Positions 1-64,000 of a stretch of 64,000 nucleotides of DNA are shown here, piece after piece. Positions within the stretch are counted from its first letter, which is position 1. Every line of letters begins with the position of its first letter. This DNA comes from Selaginella moellendorffii (Eukaryota; Plantae; Lycopodiophyta). Both the position numbers and the translations under genes were made by a program. The DNA is taken from positions 434,813-498,812 of the forward strand of contig NW_003314343.1 in the NCBI RefSeq assembly GCF_000143415.4, read 5' to 3'. The notes under the pieces are model-generated. The model ran no database searches and was not told where the DNA came from. It saw only the letters and a list, made by a program, of their open reading frames with translations.

Positions 1-1900
1 CAGCAGCTGCCGCCGCCGCCTCTTCTGTCCCCAGCCCTGCCACTCTCAACGGTGCCGCCACTGCTGCCGCTGGTCCTGGCGGAGGTTCGCTAGCTTGTTA
101 AGGAGGCCATGGGCAAGAAGATGTGTCCAATGGTTGAGGAGCCGTCTAAGGCTGAGGAGAGCATGCTGCGTGAGGACACACGATTGCCACCACTACCACA
201 GCCACCATGACGGTCGCCACCGTCGTCACCATGACCACCATGACCATCAGCACCATTGCCACCCTAAACCCTACTATTTCCTCCTCTATTTCATAGTGAG
301 AATCTCATATCCCACCATCAAGCGCTCACTGAGCAACGATTGGCAATGGTAGAACAACGATTGCAAGAGCTGTTGAAGCAGTTGCTGCCGCTGATGCCTC
401 GCCTGCAGCAGCAGCAACAGCTGCTGCCGCTGCCGCCGGCCCTGCCGATCTCAACGGTGCCGCCACTGCTACCGCTAGTCCTAGCGGAGGTTTGTTGGCT
501 TGTTAAGGAGGCCATGGGCGAGAAGATGTGTCCAATGGTTGAGGAGCCGTCCATGGTTGAGGAGAGCATTCTGGGTGAGGACACACGATTGCCACCACTG
601 CCACAACCACCATGACCATCGCCACCGTCGTCACCACGACCACCATGACCATCAGCACCATTGCCACCCTAAACCCTAAACCATAAACCCTACTGTTTCC
701 TCCTCTATTTTAGAGTGAGAATTTCATATCCCACCATCAGGCGCTCACTGAGCAGCGATTGGCAATGGTAGAACAGCAATTGCAAGGGCTATTGAAGCAG
801 TTGCTGCCACTGATGCCTCCCCTACAGCAGCAGCAGTAGCTACTGCCGCCGCCGCAGGCCCTGTTGCTCTCAACAGTGCCGCCATTGCTGCCGCTGGTCC
901 TGGCGGAGGTTCGCCGGCTTGTTAAGGAGGCCATGGGCGAGAAGATGTGTCCAATGGTTGAAGAGCCGTCCATGGTTGAGGAGAGCATGCTGGGTGAGGA
1001 CACACGATTGCCACCACTGCCACAGCCACCATGATGGTCGCCACCGTCATCACCACGACCACCATGACCATCAGCACCATTGCCACCCTAAACCCTAAAC
1101 CCTACTCTTTCCTCCTCTATTTCAGAGTGAGGATTTCATATCCCACTGTCAGGTGCTCATTCAGCAGCGATTGGCAATGGTAGAACAGCAATTGCAATAG
1201 CTGTTGAAGCAGTTGCCACCGTTGATGCCACCCCTACAGTAACAGCAGCAGCTGCCACTGCCTCCTCTGTCCCCGGCCCTGCTGCTCTCAACAGTGCCGC
1301 CACTGCTGCCGGTGGTCCAAGTGGAGGTTCGTAGGCTTGTTAAGGAGGCCATGGGCGAGAAGATGTGTCCAATGGTTGAGGAGCCCTCCATAGTTGAGGA
1401 GAGTATGCTGGGTGAGGACACACGATTGCCACCACTGCCACAACCACCACGACCGTTGCCACCATCATCAACACAACCACCATAACCATCGGCACCATTG
1501 CCAACCTAAACCCTAAACCCTAAACCCTACTGTTTCCTCCTCTATTTCAGAGTGAGGATTTTATATCCCACCGTCAGGCGCTCACTGAGTAGCAATTGGC
1601 AATGGTAGAACAGCAATTGCAAGTGCTGTTGAAGCAGTTGCCGTCGCTGATGCCACCCCTCCAGCAGCCACCACCGCATCCTCCTCCGTCCCCGGCCCTA
1701 CCGCTCTCAACGGTGCCCCCACTGCTGCTGCTGGTCCTGGCGGACGTTTGCTGGCTTGTTAAGGAGGCCATGGGTGAGAAGATGTGTCCAATGGTTGAGG
1801 AGCCATCCATGGCTAAGGAGAGCATGCTAGGTGAGGACACACGATTGCCACCACTGCCTCAACCACCACGACCATCGCCACCGTTGTTACCACGACCACC
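1..1900 (+). repeat. ~420-bp tandem satellite (module A: coiled-coil/Pro-rich coding-like segment plus a short CCCTAAA tract), about 4.5 copies
   Basis: The unit tttcctcctctatttcagagtgaggatttc...accattgccacc(ctaaacc)n recurs with a ~415-425 bp period (equivalent antisense ORFs end at 584, 1003, 1421 and 1840). Confidence 0.9.
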
Positions 1901-4099
1901 ATGACAATCGGCACCATTGCGACCGTCCTCACCACCACCACCACCGCAAGGGATGGGGACCATCACCAGTATGATCAGTGGATTGGTATCATCATTGTTG
2001 TTCCTACTGTGTCCAACACAATAGGATTGTCTATCATACTCCGAAAAATGAAAGTATGTAATCAGGTGTGTGTGTGTGTGTGTGAGATTGTGTAACTTAA
2101 AGTGCAGATTGCTACTACTACAACCATTGATCAGCCACCCTAGCCTTGATCCAGCTACAATCTTCTGTTTTGTTAATCTTCATTTAATCACCGTGGCTTT
2201 TGTGCCTTTGTTGAAACTGTAAGCTCTTATAGATGCTCAAAACTTTGGCCAGGCCAACGCTCCCAACAGCGTAGTTCCGGCTGGTCATGCCACTTTGCCT
2301 TGAACAAAAGAAGTGCCGCCCCTTGATGCCATTTGGACTTTGGAACAACACTTCGGAACACTGTGGCCCTACGCGAGTCTCATGGGTCTAAACCCTAAAC
2401 ACCAAACCCTAAACCCTAAACCCTAAACCCACATGGGAGATGGAAGCTTTTGAGCCCCCAGTGACACAGCACGCCATCATAGGTGCAGACCCGCTCTTAG
2501 TGCTCTCGGTGAAGAAGAAGATGCCATTGACAATGTTGCGGTGTGCAGAGAGCTCGCCTGGCCTGTGAAAACCCTCACCAAGTCCTTGTACCCACAGATG
2601 ATCCAATTGCCGCCAGGGCTCCAGTCGAGGCAAGTGATCATGTCCTGGATATTGGAGAGCAGCTAGAATGCCATGAACCCCTTGCGGCACCTCGGCATTC
2701 CAGCAGCAGGAGCAGAGGCAAAAGCATTGCAAAGGGGAGTCGAGCTAAGTTCTTATTAATTAGGGCGTTTGGGGTAGATCTAGAAAAGCAGTGAGAGATC
2801 ATGAATCTTTTTGTTCTCCTACTACTGTTTCCTCCTCTATTTCAGAGTGAGGATTTCATATCCCACCGTCAGGCACTAAGTGAGCAGCGATTGCAAGAGC
2901 TGTTGAAGCAATTGCCGCCGCTGATGCCACCCCTGCAGTAGCAGCAGCAGCAGCTGCCGCCACCGCCTCCTCTGTCCCCGGCCTTGCCGCTCTCAACGAT
3001 GGCGCCACTGCTGCTGTTGGTCCTCACGGAGGTTCGCCAGCTTGTTAAGGATGCCATGGGCGAGAAGATGTGTCTAATGGTTGAGGAGCCATCCATGGCT
3101 GACGAGAGCATGTTGGGTGAGGAGACACAATTGCCACCATTGCCACAACCACCACGACCATCACCACCGTTGTCACCATGACCACCATGACCATCAGCAC
3201 CATTGCCACCATCCTCAGAACACTGTGGCTCTACGCGAGCCTCATGGGTACTCTCCCCAAGCCCTAAACACTAAACCCTAAACCTGTATGGGAGGTGGAA
3301 GCTTTTCAGCCCACAGTGACACAGCACGCCATCCTAGGTGTAGACCCGCTCTCAATGCTCTTGGTTTAGGGCTTAGGGTTTAGGGTTTAGGGTTTACTAT
3401 TTCCTCCTCTATTTCAGAGTGAGGATTTCATATCCCACCGTCAAGCGCTCACTGAGCAGCAATTGGCAATGGTAGAACAACGATTGCAAGAGTTGTTGAA
3501 GCAGTTGCCGCCGCTGATGCCACCCCTACAGCAGCAACAACAACAACTACCGCCGCCGCCTCCTCCGTCCCCGGCCCTACCACTCTCAACGGTGCCGCCA
3601 CTGCTGCCGGTGGTCCTAGCGGAGGTTTGCCGGCTTGTTAAGGAGGCCATGGGCGAGAAGATGTGTCCAATGGTTGAGGAGCCGTCCATGGCTGAGGAGA
3701 GCATGCTGGGTGAGGACACACGATTGCCACCACTGCCACAACCACCACGACCGTCGCCACCGTCGTCACCACGACCACCATGACAATCGGCACCATTGCG
3801 ACCGTCCTCACCACCACCACCACCACCGCAAGGGATGGGGACCATCACCAGTATGATCAGTGGATTGGTATCATCATTGTTGTTCCTACTGTGTCTAGCA
3901 CACTAGGAATGTCTATTATACTCCAAAAGATGAAAGTATGTAATCAAGTGTGTGTGTGTGTGTGTGAGATTGTGTAACTTAGAGTGTAGATTGCTACTAC
4001 TACAACCATTGATCAGGCACCCTAGCCTTGATCTAGCTAGAATCTTTTGTTTTTTTAATCTTCATTTAATCACTGTGGCTCTTGTGCCTTTGTTGAGAC

Positions 4100-4480
4100 T
4101 GTAAGCTCTTGTGGATGCTCAAAACTTTGGCCAGGTCAACGCTCCCAATAGCGTAGATCAGGCTGGTCATGCCACTTTGCACAAGGCTCTGGTGGATCGC
4201 TCGAAAGCTTCGACCTGAGCGCAAGCATCAAGAACGATCCCGAGAGTGAGATAGAACGTCAGCCTCGCAGCGCTGGTAACTAGAGCAAGCCAAGATTGTG
4301 ATGCGAGCAAGCTTCCACCATGGTCACCACACAATCCTTGAGATGGCAGAACACGCTGTGAGCGCCTTAATGATGGTCACCTCCTTTGGCCTCAGCCTTG
4401 AACAAAAGAAGTGTCGCCCTCTGATGCCATTTGGACTTTGGAACAACACTTTGGAACATCGTGGCCCTACGCGAGCCTCA
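4100..4480 (-). pseudogene. Degenerate PPR-like fragment (module C)
   Basis: Minus strand gives LRPKEVTIIKALTACS, LGIVLDACAQVEA and YAIGSVDLAK, which resemble PLS-class PPR motifs. Confidence 0.45.
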
Positions 4481-4585
4481 TGTCTCTCTCCGGAATCGAA
4501 CCCTAATTCCCCGTTACCCGTCACCACCATGGTAGGCCTCTATCCTGGGTACTCTCCCCAAACCCTAAACCCTAAACTCTAAACC

Positions 4586-4870
4586 TGCACGGGAGATGGA
4601 AGCTTTTGAGCCCCCAGTGACACAGCATGCCATCCTAGGTGCAGACCCACTCTCAGTGCTCTCGGTGAAGAAGAAGACGCCATTGACAACGTTGCGGTGT
4701 GCAGAGAGCTCGCCTGGCCTATGAAAACCCTCACCAAGTCCTTGCAGCTGTAGATGATCCAATTGCCGCCGAGGCTCCAATCGAGGCAAGTGATCGTGTC
4801 CTGGATGCTGGAGAGCAACTGAAACGCCATGAACTCCTTGCGGCACCCAGGCATTCCACCAGCAAGAGTA
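4586..4870 (-). pseudogene. PWP2: PWP2/UTP1 WD40 N-terminal fragment (module B; further copies near 2430, 39625, 48506, 49065, 52331, 53553, 54382)
   Basis: Minus strand reads PGCRKEFMAFQLLSSIQDTITCLDWS.GGNWII..CKDLVRVF and then LSAHRNVVNGVFF, resembling the plant PWP2 N-terminal WD repeats. Frameshifted. Confidence 0.7.
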
Positions 4871-5317
4871 GAGGCGAAAGCATTGCAAAGGGGAATCGAG
4901 CTAAGGTCTTATTAATTAGGGCTCTTGGGGTGGATCTAGCAAAGCAGTGAGAGATCATGAATCTTTTTATTCTCCTCCTTCTACTGTTTCCTCCTCTATT
5001 TCAGAGTGAGGATTTCATATCCCATCGTCAAGCGCTCACTGAGCAGCGATTGGCAATGGTAGAACAGCGATTGCAAGAGCTATTGAAGCAGTTGCTACCA
5101 CTGATGCCACCCTTGCAACAGCAGCAGCAGCAGCCGCAGCAGCTGCCGCCTCCTCCTCCGTCCCCGGCCTTGCCGCTCTCAATGGTGCCGCCACTACTGC
5201 CGCTGGTCCTGGTGGAGGTTCGCCGGCTTGTTAAGGAGGCCATGGGCGAGAAGATGTGTCCAATGGTTGAGGAGTTGTCCATGGCTGAGGAGAGCATGCT
5301 GGGTGAGGAGACACGAT

Positions 5318-5465
5318 TCCATCTCGGGTCCATCTCGGACTCCATCTCAGGTCCATCTTGGGTCCATCTCAGACTCCATCTTGTGTCCATCTTGGGTCCA
5401 TCTCGGATTCCATCTCGGACTCCGTCTCAGGTCCATTTCGGACTCCATCTCGACTCCATCTCAAA
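5318..5465. repeat. 12-bp tandem tract (gactccatctcg-like) related to the chromovirus LTR minisatellite
   Basis: About 12 copies of tccatctcgg(a/g)(c/t), similar to the reverse-strand LTR repeat gactcgatctcg. Confidence 0.6.
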
Positions 5466-5554
5466 CACTTCCACGTGTCATGCTGGTCCTTTTGTCTCCC
5501 TTTTCTAGAGACTCATTCATTGCTTGCTTCATGCTTGTTCCTCGAGCACTTCAT

Positions 5555-6075
5555 TGGACCTTGTTTTTGATCCCACTGATCTCGATATAGATGTCACACC
5601 AGGGGTACGATTGGTCTTTATGGGCTCACTAGATGTGAAGCTTGTTGTTGCCTTCTGTGTAGGCAATCAATGATGCACTGGAAAGCAAGCGTTATTCATG
5701 AGCATTGAAGCTGGCACTCCGGTTGAATGAGCCACTGCTGATTCAGAAATGTGTGGAGGCCGTTGCGATCAGTGGTGTTGTCTGCAACGTTTCACTTTCG
5801 TACCTTGGAGATGAACTTGCACAGTGCCTGGAGAAGACACCTCATTTGGAGTTCTTACTGGTATGTATCAAGTTAGAAGGAAACATGTACTAAGTTGGCT
5901 TTGTTACAGGAGCTTTCCATTGGCAGAACAATCTAGTTGAAGAGCAGGGAGCTCATGCCCGCTCTCAAGTCCCTATCTTGCAGCAACAACTGCCTCCTAA
6001 AACGACTACCTTCTCCATTACCTGTGCTCGGCCCCAACTAAGAGCAAGAGCATGGAACAAAGCTCGGACTTGTAT
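5555..6075 (+). pseudogene. PWP2: PWP2 C-terminal (Utp12 domain) fragment with introns
   Basis: Reads FDPTDLDIDVTP, LALRLNEPLLIQKCVEAV...LEKTPHLEFLL and ELMPALKSL. It is an inverted homologue of 38040-38550. Confidence 0.8.
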
Positions 6076-6122
6076 GATAACGGACACGCCGCTCGGGCTT
6101 GAGAACTCAAGTGAACTTATTT

Positions 6123-6754
6123 GTGGGGCACCACTCCACATGAGTCGGGAGCACCGCAGTCGGTTTCCCTTTCGGGAGTGGGAGCTGCTCTTGAACACTT
6201 CCCTGGGTGGCCCCTCCGGCACCACTCAAGCCCATGCTCACTCCCCCCCAAGGCCCCTCGGCCCCAATCTCAACCTCAAGTCAGTTTGGAAGCACCACTG
6301 GAGAGTTCCTTCAAGACTGGTTCCTGGACCTCACTATCCCTACTATACTTTTGGAACCCCCTGCAGCCCCCCCCCCCTGGGAGACACACGCTTTGGGCTT
6401 TCACCCCTTGACCTGTATTAGTACTCGGACTTAGTCTCTGGCTCGATCTCGGACTCGATCTTGGACTCGATTTCGGACCCGATCTCGGACTCGATCTCGG
6501 ACCCAATCTCAGACTTGACCTCGGACTCGGTCTTGGACCCGATTTCGGATCTTGGACTCCGTCTCGAACTCGGTCTCGAACTCGATCTCCGAGTCGGTCT
6601 CGGACTCGATTCCGGACTCTATCTCGAACTCGGTTTTAGAGTCGGTCTTGGACTCGATCTTGGACTTGATCCCATTCGATAAACTCTTTATCATTTTGGT
6701 CATGCTTTCGGGGATCCTTTAGCCTTCGACACCTCGGCGAGTTGGTTCCTTACA
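6123..6754 (-). mobile_element. Truncated LTR of the chromovirus family (5' half of the LTR)
   Basis: Reverse complement of about 40000-40660; ends ...gttggttccttaca. Confidence 0.9.
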
Positions 6755-7513
6755 GAGAGCTTGCTTCTCTCTCCTAGCCCTCTGCTCACGCTTGCGGGTC
6801 TCACTCACCCTCTAGTACTTGTCTATAAGTTTCTCATACTCATAAAGGTTGTGTGAAACAAGCAAATCTTTCTGAATCCTTGGTTTGTTGTTATAGATCC
6901 TGGTGAGCTCTGACCTCATCACGCTAATCGGAACCTTCTTTGTCTTTGTCTTTCTCGAGAAACTTCTCCACATGCATATATTTTTTGTTCTTTGATGGTT
7001 GGTGGGATCGATGTTTCCTCCCTGCTCCTCGCTTAAACAATGTCTGCAACACAAACAGCACAACGTTAAACATCCACACAGTAACCATAAAACTGATTTC
7101 ATACCTCTTCTCTGTTGTGGACCTTCAAGTTTAGTTTCCTCTTGAGAAGAGGTATGAAATCAGTTTTATAGTTACTGTGTGGACGTTTAACATTTTGTTG
7201 TTTGTGTTGCAAGTGACATTGTTTAAGCGAGGAGCAGGGAGGAAACATCGATCCCACCAACCATCGAAGAACAAAAAATATATGCATGCGGAGAAGTTTC
7301 TCAAGAAAGAACAAGCAAAGACAAAGAAGGTTCTGATTAGCACGGGGAGGTCAGAGCTCACTGGGATCTATAATGACAAACCAAGGATTCAGAGAGATTT
7401 GCTTGTTTCGTGCAACCTTTATGAGTACGAGAAACTTATAGACAAGTACTGGAGGGTGAGTGAGACTTGCAAGCTTGAGCAGAGGGCTAGGAGAGAGAAG
7501 CAGGTAAGCTCTC
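6755..7513. repeat. Long inverted repeat, ~360-bp arms with a 31-bp spacer
   Basis: 6755-7112 is the imperfect reverse complement of 7144-7513 (e.g. gatttcatacctcttctc / gagaagaggtatgaaatc). Confidence 0.9.
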
Positions 7514-8330
7514 TATTTTGGTTTTTTCTTCTTTTGAAGCTAACATCGGTTTCCAAAAAAGGCTGAAAGCGAAATTGAGTGAAAGAAGTTACAGCGGAAG
7601 AAGGTAGGTTTTTCTTTTCTCTTTTCTTCTTTTATAAATAAATTTTCAGAGAGAAGTACCAGCTGGCATCACCGGAGAAGTATGAGCTGCCATCTACGAC
7701 TCCCCTGCACCCCCTCTGATGACTCCTGGCCAGCTCCTGGCCGCTGCTGGGTTCGAGAATCCAATGTCGGGCGACTGCCATCAGGCCCAGGAGCTTCTCA
7801 ACCGTCAGGTTCTCTATTTACCTTTTTATGTTTACAATGTTTACTTTTAACATGTAACTGCAGACCAAGGAAGATGAAGCAGACCAGCCGCCTGTTGAGG
7901 TTTTCCGTTTACAGTTTTATATGTGCTTGTCTTACTTTTAACATTTAACAGACCGAAGCTGAAGGGGCAGCGACTGTTGAGCAAGGAACCGATGACCGTC
8001 AGCTGCCAGTTCAGGTTTGTTGTTTACCGTTTTATGTTCACAAGATCTAGTTTTAACATGTAACTGCAGACCGACAAAGATGAGGAGCCGCCTGAGGCCA
8101 GCCCAGCAGGGACCATCGATGACGATCAGCCACCTGTTCAGGTTTTATATTTATTGTTTTATGTCCACAACTGTTATTTTTAACATATAACAGCAGATCG
8201 AACTCCGGAGAACTGTACCTGTTCAGGTATTTTGTTCACTGTTTTATGTCCACCAGCTCTTCTGTTAACATGAAACTACAGTTATCAACATATTCTCGGA
8301 AGAAACTAAAGCAACAGCCATCGGTTGACA
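7250..8330 (+). pseudogene. Multi-exon gene fragment with tandemly duplicated micro-exon/intron units (acidic Pro-rich peptide)
   Basis: Five similar GT..AG introns separate phase-0 exons of 36, 63, 72 and 30 nt. There is an in-frame TGA near 7683. Confidence 0.55.
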
Positions 8331-8404
8331 ATCAGGTACCTGCCAAAGATGTTGAACACAAACGTGTTTAGGTTTGTTGTTTATTATTCGACTGTTGACT
8401 CTTT

Positions 8405-9545
8405 TAGTGACTCTTTTTTTCTGACCTCCGGAAATTCCTCTCAACATGTCATTCCCCACAATCTCTGCAAATGTTAAGGCCCAGAATCTATAAGTTGATA
8501 CAATTTGAGAACATTCTCAACAAAAAAACAAGAGTACCTTGAGAACATAGTTGGAAACTATACTTGTTCTTTGGCCTTGAATGGCTGAGGCCTGCAAATA
8601 CCAGCACAAATCCAGGTCAGGATCACGAGCACAACATCACATACTTTCATAAACGCATCGATATCTGGATCTGGCTTGATTCCTGCTGCTCTCTCACGCT
8701 TGGCCAGTTCAGATAACATTTCTGCGTTGCAGGCAAGAGAAGTTGGAGTTTGTAGGGCAAGTAGCAACAACATACCGACCGTATGAAGAGCCAACACCTT
8801 GGCAGCGCGATGAGAAGTCAAATGTCTCCCGTACTGTCAGTTCGCCCAGGTGTACGTCATTTTGACTGGTGTATGAAGCAGTTCGTTGAGGCACAAACTC
8901 GTGTAATTCATGACCATTGTAGGTAACACTTCCAGTTACCTGCAAATTCTAAAGTTTAGGCAGTGCAATACGGTCCATTTCACTCTGACCTTCAAGTCAT
9001 CCCTGAGCTTCCCAGAAAGAGCGAGAAGAAATGTGGTTCTTCCAGATCCGGGAGGTCCAAGGAGCAGTGTTATCCTGGAAAAGCTTCCCGATTTACGCAA
9101 GGAAAGAGATGGACATGAAACCGACCTCGATGGTTTTATTATCCCGCTAATGTTGTTTAGGACGGTAAGGGATCTTTTTCTGGTGGGGACAAGGCGCACC
9201 ATGTCCAGTATGCTCTGCAGCATGCAGATTTGAGAAACATCGGACACAGGCAGATGAGTTAAAACCTCTATCCAGTTGAGTGTTGTGTTCCATAGCGTTG
9301 GCAAAGCCCTGCTTCCAACGTGAACGCGTGCAACGACATGAAGGTGTTTGAAACGAACTTCAATCTTTTAAGCCGACCCTGGACAAGAGTAGGAGATCTT
9401 AGTTTGAAAAGTCAAGCAAAAGCAGGAGCGAGAGATACCTGTCAATCCTATCCCGTAGCTTGGACAAGAACAGCTCGTTGTCTTCTTCGCCAATCCCAAT
9501 TATCGTCTGCACAATCCTCTGCTTGTGCTCGACATCGAGCTTTGA
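8405..9545 (-). pseudogene. Full-size ABCG (PDR) transporter fragment, N-terminus to NBD1
   Basis: Exons read EEDNELFLSKLRDRIDR, HVGSRALPTLWN, TLLLGPPGSGRTT (Walker A with K>R), [25 protein letters not shown] and RGISGGQKKRVT. Truncated at both ends, with small deletions. Confidence 0.9.
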
Positions 9546-9909
9546 AAGTTTTTCGAAACCCGGTCACAGCGTTTTTTCCATGGTTACGATGGTGGTGATG
9601 GTGGTGGTGGCGGTGGTGGTGCTTACTTCGACGATGTTTTGCTACTCGAGCCTGCCGCGCTTGAACGTACTGGATGACATCTTTGAAGGCAGCATCACGG
9701 TGCGTGGGAGAAGACTCGGAATCAAGCTCTAGTGCAAGCTTCTCGTCTCTCAGCTTGGACCTGGGTGCATCCCTGTGAACGACACTGAAGCCGATGCTTG
9801 TGCTTCCATCGCTGGCCTCGAGCACGGATCGGACGTCCAGAGAATGAGCAGCAGCAACAGTCAATCTGATGAGCACAAACAGCAGCAACAATGGTTTGCA
9901 AGGCTGCAT
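9546..9909 (-). pseudogene. Signal peptide and pro-region of an A1 (nepenthesin-like) aspartic protease, fused out of frame to the PDR fragment
   Basis: MQPCKPLLLLFVLIRL... signal peptide, a GFSVVHRDAPRS pro-segment motif and a His tract; no catalytic DTG follows. Confidence 0.55.
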
Positions 9910-10720
9910 TGTTTGCTCTTCTCTGGAGCGAGCAAGCTCCTTTTATGGGCAACGTCCGGCCGATCCATCTGTGGAGTAACGTAAGAGGCCTGTTCTCGAG
10001 GTGGCAAGAAGCAACTTAAGCTGGAAGCCGTTTTGGTTTATGCTTAACATCCGAGATTGACACAATCACAAGGTGGAAGATTCTACTTCCTTGTACAAGC
10101 CTCAAAAATCCAGGACACCAGGAAAAGATGGAAGTTTCATCTATGATATCTCTCATCAGGTACGTGTCAATATGATCTTCCACATCCTAACATTCCAACT
10201 GTGCTTTTTTGTAGCTATGTGTGATCGGGCGGAAGCGATTCATCACAAGGAAAAGGTAAGCTTGCTGTTGTTTCTTTGTTACTCTAACTTGTGCTTGCTT
10301 TGTTTCCAGAGCTCTTCAATCGAGCAGCACGATCATACTGAGGAATCCATTCCAAAGGGGAACAGCCTCAACCAAACGCCGATCATGGCACTTACTGGAA
10401 CAGCCTCAACCAAACGCTTTCGACTGTGTCGCAGGACTCGACAACACTGCTCCCACTTCCAGGTGTGATCCTGTGCGAGAGAGTGGAAAGAAAAAAGAAA
10501 GAGATCTTCCATAAAAGCTTGGAGGAGATCTTCTTTAAGTTCCAGCGACCAAGTCGAGAAGAAATAAACATCCAATAAAGGCCACCGTGATAAAAGTGTA
10601 GGACGATTAACCTCCAACCCACATCGCCAATTGGAAGCATCCAGGTCGTGGACCGCGCCAGGAAATGTGAAACAGAGCCGCGATGCTGATTTCTCGGGCT
10701 GCCCGTCACCCTCCGCCGCT

Positions 10721-13700
10721 ATGGCCGATGCCCACCGCCACCACCACGAGGAGGAGCGCCAGGAGGAGGACGAGGGTGGCGGCGGTGGCGATGAGCAAAT
10801 CCTCCACTCGTCAAAGGGATGCTGCCGCTTCCTGCTATCGCTCCGGGCGCTGGTGGTGGTCACGCTGGTGCTCCACTTGGGCATCTCCGCGCTGGGCACC
10901 GCAATGGCTGTGGTGTCGTCCTCCTCCAGCGGCTGCCCACGATCGCTGCTAGTGGCGGCGGCGCTGGTTGCTAGCGGCGCTTGCGCGCGAGTGGCTTGGG
11001 TGGTGGGCACTGGCTTGTGCCAGGCCGCCACCGCGGTTACCATGATCGCCGAGGAGCACGTCCCAGCTTCTCGGAGGAGGACGAGCGGTGCCACCAGCGC
11101 GGCGATCAGGATTGGGAGACGGGTAAGAAACAAGCAATGTGGATTCTCATCTCTTTTTTCTTCCTTGTGCTCTTGCTCGAGCACAGATTTGGTCACCTCC
11201 TTCCAAACAGGAGGAGCTTGCTACTTGACCATCTTGGCTGTGAGGAACGCTCGTTCATCCTTTTGCTTCCCTGGTAAGAATCAAGCACTGTGTTCTTTGG
11301 ATCTTCTCCTTTGTTATCTCTCTCGTGGCACAGGCCCTGATGCGGCGGCATTGTTGCGAGACACGCTTGTCATCCTTCCCATCGCTACATGGCTGCTCGT
11401 CTTGGTACAGTGTTGCGTTGGCTCGGACGTGCTCTCTTGGAGGTCGCTCTACGAGATGCAACACGAGGCATGGCGCGCTCACTACCGCGAGATTTTCGAT
11501 CGCGGCATTCGAGAGCTGCTTTGCTGCCTTGGGCGATCGAGATACCTGTGAGTCGCTAAAGAAAAATCGCTTTTATCTTGTGTGCTCATCTAGTACTTGT
11601 GAATGAATCTCCAGGACAACCATGGATGAAGACGAGGTTGATACGGTGGCAGCACTTTTAGGCGATCTCGTTGCATACCGTGCTGCCGGTGCAAGCCATC
11701 TCGAGTTTCTCGCTGGTAAAAGATTCATGGATAGAACTTGCAAGCAAGCTTTTGTTTATCTTTCTTTGTTTCTACAGGTGTTGCTCTTCTGAGAACTCGC
11801 AAGTCCAAGCCTCCAGTTCCGAAAGATCTCCCTCCGGCTCCCGGTCCTCTGGTCACAGAAGCTGCTCTTCTCCATCCATATGCCGTGGCTGCGTACACGG
11901 TTTGCGATTGTCAAAACAATGCTCTCAGCTTCAAAGAGTTCTCTTGCTGATCTTCCCAGGGGCCATTGCTGGACATTGGACGCACACCGCTACTCTTTCC
12001 CTGTGCTTGGATGTACCGGCAAGGACTCCTCAGCTTATGGAACCGCAGAAGGTAGCTCGAGTTTTTTCTTTCATCTCCGAGAAACAGCTAACTAAGCTTT
12101 GGCTTGCAGGAGCCCGAGTGTCGACGGTGATAATTGGTGGCGAGGCCATGCGACTGCGTTCCTTCGTGCCGCTCGCCTCCCAGCCGAGGCGCTCTTGAAA
12201 GGAAGGATTCACCAGGTTCGATGTTTGTACCATCACAAGCTTCCCGCGAGCTGACTTGGTCACTCACTATTTCAGAGAAACCGAGAGACAGTCTACTTCG
12301 TGATTGAGTTGAAGGAACTCAAGTTGGTTGTTGTCGCTGTTCGTGGGACTGAAACACCGGAGGATCTTCTCACAGATGGCCTGGGACGTGAATGCATCCT
12401 TGCCGACACTGATTTTCAAGGATTGTTCATGTAAGTAGTGCTCTCGCTCTCATTTCCTACAAGTTTGATATTCTACGCAGGTCTGGTCATTTGTCTGACA
12501 CAGCAAAGCGTGAAATCTCGTCGTCAAATCCTCACTATGGCCATGCCGGTGTGGTGGCGGCGGCCAGAGAGCTTGCCTTCGAGCTGGACAGCCCTGAAGA
12601 TAATCCCGAGCTTTCAGGTTTGGAAAGAAAAAAAAAGGCTTGCTCTTTGCTCATGTTTAAGTTTGTTTTTTCATTTCTTTAGCAGGTAGCTCTCGATCAT
12701 CGAAAAAAACTGGTTTTTTGACTTCCATACTCGGTCCCGGTGGGAAGTGTGAAGGCTTTTCTTTGAGATTTACCGGACACTCGCTGGGTGGATCGATTGC
12801 TGTTATGGCAGGAATGATGGTACGTATGCTTGAGTTTTCCCTCTCTTGTTTTTCAATCTCTTTCTCTTTCTCGAGCAGCTATGGCACCGTTTTCCAAACT
12901 TACACACTTACGGATATGGCGTTCTTCCCTGTGTCGACGCTGTTATCGCAGAAGCGTGCTCACCGTTTGTAAGTTTCTTTCATCCTCTGCCCTGACCGTC
13001 CACCACCGTGTATAACGACGAGTTTGCATCGAGGATGTCCGTGGCTTCGCTAATGAGGCTCCGCGCGGCCTCGCTTCGAGCTCTAGCAGCGGACTCGGAC
13101 ACCTCCGAGTCAGCAGTGATAGCGAGAGTGGCCAGAAGGCTCTTCGGCTCATGGAGGCGAGGCAAAGCTTCCAATGGAGGGGCCGATGGCAAAACTTCCA
13201 ATGGAGGAGCCACCAACGAAGACTCCAATCCAAGTCCCGGTGGAGCAACGCAGTACAAGCGTGGCAAATGCGGTCACAAGCTCAAAGGTGGAGCCTTTCT
13301 TTGCTACCATGCTTGTCACTGTGTCATGGGCATGCCCAAGGGCGCTCATGGCAGCTCGACCGTGGTAATGGGAAGGCCGGTTGGTTCCACGGCCAATGGT
13401 AGTGTTAATGGTAACGGTGGTAAGCTAGAGGCGACCAAGGTGGTGTCCGGGGAGGTTACGGTTGAGGAGAACGGTTCTGACGGGATGGTTGCTTCCCTGG
13501 ATGCAGGATCTCGAGATAAAAACTCCAAGACCCGAGATGCCCGAGATGTCCGAGGTGACGAACTCGGCTCTAGTGGCGAGTTTCTCCGAGGTGTAGTGAG
13601 CGGTGAGCTGCTTAGCAATGGGATCCCGGGCCAAGGCGAGAATGGTCTTGTAGGATTCAAGCCGGGGTCGGACTTGCAAGAGATATGGCCGGTGGAGCTC

Positions 13701-14036
13701 GTGATGCCAGGCTTGGTCATTCATCTGGTGCGTGTTCCAGACGAGGCACCCGGCTCGTCTTCGTCTTGGTTTGCGCGGAGGAGGAAGAAACAGCACCGAG
13801 CGATCCTGAGAGACCGAGATGATTTCCGGGACCTCGTGGTGTCTCCCTCGATGTTCCTGGATCATATGCCATGGAGGTAACGTCGCCAACCTTGGTTCTT
13901 TTCTTTCGTTCTTTGTTGTTGAGATTCTGTGCTTTGCAGGTGCCAGCGCGGGTTGAACGACGTTCTCAAGCAAGTTTGCACTCGACCACTTCACGCGGAC
14001 GCGGAATCACAAGACATCGAAGTCGATGGTTTCTGA
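10721..14036 (+). CDS. Class-3 lipase family protein (DAG-lipase-like, N-terminal TM segments), multi-exon
   Basis: Contains VVVAVRGTETPEDLLTDGL, HYGHAGV, the GHSLGG nucleophile elbow (~12775) and DLVVSPSMFLDHMPWR, with short GT-AG introns. Confidence 0.88.
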
Positions 14037-14044
14037 AAAAACTT

Positions 14045-14959
14045 TCAGTTGAAAAGTGTGGAAATGACAAGCTCTTGCATGAATTTGACTCGCAAGTTTG
14101 CTTCCTTCAGTTTGTCGCACTGCTCTTCCGGGGATAAAGCTGCAACCTCCAGCCTGTGTTTGGAGAGGAAGATTAGAACCAAGACAACGAGGAGGCAATG
14201 CCATACCCTTTGTGTGAAGATTGGCTTGCGTGCGAGCTATCAGAGAGCGTGGTGAGGAAGGGATCCACTGTGTTACTGGGCGGTGGAGGGCCTAACAACG
14301 CTTGCAGATGGATCGCTCTAAGCTCCTTGGTGAGCAAAGCCAAAGTTGCGTTTGATGCTAGTGCTCCTGATCTTCGAAAACGCCGCCGTCTCTGGATGTG
14401 GATGTGTAGTCAAGGAGAATTATCTGATTTTGTTCGTGTTTCAAAACGTTTGAAAGGATATCTTGAAAAGCTGACTGTGGTCTAGCATTATGTGGCCGGC
14501 CATGTCTTTCCAAACTTTGGTTCCACAGATCGGACAGACCTGCAGCTAGATGAACTTAGCACATCGCTTGCAATAAACAAGAGAAAGAAAAGAAAAATCT
14601 AAGGAAACACAAGACAGCAGCACATATCAAACGCACAGAAACTAAAGGCACTTACTGCAACCTTAGACTCATAGCAGTGCTCGTCTTCTAAATGCGAACA
14701 AAGGACAGCAACGTCGTAATCTTCGTAGCAATAGGGACACGAGTACTCGGTACGCGACTCATCCTCGTCTGGATTATCTGGCGATGAAGAGAAAGAAATG
14801 AGAAACCATTCCAGAGACTTAGATATCCCCCGTACCTGATTGCTGGCGCTTGGGAGTTGACGAGGAAGCAGAAGAGGAGGACGAAGTGGAGGGAGCGACC
14901 GGCGCTGCAGACTTATGGTTCCGGTGACTGCTGTTACAAGCATCTCCATCGCCATCCAT
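14045..14959 (-). CDS. Di19: Dehydration-induced 19 (Di19) zinc-finger protein, multi-exon
   Basis: Reads YSCPYCYEDYDVAVLCSHLEDEH, VCPIC...GHIMLDH and IQRRRRFRR, ending RVKFMQELVISTLFN*. Confidence 0.88.
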
Positions 14960-15353
14960 GTCGCAAGTCTTTGCCTTGGCCTTGCCAGTGGTGGTAGCGT
15001 TGGTGGCACGACCAAGCACCCGCCAGCGGCCCCCCTTGGGGGCCGGCCGCGGCCCCGGTACTATAACGGCCCCAGGTGCTAAGAGGGGTCCGACAAAGCC
15101 TCCGCCACCACCACCACCTCCGCTTCCTCCTCCTCCTCCGCCCCTCCCCCGTCCCCTGGCTAGCACCTCCTCGACCGTCACTTGCGCTAACCTTGGCTGC
15201 TACTACGCTAGAACAATGCATGGAAAAAGGGTTGTAGTTCCGCCTCTTCCCTGGCCCTGCTTTGCGTTCTCTCGCTTTCCCTGTGCCTTGCGCCTGGGCT
15301 TTGGTGAAGGAAGACGACGCACCACCCGGCCACCGTGGACGCCACGTGGCCGC

Positions 15354-16631
15354 CTAGTCGGGCCAGTTGAAAGAGCTGCGTAGTAACTCCTTGGGCACAC
15401 GTCCGAATCCCTGGCTGATGCGTAGCATCGCCTCAAACTCGTCGCGGTCCTTCTTCAGGCCGGAAAGTTGCTGGAGCGCCCTCTCCATGAAGGCGTCGTA
15501 GCTCTCCAGCGATTGCTTGGACGAGTTGGACGGTGGCGGCAGCAGCGACTTGTCGGATTCCAGTTGCTGGTACTGCTTCAGGATGCGGTCCATCTGTTTC
15601 GTCAGCTTCTCCCTGGCGGTCGCGTACTCTTGCTCTTGAGCGCGCTTGAGGCCTTCCAGCGCGCGATCAATTTCTAACTGGTACTGCGGGATCAAGGAGT
15701 TCGCCGGGGGGACGACCTCGCCAGGCTGAGGAGTGAGGACGAGAGCTTTGGAGAGTGCACAAACGGCACCATCTTCGTCCAAGGGTGGAGGAGCCGGAGG
15801 AGCCGAGGAAGTATCAACCTCCATAGCTTCTTCTGCCGGAACAGCCAAATCCATCTTGTCTGCACGCTCGGGCTCTGGATCTCGCTCCGAGTTGCTAGCC
15901 TCGCCTGGAGCTCCAGAATCTACAAGGGGGAAAACCAAGCGGGTTGAGTTACATCCTCGTCGAGAAGGACGAGTCGATTCCTCTTACCGACGTGATTCGA
16001 GTTTCCATTGCATGGATCGTTACACATCCGCGTCAAAACGGCTTGTATGTCGTCACCATTCTCGGCCTAGAGGTAGAAACACACCCATCTCATCAAACGA
16101 GGAAGAGAAACTTAGCTATGGTGGTACCTTGACGAGAATGGTGCTGACGAGCGTCTCGAGCCTCTTGAGCCCGGCACGACGAGTGTTGGTGACAAGCCTG
16201 GACGCGAGCCTGGCATTCCCCTCGGCCAGCTGCTTGCTGGGAGCCGCCGCCACCGCCTGGACGAGAAGAGAGACGCGGGACAGCAAATCCGTGGTCCTGT
16301 CACACCTCCGGCACAGATACTCCACATCCAGCCCGCTCTCCACCACCACTCCCGCCAATCGGCACTGGATCGCGCACTCGAGATGCACGGAGTGGCCGCA
16401 GTAGCCGCCGCTGGCGCTCACCCTCTGGAGGCACTGGATCCACTCGTCCTGCCCCTCCGCGATGGCGCGGCTGCACAGGATGCACTTGCATTGGGGGCAA
16501 AATCCCGGCTCCGCGCAGCAAACGTCGCAGCGGAGGAGCGGCATAGCACCGAGGAGCAGAACGCTGCTGCCATTGCTCAGCGCACACTCGGGATTCTCGG
16601 CCTTGCACTGGAGCCGCCGCCCTCCCGCCAT
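15354..16631 (-). CDS. OBERON-like PHD-finger protein with C-terminal coiled coil (about 3 exons)
   Basis: CDVCCAEPGFCPQCKCILC...CGHSVHLECA...LDVEYLCRRCD pattern; coiled-coil last exon at 15354-15919. Confidence 0.82.
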
Positions 16632-16739
16632 AGCGCAGCCCTTTTGCCCTAAAAGGGTATTATCCTTCCGGGGTTTTGGCAATTAAGCTATTTTCTATAC
16701 TTAGATTGCTTTTTAAAATACTTTTAGGGCTTTTTGGTT

Positions 16740-18493
16740 ATGGAAGAAGCCACATTTCGCTCGTTCGTGGCGCTGTGGCTCAAGGGCATTCTCGACGAAG
16801 CGGCTGGAGATGGAGATGGAGATGGAGATGGATCGCTTCTTCCTCCTTCATTCGCTCAGGCGCTACTTGCCGCTGATCCTTGCGTCGACCAGGAGCCAGA
16901 TTGCTTGGCGGATGAGCTCGAGCTTGTTCGCTCTTGCTGCCAAGGTTTGCCTTCGTTCTTTCTATCTCTAGCTGGGAAAAATCGAAATTTGTGCTTCAGT
17001 TGATCTTGACAAGGCTTGTATCGAAGGAGTTCCTGCGTATCCACTCTACACGCAGCTGGCTGCGAACTTGTGTCGCTCCCTCGAGGATTCCAAGACCCCG
17101 GTCTTGGATAATGCGTCTGAGCTTGAAGAGGGCGAGGATCAACGAGACAGGAAACGCGAGGTTCACGCTCGGGTGAAGCAACACCTTGCTCCTCTGGCGG
17201 AGGTCTGTGCTTTTCCTCGTAACTCAGCTAAGCTGATTGCTGCTTGTTCATTCAAGGCCTTTCACGGCGTAAGGTTTCGACTACACGTCCAAGACAGGTT
17301 CCTGTCTCAACTGCGAGGTGCGATGTGTTTTTTAAGTGTATCGCATTCTCATGCCTTGTTTTCTTTCATTGTTTTGACCACTCTAGATGGATCGAAGATA
17401 GTAGAAGGGAGGTGCGCAACTGGTTTCTATTCAAGGTGTGGCAGTAACATACTCTTGAGTACACAGTTTTCTCTTCTTTTGCCTTTTTTCTGTGTAGAAT
17501 CCGCCCTGGAGATTATCTCCTCTTTAACGGGGTTCTGGTTATGGAAACGAAGGTCAGTAAATGCCGATGATAGTGTTCATATGTCTATATCCCCTTCTGC
17601 AGGACGTTCGGGCATACGAAAGCTTTCAGAACATGCTGGAAACGGAAGGGCTTGAGAACGTCCTTCCTGGTATTGAAAGCGTGGAAGAAGGTAGCTCATG
17701 AAACCGGTCGATTGCTTGTCAAGATTTTCTTGATGTAGGCATTGGCATCTACCGTGGTTTCTACTCCAGGGAAACTGAAGCTCTCGGTGTTTTGGCACTT
17801 CATGTCTCCCAACCTATCCAGCCTCGCAACGCTGTCACTGCGCTGCTGCAAGTGCGTAAGAGTTGCTTGAGTTTGTCTCGGTCGAATAACAAACTCTTTC
17901 TCTCAGAGCCTCAAAGTCGAAGGCGTAGCGTCACTTCTTGGACTAAGAGCAACAAAAGGAACACTTGTGTCTGCCCTTCCACCGCCGAGATCTCGTCTTC
18001 TCGCATCTTTTCTTGCGAGAAATTCAGAAAGTGTAAAAGTATAATTGTATTTGCCTTGGCTAACAGTTCGCTTCGTGCCAGGTACCCTCCAGTAAGCTCA
18101 CTGTAGGAGGCCGTGCGTTGGCCAAACATGTGAATCGAAGTTCTGCTGGCTGGTGGGGTGCTTGCAGTGGAACAGGTCTGCTCTATTCTTTGCTTGTTTT
18201 CAGTACGGAAATACCTTCTTTCTCTTTTGTGCTTAGAAACTGCAAAGAACAAGATAGCGTTGAAAGCGGTGTGTCGAATTATTGATCAAGCTTCCTGGAT
18301 GAACATACACCATCTTCCTCAGTCAACACATATATTTGAGATCCGTGTACAAGATGGATATGGTGCAAGGTGGTCATCTGATGGAAAGCAGGTATACGAT
18401 CTACACACAGCATTTTTCTTATTCGCACGGTAGTTCAGAGGTTTCGTGGAGCCACCCATGAAGGACGGCCATTCCTCCAAATGGAGGCATTGA
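16740..18493 (+). CDS. ASCH-domain (PUA-like RNA-binding) protein, multi-exon
   Basis: Reads LHVQDRFLSQLR/DGSKIVEGRCA, YESFQNMLETEGLENVLPG, IYRGFYSRETEALGVLALHV and GYGARWSSDG, ending FRGFVEP...KWRH*. Confidence 0.82.
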
Positions 18494-19099
18494 ATGGTAG
18501 CTGTGTTGGAAACATCAGATCCGTATTGGTTTTACTTTGAGAGGTGCCAATGGATTTCTCGGTACAAAATTTGGTAATCTTGCCATTCCGAAGTTGATAT
18601 TCTTGTGGGACTGGATTTACTGCAAGAGAACGATACGTCGATCTCTTCTTCCTGAAAGGTACTTAAGTTTCTCGGTTGTTTCTGTGCTTTTCTCTCACAA
18701 AGTCTTGTGTTTCACAGATGAAAGCTTGAAAAGTAGTGGTGTCCCATTCAATCTGCTACACAGCCTGGCTGGTTCAAGTACGTAGACGATGGTTTTACTT
18801 TGCTTCACTTCCAGATATCAGAGTTCTAACAGGATCGACAGCTGGGTTGAAGCCCGTATGGCATGGATCCTTGTCCAGGACGTGGAACAATACGGTACGT
18901 TGGCATGCATTTTGTAACCTAAAGCTTTCACTAGTGTTAGCAGCTAGAAATAGTACTTGGCCTTTGGTGTGGGACTGATGCATATGTGAGACCTTCTCCT
19001 TCTCCTTAATGTCTAGACAGCTTAGTTTCTCCCACGAGACACACGCATTTGATTCCATGAGGTAAGTCATCGCCTCCCAAGGGATTATAGTTCTCAAAC

Positions 19100-22000
19100 C
19101 CAAAAGCAAAAAATCATGTCTAGTTCTTTTCTAGTAGTGGGCTTCACTTCATCTATTTATTAAATATATTATTTTCATTTTATTATTTTTTAAGTAAGTA
19201 GTTACTAACAAAATCTTTTAAATAGTACTTGGTTGATTTCATCAAATATAAAGTTTTTTTTTTTAAAAAAGAAATTCATATATAGTGAAGTTTTAGAATA
19301 ATTTGTCATTCTCACATAAATATAGAAATTTTTTAAGTTTATTTTATTTAATCATTTTTATTTTCTAAAACTAGTAAATATCCAATTTTATAAGCTTGCA
19401 ATTGTTTTATATATAGAATTATGTTATATAATAGAAATAATTAATTTTATAATAAAATAAATTTATATTGATTGACTAATAACTTTGTTAATTGAATATA
19501 ATTATATATAATTATCTTTCAGTATTATAAATCATAAGCTTAATATTATTAAAACTATTATAAATATAAAAATGTTTGCTATCAAATACTGAATTTTACC
19601 AGAAAATAGTTTTTTCCTTATATTGAAAAATAGTCATAATAAAATTGTAGCAATAGTTTTGGAATAACTGCTGGTCATAAAAGTTTGATGAAATAAATAT
19701 CAAAATAAATATATTTTTGAATTTTTCATTTAATTATTTATTTAAGCTCTTTATTAAATAATAAATAAATAACTTATTTATGTGTAATAAAGGATAATTG
19801 TTTTTTGTTTATGTCATAATAAGAATATATAACCGCATGAGAGATATGATCTAGAAATTGCTCGTAACACATCCCTCCCTCCCGCAAAATGTAAAGATTA
19901 AAAAAAGTAATTCAATATGCCAAAAAATGCGTAAGGAAGAAGAAAAATGAATCTAGAAGTAATACTTTATTATAAATTTTAATATATAAATTATTTTATA
20001 TACATTTTACTAGTTTTTATTTTTATCTATTAAGAAAAAACTTTATAAAACTAAATTATTAACCTATTATATATCTACTTTTAACCAATAATTGTTTTCC
20101 TAGATTATTAATTCTTATATTATACTATATAATACCAATTTATAAAATATTATTTTTTATTTTATTTTCTATCAAGAAGGTTGAGTATTATGAGTCTTTT
20201 GCATATTTTGCCTGGCTCAAATATTTTTTAACACAATATATTGTTTAATTATTATTATTTTCAAATATTTTATAGTGTAAGATTTGTGTGCGTATGTGTG
20301 TGTGTGTGTGTCTATATATATATATATATAACCCTAGTTAAATAATATACTAATTATGGTACTATAGCATATGTAGCACACCTTATGTCTCTTTGCTTAA
20401 GCCAACTGGAAAAGGGGCAATTACTTGATAAAAGAGCCCTTAATAGTAACTTTTCTTTTCCCAAGACCACCAAGATGGAACTTTGATAAAACTCTGCATT
20501 GTTACCATAGCCATAACTTGCCTAGTCTAAGAAAAGAGAGGTTTCATATTCTCTTCTCCCTTATACATTCTTCTGGATGTTTTATCCCTATTTATCCTCC
20601 AAGGTTCCAAGGATTTATGGTGACAGTATATTTAAATCTCATCCCACAATCACATGCGTTACAGCATATAAATTATCTATTTGGGACTAAATTTAATTCA
20701 TCCATTCTTAAATAAAAGGTAGTGCAATTTGTTCTGAAAGGGCAAAGCCTTTTAACAATGTTTTATTCTAGTATTTGAGATTGTGTTTTTTATTCTTATT
20801 TCTTCATTCTCTTTTAGATTTAGATCTATATTAGCTTTTTGCAAAATCTAGAATTCTAACTATTGTTATATTTAGCTTTACTTTTCTTTTAATCTTCATT
20901 GCATTTTCTTCTTCTACCATGCCACGTTTTCATGAATGAAAGGATATATCACTTGAGGCTAATGACATTATTCTGTTAGATTGACTTTTTTGTGTTGTTA
21001 TGATTATATATTGGTGTTACACCCATCTTTTGTATGTTGTTGTTTCCAACTTTCGTGGGATATGATTATATAGGTTGTCTTATTCTTGGTGCCCATTGAT
21101 ATGGAACATGATGTGATATCGATTAGCAAGCTATAGATAATGCAATCTAGTTGTTAGAGAATGTTTAAGGATTTAGTTTATAGGAAGATAATGTATACAA
21201 ACTCATTCCAAATTATGATGATGAGCTTGATTATTTTAGAGATGAGTTGGTGTTGCGAATGTGTTGCAAAGGGGGAGGTGAGGGGGCTGGGGGGTTTCCA
21301 AATGTATAATAGTGTATAGTAGGGATAGTGGGTAGATCAAGCATAGCTGACCAATAACATAAAGATATAGGTACTCCACTAGCTAACATAGTGTGGAACT
21401 TAGGTTTAGACCATGAGCAGATGAATCAAATTTTTATGGAGAAAGGTTGAGTCTTTGTTAACCTTGATGTCATTTTGGACCATACTCACGCAAAACAAAG
21501 TCAGATATGCAAATGAGAGTTAGATTTTAGGGGCTATAGATATGTTAAAATAGCACTAAACTCTATTTAACTTTATTTTATGTGTTAGTATTAGCATTGG
21601 GATGTTAGATGCTTTAAGACTTTTCTAAATTGTTCCGTTCTTTTATCTTTACACTCTTTAAGTTGTACACTCAAAAGTCACTCTATGCTTTAGTTCCTTT
21701 GTTCCTTGGCTTCGGCTCCATTCCTTTATTCAATGGTCTAAGGCTTTGAAACTCAAGTTCCACTCCACTATCCTTGGACACATTGTATATAGCATGTAAC
21801 ATATAACATGTGCCACATAAAGGGTTTAAATTCCTCTTCATGGTTATTTTATGGTAAATCACCATAGAATAAAGGGTGAAAACCACTTGTGCTACTATTG
21901 GAGATTAAATGTTAATGTTTCAATTTGCCATCTGAATATTTCTTTTTACCTTCTACTCTTTCCCAACATTTTTTTATTTCTCAACTTAAACCATCTTCTC

Positions 22001-23890
22001 ATGCTTCTAGTGTTTCTTCATCTATAGTGTTTTCTTCTTTTGACACGTCAATCATTTATAACTTATAATTCTCATTCTTAATCCAATATTGAGTTGAATT
22101 CTTCCTGACCTCCTCATACTAATCTAGATGTTAAGTATATGTATGAAGTTTGATTATTTCAATTTTGCTTCATTGGTAGAGCCTTTAATTAGTTCTAATG
22201 TTGAGCATTCCCACATTCCAAATGTTGAGTCATTTTGGCCAGAATTTCAAATTGAGTGTGTATCTTTACTTGTTAATGCTATTAAAAGCCTTTGTTTTAC
22301 CATTTCTACTGAGAAATTTATGTATTTTCTTAAGAGTGTGAACATTTTTATTGATTTTCCTTTCTCAAGTGTTAAATTATATGTTAAGGAGGTTGAACAG
22401 TATGAATCTTTTACTTATATTATGGTGGTTAAAGTATTTTATGACAGGAAGTTCCCAACTTTGAGTATATATCCTTTTTTTTTATTTCCCCATTTCTGCA
22501 TTGACAACTATTGAAAATTCCTCTTTCAAAGTTCTTTATCCATTTTTTCTTCTTTTATAATGATTTTTCCTCAATTTTTCTCACTTTCTCTTCTTTGCCC
22601 TAATACTTAAACTTTTTTTTCTTTAGAGGAACAAATGGGAGTTTGACCTTAACAATGGAATGAGGATAAGTAGATACAATAATGTAGTGAGAATGAATGG
22701 CATGAACTATAGAGTGAGGACAAATATAATGAGTTTAAATAGAATATCCAACCCCAATGTAATGAAATTGAACGAATGGGATAGTGAAATGAGGTTAAAC
22801 ACATATGGCAATGTAAGAATAAATAGAGCTAATGTTTCAAAACTTTTTTTTCATTTAAGGGGGGGATAAAGAGGTTATGAAAGACAAATAGAATGAGTCT
22901 AACCTCCTATATCTGGTGCTAGATAAAGACAAAGGTGGTGAGTCTGAGTTAACACGGGTTTGGATGTTGACGATATTGACTAGTCTTACTTATGGTTATA
23001 AATTTGACTTAATGGTTATCTCAAAGGATTTTTGGCAAGTAGATTTAAAAGTAGGATGTATTATTTGTTGCAATGGTATTTCATAGACTACAATAGTTTT
23101 TGAAGTCTTTTGTTTTGGTTTAAAGTTATAGCTTTGACATTGGTTTAAGCATTGGTAGTTGTGTATAGAGTTACAACTAGTTTATTAAAATTCTATATTC
23201 AATTAATATTAAACTTTGGTTTTGGATTTTGTTTCAATCATGGTTGTCAACAACTTTGTTAATGGTTTTATAGGAGTTTTAAATTTTTGTGGTAGTTTAT
23301 AATCGCTTAATAGAAACTCCAAATGTTTCACCTGATTTATTATCATCACCTTTTCATCTTCCAGAGGGAGATGGTGTAAGATTTGTAAATATGTATTACT
23401 CTAATTAGGTAATACACTAATTATAGTACTATAGTATATAGATTATTCATTTGGGATTGAATCTAATCCATTCATTCTTGTATATAAACCTAAATCTCAA
23501 TTAATATATCTATTCCTATATATCTGTATTTCAAAATATTAAAATATAAATATATTATCAAATTTTAAAAACTTTTTTGTCAATTAAAATTATAAATCTA
23601 AATTATTATATAAATAATAATATAAATTTTATTTTAATTTTATAGTAGAACTTCTATTAACTAAAATTTAAAATCAAACTTTATTTTTCTTAAGTAAAGG
23701 GTGGTAGTGCATATACTTAAAATATGCTTGGATATTTGAAAATATTCTACTGTCTAATAGCTGTTAATTTATATACATGTTTAAAATTTATAACCTTTCC
23801 TAAACATTTTCTAGTTTATTCTAATTTATTCTATGATAGATGTAAATTATAAACATAATTGGATTAATAAATAATACTACACACATTTTC
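19100..23890. mobile_element. Very AT-rich block, probably decayed transposon sequence, containing a possible relic LTR element (~20276-23410)
   Basis: Abrupt AT shift. A direct repeat tgtaagatttg...actaattat(g/a)gtactatag occurs at 20276 and 23375, the second preceded by the purine tract agagggagatgg. Confidence 0.45.
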
Positions 23891-23959
23891 CTTGAAGAGT
23901 CAGTTTTTTCACCTTCATGTGTTGGCCCTTAATCAACCACGAATGGTCTTAAGCTCTTT

Positions 23960-24690
23960 TTGTCTTGTTCTTTCTATGTCTAGCTGGAAAAAGAAATTTC
24001 TGTTGATCTTGACAAGGCTTGTTCCTGCTTGTGCAAACATGTGTCAGCCCTGGAGGGCCTGGATAATGCTTCGAAAGGATTAGCGAGAGAGAAACCCAAG
24101 TCGGGTGAAGCAACACGTTTTACCTCTAGCAGAGGGGAAGCAGCTCTATTATTTGTCTGGCCAAGGTGATTGCAAATTTTCGATGTTTGTGCATTTTTTT
24201 TCGAAAGCAGGTACACTATCTATGTAACATACTTGCGTTGTCACATTATGGTTTCGCATGGTAGTTCAAAGGTTTCGTGAGCATGGAGGCATTGCATGTT
24301 TTCTTGTGGTAGCTGCGTTGGAAACATCAGCTCCGTATTCACTCTTCTTTGAGAGACGTCTGCCATACAATTTCTCGGCAAAGGTCTTGAAGCGTGGTCT
24401 GATTCCCTTGGAGACATAGTTAGCTGGTTTGTCCTGATACTGGATGGATTTGCAACAAGAGCAATGGGATCCCTTCTTCTTCTTCTTTTCCTTCTCCTTC
24501 AGCTTCTTCCTGAGAGGTATTGCATTTAAAGTTCCTTGTATTCTACCATTCTTTTTCTCTCACCAAAGTCTTGTTGTTCACAGACTGAAAGTTTGAAAAC
24601 TCTCAGCAATAAATCCCGGTGTCCCTTTCGATCTGCTACGCGTGGCACGCTGCCTGGCTGGTTCAAGCGAGCAGACGGGCTTCTCTGGCA
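23960..24690 (+). pseudogene. Degenerate partial duplicate of the ASCH gene and its 3' flank
   Basis: Matches about 16965-17200 (gttgatcttgacaaggcttg) and 18430-18780 (ggtttcgtggagc...ggaggcattg). Confidence 0.7.
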
Positions 24691-25162
24691 TGTCTTTAAA
24701 TTTCATAAAACACAGAAAAGCTCTGGAGGAGGGACGAGACTCTTTTTGTCGTCAGCAATAGAAGTATGTGACCTAATGGTTTTACCATCATGTTTTACAT
24801 GCTCTCCACACAAGCATCCAACAAAGCGGATCATACGTCGATATCGAGATCAAAGCGATCCCTGATCACGCCACAAGATTTGGAAGGAATGACGGTGTCA
24901 ACGACATTATAGCTTTTCCAGGAAATACCAGTCATCCCACTGCAGCCATTAAAATCTCTTGCAGGAAGTTCATGACTTGCCATGCCTACGCCTGATTTTG
25001 CTGATTCTCGTTTGCAGGAAAGACTGGAAGAGAGAGCTCAAGCCGTACGGAATGGTTGGTTGATTAAGTTATTGTCTTGTTCCAGGACACTGAGTCGAGC
25101 ACCACCTCTGTCTTCTTACATGCAGGAAGCCTCTGCCGCAATGTACTGGTACATCGTCTGAA

Positions 25163-27117
25163 ATGGTGACCAGAGTTTTTCAAGGCGCAAAGCCCGACGG
25201 GGTCATGGCCAAGCGGATGAATGCTGCGCTCCTGCTGCTGTTGCTTAGAAGGTTGATAATTGTTCCTTCCATGCTGCTCATTTGCGTTTTCTGCATTTGG
25301 ACTGTGTTTGGATTGGCAGCATTCACAGTTTTCTCTCAATCTCGCCACTGCACAGCTCAAAAATGCACGTCCCTCGCCAGGAGGTGGATTGTGTTGTCCG
25401 AGCTGAAGTCCTCGGAGGCTTTTCCCTCCAATCTGCTGCTCAAGGAGCAAGTGCTGCCAAGCGATGGATTTGGGAGGTCGACCAAGTCCACCACCACGGA
25501 TCATCAGCAGGGAGCCGAGGATGGAGATACTGTGACAGATTTGGAGATGGAGGACGCTGAGGCTGCTGGTAACAACGGTCATAGACGTGGTGATGAAGAG
25601 GCGAGTCTACCCTTGGAGCTCAAGTCCCTGGGATTCTCAGGTGAGAAGGGCAATGCAAGACGACAGATGATCGAGAACAGGGTGCTAGGAACAGGGGAGG
25701 AGGATGTGGAAGACGAGGATGACGACTATGGTGAAGACGAAGACGAAGCTGATGAGACTCAAGAGGACAGCAGAGTTATCAGGCCGGGACTTTTGCGGAT
25801 CATGGACGAGTTGCGAGAGCACTCTCGGAACGAGGACAATGCAGTGGAAGAACCATCGTCGTCGTGCAGCGGGAAGTGGATCTACAGCTACAACCTTCCG
25901 GCGAGATTCAACGCGGACCTGGTTGCTCTGTGCGACCGCATTCTCCCGTGGTACTCGATGTGCGACTACTTCGAAAACTCTGGCATGGGCAAGGCGGTGA
26001 CGACGGACAGGGCCGGGGTGCTCAAGCCCGCCGGGAGGTGGCACAAGACCAACCAGTACATGCTCGAGGTCTTGTTTCACGCTCGGCTCAAGGAGTACGC
26101 CTGCCTCACGGATGATCCGGCCAAGGCGCAGCTCTTCTACATCCCATACTACGGAGGCCTGGACGTGTTCCGGTACGTAAAAACGCTTCTCTAGCTCCTC
26201 GAGAGACCGACACACGATGCATGCACAGGTACCACTACGCCAACGTGAGCTACGAGCAGAAAGACGAGCTCGGGGTGGAGCTCATGGGACTGCTCGAGCA
26301 GCACGAGTCGTGGAGGCGAAACGGGGGGATCGATCACTTTTTGGTGCTGGGAAAGATCACCTGGGACTTTCGCCGGACGGACACCGAGTGGGGAAACACG
26401 CTGCTGATGCTACCGGGGCTCGAGAACGTAACTCGACTGCTGCTGGAGCGCGACCCCTGGAACGCCAACGACGTCGGAGTGCCGCACCCGACGTACTTCC
26501 ACCCGGCCTCGGATAGGGACGTGGAGGAGTGGCTGCATGCCGTGGCGTCGTCCCGCCGCGACGCGCTCTTCAGCTTCGCGGGCATGCCGCGGACAACCGA
26601 CTCCATCCGCGCGGTGCTCATCGCCATCTGCACCAGCCAGCCACGACTCTGCCGCTTCCTCGAGTGCTCGGGGGACGTTTGCCTCCGGCCCGAGTCCACC
26701 ACGGAGCTCTTCCTCGCCTCGCACTTCTGCCTCCAGCCAGTCGGGGACAGCGCGACGCGGAGGTCGGTCTTCGACTCGCTCATCGCGGGATGCATCCCCG
26801 TGCTCTTCAGCCAAGAGACGGCCTACGTCCAGTACCCGTGGCACTTGCCGGCTCGGCTGGCCGACTACTCGGTCTACGTCCCCGCCGAGGACGTCAAGTC
26901 GGGCACCGTGGACATTGCCCGGCTGCTCGCGGCGATCTCGCCATCCCGGCGGCGGCGCATGCGACGTACCATCGTCACTCGGATCATCCCCCGACTCCTC
27001 TACGCCGCCCCGGCCGCCAACCTCACCACCTTTCGGCGGGATGCGTTCCAAGTCTCCATTACGAGCTTGCTGGAGAAGTCTAGATCCGCGCTCGCGGCCC
27101 TGGAATCAAAGTTATAG
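25163..27117 (+). CDS. Exostosin/GT47 glycosyltransferase (xyloglucan galactosyltransferase, MUR3/KATAMARI1-like); intron 26173-26228
   Basis: N-terminal TM, then CSGKWIYSYNLPARFN, TNQYMLEVLFH, DHFLVLGKITWDFRR, VPHPTYFHP and FCLQPVGDSATRRSVFDSLIAGCIPV. Confidence 0.92.
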
Positions 27118-27689
27118 TTTTGCTTGTGCTTGTGGTCGATTGAGTGAGATCTAAAGGTGTTGTGACAAGCAAGAGCATTGCCGTGGGTGGGGTCTGCTTC
27201 CACTGCGAAAAAGAGAGACGCACTCTTTAAAGTTTGTTGTGTGGATTTCACACACTCGCGATTGTTTGCGTGACAATGCCATGAAACTCGCCCGATGAAG
27301 ACGAGACGATCCTTGGCCAGATTGCGAGATCGAGCGATACTGCTTTGCTAGACAACTGCTGGTCCGTGAAGAACAAGGACACGCGGGTGGGGTCTCTCAA
27401 GAACTAGACCCACCGGGAATATTCCGCTAACGGCGGTTGACGCCCGGCATGATGCCCATGCCATGCCATGCCCATCATATGCGGTCATGGTCCCATTCAT
27501 CGCTCCCTCTTTGTGTTCTTCGTCGCGTGATTTGTTTTTGCCTCCCACGCCCCCATCCAAGTTAAAACCAAACAGAACCATCCCTCCGCGCACCATCCGA
27601 TCTCCGCCGCCACCGCCATCTCCTCCGTCCAATCCATCCACCTCGCAAATTCCGTAGACCAAGCACACAAGAGCGAGAGAGAAAGAGAG

Positions 27690-28420
27690 AGAAGCACAAA
27701 AAAAAAAAAAAAAAGAACGAACAAAGAGAAAGAAGAACGCGAGGCAAAAGAAAAGCGCTCCTTTTGGTCGTGTAGTGTAGTGTAGTGTAGCCATCCAGCC
27801 AAGCCCAGCCCAGCCCAGCCCAGCCCGGCCACCATTTTGCGCCATCGTAGAGCCACAATCGCCCATCACCGCCACCATTGGGTTTTGTTGGCTAGTCGTG
27901 CGTGCCGGAGAGAGTGAGAAAGAGAGAGAGAGTGAGTGAGAAAGAGCCAGTCGTCCATCCAGTAGGAATTTTTTTTTCCTTAATTTTGTGTGTGTGTGGT
28001 GGAGTAGTAGTGGTGGTAGTAGTAGTCGTCGTCGTCCAAACCCAACCCCATCACCATGCTCATGAGGAAGAAGATAGAAGGAACCAACAACAAGACGAAG
28101 TCGTCTCCCTTGTTCTTCACCCCACCCGATTCCCCCGATCCGATATCGTCCCCGCCACCCCAATCCTCGCCGCCACCGCCCCGCTTGCTCCTGCTGCCGC
28201 TGCCGCTGCTACTGCTGCTGCCGCGGCCAAGGAGAAAAAGGAAAAGAAAGAAAGAGAGAGAGACAGAGAGAGAGAGAGAAGGAAGTTCTAAGAGAGAAGA
28301 ATTAGAACTCTTTGCGAGCGAGCGAGGCGAGGCGAGGGCGCGCGAGAGTGAGAGTGATCACACACCCCAATCCCACAAACAAGCCCTCTTCTCTCTCTCC
28401 TTCTCACTCTCTTCTCTCTC
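27690..28420. repeat. Microsatellite-rich intergenic/5' region (A-runs, GA, GTAGT, CCCAG, GTA/GTC repeats)
   Basis: Simple repeats directly visible upstream of the RLT gene. Confidence 0.7.
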
Positions 28421-28755
28421 AAACTAGACTATACCACGCACCCAAATCCGTGTTGTGAGATTAAGATTAGCAGTCTCGGTCCCCGGTGGTGGTGGTGCTT
28501 CTCCTCCCCATCCATCCATCATCCCCAGAAAAGGCCACCAGTTTTTTTTTTTTTTTTCCTTTCTCTCCTCTTTGTTTCCTCCTCTCCCATCCCATCTCTT
28601 GTTCTTTCCCCCTTTTTCTCTCCGTTTGGTACCCGATTCATCCGTGTAGCGTTGCCCTTCCATTCGATCTCTCGCTTGCTCGCGTAGATCCGCGCCGGAG
28701 GCGACTTGGGTTGCTCGGATCTGGGGTGCGGCCGTGTTCTTGAGCGCGCTGGGGC

Positions 28756-31700
28756 ATGGAGGGCGACGACAAGCCGCGCAAGGGAGAGGACAAGGATAAG
28801 GGTCTCAACACCAAGCGCAAGATGAAGACGCCCTCGCAACTCGAAATTCTCGAGAGGGTCTACGCCGGTGAGTGATTCCCCTCCCCTCGCTCTCGATCGA
28901 TTCGTGCTTCTTCCTGTGGTGGATTGATTGGTTTTCTCTCTTTTTTTTTTGTGTGTGTTCTTCGTGTTCTTCGTGCTGTTTAGAGGACAAGTACCCCTCC
29001 GAGGTGGTCCGCGCGGAGCTCTCCACGAAATTGAGCCTCACGGACAGGCAGCTCCAGATGTGGTTCTGCCACCGGCGGCTCAAGGACAGGAAGGGCGACG
29101 AGGGCGGCGCCCCTCCTGGAGCTCCCGCCGCGACCTCGTCAAAGAAGCAAAAGAGGAAGAAGGACAAAGAAGCTGCCACCGGTGCTGGCGGCGCGGCGCT
29201 CCTCTTGCTGCCTCCTCCTCCGCCTCTTCCTCCAAATCCAAGCCCAGCGTCCATGCTTGGAGCAGCGGTCGATCTCCCGGATGCCAAAGTAGCAGCAGTG
29301 GCAGCGCCGGCGGGTGGCGAGGAAGTCGCCAAGGCGACGACGATGACGACGAAAAAGGAAGGTGGCGGTAAGAAGCGGAGCGCGGCAGCCATGGCCGCCG
29401 AGGAGCTCAAGCGCGAGCGGGAGGTGATCACTCTGGTGGAGCAGCAGCTCGGGGAGCCGATCCGAGAGGACGGACCCGTGCTGGGAAGGGAGTTTGATCC
29501 GCTCCCTCCCGGACCCTTCGACACTCCTATAGGTACGTAAGCATGGCTGGATATGTCTGTGGTTTCGCGAAAACGCAGTGCTTGAGATGATTTGTGTGCT
29601 TGCATGGCAGACTCGTCGACGTTCTCGCTCAATGCGGCCGAGCTCAAGGTAAGATCGAGGAAGAGTTTGTTCTCTCGGTCGTGTTCTCAGGCGTGTTTTC
29701 GTGTTTTTCAGGCTCCAGGAGCTCCAGAGTTGGGTAGCAGCCGGCGGACATCCCCGCTGACGAGCAGCAGGACGATTCCCCGGGAGCACCAGTTCATTCC
29801 GGAGCATCCAACCGGAGCTCAGTTCCAGCCTTGCAAGCTGGAGAGGGACGGCAAAGGAAAGGCGCAGCAGAGTAGCAGCTCGCTCACGGATGCCAGAGTT
29901 CCGAACCTCTCCTTGAATTTCCTGCCGCATGGTGACGCTGATGCCGGCGTGGAGGAGCAGCTACTCAAGCCGTCTCACGTCGTGATTCCTGAAATGCCCG
30001 AGCCGCCGCAACCCGGAAGCAGCAAGAAACGCAAGGTAAAAATCTTAGCTTTGAGGCCAGGCTTACGTGTGCATAGGTCCAGAGTGACGACGCAAAGCTC
30101 GCCCGGGAGCTCGAGGCCCAAGAGAAGAAGCTCAAGAGAGAAGCTGAGAAGCAGGAAGCGGCACGCCGCAAGGTAAGCTAACTTACTTTGTTCTTTATAG
30201 TCTGTGACACGGTTGGCTGGCAGAGGGAAGAGCAGGAGAGAAAAGAGATCGAGAAGATCAACAGAGAGAGGCAGAGGGAGCTGGAGAAGATCAACCGCGA
30301 GAGGCAACGCGAGGAGGAGAGACATCAACGCGAGCAGAAGAAAGAACAGGATCGCTTGGAGAGACTGGCTCAAAAGGAGCAGCAACGGGTGAGGGTGTAT
30401 GGCTTTCAAAGTTTAGGACTAGCTGATCACGAGACATTGGTGGTGGTTTCAGCTGGAGAAGTTGCGCTTGAAGGAGGAGGTCCGGCGGCAAAAAGAGGCT
30501 GCGAAGCTCCAGGCCGCTTACGAGCGAGCGACCGCAAAGAAGCTTGCCAAGCTTTCCACGGGTCTGATGGACGACGAGCAGCTAGAACTCATGCAGATGG
30601 GCGCGTTTGTTCAAGGACTCGTCTCCGGTGATATGGAGGGTGGCTCGGCTTTCGACCCAAGCAAAGGTTTGGAGCTATCTTGCTGTTCTTGTGTTTAAAG
30701 TTTTCTATTTTCCGCGCAGTGGAGCTTAAGAAGTACCCGCCAGCTTCAGTGCGGATGAAGAAGGTTCTTGGAGTCTCGCCTTGGGATTCTGTGCAGAACG
30801 TTTCCAATCTTCTTATGGTGAGCGCTAGTTTTTTTCCAGCTTCCAGCCAACTTAACTCGTGTTGCCAAACAGGTCTGGGGATTCTTGACCACATTCTCGG
30901 ACGCCATTGGGCTGTGGCCATTTACAGTCGACGAACTCGTCCAGGGGCTTCATGACTTTGTAAGTTTTTGAGCGTTGCTCGTCCTTGGCCTGCTAGAGCT
31001 TCGTGCTTTTCCACGTTTGTGCAGGATTCCAGGCTCCTCAACGAAACTTACATTGCGCTGCTGAGGACTTTGATCAGAGATGTGGAAGATGCCGCGCAAG
31101 CAGCGGCGAGTGGAACCGCTGGAAGTCAGCACGCGATTGCTGTTGCGGCTGGTGGTCACCCGCAGATTGTTGAAGCCGTAAGCTAGCGGTTTTTTCCTTC
31201 TTCTGTCTTGCGTGTTTCTTGACCAGGCATGGTGTGCTCTCGCAGGCTTATACGTGGGGTTTTGACATTCAGGAATGGGGCCAGCATATGAGCCCTCTAA
31301 CGTGGCCAGAGATCCTTAGACAGTTCGCACTGGCAGCCGGTTATGGACCGAGGTGGAAGAAAAAAACGCAGTCACCCGATGCAAAGCCGGATTGTATCGA
31401 GGTATTTTTTATTCCTTCTCGTGTTTTTCTCTTACGTGCCGTGTCGTGCAGATACACGATGGCCACAACGCGAATGCGATCGCGACGCTGCGCTCCGGGG
31501 CTGCTGCAGTGAATGCTGTAGCTCTCATGCGTGGCAAGCATGGCACTCGACTAAAGGTGCGCAAGGGCCAGACTCCCAAGCTTACTCCGGGAACTGTCAA
31601 GTACGCTGCGTTCCACGTCCTGTCCATTCAAGGCAGCAAGGGCCTTACCATTCTGGAGCTAACAGACAGGATACAGGTAACTCGAATAGATGTAGACTTT

Positions 31701-34700
31701 GCTCGTTAAGCTGTCTAAGAGGGGGCTCGTGTTGCAGAAATCAGGCCTTCGGGACTTGTCATCGAGCAAGACACCGGAGGCGTCGATCTCAGCTGCCTTG
31801 TCCAGAGACACGTATCTGTTTGAGCGTGTTGCGCCGTCAACTTACTGCGTCCGTTCGCCGTTTCGAAGGGACCCGGACGATGCGGAAGATGTGCTGCAAG
31901 CTGCACTGGAGAGGACGTATTTGTATCAGACTCGGCAGCTGGACCCGGAGAAGGCAGACGAGGACGTGGAGGATGCCGAGGAGGAGTCCGAAGGCGAAGA
32001 GCACGAGGTTGAAGAAGCGGAGCATGAAAGCGAGCATATGGACGCGGAAGTGGAACGGGCCGAGCAGCATCAACAGCACGAGGATGCTCGCGAGCACGAC
32101 GAGAGCGGGCATGCCTCCGAGAGCTACGAGACTCCACGGAGGGGTAAAGTTATTCTGCGGTTAAAAACGGGGAAGCCTCAAGATAGTGCGGGTGAGGCAA
32201 CAGCAACAGCAGCAGCTGGAACAGCGGAGAGCTTTGAGACGGAAACACCAGCAGCAGTAGCAGCAGTAGCAGCACTAGCAGATTCCAAGGACGATGCAGT
32301 GAGGCACTTGCGGCCCCCGCCTGATGCTCTCAGGAAAGTTGACAATGACGACGAGATGGAAATTGACGAGAGCCAAGTGGGAGAGCCGTGGGTGCAGGGG
32401 CTCATGGAAGGAGAGTTTGCGGACTTGAGCATTGAGGAGCGGCTGAATGCTTTGGTGGCTCTCGTGGATGTGTTGAACGAAGGCAACACCATCAGATCAG
32501 TGCTTGAGGTACCTACATTTTGTTTCTTCTCTTTTTCTAGTGTGTCAACCTTTTCAACGTTTCTAGGAACGATATGAATCGGCCTCGGCTCTTAAGAGAC
32601 AACTGTGGGAGGAAGTTCAGGTGGACAAGCGTCGTATCAAGGAGGAGGCAAGCAAGTCGGCTGCCAAGTCCGAAGTGCCGGACGATGAGAGGCCCGCTGG
32701 TTCCGCTGCGGAGTGCGACAACGGGGCCTCGACCTCGGCAGCAGCGCATGCGGACAAGTCACGGGTTCAGATAAAAGCCGAGATCAGGTTGAGAGCCGAG
32801 AAGCTCTACGTGATCAGGTCCATGCCTCTTGGTTTAGATCGGAGACACAACAGGTACTGGCAGTTTGCAGCGTCAAACGGTGGTGAGGATCCTGGTCGTG
32901 CGAGAATCTATTTCGAGTGTAACGAAGATGGACACTGGGAAGTTATAGACACGGAAGAGGTACGAAGAAAGCCTGTCTCTCATCTTCGCTTCGCTCACGT
33001 TTCGTGATTGAATGCAGGCTTTAGATGCGCTCATGGCATGCCTAGACACACGCGGAGCAAGGGAGGCGAGCCTCTATAACATCTTAACTCACATAGGGGG
33101 CCCCGTCAGGAAAGCTATGAAGAGTCTTGCTCAGTCGAGAGCGTACGTGGAGTCATCCAAAGGCAAGGCGGAGGGAAGTCCGTCTAGTGGAGTTTTCGGA
33201 CCGTCGGACGCCTCTCCAGAGGTGCCAAGCGCCATTCCAGTTGAACTTGGAAGGTCCACACTTGAGATCCAGCACGCCATGGATCGCTTCAAGGACCTGG
33301 ACAGATGGCTCTGGAACCGGTGCTTGGCAAGAGGAGGGAAGAACCTCAAGGCTCTCAGCCTGGGAAACAAACGAGACGTGGAGATGTTGGCCACCTGCGA
33401 GCTGTGCCATGGCTTGTACTGGCCGGATGAAAACCACTGCCCGTATTGTCACGCCATGGTTGAGAGCTCCAAGTTCTCTAGTCACGTTCGCGAGTGCGAA
33501 AGCAAGCTCGAGGCAAAGCAGGGAATTGGATATCAACTTCTTCCATCTCGGCTACAGCTGCTCAAACAACTCTTGTTGTCTGTGGAGGTATGCGGAAGCT
33601 TTCTAGTTCTTTGCGCGTTTCTAATGCTTGTATCGCCCTTAGGTGGCTGTTCCAGCGGAAGCGTTCAAGGATTCATGGACGAGTGACTCCCGGAGGATCT
33701 GGTGTAGTAATGTCAAGGCTGCATCGTCGTCGAGCGAGCTTCTTGAGGTAAGCCCCGGAGTGCAGTGCTACTTGTGTTGCTGACTTTGTGGGTTGTGGCA
33801 GGCCCTCACCGAGCTGGAGAGCTGTGTGGACGAGAACTGGATCTCTTCGTCTTTTGAGACTGCAGAAAAGGCCTTGAGCACAACAGCACTGGGGAGCAAC
33901 TCAAGGAGGAAAAACTTGCCTTGGATCCCGCAGACAACAGCGGCAGTGGCGTTGCGGCTAAGTGCGTTTGATGCAGCCATAGCTTTCAGCACGGAGCAAA
34001 GACAGCAGCTGGAGGAGACTTACCAGAACAGCGACCATGGCTTCCACCGCGGGACTGTAAGTCCTTGGTATCTATTCTTTTTCTCTCAGCGTTTCATTCT
34101 TCTGTGCACGCAGGCGGACGAGGCGGCTCCCAACGCAAATGAGTTTGCGGCAAGTCCCCAAGGGACGAGCTCCCCGGACAGCGGCTCACCGCTGGAGGTA
34201 CAAAACGGGCATGTCCGAATGCGTTCTCCGCAGCACCACCGTTCGAGCTACCTGGAAGAACAGCACGAGGAAGAAGACAATCAACAGCAGGAAGTGGAGA
34301 AGCAGCAACAGATGGAGCAGCAGCAGCCGGGAAGAGGCCGTCTGCTGTTCCGTTTTCCTGGACGAAACGTCGAGCACCGTCAACAGGCGCAAGCGGGAGC
34401 ATCGGGTGGGGGTGGTGAGATGGATGAGAGCTCGGACGAGGACGACGAGGAAGGCCAGGGTTGGGAGAGGCAGGGATCGGACGAGCACTCTTATGAAGAT
34501 GATCAGCAACACCATCACCAGCAGCACCACCACCACCAGCAACAGGAGGAGGAGGAGGAGGATGAAGAGGAGGGGCAGCAAGCACCGCAACACTTCTACG
34601 ATCGTCAAGAACAGGAGGAAATCAACAGCATGATAATGGGCGAAGAGGAGAGCTATGATGAGGAGGAAGAGGAGGAAGGCGAGGAACTCCACCGCCAAGA

Positions 34701-34810
34701 ACAGCAGCAGCGGCAACAGCACCATGGACAGCACCATGGAGATTACGAAGAAGAGGAGGAAGTGGAGGAAGAGGAAGTGGAGTTAGAGGAGGAGCTGTCC
34801 GAGGAATCGA

Positions 34811-34815
<5 letters not shown>
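28756..34815 (+). CDS. RLT: Homeobox-DDT domain protein (RINGLET/RLT family, ISWI partner), multi-exon
   Basis: Homeodomain KRKMKTPSQLEILERVYA...QLQMWFCHRRLKDRK; DDT region LLMVWGFLTTF; HARE-HTH LTPGTVKYAAFHVLS; WHIM motifs LSIEERLNALVAL and PLGLDRRHNRYWQF; acidic tail. Confidence 0.92.

Positions 34816-34848
<33 letters not shown>
34814..34848 (+). repeat. (GA)n microsatellite at the RLT stop codon
   Basis: About 17 GA units. Confidence 0.95.
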
Positions 34849-34851
<3 letters not shown>

Positions 34852-34939
34852 GGTGTAGTCAAATGCCACACAGTGGCAGCGGAGAAGATATGAATTATTC
34901 AAGATAAACTCTATAGCTCTGTAAACATCACGCTCCCAA

Positions 34940-35355
34940 GCTTGTGAGAGAGTTTCAGCGATTCAGTGACCATGATGATGTTGAGTCGCACGACGAGAGC
35001 CTTCCATGCTGGTGGAACAAGTGCTTCTTCACGACCTCCCACTGCCCTTTATCCGGACATAGAACTGGTAGCTTTCTCTTCTCCGTTTGCTGGCCATCGG
35101 ATTCTTCCTGATTGGTAAGTGTGTGAAACCGAGGAGTCAAGTGATCCAAGCAAATACCTTGTGCAGCTACATCTTCCTGATTGCCACCACCATCGACCGC
35201 AGAACACCCAGTGACACAGCATGCCATCCTTGGAGACACTATAAGGGCAGATCCCACCCTCAGTGCTCTCGGTGAAGAAGACGCCATCGACAACATTGCG
35301 GTGCGCGTGAGTGTGAAAATCTTCACTGCAAGGTCCTTGCGGCTGCAGATGATTT
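34940..35355 (-). pseudogene. PWP2: PWP2 fragment extending beyond module B
   Basis: 35205-35350 is homologous to module B, and the fragment continues into GQWEVVKKHLFHQHGRLSSCD. Confidence 0.6.
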
Positions 35356-36499
35356 ATATTGTTTGCTACTCATGATTTGCGTAATTCATATGCTAATTGA
35401 GTACTCAAGATGATGTTTTAGTCAACAATGTCATCCATTCTAAGAAATAATTTGTATACATTATTAATATTTATATTACCACAATAAATTTCCTTAGCCA
35501 TAATATATTATAAATGGAAAAATATAATTATGTCAAAATTAGACGATATCAAGATATATAAGAAGAAAATCACCATTCAAAAAGTCTAGTTAGGCAAATC
35601 AATGAAAGGGAGAGATAGTCACAAACTATGCCAATAAGATATAAGCTAGCTAGCCCACATTTGATTTGGCATACTCCAAGCAAGAGCAAAAATTACATTT
35701 GATAATATTATATATGCTCATGTTTCAAGATTACATCTAGTGTGTTGTAATTTTGTGATTACATTTTTTTTTTGGCATAAACTTAAAGCGTGTCTGTATA
35801 AACTAAAGTACAAAAGTTTTTTAAATGGATGTTAATCACAGCTTTTGTTACCAATCAGATTTTCTTGGGTTTGGGTATCAGCCCTATTTAACATCTATGA
35901 TCAGATTGCTAGCTCATTACTACAAAATCAAGTTCATTCCTTCTACCAAGGAAAATCTTCTCTAGGTTTTACATTGTCTGTTATTGCTTTAGTCCAACAG
36001 TGTTGATCTAAACTTAAATATATAATAACAAAGATAATGTTCAGTTTATGTTCATTATATTTGTCGTTTTCTTTCCTGCAAAAGTAGAATGGCAACAAAT
36101 CCCCACAATAACCTCCACTCATTCCCTTTGAAAGAGAATGTTTGGTGTGAGAGTGGAGGCATGCTAAGCCCAGTGCTAAGGATGGTGTTTAAGGGAAGCC
36201 ATGCCTCAACACAACATCTCCCCTACACCACAACAAGACAGCCGAAAGGTAGCTTTGTCCAGTGCTTACTCTCTCCCTCTCCACATTATCGTTGTCAGGC
36301 AATATACCAAAATGTGGAGTCTCCTCATTCCAATGTCATAGCTATCCAAAAATTCATCAGCACCAGTGAGAGAGTTTTGAATATCCCTTGGTTGATTGAT
36401 TGAGCTGCAAAATAGAAGGGCTCATTTTTTGGGTTAGAGCATATTCATGCATATCTTCCAAACTAACATTGCTGGCATGGCCAGATATGCCCAAGCCAG

Positions 36500-37620
36500 G
36501 CATCAGGTTCTTTGAGGCTGAGGGAAGTGACCATCATCAAGGTGCTCACGGTGTGTTCCAAACCCTGGGAGCCATCCCAGGGGATTGTGAGGTAAACACG
36601 CTGGTGAGCATGGTGGAAGCTTGCTTGATGCCAAGGCGGGTGGAGCATCGCAACCAGCACTGCAAGGCTGACATTCTCGACCTCTTGCTTGAATCTCACT
36701 GTCAGGATCGTTCTCAACGCTTGTGCTTGGATTGAAGCTTTGGAGTGATCCACCAAAGCTTGATGCAAAGTTCGCTGTTGGGAGCCCCGGCAGCGTCATG
36801 TCCCTGTTCTTAAAGTTTTGAGCAACAGTCTCGACAAATGCAGAAGAGCTAGGGTGATTAGAACAAAAATTAGAAGATTTCTGCAAAAGCAAAAGCAATC
36901 TGGTAATTACATACTTTTAGCTTTTTTAATATCATAAATGTTCCTACTATGCCGATTGAGCATATCATAAACGTTCCTACTATGTTGGTGATGATCCAGC
37001 TAAGAGTCAATGATTCCAATCCAGTTATGATGATGGTGATGACAGGAAGAAGACTTGATAATCCTAATCCAGCTATGATGCTGATGCTAACATAAAGAAG
37101 AATCAATATAACATTGGTGATGGTGCTGGTGGTGGTCCTAGTGCTGGTGCAAGTCCCTGTGCTATTCTTTGCCCCTGTCCCCATCCTCTGTGGTGGTGGT
37201 GGTGGTGAGGATGGTGGCAGTGGTGGTGACAGTGGTGGTGGTCGTGGTGAGGATGGTGGCAGTGGTGGCAATCGTGTCTCCTCACCCAGCATGCTCTCCT
37301 CAACCATTGATGGTTCCTCATCCATGGAACCCATGGACGACGATTGTGGACACATCTCCTCACCCATAGACTCCCAGACCAGTGAGACCAACTCCGCCAT
37401 GAACTCCTGGACCACCGGCGGTGGCGTTGACAGCAGCGGAGGCAAAGGAGGCGGTGGCAGCTGTAGCGGCAATTGCTTCAATAGCTCTTGGAGTCGCTCC
37501 TCCACCACTGCCACTCGCTGCTCCACCACTGCCAATTGCTGCTCAAGGAGCGCCACTCAGTGGTAAATGATATCATCACTATTGATCCACCCAAACCCTT
37601 CCCAAAAGCCCTACAAGAAT
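36500..37620 (-). other. Diverged single copy of repeat modules A+C with an uninterrupted 228-codon frame (coiled coil, Pro-rich, C-terminal hydrophobic helices; no ATG at the start)
   Basis: ORF 36870..37556 shares EQRLQELLKQLP, EEPSMVEESMLGEETRLPPLP and KVCN with the repeat. It begins with GTG directly after a TGA. Confidence 0.7.
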
Positions 37621-38039
37621 AATATTTTATCTTGATTCAATCCTTTTTACCAAAAAGGACGTTTTGTATCCTTTTTGGCCAAAAAGGATACCTTTGCTGC
37701 TCCATCAGACCGTGGAAAGCGGCATGTCAACTGGCTGAACACGTCAAAGGTGGCGGACTTCCATCGACGGTCCCGGACGCGGTGGCCGGAGTATACAACT
37801 CCAAGGGTGGCGGCACTTGGATGAGCGTCACCAAGACGCTCGAGGGGTGGGCTTGGATGTGACGTGCTCGGCTCAGGGGGATACCAGTTGGCAGTGGAGA
37901 CGCAGACGGCCATGCAAGTGATCCCCACGGACCCTGGACAGGTCAACTCGCAGGAGAGTGGTGCTGCAAGCCAGACAGGTGTGGTTCCAAGAGGTGCTAC
38001 TGGCGAGTGTAGTTCACCGGGACGCGCGTGAGGCAGTGG

Positions 38040-39500
38040 TTCCTATTGTTCCACGCTCTTGCTCTTAGTTGGGGCCGAGCATAGGTAATGGGAGAAGGTA
38101 GTCATTTTTGGAGGCAGTTGTTGCTGCAAGATAGGGACTTGAGAGTGGGCATGAGCTCCCTGTTCCTCAACTGGATTGTTCTGCCAATGCAAAGCTCCTG
38201 TAACAAAGCCAACTTAGTACATGTTTCCTTCTAACTGGATGCCTACCAGTAAGAACTCCAAATGAGGTGTCTTCTCTAGGTACTGTGCAAGTGCATCTCC
38301 AAGGTACGAAAGTGAAATGTTGCAGACAACAGCACTGATCACAGAGATGTCTACGGCCTCCACGCATTTCTGAATCAGCAGCAGTTCGTTCAACCGGAGT
38401 GCCAGCATCAGTGCTCGTGAATAACGCTTGCTTTCCAGCGCATCATTGATTGCCTACACAAAAGGCAACGAAAAGCTTCACATCCAGTGTGCTCGTAAAC
38501 ACCAATCGTACCTCTGGTTCGACATCCACTGGGATCAAAAACAAGGTTGTCCATTGAGTAGGCTTTCCGTTGTTGCCGCTGCTGCCAGTTGGAGATATCC
38601 TGACGCACTTGGTGCACATAATTGGCCCCGCAGCGTCCTGTGCCAACTTGCCTCTAACTTGATCATCGACACTGAGTTATCAATCAGAACTCCTGTCTCT
38701 GGACTTCCTAAACTCGAAGAGAATGACGGCAGCAGGTCCTATACCATCCAATGAATAGTTGTGAGATATCTGAAGCCTTCGTAGCAAAGCCTGCACAGAC
38801 GATATCTCGCAAGCATGAAAGCCAAGCGAGCTTGTGCGTGATACCTGGTCCGTGGCATCGTACATGCAAATGTACTTGCTGGTTCCTCCAGCAAGCAGTA
38901 GGCTGCCGTCGTGTAACGCATTTGCCCGAGCTCGAGTTAGCGGCCGTTCTTCTATCGCTCATCAATCTCCCTTCTGCAACCTCATGCCTGCCTTCTATTG
39001 TGCCCATTAGCACTCCGTCAATCTGGTCCCAGAAGTGGATCTGACCATCAAGTGTTGAGCAGCCCAGTTGCTTTCCATCCGGGCAGTAAACCACGATGAG
39101 CACGTCATGCGTATGGGTGAAATTTTCAACCCTGCCCTTGCCTTCAAACACATCCACAGGCGCACGGTTTTGTCCTGTGACGAGGAAGCCAAGAACTCCT
39201 GTCAAGATGTGTTAGAAAGTGGAAAGGATTGTTGCGTAGGAGTACGCACGTCTGTAGGAGAAGAGGCCAAACCATGAACCGGTCCCTCGTGACCACTGAG
39301 GACACGCTGCTTTCATGGACCAAACGTATATCTAGCAAGAGCAGTAAAGCTTGAAATGAATTGAGAAAAGGAGAGCGAGTAGAAAGAGACAAGATACCTG
39401 GAATGCGTGTTCCAGCACAGATGATCTCTCCACTTTGGTCTGCAGCCAATGACACAAACTGGGCCTGGTGACGGTTTGATAGCGCATCAGATCCCATGCA
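38040..39500 (-). pseudogene. PWP2: PWP2 C-terminal half, intron-containing and frameshifted
   Basis: Reads QFVSLAADQSGEIICAGT, PDGKQLGCSTLDGQIHFWD, GRLMSDRRTAANSSSGK, LLRRLQISHNYSLDG and LEKTPHLEFLL. Confidence 0.9.
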
Positions 39501-39999
39501 CGCATAGTACCATCGAGAACATTGTGGCCCTACGTGAGCCTCATGGGTACTCTCCCCAAACCCGAAACCCTAAACCCCAAAACCTAAACCTTAAACCAAA
39601 ACCCTAAACCCTAAACCCTAAACCTGCATGGGAGATGGAAGCTTTTGAGCCCCTAGTGACACAGCACACCATCCTAGGTGCAAACCCACTCTTAGTGCTC
39701 TCGGTGAAGAAGAAGATGCCATTAACAACATTGCGGTGCCTAAAGAGCTCGCCTGGCCTATGAAAACCCTCACCTCAGAGTGAGGATTTCATATCCCACC
39801 GTCAAGTGCTCATTGAGCAGCAATTGGCAATGGTAAAACAGCGATTGCAAGAGTTGTTGAGGTAGTTGCCGCCACTGATGCCACCCCTACAACAGCAGCA
39901 GCAACAGTCGCCACCACCGCCTCCTCCGTCCCCGGCCCTACCGCTCTCAACAGTGGCGCCAACAGGTTGAAGCAGTTGCCGCCGCTGATGCCACCCCTG

Positions 40000-42900
40000 T
40001 GTAAGGAACCAACTCGCCGAGGGGTCGTAGGCTAAAGGAACCCCGAAAGCATGACCAAAATGACAAAGAGTTCATCGGATGGGACCAAGTCGAAGATCGA
40101 GTCCAAGACCGACTCTAGGACCGAGTTCGAGATAGAGTCCGGAATCGAGTCCGAGACCGACTCGGGGACCGAGTTCGAGTCCGAGTTTGAGACCGAGTTC
40201 GAGACGGAGTCCGAGATCCGAAATCGGGTCCGAGACCGAGTCCGAGGTCGAGTCTGAGGTCGGGTCCGAGATCAGGTCCGAGATCGAGTCCGAACCCGAA
40301 TCCGAAGTCGGATCCGAAATCGGGTCCGAGATCGAGCCAGAGACTAAGTCCAAATACTAATACGGGTCAAGGGGTGAAAGCCCAAAGCGTGCGTCTCCCA
40401 GGGGGGGGGGGGGGGCTGCAGGGGGTTCCAAAAGTATAGTAGGGATAGTGAGGTCCAGGAACCAGTTTTGAAGGGAACTCTCCAGTTGGGCTTCCAAACC
40501 GACTTGAGGTTGGGACTGGAACCGAGGGGCCTTGGGTGGGAGTGAGCATGGACTTGGCTGGTGCCGGAGGGGCCATTCAAGGAAGTGCTCAAGAGCAGCT
40601 CCCACTCCCGAAAGGGAAACCGATTGCGGTGCTCCCGGCTCATGTGGAGTGGTGCCCCACTTGAGTACCATGCGGCTCATTGGTCCTCGCCCTTCTTAGG
40701 GGCTTGGGCCTTCCTTCGGGATGGAAGTGGGGGGCGAGAGGTACCCATACCGGGCCGTTAGGCCATGGTGTTTCGCCCCGGCGTCCCGAAGCAAGTGTTG
40801 CACTCAAGACTTGGGATTTAGAGGGTCCCATGATCAAGTCTTGTGGTACCAAGGGATGTTAGGAACCTGGAAGCTTGGTGTGCTTGGCTGCTTGTGCTTG
40901 CGGGGAGTGTAGCCGAACCTTAAGTCCAGTCTAACCCGGGGAGGGGGATTGGGAGTGATTTGGGAATCCGTGGAAGGATGGCTAACACTCCGTTGCTCGT
41001 GCAGTGAGTAGCTGAAACCAAGTAGGAGCTGGTACCATAGGCGAGAACCTTGGCAAGGGAACTTAGCAAAAGCCAAGGCAGTGTTGGACGGATAGACGAG
41101 GTAAGCTGGCAAATTGGAAAGGAAAAATTTGTGGCTTACAATTTGGTATCGGAGCCTTTACCTCAGTTCTAGCGAAGGATAGAGGCGGATTGCTGGGAGA
41201 TGGCAAGGGCAGGGCGTAAGCGAACCCAGGCGGAGACGGAACCTCCGCCAGAGCTGGAGCCTCCGGTCGAACAAGAGGCTATGGATGAGGAATCCTTGCA
41301 TGAGGAGGACTCCAGTGAGGAAACCTCCAAACAGGAGTCCGGTGGCGAGGTTCGGTCGTCCAAGGCTCGATTGGACGTGCTAGAAGGACAGTTGGCACAG
41401 ACCAATGCCCTGCTGGAAACTCTCGTACGCAAGCTAAAGCGTGACGAGAGGCGGAAGAAAAAGAAAAAGACTGCAGATGCTGGCAGCGCAGAAGGTGCGG
41501 ATCTTTCGGCCGGGACTGAGGCAAAACCAGACAAGGTCGAACAGACCGAAGTGGAATCAGTCCCTCAGGCAGTTCCCAAGTACAAACCAAAGCCCCCACC
41601 GGTCTTCAAGGGAGTGAATGACTATAAGGTGGTGGAGGATTGGTTTTACGATATGGAGGACTACTTCCGAGCGCTGCGGTTACCAAGCTCGGAGAAGGTC
41701 CCATGTGCAAAACCATACTTGGCAGATAATGCCAAGTCTTGGTGGAGAACAACGGAGGCCAACGAAGGACCGGTGGTCACTTGGGACATGATGAAGGCGA
41801 GGATCCGCGCAACATATGTTCCTCCGAATGCCACTCTGCATCTGAGGGATGAACTGAGTAGGCTGAAACAGACAGGAACCATCCAGGAATATGTGAATGG
41901 GTTCATGGCAAAGAGGATACTTGTCACGGACATGGGGGATATGGATGCGTTCCATGCCTTCATATCAGGTTTGCAAACCTGGGCTCGCGGTGAGGTGATG
42001 AGGTGGAACCCGACCAACTACAAGGAAGCGTTGGATGCGGCCATCAAGGTGCATTTCAACGATAACCTGCGAAAGGGGAACACGACGGGGTCGGGATCCA
42101 CATTTAGCAAAGGGGCCAAACCAAGGGGAACGTATAGCAAGGGGAAATTCAAAAGGAGTTTCTCTAAGAATGAGTCCTCGGGGTTCCGGAAAGGCAAATC
42201 CGGTGGCCAGCGAGCGAGTACGTGGGGGAGTCAAGCGAAAAAGGACAAACCCACGGATAAGAAGGTCAAGTCGTATAGCAGCGTGGGAAACAACGTATGC
42301 TACAACTGCGGCGAAGCGGGACACTTCTCGAGGGAATGTCCCTACCCGAAGAAGGCCAGAGCCAATATGGCCATCAAGTCGGGTGAAGTCCAAACTGAGG
42401 TATGTGATCCAGTCCCTAACTCAAAGTTACTCATTACACGAGCAACTTTGGTAGAGAGTCGTTCGCGACATCTACTAGCCCTCCGAGGGAAGCTTGGAGG
42501 TAGCTTTGTTAAGATCCTTATTGACACGGGTGCTTCGGATAATTTTGTGGCTGCAGACATAGTCCGGCAAGCCAGACTAACGGTGCAGCGGCTAGGCGAA
42601 CCAAGGACTATAGAGTTTGTTCAGGGTAGCCAAAGCACCGATGAGGTACTTCGACAAGCGAGAGTCGAAGTGGGGACATGGAAAGTGGACATGGATTTCA
42701 CCGTCTTGGACATGGCGGGATTTGACGTGATCTTCAGAATGGATTGGTTTAATCGGTTCGTGGTAGCCCTGCATGGACAAGGTAGGAACCTTGTGGTATT
42801 GGCGAATGCCCAAGGAAGAAGATCTAGGGTGGAGGCCCAGGATCTAAAGGTAGGGCAAAGCAAGGCCAAAGAGTCATGCTTGAACCTGGTGTCCACGAGA

Positions 42901-45900
42901 GGACAACTCACTAAAGGAACTAAGGCAGCCTTTTTGTGCTTACTCTCGGTGAAGAGTGACAAAAAGACAAGAACGGAAGAAGTGCCTTTAGTGATCCAGC
43001 GAGTGTTGGACCAATTCCAGGATACCATGCCGGAGGAGCTACCGGCGGGGTTGCCCCCCGCACGACCGATAGAACATAAGATTGAGCTTGTCGAGGGCGC
43101 TGAGGCGGTGGTTCGTCCCCCCTATCATTCGAACGAAAAAGAACTCAAGGAGCTCAAGTGCCAACTAGAGGAGTTGGTGGGCAAAGGGTATGTTAGGTTG
43201 AGCAAGTCGCCGTATGGGGCGCCGGTATTATTTGTGAAAAAGAAAGATGGATCTATGCGCATGTGCATAGATTACCGGTTGCTCAACAAGTATACCAAGA
43301 AGAACAAGTACCCGTTGCCAAGGATTGAGGACCTGTTCGATAGGTTGGGAAAGGCAAAATACTTCTCGAGGATTGACCTAAGGTTAGGATACTACCAGAT
43401 CAGGGTAGCCGAGGAAGATGTCGAGAAGACAACCTGTCGAACGAGGTATGGGAGCTTTGAGTTTTTGGTGATGCCCTTTGGGCTGTGCAATGCGCCGGCA
43501 ATGTTTTCGGCGTTGATGAACCACATCTTTGTACCCTATCTGGATCACTTTGTGGTCGTCTATATTGACGACATCCTGATCTATAGCGAGACGCTAGAGG
43601 AGCATGCCGAACACTTGGCGAAGGTGTTTGAGAAACTAAGGGAACATAAACTGTATGCTAAAGAGAGCAAATGTGACTTTGCTCAGCAAGAGGTAAAGTT
43701 TCTCGGGCATGTGGTGGGCCAGGACAGGCTCAAGGTGGACCCGGAGAAGGTCCAAGCGATCCAGGAATGGGAGCGACCATCGAATGTACATGAGTTGAGG
43801 GCGTTCTTGGGGCTATGCAACTACTATCGAAAGTTTATCAGACACTATTCGAGAGTAGCCCTGCCCTTAACGGATCAAACGGGAAAAGGGAAGATGGTAT
43901 GGACAGCGGAATGCGAGGCGGCATTCGTCCACCTCAAAGGGAAGTTGAGGAAGGCTCCGGTGTTGGCATTACCGGACTTTGGTAAGGACTTTGAGGTAGA
44001 CACGGATGCTTCGGACTTTGCGTTAGGCGCAGTTTTGAAGCAAGACAACCATCCAGTAGCGTTCTTCTCGAAGAAGCTGGACAAGGCTCAACGGAAGTGG
44101 CCTGCCCACGAGAAGGAATTGTTTGCGGTGGTCAAGGCGCTCAAGGAGTGGCGACACTACCTTGGGAGACACTTCAAGGTTTACATGGACAATGTGGCAA
44201 CGAAACACTTCTTGTCACAACTCGACCTGAGAGGGAAACAAGGTCGGTGGGCCAATGCCTTGGCCGAGTTTGATTGCGAGATTCTGTATAAGCCTGGGAA
44301 GAGCAACATCGTGGCAGATGCGCTAAGTCGAAAAGCGAGCTTGAGGTTGGCGATCTCCAGCGCAACAGCAACCTTCTGGGACGATGTGCGGACAGCATAT
44401 GAGAACGATGGTCTATCACAAGAAGTGTTGTTGAGGAATCTGGAGGCACGGGAAGCTCACCAGAGAGGTGAGCCGCCAACGGAAGAGAAAACGGGCTATG
44501 CGGAACGCAATGGACTCATTTATTACAAGCAAACGAGGGTGTATGTTCCAGAAGGTGGACTAAGGAAGGTAGCCTTAGAAGAGTGTCATGACGGACCTCT
44601 TGCGGGACACGGCGGAGTGCCCAAGACGATGGGCTTACTCAAGAGGAAGTACCATTGGCCAGATATGGCTAAGGACGTCCAAGACTATGTAAAGACATGT
44701 CCAACATGTCAGCAGGTCAAAGCCGTGTCTAAGGCTAGTGGGGGCTTGTTGCAAAGCATCCCAATTCCAGATCGTCCGTGGAAATGTCTCACGATGGACT
44801 TCATCACGGGACTACCCCCAAGCGAGGGGTTCGATGCGATATTCGTGGTGGTGGATCGATTTTCGAAGATGGCACATTTCATACCCACCACAACGGAGGT
44901 GGATGCGGAAGGTGTGGCGAAACTGTTCTTCGAACAAGTGGTTCGAGTGCGGGGAAGGCCAAAGGAGATTATCTCAGATCGAGATAAGATCTTCACTAGT
45001 AGGTTCTGGAGGACCCTCCTAGAACAGTATCGCACCAAGTTGAAATTCAGCACAGCCTATCACCCACAGACAGGTATGGGGTATTAAGTCAAGTTTGGTG
45101 GTCCTAACACTTCTTGACAGACGGACAAACGGAAAGGGTGAATAGGCAGCTGGAGGATTATTTGCGATGCTATGTCTCGCGAGACCAGACCGATTGGGTA
45201 AGTCATTTGGGACTTGCGGAAATGTGTTATAACAACTCACCACATTCGAGTATCGGGGTGAGTCCATGGGAAGTCATCAATGGGCGAGCTATTGAAGGTC
45301 CTGTGGAACTCGGCGTGGCCGAGTATCATGGAGAGTTACCCGCAGGGGAGGCATTCACGGCGGAAAGACTCAACATTTGGAATCTAGTGAGGGATTCCTT
45401 GGAACGGGCTCAACAAAGGCAAACCAAGTACGCGAACCTAAAGCACCGGGATGTAGAGTTCCAAGCTGGGGAGAAGGTGTGGTTGAACACCAAGAACCTT
45501 AGGCTACCAAGTGGGATCAGCTGAAAGTTGACCCAAAGGTAAAAATGCATATATTCCTGTAAATGAATTGATCTTGAGTTCCTTAAGCAGGTTCGCGGGG
45601 CCTTACGAGATTGAGGCACGAATCGGTAAAGTGGCTTACCGACTCCGACTTCCTCGAGAGATGGGGAACCTGCACCCAGTGTTCCATGTGAACTTACTCA
45701 AGCCGTACTTTGAGGATCCGCTTCGCAAGGACCAAGTAAGACCTTTACCTGAGGTTATCCAAGGGGAAGAGGAATACGAAGTCGAGGCCATCCTCAATGC
45801 GCGCAAGAGCAAGCAACAAGGACGCGAGGTGAGAGAGTTCCATGTGAAGTGGAAAGGATTTCCACACTGCGAAGCAACATGGGAACCGGAGGAGAACCTA

Positions 45901-47526
45901 GCGAACGCGCGAGATCTAGTGGAGGAATTTCTGCAAGGCAGAACTCTATGTACTTATGCAAAGTTCAATTAAAAATATCAATTTGCAAAGTTGAGCAAGT
46001 GGCATATGTTGGGACCCGAAGGCGCGCCGAAGGTGAGCTAATTAGCATGGGTTAGCTAGGTCGACCAGGCGTAGGGAGCTACGCCCGACTCCCTGCGGGG
46101 ATGTCGAATCCGTAGACGTATTCTACGGAGGTTGGGTTCGAGTCCCAACCCCCTAGTAAAGCAAGGCTGGGTTCAAGTCCCGACCCTATACTAGGGCGTG
46201 GTGAGGTGAGGAGTATAGGGACACCTATATTCCGTTGTCATGGGCTCCTTGCCGGGGAGGCTAACTTAGGCACACCGCTAAGTGGGGGGATGCCCCCGGA
46301 GACATGGTCAACAAGTCGTAGGATAAAATGAGACGTTCGATGTGGGCATCGAACTTCTTCTATGGGTGGTGGAGTTGTAAGGAACCAACTCGCCGAGGGG
46401 TCGTAGGCTAAAGGAACCCCGAAAGCATGACCAAAATGACAAAGAGTTCATCGGATGGGACCAAGTTGAAGATCGAGTCCAAGACCGACTCTAGGACCGA
46501 GTTCGAGATAGAGTCCGGAATCGAGTCCGAGACCGACTCGGGGACCGAGTTCGAGTCCGAGTTCGAGACCGAGTTCGAGACGGAGTCCGAGATCCGAAAT
46601 CGGGTCCGAGACCGAGTCCGAGGTCGAGTCCGAGGTCGGGTCCGAGATCGGGTCCGAGATCGAGTCCGTGATCGAGTCCGAACCCGAATCCGAAGTCGGA
46701 TCCGAAATCGGGTCCGAGATCGAGCCAGAGACTAAGTCCAAATACTAATACGGGTCAAGGGGTGAAAGCCCAAAGCGTGCGTCTCCCAGGGGGGGGGGGG
46801 GTTGCAGGGGGTTCCAAAAGTATAGTAGGGATAGTGAGGTCCAGGAACCAGTTTTGAAGGGAACTCTCCAGTTGGGCTTCCAAACCGACTTGAGGTTGGG
46901 ACTGGAACCGAGGGGCCTTGGGTGGGAGTGAGCATGGACTTGGCTGGTGCCGGAGGGGCCATTCAAGGAAGTGCTCAAGAGCAGCTCCCACTCCCGAAAG
47001 GGAAACCGATTGCGGTGCTCCCGGCTCAAGTGGAGTGGTGCCCCACTTGAGTACCATGCGGCTCATTGGTCCTCGCCCTTCCTAGGGGCTTGGGCCTTCC
47101 TTCGGGATGGAAGTGGGGGGTGAGAGGTACCCATACCGGGCCGTTAGGCCACGGTGTTTCGCCCCGGCGTCCCGAAGCAAGTGTTGCACTCAAGACTTGG
47201 GATTTAGAGGGTCCCATGATCAAGTCTTGTGGTACCAAGGGATGTTAGGAACCTGGAAGCTTAGTGTGCTTGGCTGCTTGTGCTTGCGGGGAGTGTAGCC
47301 GAACCTTAAGTCCAGTCTAACCCGGGGAGGGGGATTGGGAGTGATTTGGGAATCCGTGGAAGGATGGCTAACACTCCGTTGCTCGTGCAGTGAGTAGCTG
47401 AAACCAAGTAGGAGCTGGTACCATAGGCGAGAACCTTGGCAAGGGAACTTAGCAAAAGCCAAGGTAGTGTTGGACGGATAGACGAGGTAAGCTGGCAAAT
47501 TGGAAAGGAAAAATTTGTGGCTTACA
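40000..47526 (+). mobile_element. Full-length Ty3/gypsy chromovirus LTR retrotransposon
   Basis: LTRs at 40000-41140 and 46376-47526 (TG...CA, nearly identical). PBS tggtatcggagcc at 41144-41156 (tRNA-iMet type). PPT at 46362-46375. 5-bp TSD ccctg/ccttg with one mismatch. Confidence 0.97.
41200..45972 (+). CDS. Gag-Pol polyprotein (Gag, CCHC knuckle, PR, RT, RNase H, IN, chromodomain); exons 41200-45073, 45121-45538, 45591-45972; premature TGA at 45522 in this copy
   Basis: Contains [37 protein letters not shown] and TMDFITGLP. Splicing restores [13 protein letters not shown] and KLTQRFAGPY. Chromodomain YEVEAIL...VKWKGF...TWEP. Confidence 0.92.
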
Positions 47527-50405
47527 CCTTGCAGCAGCAGCAGCCACCGCCGCTACTGCCTCCTCCGTCTCCGGCCCATCCGCTCTCAATGGTGCCGCCA
47601 CTGCTGCTGCTAGTCTTGGCGGAGGTTCGCTGGCTTGTTAAGGAGGCCATGGGCGAGGGTTTAGGGTTTCCACAATTGCCACCATTGCCACAACCACCAC
47701 AACCATCGCCACCGTCGTCACCACGACCACTATGACCATCGGCACCATTGCCACCATCCTTATCACCACCACCACTGCAAGGGATGGGGACTATCACCAA
47801 CATGATCAATGGATTGGTATCATCATTATTGTTCCTACTGTGTCCAACACAGTAGGATTGTATATCATACTCCGAAAGATGAAAGTATGGAATCAAGTGT
47901 GTGTGTATGTGTGTGTGTGTGTGTGAGATTGTCTAACTTAGAGTGCAGATTGCTACTACGACGACCACTGATCAGCAGCCCTAGCTTTGATCTAGCTGCA
48001 ATCTTCTGTTTTCTAAATCTTCATCTAATCACTGTGGCTCTTGTGGATGCTCAAAACCTTGGTTAGGCCAACGCTCCCAACAGCGTAGTTCAGGGTGGTC
48101 ATGCCACTTTGCACAAGGCTTTGGTGGATCGCTCAAGAGCTTCGACTTGAGTGCAAGTGTCGAGAACCGGTTTTTAGAATGTGAGATAGACTGTCAACCT
48201 CGCAGCGCTTGTAACTAGAGCAAGCCAAGATTGTGATGCGAGCAAGCTTCCACCATGCTCACCACACAATCCCTGAGATGGCGGAACACGGTTGTGAGTG
48301 CCTTCATGATGGTCACCTCCCTTGGCCTAAGCCTTGAACAAAAGAAGTGTTGCCCCTTGGTGCCATTTGGACTTTGGAACAACACTTCAGAACACTGTAG
48401 CCATACGTGAGCCTCATGGGTACTCTCCCCAAACCCTAAACCTTAAACCCTAAACCCCAAACCCTGAACCCTAAACCCTAATCCCTAAACTGTAAACCCT
48501 AAACCTGCATGGGAGATGGAAGCTTTTGAGCCCCCAGTGACACAGCACACCCTAAACCCTAAACCCTAAACCATTGACAACGTTGTAGTGCCTAGAGAGC
48601 TCGCTTGGCTTGTGAAAACCCTCACCAAGTCCTTGCAGCCGCTGATGATCGAATGTCTGCCAGGGCTTCAGTCGAGGCAAGTGATCATGTCCTAGATGCT
48701 GGAGAGCAGCTGGAACGCCATGATCTCCTGTGGCACCCAAGCATTCCACCAGCAGGAGCAGAGGTGAAAGCATTGCAAAGGGGAATCGAGCTAATTAATC
48801 GCTCTCAACAGTGCCACCATTGCTGCCGCTGGTCTTGGCGGAGGTTCGCTAGCTTGTTAAGGGGGCCATGGGTGAGAACATGTGTCCAATGGTTGAGGAG
48901 CCGTCCATGGCTGAGGAGAGCATGCTGGGTGAGGAGACACGATTGCCACCACTGCCACAACCACCACGACTGTCGCCACCGTCATCACCACGACCACCAT
49001 GACCACTGGCACCATTGCCACCATCCTAAACCCTAAACCCTAAACCTACATGAGAGAGCAAGCTTTAGTGACGTAGCATGCCATCCTAGGTGCAGACCCG
49101 CTCTTAGTGCTCTCGGTGAAGAAGAAGACACCATTGACAACGTTGCAGTGCGCAGAGAGCTCACCTGGCCTGTGAAAACCCTCACTAAGTCCTTGCAGCC
49201 GCAGATGATCCAATTGCTGCCGGGGCTCCAGTCGAGGCAAGTGATCGTGTCCTAGATGCTGGAGAGCAGCTGGAATGCCATGAACTCCTTGCAGCACCCG
49301 GGCGTTCCACCAGCTGGAGCAGAGGCAGAAGCATTGCAAAGGGGAATCGAGCTAAAGTCCTATTAATTAAGGCTTTTGGGATGGATCTAGCAAAGCGGTG
49401 AGAGATCATGAATCTTCTTATTCTCCTCCTGCTACTATTTCCTCCTCTATTTTAGAGTGAGGATTTCATATCCCACCGTTATGCGCTAATTGAGCAGCGA
49501 TTGACAATGGTAGAAGAGCAATTGCAAGAGCTATTGAAGAAGATGCCGCCACTGATGCCACCCTTACAATAGAAGCAGAAGTAGCAGCAGCTGCTGCCGC
49601 AGCCTCCTTCGTCCCTAGCCTTGCCGCTCTCAACGGTGCCGCCATTGCTGCCGCTGGTCTTGGAGGAGGTTCACCCGCTTGTTAAGGAGGCCATGGGCGA
49701 GAAGATGTGTCCAATGGTTGAGGAGCCATCCATGGCTGAGGAGAGCATGCTGGGTGAGGAGACACGATTGCCACCACTGCCACAACCACCACGACTATCG
49801 CCACCGTCATCACCACGACCACCATGACCATCGGCATCATTGCCACCATCCTCACCACCACCACCACCACAAGGGATGGGGACCATCACCAGCATGATTA
49901 GTGGATTGGTATCATCATTGTTGGTCCTACTATGTCCAGTATAGTAGGAATGTCTATCATACTCCGAAAGATGAAAGTATGTAATCAAGTGTGTGTGTGT
50001 GTTTGAGATTGTCTAACTTAGAGTGCAGGTTGCTCCGTCTACGACCACTGATCAGCAGCCCTAGCCTTGATCCAGCTACAATCTTCTGTTTTGTGAATCT
50101 TCATCTAATCACCGTGGCTCTTGTGCCTTTGTTGAGACTGTAAGCTCTTGTGGATGCTCAAAACATTGGCCAAGCCAACGCTCCCAATAGCGTAGTTCAA
50201 GGTGGTCATGCCACATTGCACAAGGCTCTGGTGGATCGCTCTAGAGCTTCAACCTAAGCACAAGCATCGAGAACAATCCCGAGAGTTAGATAGAATGTCA
50301 GCCTCGTAGCACTGGTAACTAGAGCAAGCCAAGATTGTGATACAAGCAAGCTTCCACCATGCTCACCACACAATCCCTGAGATGGCAAAACATGCTGTGA
50401 GCGCT

Positions 50406-51654
50406 TGTAAGCCACAAATTTTTCCTTTCCAATTTCCCAGCTTACCTTGTCTACCCGTGCAACACTGCCTTGGCTTTTGCTAAGTTCCCTCACCAAAGTT
50501 CCCGCCTATGGTACCAGCTCCTACTTGGTCCTACTTGGTTTCAACTACTCAATGCATGAGCAATAAAGTGTTAACCATCCATACATGGATACCCAATTCT
50601 CTCCCAATCCCCCTCCCCAGGTTAAACTAGACCTAAGGTTCGGCTACACTCCCCACAGGCACAAACAACCAAGCACACCAAGCCTCTAGGTTCCTAACAC
50701 CCCTTGGTACCACAAGACTTGATCATGGGACCCTTTAAATCCCAAGTCTTGGGTGCAACACTTGCTTCGGGATGCCGGGGCAGAACACCATGGCCTAACG
50801 GCCACCTCTACCCCCCCACTTCCATCCCAAAAGAAGGCCCAAGCCCCTAGGAAGGGCAAGGACCAATGAGTTGCATGGTACTCAAGTGGGGCACCACTCC
50901 ACATGAATCGAGAGCACCGCAGTCGGTTTCCCTTTCGGGAGTGGGAGCTGCTCTTGAGCACTTCCTGGGGTGGCCCCTCCGGCACCACCCACATCCATGC
51001 TCACTCCCACCCAAGGCCCCTCGGCCCCAGTCTCAACCTTAAGTTAGTTTGGAAGCACCACTGGAGAGTTCCTTCGAGACTGGTTCCTGGACCTCACTAT
51101 CCCTACTATACTTTTGGAACCCCCTGCAGCCCCCCCCCGCCCCCCCCGAGAGACGCACGCTTTGGGCTTTCACCCCTTGACCCGTATTAGTACTCGGACT
51201 CGGTCTCAGACTCGATCTCAGACTCGATCTCGGACCCGACTTCGGACTCGGTCTTGAACTTGATCTCGGACCTAATTTCGGACTCGGTCTCGGACTCGAT
51301 CTCGGACTCGATCTCGGACCCGACTTCAGACTCGGTCTCGCACTCGATCTCGAACCCGACTTCGGACTCAGTCTCGAACTCGATCTCGGACTCCATCTCG
51401 GACCCGATCTCTAACTCAACTTCGGACTCGGCCTCGGACCCAATTTGGATCTCGAACTCTGTCTCAAACTCGGTCTTGAACTCGGTCTCCGATTCGGCCT
51501 CGGACTCGATCCCGGACTTCATCTCGAACTCGGTCTCAAAGTCGGTCTTGGACTGCATCTTGGACTCGGTCCCATCTGATGAACTCTTTGTCATTTTGGT
51601 CATGCTTTCGGGGATCCTTTAGCCTATGAGACCTTGGCGAGTTGGTTCCTTACA
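50406..51654 (-). mobile_element. Solo LTR of the same chromovirus family
   Basis: tgtaagcc...ccttaca, flanked by a perfect 5-bp TSD gcgct (50401-50405 and 51655-51659). Confidence 0.95.
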
Positions 51655-54600
51655 GCGCTTTGATGATGGTCACCTCCCTTGGCCTTAGCCTTGAACAAAA
51701 GAAGTGCCACCATGTGGTGCCATTTGGACTTTAGAACAACACTTTGGAACACTGTGGCCCTATGTGAGCCTCATGGGTACTCTCCCCAACCCCTAAACCC
51801 TAAACCCCAAACCTAAACCCTAAAGTCCTATTAATTAGTGCTCTTGGGGTGGATTTAGCAAAGCGGTGAGAGATCATGGAACTTCTTATTCTCCTCCTGC
51901 TACAGTTTCCTCCTCTATTTCAGAGTGAGGATTTCATATCCCACCGTTAGGCACTCACTGAGCAGCGATTGGCAATGGTAGAATAGCGATTGTAAGAATT
52001 GTTGAAGCAGTTGCCGCCCCTGATGCCACCTATGCAGCAGCAGCAGCCACCGCCACCGCTGCCTCCTCCGTCGCCGGCCCTGCCGCACTCAACAGTGCTG
52101 CCACTATTACCGTTGGTCCTAGCAGAGGTTCGCCGGCTTGTTAAGGAGGCCATAGGTGAGAAGATGTGTCCAATGGTTGAGGAGCCGTTCATGGCTGAGG
52201 AGAGCATGCTGGGTGAACAGACACGATTGCCACCACTGCCACAACCACCACGACTGTCGCCACCATCGTCACCACGACCACTATGACCATCGGCACCATT
52301 GCCACCATCCTAAACCCTAAACCCTAAACCTACATAGGAGATGGCAAGCTTTTGAGCCCCCAGTGACATAGCATGCCATCCTAGGTGCAGACCCGCTCTT
52401 AGTGCTCTCGGTGAAGAAGAAGACGCCATTGACAATGTTGCGGTGCGCAGAGAGCTCGCCTTGCCTGTGAAAACCCTCACTAAGTCCTTGCAGCCGTAGA
52501 TGATCCAATTGCCGCTGGGGCTCCAGTTGATGCAAGTGATCGTGTCCTGGATGCTGGAGAGCAGCTGGAACGCCATGAACTCTTTGCGGCACCCAGGCGT
52601 TCCACTCACCTAAACCCTAAACCCTCAACAGTGCCGCCACTGCTGCCGCTGGTCTTGGTGGAGGTTTGCCGGCTTGTTAAGGAGGCCATGGGCGAGAAGA
52701 TGTGTCCAATGGTTGAGGAGCTGTCCATGGCTAAGGAGAGCATGTTGGGTGAGGAGACAGGATTGCCACCACTGCCACAACCACCACGACTGTTGCCATT
52801 GTCGTCACCACGACCACCATGACCATCGGCACCATTGCCACCATCCTCACCACCACCACCACCGCAAGGGATGGGGACCATCACCAACATGATCAATGGA
52901 TTGGTATCATCATTGTTGTTCCTACTGTGTCCAGCACAGTAGGAATGTCTATCATACTCCGAAAGATGAAATTATGTAATCAAGTGTGTGTGTATGTGTA
53001 TGTGTGTGTGTGTGTGTGTAAGATTGTCTAATTTAGAGTGCAAATTGTTGCTACTACGACCACTGATCAGCAACCCTAGCCTTGATCCAGCTGCAATCTT
53101 CTATTTTGTAAATCTTCATCTAATCACCATGGCTCTTGTGGATTCTCAAACTTTGGCCAAGCCAACGCTCCCAACAGCATAGTTCAGGGTGGCCATGCCA
53201 CATTGCACAAGGCTCTGGTGGATCACTCCAGAGCTTCAACCTAAGCGCAAGCATCGAGAACGATCCCGAGAGTGAGATGGAACGTCAGCCTCGTAGCGCT
53301 GGTAACTAGAGCAAGCCAAGATTGTGATGTGAGCAAGCTTCCACCATGCTCACCACATAATCCCTAAGATGGCAGAACACAGTTGTGAGTGCCTTGATAA
53401 TGGTCACCGCCCTTGGCCTCAATCTTGAACAAAAGAAGTGCTGCCTCTTGATGCCATTTGGACTTTGGAACAACACTTTGGAACATTGTGGCCCTATGCA
53501 AGCCTCATGGGTACTCTCCCCAAATCCTAAACCCCAAGTCCTAAACCCTAAACTTGCACGGGAGATGGAAGCTTTTGAGCCCCCAGTGACATAGCATGCC
53601 ATCCTAGGTGCTGACCCGTTCTTAGTGCTCTCGGTGAAGAAGAAGATGCTATTGACAACGTTGCGGTGCGTAGAGAGCTCGCCTGGCTTGTGAAAACCCT
53701 CATTAAGTCCTTGCAGCCACAGATGATCCAATTGCTGGGGCTCCAGTTGAGGCAAGTGATTGTGTCTAGGATGTTGGAGAGCAGCTGGAATGCCATGAAC
53801 TCCTTGCGGCACCCGGGCGTTCCACCAGCAGGAGCAGAAGCGAAAGCATTGCAAAGGGGAATCGAGCTAGTGTCTTATTAATTAGGGCTCTTGGGGTGGA
53901 TGTAGCAAAGTGGTGAGAGATCATGAATCTTTTTATTCTCCTCTTGCTATTGTTTCCTCCTTTATTCCGGAGGAAGGATTTCATATCCCACCGGTAGGTG
54001 CTCAATAAGCAGCAATTGCCAATGGTAGAACAGCGATTGCAAGAGCTGTTGAAGCAGTTGCCGCCGCTGATGCCACCCCTGCAAAAGCAGCAGCCGCCGC
54101 TGCCACCTCCTTTGTCCCTGGCCCTGTTGCTCTCAACAGTTCTGCCATTGCTGCCGCTGCTCCTCGCGGAGGTTCGCCGGCTTGTTAAGGAGGCGATGGG
54201 CGAGAAGATGTGTCCAATGGTTGAGGAGCCATCCATGGCTGAGGAGAGCATACTGGGTGAGGAGACACAATTGCCACCACTGCCACAACCACCACAACCT
54301 TCGCCACCATCGTCACCACGACCACTATGACTATCGCCACCATTGCCACTATCCTAAACCCTAAACCCTAAACCCTAAACCTGCACAGGAGATGGCAAGC
54401 TTTTGAGCCCCCAATGACATAGCATGCCATCCTAGGTGCAGACCCGCTCTTAGTGCTCTCGGTGAAGAAAAAGTTGCCATTGACAACGTTGCAGTGCGTA
54501 GAGAGCTCGCCTAGCCTGTGAAAACCCTCATTAAGTCCTTGCAGCCATAGATGATCCAATTGCTGGGGCTCCAGTTGAGGCAAGTGATCGTGTCCTGGAT

Positions 54601-54740
54601 GCTGAAGAGCAACTGGAACACCATGAACTCCTTGCAGCACCCGGGCGTCCCACCCGCAAAAGTAGAGGGGAAAGCATTGCAAAGGGGAATCGAGCTAAAG
54701 TCCTATTAATTAGGGATCTTGGGGAGGATCTAGAAAAGTA

Positions 54741-57700
54741 GTGAGAGATCATGAATCTTTTTATTCTCTTCCTGCTGTTGTTTCCTCCTCTATTTCAGAG
54801 TGAGGATTTCATATCCCACTGTCAGGCACTCACTAACCAGCGAATTGCAATGGTAGAATAGCGATTGCAAGAGCTGTTGAAGCAATTGCCATCGCTGATA
54901 CCACCCCTGCAGCAGCAGCAGCCACCGCCACTGCTGCCTCCTCCGTCCTCGGCCCTGCGGCACTCAACGGTGCCACCACTACTACCGTTGGTCCTGGCGG
55001 AGGGTCGCCGGCTTGTTAAGGAGGCCATAGGCTTTTGGGGTGGATCTAGCAAAGCGGTGAGAGATCATGAATCTTTTTATTCTCCTCCTGCTACTGTTTT
55101 CTCCTCTATTTCAGAGTGAGGATTTCATATCCCACCGTCAGGCACTCACTAAGCAGCAAATTGCAATGGTAGAACAGCGATTGCAAGAGCTGTTGAAGCA
55201 GTTGCAACCGCTGATACCACCCCTGCAGCAGCAGCAGCCATCGCCGCCGCTGCCTCCTCCGTCCCTGGCCCTGCGGCACTCAACGGTGCCGCCACTGCTA
55301 CCGTTGGTCCTGGTGGAGGGTCGCTGGCTTGTTAAGGAGGCCATGGGCTTTTGGGGTGGATCTAGCAAAGCGGTGAGAGATCATGAATCTTTTTATTCTC
55401 TTGCTGCTACTGTTTCCTCCTCTATTTCAAAGTGAGGATTTCATATCCCACCGTCAGGCACTCACTAAGCAGCAAATTGCAATGGTAGAACAGCGATTGC
55501 AAGAGTTGTTGAAGCAGTTGCCACCGCTGAAACCACCCCTGCAGCAGCAGCAGCCACCGCCGCCGCTGCCTCCTCCGTCCCTGGCCCTGCGGCACTCAAT
55601 GGTGCCGCCACAGCTACTGCTGGTCCTGGCAGAGGTTCGCCAGCTTGTTAAGGAGGCCATGGGCTGTTGGGATGGATCTAGCAAAGCGGTGAGAGATCAT
55701 GAATCTTTTTATTCTCTTGCTGCTGCTGTTTCCTCCTCTATTTCAGAGTGAAGATTTCATATCCCACTGTTAGGCGCTCACTAAGTAGCGATTGGCAATG
55801 GTAGAATAGCAATTGCAAGAGTTGTTGAAGCAGTTGCCGCCACTGATACCACCCCTGTAGCAGCAGCAGCCACCGCCGCCGTTGCCTCTGCCGTCCCTGG
55901 CCCTACGGCACTCAACGGTGCTGCCACTGCTACTGCAGGTCCTGGCGGAGGTTCGCCGGCTTGTTAAGGAGGCCATGGGCTGTTGGGGTGGATCTAGCAA
56001 AGCGGTGAGAGATCATGAATGTTTTTATTCTCCTACTGCTACTGTTTCCTCCTCTATTTCAGAGTGAAGATTTCATATCCCACTGTCAGGCGCTCACTAA
56101 GCAGCGTTTGGCAATGGTAGAACAGCGATTGCAAGAGTTGTTGAACCAGTTGCCGCCACTGATACCACCCCTGTAGCAGCAGCAGCCACCGCCGCCGCTG
56201 CTTCCTCCAAACCCGGCCTTGCGGCACTCAACGGTGCCGCCACCGCTACCGCTGGTCCTGGCGGAGGTTCGCCGGCTTGTTAAGGAGGCCATGGGCTGTT
56301 GGGGTGGATCTAGCAAAGCAGTGAGAGATCATGAATGTTTTTATTCTCCTCCTGCTACTGTTTCCTTCTCTATTTCAGAGTGAGGATTTCATATCCCACC
56401 ATCAGGCGCTCACTAAGCAACGATTGGCAATGGTAGAAAAGCGATTGCAAGAGTTGTTGAAGCAGTTGCCGCCATTGATACTACCCCTGCAGCAGCAGCA
56501 TCCACCACCGCCGCTGCTTTCTCCGTCCCGGCCCTGCGGCACTCAACGGTGCCGCCACTGCTACTGTTTCCTCCTCTATTTCAGAGTGAGGATTTCATAT
56601 CCCACCGTCAGGCGCTCACTAAGCAGCGATTGGCAATGGTAGAATAGCAATTGCAAGAGTTGTTGAAGCAGTTGCCGCCACTGATACCACCCCTGTAGCA
56701 GCAGCAGCCACCGCTGCCATTGCCTCCGCCGTCCCCGGCCCTGCGGCACTCAACGGTGCTGCCACTGCTACCGCTGGTCCTGGCGGAGGTTCGCCGGTTT
56801 GTTAAGGAGGCCATGGGCTGTTGGGGTGGATCTAACAAAGCGGTGAGAGATCATGAATCTTTTTATTCTCCTCCTGCTACTGTTTCCTCCTCTATTTCAG
56901 AGTGAGGATGTCATATCCCACCCTCAGGCGCTCACTAAGCAGCGATTGGCAATGGTAGAACAACGATTGCAAGAGCTGTTGAAGTAGTTGCCGCCGCTGA
57001 TACCACCCCTGCAGCAGCAGCAGCCACCGCCGCCGCTGCTTCCTCCATTCCCGGCCCTGCGGCACTCAACGGTACCGCCACCGCTACCGCTGGTCCTGGC
57101 GGAGGTTCGCCGGCTTGTTAAGGAGGCCATGGGCTGTTGGGGTGGATCTAACAAAGCGGTGAGAGATCATGAATCTTTTTATTCTCCTCCTGCTACTGTT
57201 TCCTCCTCTATTTTAGAGTGAGGATTTCATATCCCACCATCAGGCGCTCACTAAGCAACGATTGGCAATGGTAGAACAGTGATTGCAAGAGTTGTTGAAG
57301 CAGTTGCCGCCATTGATACCACCCTTGCAGCAGCAGCATCCACCGCCGCCGCTGCTTTCTCCGTCCCGGCCCTGCGGCACTCAACGGTGCCGCCACTGCT
57401 ACTGTTTCCTCCTCTATTTCAGAGTGAGGATTTCATATCCCACCGTCAGGCGCTCACTAAGCAGCGATTGGCAATGGTAGAACAATGATTGCAAGAGCTG
57501 TTGAAGTAGTTGCCACCACTGATACCACCCCTGCAACAAGGTCGGTGGGCCAATGCCTTGGCCGAGTTTGATTGCGAGATTCTGTACAAGCCTGGGAAGA
57601 GCAACATCGTGGCAGATGTGCTAAGTCGAAAAGCGAGCTTGAGGTTGGCGATATCCAGCGCAACAGCAACCTTCTGGGACGATGTGCGGACAGCATATGA

Positions 57701-60700
57701 GAACGATGGTCTAGCACAAGAAGTGTTGTTGAGGAATCTAGAGGCGCGGGAAGCTCACCAGAGAGGTGAGCTGCCAACGGAAGAGAAAACGGGCTATGCG
57801 GAACGCAACGGACTCATTTATTACAAGCAAACGAGGGTATATGTTCCAGAAGGGGGACTAAGGAAAGTAGCCTTAGAAGAGTGTCATGACGGACCTCTTG
57901 CGGGACACGGCGGAGTGCCCAAGACGATGGGCTTACTCAAGAGGAAGTACCATTGGCCAGATATGGCTAAGGACGTCCAAGACTATGTAAAGACATGTCC
58001 AACATGTCAGCTGGTCAAAGCCGTGACTAAGGCTAGTGGGGGCTTGTTGCAAAGCATCCCAATTCCAGATCGTCCGTGGAAATGTCTTACGATGGACTTC
58101 ATCACGAGACTAACCCCAAGTGAGGGGTTCGATGCAATATTCGTGGTGGTGGATCGATTTTCGAAGATGGCACATTTCATACCCACCACAACGGAAGTGG
58201 ATGCGGAAGGTGTGGCGAAGCTGTTCTTTGAACAAGTGGTTCGAGTGCGGGGAAGGCCAGAAGAGATTATCTCAGATCGAGATAAGATCTTCACTAGTAG
58301 GTTCTGGAGGACCCTCCTAGAACAGTATCGCACCAAGTTGAAATTCAGCACAGCCTATCACCCACAGACAGGTATGGGGTATTAAGTCAAGTTTGGTGGT
58401 CCTAACACTTCTTGACAGACGGACAAACGGAAAGGGTGAATAGGCAGCTGGAGGATTATTTGCGATGCTATGTCTCGGGAGACCAGACCGATTGGGTAAG
58501 TCATTTGGGACTTGCGAAAATGTGTTATAACAACTCACCACATTCGAGTATCGGGGTGAGTCCGTGGGAAGTCATCAATGGGCGAGCTATTGAAGGTCTT
58601 GTGGAACTCGGCATGGCCGAGTATCATGGAGAGTTACCCGCAGTGGAGGCATTCACGGCGGAAAGACTCAACATTTGGAATCTAGTGAGGGATTCCTTGG
58701 AACGGGCTCAACAAAGGCAAACCAAGTACGCGAACCTAAAGCGCCGGGATGTAGAGTTCCAAGCTGGGGAGAAGGTGTGGCTGAACACCAAGAACCTCAA
58801 GCTACCAAGTGGGATCAGCCGAAAGTTGACCCAAAGGTAAAAATGCATGTATTCCTGTAAATGAATTGATCTTGAGTTCCTTAAGCAGGTTCGCGGGGCC
58901 TTACGAGATTGAGGCACGAATCGGTAAAGTGGCTTACCGACTCCGACTTCCTCGAGAGATGGGGAAGATGCACCCAGTGTTCCATGTGAACTTACTCAAG
59001 CCGTACTTTGAGGATCCGCTTCACAAGGACCAAGTAAGACCTTTACCTGAGGTTATCCAAGGGGAAGAGGAATATGAAGTCGAGGCCATCCTCAATGCGC
59101 GCAAGAGCAAACGACAAGGACGCGAGGTGACAGAGTTCCATGTGAAGTGGAAAGGATTTCCACACTACGAAGCAACATGGGAACCGGAGGAGAACCTAGC
59201 GAACGCGCGAGATCTAGTGGAGGAATTTCTGCAAGGCAGAACTCTATGTACTTATGCAAAGTTCAATTAAAAATATATATTTGCAAAGTTGAGCAAGTGG
59301 CATATGTTGGGACCCGAAGGCACGCCGAAGGTAAGCTAATTAGCATGGGTTAGCTAGGTCGACCAGGCATAGGGAGCTACGCCCGACTCCCTGCGGGGAT
59401 GTCGAATCCGTAGACGTATTCTACGGAGGTTGGGTTCGAGTCCCAACCCCCTAGTAAAGCAAGGCTGGGTTCAAGTCCCGACCCCATACTAGGGCGTGGT
59501 GAGGTGAGGAGTATAGGGACACCTATATTCCGTTGTCATGGGCTCTTGGCCGGGGAGGCTAACTTAGGCACACCGCTAACTGGGGGGATGCCCCCGGAGA
59601 CATGGTCAACAAGTCATAGGATAAAACGAGACGTTCGATGTGGGCATCGAACTTCTTCTATGGGTGGTGGAGTTGTAAGGAACCAACTCGCCGAGGTGTC
59701 GTAGGCTAAAGGAACCCCGAAAGCATGACCGAAATGACAAAGAGTTCATCGGATGGGACCAAGTCGAAGATCGAGTCCAAGACCGACTCTAGGACCGAGT
59801 TCAAGATCGAGTCCGGAATCGAGTCCGAGACCGACTCGGGGACCGAGTTCGAGTCCGAGTTCGAGACCGAGTTCGAGACGGAGTCCAAGATCCGAAATCG
59901 GGTCCGAGACCGAGTCCGAGGTCGAGTCCGAGGTCGGGTCCGAGATCAGGTCCGAGATCGAGTCCGAGATCGAGTCTGAAACCGAATCCGAAGTCGGATC
60001 CGAAATCGGGTCCGAGATCGAGCCAGAGACTAAGTCCAAATACTAATACGGGTCAAGGGGTGAAAGCCCAAAGCGTGCGTCTCCCAAGGGGAGGGGGGGG
60101 GGCTGCAGGGGGTTCCAAAAGTATAGTAGGGATAGTGAGGTCCAGGAACCAGTTTAGAAGGGACTCTCCAGTGGGGCTCCCAAACTGACTTGAGGTTGGG
60201 ACTGGGACCGAGGGGCATTGGGTGGGAGTGAGCATGGACTTGGTTGGTGCCGGAGGGGCCATCCAAGGAAGTGCTCAAGAGCAGCTCCCACTCTCGAAAG
60301 GGAAACCGATTACGGTGCTCCCGGCTCATGTGGAGTGGTGCCCCACTTGAGTACCATGCGGCTCATTGGTCCTCGCCCTTCCTAGGGGCTTGGGCCTTCC
60401 TTCAGGATGGAAGTGGGGGGCGAGAGGTACCCATACCGGGCCGCTAGGCCACGGTGTTTCGCCCCGGCGTCCCGGAGCAAGTGTTGCACTCAAGACTTGG
60501 GATTTAGAGGGTCCCATGATCAAGTCTTGTGGTACCAAAGGATGTTAGGAACTTGGAAGCTTGGTGTGCTTGGCTGCTTGTGCTTGCGGGGAGTGTAGCC
60601 GAACCTTAAGTCCAGTCTAACCCGGGGAGGGGGATTGGGAGTGATTTGGGAATCCGTGGATGGATGGCTAACACTCCGTTGCTCGTGCAGTGAGTAGCTA

Positions 60701-63700
60701 AGACCAAGTAGGAGATGGTACCATAGGCGAGAACCTTGGCAAGGGAACTTAGCAAGAGCCAAGGCGGTGTTGGACGGATAGACGAGGTAAGCTAGCAAAT
60801 TGGAAAGGAAAAATTTGTGGCTTACACGTCCCCGGCCCTGCGGCACTTAACGGTGCCGCCACTGCTACTTCTGGTCCTTGCGGAGGTTCGCCGGCTTGTT
60901 AAGGAGGCCATGGGCTTTTGGGGTGGATCTAGCAAAGCGGTGAGAGATCATGAATTTTTTTATTCTCCTCCTGCTACAGTTTCCTCCTTCATCTTAGAGT
61001 CAGGTTTTCATATCCCACCATTAGGCGCTCACTAAGCAGCGATTGGCAATGGTAGAATAGCGATTGTAAAAGCTGTTGAAGCAGTTGCCACTGCTGAAAC
61101 CACCCTTCAAACAACAGCAGCCACCGCTGCCGCTGCTTCCTCCGTCCCCGGCCCTGCGGCACTCAACGGTGCCGCCACTGCTACCGCTGGTCCTGGCGAA
61201 GGTTCCCCGGCTTGTTAAAGAGGCCATGGGCTGTAAAGGTGGATCTAGCAAAGCGGTGAGAGATCATGAATCTTTTTATTCTATTGTTGCTACTGTTTCC
61301 TCCTCTATTTGAAAGTGAGGATTTCATATCCCACCGTCAGGCGCTCACTAAGCAGCAATTGGCAATGGTAGAACAACGATTGCAAGAGCTGTTGAAGTAG
61401 TTGCCGCCGCTGATACCACCCCTGCAGCAGTAGCAGCCACCGCCGCCACTGCTTCCTCCATCCCCAGCCCCGCGGCACTCAACGGTGCCGCCACTGCTAC
61501 CGCTGGTCCTAGCGGAGGTTCACCGGCTTGTTAAGGAGGTCATGGGCTCTTGAGGTGGATCTAGCAAAGCGGTGAGAGATCATGAATCTTTTTATTTTCG
61601 TGCTGCTACTATTTCATCGTTTATTTTAGAGTGAGGATTTCATATCCCACCGTCAAGCGCTCACTAAGCAGCGAATTGCAATGGTAGAATAGCGATTGCA
61701 AGAGTTGTTGAAGCAATTGCCACTGCTGATACCACCCCTGCAGCAGCAGCAGCCACCGCTGCCGCTGCCTCCTCCTTCCCTGGCCCTGCGGCACTCAATG
61801 GTGCCGCCACTGCTACCGCTGGTCTTGGCAGAGGTTCGCCGGCTTGTTAAGGAGGCCATGGGCTGTTGGGATGGATCTAACAAAGCGGTGAGAGATCATG
61901 GATCTTGTTATTCTCTTCTTGCTGTTGTTTCCTTCTCTATTTCAGAGTGAGGATTTCATATCCCACCATTAGGCGCTCACTAAGCAGCGATTGGCAATGG
62001 TAGAACAGCGATTGACAGAGTTGTTGAAGCAGTTGCCGCCGCTGATACCATGCCTGCAGCAACAGCAGCCACCGCCGCCGCTGCTTCCTCCATCCCCGGC
62101 CCTGCGGCACTCAACGGTGCCGCCACTGCTACCGCTGGTCCTGGCAGAGGTTCGCCGGCTTGTTAAGGAGGCCATGGGCTGTTGGGGTGGATCTAGCAAA
62201 GCGGTGAGAGATCATGAATCTTTTTATTCTCCTCCTGCTTCTGTTTCCTCCTCTATTTCAAAGTGAGCATTTCATATCCCACCATTAGGCGCTCACTAAG
62301 CAGCGATTGGCAATGGTAGAACAACGATTGCAAGAGCTGTTGAAGTAGTTGCTGCCGCTGATACCACCCCTACAGCAGCAGCAGCCACCGCCGCCGCTGC
62401 CTCCTCCGTCCCTGGCCCTACGGCACTCAATGGTGCCACCACTGCTACCGCTGGTCCTGGCGGAGGTTCGCTGGCTTGTTACGGAGGCGATGGGCTGTTA
62501 GGGTGGATCTAGCAAAGCAGTGAGAGATCATGAATCTTTTTATTCTCCTCCTGCTACTATTTCGTCCTCTATTTCAAAGTTAGGATTTCATATCCCACCG
62601 TCAGGCGCTCACTAAGAAGCGATTGGCAATGGTGGAACAACGATTCCAAGAGCTGTTGAAGTAGTTGCCGCCGCTGATACCACCCCTGCAGCAGCAGCAG
62701 CCACTGCCGCCACTGCTTCCTCCATCCCCGGCCCTGCGGCACTCAACGGTGCTGCCACTGCTACCGCTGGTCCTGGCGAAGGTTTGCCGGCTTGTTAAGG
62801 AGGCCATGGGCTTTTGGGGTGGATCTAGCAAAGCGGTGAGTGATCATGAATCTTTTTATTCTCCTCCTGCTAGTTTCCTCCTTGCTTCAACAGCTCTTGC
62901 AATCCCTGTTCTACCATTGCAATTTGCTGCTTAGTGAGCGCCTGACGGTGGGATATGAAATCCTAACTTTGAAATAGAGGACGAAATAGTAGCAGGAGGA
63001 GAATAAAAAGATTCATGATCTCTCACTGCTTTGCTAGATCCACCCTAACAGCCCATCGCCTCCGTAACAACACTGTCAAGCGCTCACTAAGCAGCGAATT
63101 GCAATGGTAGAATAGCGATTGCAAGAGCTGTTCAAGCAATTGCCACTGCTGATACCACCCCTGCAGCAGCAGCAGCCACCGCCGCCGCTGCTTCCTCCGT
63201 CCCCGGCTCTGCGGCACTCAACAGTGCTGCCACTGTTACCGCTGGTCCTGGCGGAGGTTCGCCGGCTTGTTAAGGAGGCCATGGGCTTTTGGGGTGGATC
63301 TAGCAAAGCGGTGAGAGATCATGAATCTTTTTATTCTCCTCCTGCTATTGTTTCGTCCTCTATTTCAGAGTGAGGATTTCATATCCCACCTTCAGGCGCT
63401 CACTAGGCAGTGAATTGCAATGGTAGAACAGCAATTGCAAGAGTTGTTGAAGCAGTTGCCGCTGCTGATACCACCCCTGCAGCAGTAGCAGCCACCGCCG
63501 CCACTACTTCCTCCGTCCCCGGCCCTGCGGCACTCAACGGTGCCGCCACTGCTACCGCTGGTCCTGGCGGAGGTTCGCCGGCTTGTTAAGGAGGCCCTGG
63601 GCTTTTGGGGTGGATCTAGCAAAGCAGTGAGAGATCATGAATCTTTTTATTCTCTTGCTGCTACTGTTTCCTCCTCTATTTCAAAGTGAGGATTTCATAT

Positions 63701-64000
63701 CCCACCGTCAAGCGCTCACTAAACAGCGATTGGCAATGGTAGAACAGCGATTGCAAGAGTTGTTGAAGCAGTTGCCACCGCTGATACCACCCCTACAGCA
63801 GCAGCAGCCGCCGCCGCCGCTGCTTCCTCCATCCCCGGCCCTGTGGCACTCAACGGTGCCGCCACTGCTACTCCTGGTCCTGGCGGAGGTTCGCCGGCTT
63901 GTTAAGGAGGCCATGGGCTTTTGTGGTGGATCTAGCAAAGCTGTGAGAGATCATGAATCTTTTTATTCTCTTGCTGCTGCTGTTTCGTCCTCTATTTCAA
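54741..64000 (+). repeat. 316-bp tandem satellite, about 19 monomers, running off the window end
   Basis: Equivalent ORFs start at 54822, 55138, 55454, 55770, 56086 ... 61653, 61969 ... 63392, 63708, a period of 316. Confidence 0.97.
57535..60826 (+). mobile_element. 5'-truncated copy of the chromovirus (end of RNase H, IN, chromodomain, 3' LTR 59674-60826)
   Basis: Near-identical to 44238-47526 and carries the same two introns (58372-58418 and 58837-58888). Confidence 0.95.

What the first reader, a model, noticed from the sequence alone, without database searches (positions are those of the whole stretch)
262..54381. Short telomeric tracts act as filler at rearrangement junctions of the repeat
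Seen: about 18 tracts of 2-10 CCCTAAA-like units (near 262, 667, 1086, 1503, 2388, 3255, 4556, 39554, 48427, 48550, 49025, 51785, 52309, 52609, 53518, 54353) plus two reversed TTTAGGG tracts (3363, 47657). All lie at module junctions, and none is evident in the gene island. Some are inherited copies of one junction, but at least five (262-type, 3363, 47657, 48550, 52609) fill distinct deletions, often with 2-3 nt of telomere-like microhomology at the flanks. Established: short interstitial telomeric repeats can be inserted during double-strand break repair, and telomere-associated endonuclease-deficient Penelope-like elements are joined by such tracts. Inference: recurrent telomerase- or telomere-templated healing shapes this repeat family.
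Basis: partly seen in the sequence, partly recalled or inferred. Interest (0 to 1): 0.75.

Follow-up and report, generated by a model that had tools for sequence, protein, structure and literature searches.

The report
Telomere repeats patching a plant satellite
A 1.5-kb plant tandem repeat carries a short telomere-repeat tract at each unit border, and a few more tracts, two of them reversed, were later inserted as patches where copies broke and were rejoined; this kind of repair scar is known in mammals but rarely seen this clearly in a plant.

Summary
All 18 tracts of the plant telomere unit CCCTAAA are at the stated places (41 two-unit matches against 0.01 expected). Every one sits at a discontinuity of a single 1485-bp repeat unit, U, and none lies in the gene island.

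Most tracts are inherited. Six mark the normal unit border (U-end to U-start). Three (U808 to U1), one (U-end to U308) and possibly the four of the 419-bp array (U803 to U388) can come from that border tract by one deletion ending in it.

Four are lesions inside otherwise colinear units:
- 48549-48572: about 40-50 bp lost, forward tract.
- 52606-52628: 318 bp lost, forward tract.
- 3363-3396: 315 bp lost, reversed tract.
- 47658-47670: 61 bp lost, reversed tract.

The two reversed tracts cannot come from deletion or slippage. A paralogous higher-order copy lacks the 48549 and 47658 lesions.

New telomeric filler at end-joining junctions is therefore supported. Whether telomerase, copying of a resident tract, or capture of a free fragment supplied it cannot be settled from this window. 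A 65-nt 18S rRNA filler shows the same repair style.

No Penelope-like element is present; the only reverse transcriptase belongs to a chromovirus. The closest known cases are mammalian short interstitial telomeric insertions and the Chlamydomonas Suber subtelomeric repeat.

The parts
49045..51783 (+). Most complete copy of repeat unit U (U1-1360 at 49045-50404, U1356-1485 at 51654-51783). It is interrupted by a reversed solo LTR at 50405-51653 with a 5-bp target duplication.
2388..2430 (+). Canonical border tract a1 (U-end to U-start).
3255..3284 (+). Canonical border tract a2.
4556..4585 (+). Canonical border tract a3.
39554..39624 (+). Canonical border tract a4, about 10 degenerate units.
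48427..48505 (+). Canonical border tract a5, about 11 degenerate units, the longest in the window.
53518..53552 (+). Canonical border tract a6.
49024..49046 (+). Junction b1 (U808 to U1). The right flank is canonical. It fits one 677-bp deletion ending in the border tract, with CCT microhomology.
52308..52330 (+). Junction b2, an inherited copy of b.
54352..54381 (+). Junction b3, an inherited copy of b with one extra unit.
264..1529 (+). Four copies of junction c (U803 to U388) at 264-270, 667-692, 1085-1104 and 1504-1529. This is the junction of the 419-bp tandem array (29-1924).
51784..51824 (+). Junction d (U-end to U308). The left part of the tract is canonical. It fits one 307-bp deletion ending in the border tract, with CTAAA microhomology.
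48549..48572 (+). Junction e. About 40-50 bp of U (about U46-85) is replaced by three perfect CCCTAAA units. The lesion is absent from the paralogous copy at 53553-54355.
52606..52628 (+). Junction f. U267-584 (318 bp) is replaced by about 18 nt of telomeric units, with 2 extra nt (TC) on the left.
3363..3396 (+). Junction g. U74-388 (315 bp) is replaced by a REVERSED tract (TTTAGGG on the + strand, about 4.5 units). Both flanks are in forward orientation.
47658..47670 (+). Junction h. U658-718 (61 bp) is replaced by 13 nt of REVERSED telomeric sequence. The lesion is absent from the paralogous copy at 52624 onward.
4483..4547 (-). 65-nt filler inside U1477 that is a fragment of eukaryotic 18S rRNA. 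It is an independent example of filler-type repair in this array.
   Evidence: RF01960, 4491-4536, E=3.6e-4
54713..64000 (+). 316-bp tandem array derived from U327-654. Its junctions have no tract. It is interrupted by a 5'-truncated chromovirus copy at 57535-60826.
40000..47526 (+). Full-length Ty3/gypsy chromovirus (LTRs 97.8% identical; gag-PR-RT-RNaseH-INT-chromodomain) inserted into one U copy, with target duplication CCCTG/CCTTG. It holds the only reverse transcriptase in the window.
36515..37580 (-). Diverged (about 60-65%) tract-free paralogue of U412-1387 in the gene island, with an intact 228-aa proline-rich ORF (36870-37556). U copies look like pseudogenes of it.

Best explanation
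The flanks of the window (1-5321 and 39516-64000) are arrays of one plant repeat family. Its 1485-bp unit U ends in a short, degenerate CCCTAAA tract. That border tract is ancestral and was copied along with the unit. The 830-bp, 419-bp and 316-bp sub-arrays arose from U by deletion or duplication followed by amplification. On top of this, broken copies were rejoined by error-prone end joining. In at least two cases, and probably four, the gap was patched with newly made telomeric repeats in either orientation. The step I think most likely (inferred, about 40% among the possible sources) runs as follows. One resected 3' end that finishes in 2-5 bases matching the telomerase template is extended by telomerase for 2-4 repeats. 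The extended end is then joined to the other end, with or without microhomology. Copying of a resident tract by microhomology-primed synthesis is about as good an explanation (about 35%). Ligation of a free telomeric fragment is a third option (about 15%). Shown here: tract positions, orientations, flanks, microhomologies, and colinearity with paralogues. Inferred: the enzyme and the template.
For: Tiling against U gives eight tract-bearing junction classes and about eight tract-free ones. Lesions e, f, g and h lie inside units whose two sides stay colinear, with 40-50, 318, 315 and 61 bp lost and 20, 18, 29 and 13 nt gained. Two are forward and two reversed. Region 47533-49070 aligns end to end with 52590-54405 (84% mean column identity). 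The two share the layout [U585-1485, border tract, U1-808, b tract]. Lesions h and e occur only in the first region and f only in the second, so these tracts postdate that duplication. On the side from which synthesis would start (right for C-rich tracts, left for G-rich tracts), every junction has in-register microhomology of 2-5 nt. The far side sometimes has none and carries 1-2 extra bases, as in f and h. The perfect 23-nt runs in e and g are longer than any perfect run in the adjacent degenerate border tracts (15 and 14 nt). Other junctions show ordinary filler or microhomology repair: a 65-nt 18S rRNA filler, TTAAT and CTC fillers, and 3-5-nt overlaps. Insertion of telomeric repeats at double-strand breaks, possibly with telomerase, is the accepted origin of short interstitial telomeric sequences in primates (PMC6410037).
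Against: Only one 64-kb window could be studied. No other copies of the family were found, and the organism could not be identified. Forward lesions e and f could each also arise from two deletions flanking one b-type tract, because tandem U1-808 units exist. For e this needs endpoints that fall within 40 bp of each other in unit coordinates, which I estimate at roughly a 1-in-10 coincidence. Junctions b and d, and possibly c, need no filler at all. Resident tracts lie 45 and 80 bp from e and g, so local templating is not excluded. The singletons e to h cannot be checked against reads.
Confidence: 0.72

Rival explanations
1. Every tract descends from the one ancestral border tract. The tract is a fragile, recombination-prone site, and all odd junctions are deletions with one end inside it, plus slippage.
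For: Junctions b (canonical right flank), d (canonical left part, CCCCAA start) and possibly c (left edge equals b minus 3 bp) fit single tract-anchored deletions. Interstitial telomeric tracts are known fragile sites (PMC6410037).
Against: Tracts g and h are reversed while both of their flanks are forward. Lesions e and h are absent from the colinear paralogue. Lesions e and f would each need two deletions meeting in one tract.
Confidence: 0.1
2. The filler is copied from a resident tract nearby, in cis or on the sister chromatid, by microhomology-primed, polymerase-theta-type or replication template-switch synthesis. Telomerase plays no part.
For: Microhomology is present on both sides in c, e and g. 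Tracts lie 45 bp from e and 80 bp from g. TTAAT at 48795-48799 looks like a local templated filler. Filler DNA and microhomology are typical of plant end joining (abstract of PMC8395108). A local template would explain why 4 of about 9 deletion scars carry telomeric filler.
Against: Tract h lay at least 500 bp from any tract before the retrotransposon inserted. The perfect runs in e and g exceed those in the neighbouring tracts as they stand today. The 18S filler shows that distant sequence is also used.
Confidence: 0.3
3. U units are non-autonomous retroelements added to chromosome ends by an endonuclease-deficient Penelope-like reverse transcriptase, with telomerase-made tracts between successive additions.
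For: Tracts separate head-to-tail units in one orientation. Endonuclease-deficient Penelope-like elements are restricted to chromosome termini (abstract of PMC8557442).
Against: The only reverse transcriptase is that of a Ty3/gypsy chromovirus. U ORFs have no domain hits. No hammerhead or any other Rfam family is found. The sequence left of the tracts ends at U1485, U808/803, U45 or U266 rather than at one constant 3' end. Two tracts are reversed.
Confidence: 0.03
4. The singleton tracts are assembly artefacts (chimeric joins in a repeat).
For: Lesions d, e, f, g and h each occur once, and repeats are hard to assemble. No reads were available.
Against: Junction classes a, b and c recur in copies that differ by 7-16%, so tracts at junctions are a real feature. 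Mis-joins do not create telomeric sequence with in-register microhomology. The flanks of e and h are colinear with a paralogue.
Confidence: 0.05

Closest known systems
Short interstitial telomeric sequences inserted at double-strand-break repair sites in primates and rodents (Nergadze-type s-ITS; reviewed in PMC6410037)
   Same: A few exact telomeric units are inserted at a break, absent from the related empty site, with small deletions and microhomology. Either orientation occurs.
   Different: Here the unit is the plant heptamer. The events are clustered (4-5 in about 33 kb) inside one tandem repeat that already carries tracts, and each replaces 40-320 bp. The comparison uses paralogous copies, not orthologous loci. 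For plants, the review PMC8621592 offers break repair only as a possible source of short interstitial tracts.
Chlamydomonas reinhardtii subtelomeric Suber and Sultan repeats (PMC8287924)
   Same: Suber is a 1.5-2.5-kb tandem unit carrying up to 10 degenerate telomere repeats (about 80 bp) at one border. U is 1.5 kb with 3-11 degenerate units at its border. Those authors propose that such seeds prime telomere healing.
   Different: There is no sequence relationship. A terminal position is not shown here, since no terminal array is present and a gene island lies between the two arrays. Internal patches and reversed tracts are not described for Suber in the passages I read.
Yeast Y' elements separated by short internal telomeric tracts (from my own knowledge, not checked here)
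   Same: Head-to-tail subtelomeric units with telomere tracts between them, in telomere orientation.
   Different: A different organism and unit. Y' encodes a helicase, while U carries only a pseudogene-like proline-rich ORF.
Filler DNA in plant non-homologous or polymerase-theta-mediated end joining (PMC8395108, PMC8871565)
   Same: Deletion plus short inserted sequence plus microhomology. The 18S rRNA and TTAAT fillers here are of this kind.
   Different: The repeated use of telomeric sequence as the filler is the unusual point.
Endonuclease-deficient Penelope-like elements (Athena, Coprina)
   Same: Units joined by short telomeric tracts.
   Different: No such reverse transcriptase, no ribozyme motif and no constant 3' end. 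This is not a member.

Membership tests
Short interstitial telomeric insertion at a repaired break | A few units of the species' own telomere repeat at an internal site | tested here: met
   13-29 nt of CCCTAAA/TTTAGGG at e, f, g and h. That this heptamer is the species' own telomere unit is inferred from its being a land plant.
Short interstitial telomeric insertion at a repaired break | Tract absent from the related 'empty' site | tested here: met
   The native sequence across every breakpoint is intact in 4-20 other copies. Lesions e and h are absent from the colinear paralogue. These are paralogues, not orthologues.
Short interstitial telomeric insertion at a repaired break | End-joining signature (small deletion, microhomology or a few extra bases) | tested here: met
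   40-318 bp lost, 2-5 nt of in-register overlap, and extra TC (f) and C (h).
Short interstitial telomeric insertion at a repaired break | Synthesis by telomerase | not testable with these tools
   This needs mutants or a marked template RNA.
Subtelomeric tandem repeat with a telomere-like border (Suber/Sultan/Y' type) | Tandem unit with a telomeric tract at its border, all in one orientation | tested here: met
   Six canonical U-end/tract/U-start borders, all C-rich on the + strand.
Subtelomeric tandem repeat with a telomere-like border (Suber/Sultan/Y' type) | Array adjoins a chromosome end | not testable with these tools
Endonuclease-deficient Penelope-like element | Penelope-type reverse transcriptase ORF | tested here: not met
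   The only RT is RVT_1 within a gag-PR-RT-RNaseH-INT-chromodomain polyprotein. U ORFs give no hits. Sequence not assigned to U or the retrotransposon is too short to hold such an ORF.
Endonuclease-deficient Penelope-like element | Constant 3' end abutting the telomeric tract, with variable 5' truncation | tested here: not met
   The sequence left of the tracts ends at four or five different U positions, and two tracts are reversed.
Endonuclease-deficient Penelope-like element | Hammerhead ribozyme motif in the terminal repeats | tested here: not met
   No Rfam family reaches its gathering score anywhere in the window.
Polymerase-theta-type templated filler | An identifiable template close to the junction | tested here: inconclusive
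   Tracts lie 45 bp (e) and 80 bp (g) away, but their present perfect runs are shorter than the filler. Tract h was at least 500 bp from any tract.

The most novel reading that the evidence does not exclude
In this plant lineage, a tandem repeat that carries resident telomere tracts recurrently draws telomerase to its own internal breaks. New tracts are then seeded in either orientation. The family would be a self-reinforcing nursery of interstitial telomeric sites, and it would be natural evidence that plant telomerase takes part in internal break repair.
Probability: 0.25. Interest if true: 0.6.

Novelty: new member of a known kind. Interest (0 to 1): 0.42.

Why it matters
In plants, break repair has only been suggested as a source of short interstitial telomeric tracts. 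Here, paralogous copies act as before-and-after controls and show such patches at base-pair resolution, including reversed ones. If the pattern holds genome-wide, the family would be a natural substrate for testing whether telomerase or templated end joining supplies the filler. It would also allow a test of whether resident tracts make a repeat fragile or prone to healing. The finding does not reveal a new kind of element.

Tried and rejected
- Penelope-like or other retroelement origin of U: rejected. There are no domains in U ORFs, no Rfam hit and no constant 3' end.
- Internal repeats in U that could explain the deletions as unequal crossing-over: none found.
- Other copies of the family: two exact-pattern scans of metagenome contigs gave nothing related. 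The 21 loci are chance 18-mer matches.
- Organism identity: the GT47 protein fragment is at best 56% identical to a Selaginella protein, and the chromovirus polyprotein is at best 42% identical to anything. The source is a land plant whose proteins are not in the collection; I went no further.
- The large representative-protein search, structure prediction and the third word search were not used, because no claim depends on them.
- The idea that g is a snap-back copy of the tract 80 bp upstream could be neither supported nor excluded, since any two telomeric tracts look alike.
- Nothing in the window looked human.
Full report

Yes. The two-unit pattern CCCTAAACCCTAAA (at most 1 mismatch, both strands) occurs 41 times, against 0.01 expected from shuffles. 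Two of them are very short. The tract at 264-270 is one unit, and the one at 47658-47670 is 13 nt, reading GGTTTAGGGTTTC. The longest are 39554-39624 and 48427-48505, at about 10-11 degenerate units. None lies in the gene island.

**2. What the window is**

It comes from a land plant. The island (about 7500-38000) encodes a GT47 exostosin-type glycosyltransferase, a DUF7358 protein and a HARE-HTH/WHIM1 protein. The GT47 fragment is at best 56% identical to a Selaginella protein. The species' own proteins are evidently not in the collection, so I could not name it.

The two flanks (1-5321 and 39516-64000) are built from one repeat unit. I call it U and gave it coordinates 1-1485, using 49045-50404 plus 48302-48426. 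U has no internal repeats. Its ORFs match no protein family.

A diverged, tract-free, inverted paralogue of U412-1387 lies in the island at 36515-37580. It keeps an intact 228-aa proline-rich ORF. The array units therefore look like amplified pseudogene-bearing segments.

A Ty3/gypsy chromovirus has inserted repeatedly into the arrays:
- A full copy at 40000-47526, with LTRs 97.8% identical, a 5-bp target duplication and a chromodomain.
- A 5'-truncated copy at 57535-60826.
- Solo LTRs at 50405-51653 and 6123-6757.

It carries the only reverse transcriptase in the window. Rfam and ARAGORN find no RNA genes.

**3. Junction table**

With a tract:

| Class | Jump in U coordinates | Position(s) | Note |
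|---|---|---|---|
| a | U1485 to U1 | 2388, 3255, 4556, 39554, 48427, 53518 | normal unit border, six copies |
| b | U808 to U1 | 49024, 52308, 54352 | three copies |
| c | U803 to U388 | 264, 667, 1085, 1504 | junction of the 419-bp array |
| d | U1485 to U308 | 51784 | single |
| e | about U45 to U86 | 48549 | single |
| f | U266 to U585 | 52606 | single |
| g | U73 to U389 | 3363 | reversed |
| h | U657 to U719 | 47658 | reversed |

Without a tract:

| Jump in U coordinates | Note |
|---|---|
| U1175 to U1390 | plain deletion |
| U810 to U1446 | plain deletion |
| U141 to U410 | CTC filler |
| U311 to U581 | TTAAT filler |
| U1081 to U1100 | small deletion |
| U654 to U327 | junction of the 316-bp array |
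| U605 to U385 | 5-nt overlap |
| U402 to reversed U498 | inverted join |

A 65-nt filler at 4483-4547, inside U1477, is a fragment of eukaryotic 18S rRNA (RF01960, E=3.6e-4).

**4. Which tracts are inherited and which are new?**

Class a is the ancestral unit border. Its tracts share a degenerate CCCCAA start and are the most decayed (81-88% matches).

Class b keeps the canonical right flank, and class d keeps the canonical left part. Each is most simply one deletion ending in the border tract, with 3-nt and 5-nt overlaps.

The left edge of class c equals that of b minus 3 bp. Class c may therefore be b plus one more tract-anchored deletion, and it stays ambiguous.

Classes e, f, g and h are different. 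In each, both sides belong to one colinear unit. A stretch of 40-50, 318, 315 or 61 bp is replaced by 20, 18, 29 or 13 nt of telomeric sequence. Two are forward and two reversed.

A direct alignment supports this. Region 47533-49070 and region 52590-54405 are colinear higher-order copies with the layout [U585-1485, a tract, U1-808, b tract]. Lesions h, e and the tract-free 269-bp deletion occur only in the first region, and f occurs only in the second. These lesions therefore arose after that duplication, at sites that hold ordinary U sequence in 4-20 other copies.

The reversed tracts g and h cannot be produced from a forward tract by deletion or slippage, and their flanks are not inverted.

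For e and f, a two-deletion route through a b-type tract is still formally possible. For e it requires the two outer endpoints to fall within 40 bp of each other in unit coordinates, which I estimate at about 1 in 10. It is more economical to treat all four look-alike lesions as one process with random orientation.

**5. Mechanism**

Consider the end from which synthesis would start. This is the right flank for C-rich tracts and the left flank for G-rich tracts. That end always carries 2-5 nt that are in register with the repeat: a 3, c 3, d 5, e 2, f 2, g 3, h 2. The opposite end has 0-3 nt and sometimes 1-2 extra bases.

This is what one expects if one 3' end is extended on a telomeric template and then joined to the other end. 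It fits telomerase priming. It fits microhomology-primed copying of a resident tract equally well.

Weak points in favour of telomerase or a true telomere as the source:
- The perfect 23-nt runs in e and g exceed any perfect run in the neighbouring decayed tracts (15 and 14 nt).
- Tract h lay at least 500 bp from any tract before the chromovirus inserted.
- The 18S filler shows that distant sequence is also used.

A point in favour of local templating is that 4 of about 9 deletion scars carry telomeric filler. That frequency is easiest to explain if the template is at hand. I cannot separate the two from this window.

**6. Comparison with what is known**

Insertion of telomeric repeats at break-repair sites is the accepted origin of short interstitial telomeric sequences in primates, and there is experimental evidence for telomerase-dependent insertion (PMC6410037). 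For plants, a review lists break repair only as a possible source (PMC8621592).

The canonical U-plus-tract architecture closely parallels the Chlamydomonas Suber subtelomeric repeat. Suber is a 1.5-2.5-kb unit with up to 10 degenerate telomere repeats at one side, and those authors suggest such seeds prime telomere healing (PMC8287924).

Membership in the endonuclease-deficient Penelope-like elements fails on all three features tested.

**7. Limits**

Only one window was available. The position relative to a chromosome end is unknown, and no reads were available for the singleton junctions.

**Verdict**

The 'filler at junctions' reading is supported for two to four independent events and is unnecessary for about half of the tracts. 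The telomerase claim is unproven, and the Penelope link is rejected. This is a clear plant example of a known kind of repair scar, set in a Suber-like repeat.

Noticed in passing
window 4483-4547: A 65-nt fragment of eukaryotic 18S rRNA (antisense) is inserted as filler inside a U copy just before its border tract (Rfam RF01960 at 4491-4536, E=3.6e-4).
   Followed up: yes
window 19200-24000: A very AT-rich block (15-36% GC, against about 50-55% around it) sits inside the gene island. It has no protein-family, RNA-family, tRNA or repeat signal. Its origin is unexplained.
   Followed up: partly
window 40000-47526, 57535-60826, 50405-51653, 6123-6757: All four copies or remnants of one chromovirus lie in the repeat-rich flanks (three of them inside U arrays) and none in the 30-kb island. 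The full and the truncated copy are flanked on the left by the same U site (ending CCACCCCTG). This suggests either target preference or a segmental duplication.
   Followed up: partly
window 6762-7502; 5590-6060 and 38046-38526: A 740-bp near-palindrome (88% between arms) lies at 6762-7502. A 480-bp inverted pair (90% identical) brackets the whole gene island.
   Followed up: no
U385-412 (e.g. window 690, 1102, 1527, 3395, 39777, 56558, 57396): One short stretch of U is a recurrent breakpoint, used by junctions c, g, U141 to U410 and U605 to U385. It is also the edge of the island paralogue. It lies in a pyrimidine-rich run ending in AG.
   Followed up: partly
canonical borders, e.g. window 39535-39640 and 48410-48520: An imperfect direct repeat (CCTCATGGG / CCTGCATGGG) flanks 'TACTCT + tract'. 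It looks like a target-site-type duplication around the ancestral tract.
   Followed up: no
junctions f, g (318 and 315 bp), U141 to U410 and U311 to U581 (268 and 269 bp), and the 316-bp array: Lesion sizes cluster in two narrow classes, one of which equals the period of the 316-bp array. This is unexplained, since there are no internal repeats in U.
   Followed up: partly
window 36870-37556 (- strand): An intact 228-aa ORF has a coiled N-terminus, a proline-rich middle and a hydrophobic tail, and matches no known family. The array units are decayed copies of it.
   Followed up: partly
window 52310-52609 (-) and 38708-39205 (-): Weak WD40-like matches (E about 0.002-0.005, below threshold) occur on the minus strand of U1-266 and in the sequence just left of the right-hand array. 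The first module of U may be a gene fragment.
   Followed up: no

Follow-up and report, generated by a model that had tools for sequence, protein, structure and literature searches.

Spliced introns inside the integrase gene of a Selaginella moellendorffii chromovirus, and a probable leader intron across its primer-binding site

Intron loss during retrotransposition is the basis of standard reporter assays. Plant LTR elements are described as generally devoid of introns in the part of a 2025 review available to us, where only Ogre and EVD are named (PMC12786077). The locus analysed here, a stretch of 64,000 nucleotides of Selaginella moellendorffii DNA (contig NW_003314343.1, hereafter the window), raises the question of how an LTR retrotransposon can carry introns within its integrase gene, need their removal to make the enzyme, and still transmit them in its DNA. 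An earlier note, made from the sequence alone, had proposed that two such introns split the integrase gene and that their splicing is a switch for integration and chromatin targeting; it suggested searching for junction reads and aligning the gene with related chromoviruses.

The element, referred to below as copy 1, has the LTRs, short target-site duplication, primer-binding site, polypurine tract and domain order of a Ty3/gypsy LTR retrotransposon, and the chromodomain at the C-terminus of its integrase makes it a chromovirus. Its main features, the primer-binding site and polypurine tract being recognised by sequence, are as follows.
40000-47526, + strand: full-length Ty3 chromovirus LTR retrotransposon (copy 1)
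39995-39999, + strand: left target-site duplication CCCTG, within one unit of a 316-bp satellite
40000-41140, + strand: 5' LTR, TG...CA, its first part holding a 12-bp tandem array
41144-41156, + strand: primer-binding site TGGTATCGGAGCC
41200-45087, + strand: unspliced ORF of 1295 aa from ATG 41200, ending within intron A, before the catalytic Glu
46364-46374, + strand: imperfect polypurine tract ahead of the 3' LTR
46376-47526, + strand: 3' LTR
47527-47531: right target-site duplication CCTTG, 4 of 5 letters the same as the left CCCTG

The primer-binding site is presumably of the initiator-Met tRNA type. The LTR pair is 97.8% alike, with 12 mismatches and 2 indels over about 1140 nt, and because the LTRs are near-identical and flanked by CCCTG/CCTTG, copy 1 is a young insertion. 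The 12-bp tandem array (40094-40336) has unequal unit numbers in the two LTRs, and a G run (40402-40415) is of variable length. According to Pfam, the 1295-aa ORF contains Gag, a zinc knuckle, protease, RT, RNase H and integrase as far as YHPQT, in the order Gag-PR-RT-RH-IN with a match to Ty3 Gag-Pol, and the SH3-like module and chromodomain sit in a later frame. No Rfam family was found in 36000-64000.

The end of the integrase gene is divided as follows.
45074-45120, + strand: integrase intron A, 47 nt, GTATGG..GACAG, phase 1, in the core motif directly before the catalytic Glu
45121-45538, + strand: middle integrase exon, bearing the catalytic Glu
45539-45590, + strand: integrase intron B, 52 nt, GTAAAA..AAGCAG, phase 2, where the SH3-like (GPY/F) module begins
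45591-45972, + strand: last exon, with the SH3_Tf2-1 module (PF24626, E 2.5e-15) and the chromodomain (PF00385, E 1.2e-16), both from Pfam

Both introns lie exactly where the earlier note had placed them, with the lengths and GT..AG ends it gave, and the long ORF does halt after YHPQT, so that the catalytic Glu is readable only once intron A is out. The spliced protein, with an X put at each exon break, was aligned to homologs (n = 120). Site A is covered by 117 of these, all of them ungapped (117/117), with D at the break in 113; site B is covered by 103, of which 82 are ungapped, with R at the break in 67. In a second homolog set (n = 150), 143 of the 145 proteins covering A and 111 of the 129 covering B are ungapped. 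Since the alignments run through both breaks, the inserts are exact, which is what the comparison with related chromoviruses was expected to reveal. Moreover, in the alignment with Ty3 Gag-Pol (PDB 7q5b) exon 1 reaches residue 1267 and exon 2 resumes with residue 1269, and the second catalytic D and the catalytic E are 35 residues apart. Removal of intron A thus restores the core motif with its catalytic Glu, as had been claimed. For intron B the claim holds in part: its removal restores a protein of homolog length, but the link to the chromodomain is blocked in copy 1 by an in-frame TGA (45522-45524) in the middle exon, which copy 2 (described below) lacks. Copy 1 is therefore unable to join the chromodomain, spliced or not, and because of this stop codon it probably no longer yields a full-length integrase. 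The chromodomain in the last exon has the aromatic residues Y, W and F, as judged by eye.

Other splice sites would also restore the frame (11 at A and 16 at B), but the RNA, described below, and the homologs point to those of the earlier note. The junctions of intron A share a 5-nt repeat, GACAG. RNA folding gave nothing significant in intron A (z -0.82) or intron B (z 0.38), and a search of the window for further copies of A and B, as an introner-like sign, returned only those of copy 2. The earlier note had also placed the introns in the size class of the host, and two neighbouring genes agree with it.
25094-27117: GT47 glycosyltransferase gene with a 56-nt intron (26173-26228), best match Selaginella moellendorffii, 56%
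28756-34815: homeobox-DDT (WHIM1, HARE-HTH) gene with many short introns

The GT47 intron was placed by homology, and the 17 introns of the homeobox-DDT gene have a median of 63 nt in a crude, RNA-unchecked model in which several are visibly mis-merged.

Evidence of splicing comes from public sequencing runs, 8 of 23 listed runs having been compared with the element. The label "RNA" is a software guess for runs X1, X3, X4 and X8 and a recorded fact for X16; the kind of X10 is unstated in its record, and we judge it by inference to be low-pass genomic DNA. Raw reads of X16, X17 and X18 were sampled at about 12% each, which placed 11 reads for X16 and 0 for X17 and X18. In X1 (study P1), one 2500-nt contig lacks precisely the 47 and the 52 nt, with GT..AG at the ends of both, and in X16 (study P6) one of the 11 raw reads skips the 47 nt of intron A. 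The junctions 45073/45121 and 45538/45591 predicted by the earlier note were thus found in X1, the first also in X16; spliced intron B was seen in one run (X1). The X1 contigs differ from copy 1 by about 3.7% and therefore derive from another family member. One X3 contig crosses intron A without a gap and one X4 contig passes through intron B into the last exon, so that unspliced forms, or DNA, are present too. Another X4 contig, of depth 72, joins 312 nt of the element (45252-45563, middle exon and start of intron B) to about 1450 nt of unrelated sequence, and is possibly an element fragment within an expressed host transcript. Two other joints were rejected as introns: one in X8 from 46375 to 40001, which is the boundary from polypurine tract to 3' LTR, and a 140-nt skip in X10 (depth 2.08), which lacks GT..AG ends.

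The same runs contain a third intron.
42400-42556, + strand: gag/protease intron, 157 nt, GTATGT...CTGCAG, carrying the protease DTG motif

Its 157-nt skip occurs in X1 (study P1) and X3 (study P2), that is in two studies; X1 has the spliced form only, X3 both forms, and an X4 contig retains the intron. Removal leaves a Gag of 401 aa with a stop one codon past the joint, and the X1 RNA spliced here continues downstream, in a contig reaching 43319. No significant RNA fold was found at the donor (z -0.93). Introns A and B and the gag intron are thus spliceosomal introns of U2 type, with GT..AG ends and an exact removal in RNA-labelled sequence that is thinly replicated.

Facultative gag splicing has precedents, here taken from the accessible portions of the papers cited. 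In BARE1, 104 nt are spliced out to make Gag and only unspliced RNA is replicated (PMC3735527), and in EVD and other Ty1/copia elements splicing occurs around the protease, no such conserved pattern being reported for Arabidopsis Ty3/gypsy elements (Oberlin et al., PMC5580714). Like those elements, the present one has a facultative gag/protease intron that leads to a Gag-only frame, and as in BARE1 the spliced RNA extends past the joint, with replication of unspliced RNA described in BARE1 and proposed here. BARE1, EVD and copia differ in belonging to Ty1/copia and in making Pol without splicing, and no primer-site intron is described for them in those portions (PMC3735527, PMC5580714).

A fourth intron is probable, in the leader.
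41101-41166, + strand: probable leader intron, 66 nt, GTAAGC...CCTCAG, enclosing the primer-binding site and the final 40 nt of the LTR
41101-41139, + strand: predicted hairpin pairing the leader donor with the 3' end of the LTR
50406-51654, - strand: solo LTR, 83-86% alike, belonging to a related subfamily and flanked on both sides by the perfect 5-bp duplication AGCGC

One X1 contig begins at 41165 with a loose end that agrees with 41069-41098 in 28 of its 30 letters, and there the genome continues with AG/GTAAGC; because this match lies just upstream of the donor, we place a 66-nt intron at 41101-41166. The spliced leader was seen in X1 only, in the loose end of that one contig, with no unspliced leader contig among those listed for this run. 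The leader region is only unspliced in X3, X4 and X8, and no spliced leader was found in the four runs X3, X4, X8 and X10. The donor AG/GTAAGC is also kept in the solo LTR. Position 41160 is T in all four of these runs, which lengthens the pyrimidine tract at the acceptor, and there is no ATG upstream of 41200 in 40990-41199. The hairpin has a z of -3.52 (1 of 200 shuffles) in a window that was picked post hoc, and the same region of the solo LTR has a z of -1.70. An intron spanning the LTR end and the primer-binding site thus probably exists. The earlier note, right about A and B, had overlooked the probable leader intron, the gag/protease intron and the TGA in the middle exon of copy 1.

Could the skipped forms be intron-less genomic copies or their transcripts, with the window copies a minority lineage, and no splicing at all? 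The 3.7% distance of the X1 contigs from the window copy speaks for this, as does the tendency of contigs to drop rare variants, so that X10 bounds rather than excludes intron-less copies. Against it, X1 has four GT..AG skips, including loss of the primer-binding site and of the protease site, which cannot describe a replicating element, and X3 has the gag intron in both forms. Moreover, none of the four skips is seen in X10, whose 383 contigs cover 30 of 30 bins and include one of 952 nt, at depth 23.4, with A and B intact. The DNA copies seen keep A and B, in the window as in this probable DNA run, and we regard the intron-less explanation as very improbable.

The reading frames predict three products. 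Wholly unspliced RNA would give the 1295-aa polyprotein, with an integrase dead for want of the catalytic Glu; RNA that keeps the gag intron and has lost A and B would encode a complete Gag-Pol, about 1557 aa long, that includes the catalytic Glu and the chromodomain; and fully spliced RNA would give the 401-aa Gag alone. Of these, only the Gag from fully spliced RNA fits X1, and no single molecule among the contigs examined was seen to retain the gag intron while lacking A and B. The wholly unspliced RNA would serve as genome. Transcripts that enter splicing would lose the leader intron, and with it the primer-binding site and LTR end, and hence the priming of reverse transcription. Such transcripts could not prime, no intron-less cDNA would form, and the introns downstream would no longer be purged. 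Which of the two fates a transcript meets may depend on the hairpin predicted over the leader donor.

We consider it reasonably probable that this element has three demonstrated spliceosomal introns and a likely fourth, that it replicates only from wholly unspliced RNA, and that its spliced RNAs serve to make proteins. A more specific reading is held tentatively, at slightly less than even confidence: a primer-binding site inside an intron would let splicing sort transcripts into mRNA and genome, which would lift the usual purge of introns and allow host-sized introns to settle even in the active-site motif of integrase, with Gag, dead integrase and active chromodomain integrase set by a splicing code of four introns. 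Of the earlier interpretation, splicing at the predicted sites, the retention of introns in DNA copies and the need to remove A for the catalytic Glu have held up. The chromatin-targeting switch found no backing, as no RNA with A spliced and B retained was seen in contigs, which cannot phase the two.

The introns could also be real and needed, and yet be retained for another reason: uncapped, unspliced RNA might be made as a pool of its own at a second start site, as in BARE, or export or packaging might be selective, the leader intron then being incidental or minor. A precedent for distinct RNA pools, one translated and the other replicated, is BARE1, in which, according to the pages available, replication is limited to transcripts that are unspliced and uncapped and arise from a TATA box of their own (PMC3735527), and leader splicing in one run, with unspliced leaders in three others, would agree with such a pool. 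It would leave unexplained that the leader intron takes out precisely the primer-binding site and LTR end, that a diverged LTR has preserved the same donor, and that X1 lists no unspliced leader contig. This explanation seems to us unlikely, though worth keeping in mind beside the sorting of transcripts by leader splicing that we prefer.

Whether introns A and B have been inherited through retrotransposition can be examined with a second copy.
57535-60826, + strand: second copy, 5'-truncated, 95.7% identical to copy 1, with both integrase introns
58372-58418 (A) and 58837-58888 (B), + strand: integrase introns of copy 2, with the later exons open

As the earlier note had stated, both introns are kept, intron A being identical to that of copy 1 at 47 of 47 positions and intron B at 51 of 52. 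Copies 1 and 2 end at different phases of the 316-bp satellite (137 and 172), and because its 3' end lies at another phase copy 2 is likely a separate insertion. The truncated 5' end of copy 2 (57435-57540) meets the satellite at phase 137, matching the insertion site of copy 1, and to judge from the sequence this junction apparently formed through short microhomology; the shared phase may reflect chance or recombination. Before intron A the two copies differ by 14 synonymous and 8 non-synonymous changes (p 0.0006 vs neutral). Because of the different phases and this 14:8 ratio, the introns were likely passed on through retrotransposition, and both copies would likely descend via active lineages that already carried A and B. 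In the two later exons, 5 synonymous and 14 non-synonymous differences were counted (p 0.65 vs neutral; p 0.028 by Fisher's test versus the exon preceding A), and no purifying selection is shown there between copies 1 and 2. For most of these later-exon differences one of the two copies has the residue of the relatives, which would fit decay after insertion. Measured against basal relatives, the conservation ratio is lowest in the middle exon (0.71), intermediate in exon 1 (0.86) and highest in the last exon (1.07).

These counts bear on a further explanation, in which A and B are insertions that disabled the integrase of the family and are spliced by the host only by chance, and integration is done in trans by another family. 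The missing purifying selection between copies in the later exons would suit it, as would the stop codon of copy 1, a full integrase isoform that is not phased, and the GACAG repeat at intron A, which resembles an insertion footprint. On the other hand, both cuts restore a homolog-length protein exactly, and two random inserts with GT..AG ends are improbable (about 5e-4 by a rough estimate that allows for sliding). Furthermore, the later exons of copy 2 are open, the chromodomain exon is conserved as in basal relatives, and no intron-less sibling is visible in X10. We judge integration in trans to be quite unlikely, and retain introns that the element itself needs removed as the preferred reading.

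Both element copies lie in the 316-bp tandem satellite, whose units are 88-93% alike at 54719-57402 and 60829-64000 and degenerate at 268-5278 and 48000-54400; the satellite is possibly centromeric, which would suit an integrase bearing a chromodomain. About 11 degenerate CCCTAAA units, of the plant telomere type, occur within the satellite region at 48427-48505, and an AT-rich stretch (18000-24000, 27-33% GC) separates gene-rich regions. Two further features were recorded.
6123-6757, - strand: partial LTR, 89% alike across 661 nt, from a related subfamily
10568-11551: DUF7358 ORF

Relatives were placed with FastTree on RT-RH-INT, using 84 sequences, each with over 560 of the 631 residues and all without a clade label. 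The element is sister to single-ORF chromoviruses of seed plants, of about 1510-1560 aa, with a support of 0.998. We take this sister group to be probably Galadriel. The element shares with these proteins 52-56% identity, the same domain order and the length predicted for its own Gag-Pol, and differs in that they are continuous across both intron sites, being database proteins and partly gene models. An aromatic-cage chromodomain is attributed to non-seed-plant Galadriel, and also to Tcn1 and Chlamyvir, in the available part of PMC6317226, and the element has this trait of non-seed-plant Galadriel (Y, W, F). According to the same part, members of the Tcn1 clade mostly have no tRNA primer-binding site and are self-priming (PMC6317226). 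Close relatives were sought with the full-ORF integrase (best about 53%), with Gag (5 matches, 28-31%) and with the middle exon against 50%-representatives (best 49%), and none was found. Tcn1 membership is unlikely in view of the site at 41144-41156, presumably of the tRNA-Met type. Among viral contigs there was one uninterrupted element (40-49%) and none with RT. The donor-signature DNA pattern gave 1 metagenome and 8 viral matches, none of which matched integrase, and the metagenome match looks like an unrelated bacterial-type ORF.

Among known systems, as far as the consulted sections of the sources go, Ogre (Ty3, Tat lineage) has an intron between two ORFs that is spliced in a subset of transcripts (PMC6317226). 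Both Ogre and the present element are Ty3 elements with an intron retained in the DNA, and both need to splice some transcripts to obtain the whole polyprotein; the present element differs in being a chromovirus with two introns inside integrase, one of them in the catalytic core, in addition to the gag intron and the probable leader intron. In Penelope-like elements spliceosomal introns survive retrotransposition, the cause being stated as unknown in the section seen, and they include a 5'-UTR intron at the terminal-repeat boundary; these elements form another order, one that lacks both tRNA priming and a DDE integrase (PMC8557442). No integrase introns appear in the portions available of PMC2864245, PMC7175516 and PMC7197481, and a literature search, mostly open-access and at the level of listings, returned no account of an LTR element whose integrase gene is interrupted by introns or whose primer-binding site is spanned by one. 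The word Selaginella is absent from the five text supplementary files of PMC6317226, the element tables lying outside that search.

Splicing to make Gag, in BARE1 and EVD, and an intron that must be removed, in Ogre, were thus already known, and introns within the integrase core are unreported in the literature found. An element that needs splicing in its integrase core and yet transmits its introns makes the separation of genome RNA from mRNA testable, and an intronic primer site would be a simple answer, checkable on single long reads. Because intron-bearing elements look decayed to ORF-based annotation, active families in plants with short introns may be under-counted.
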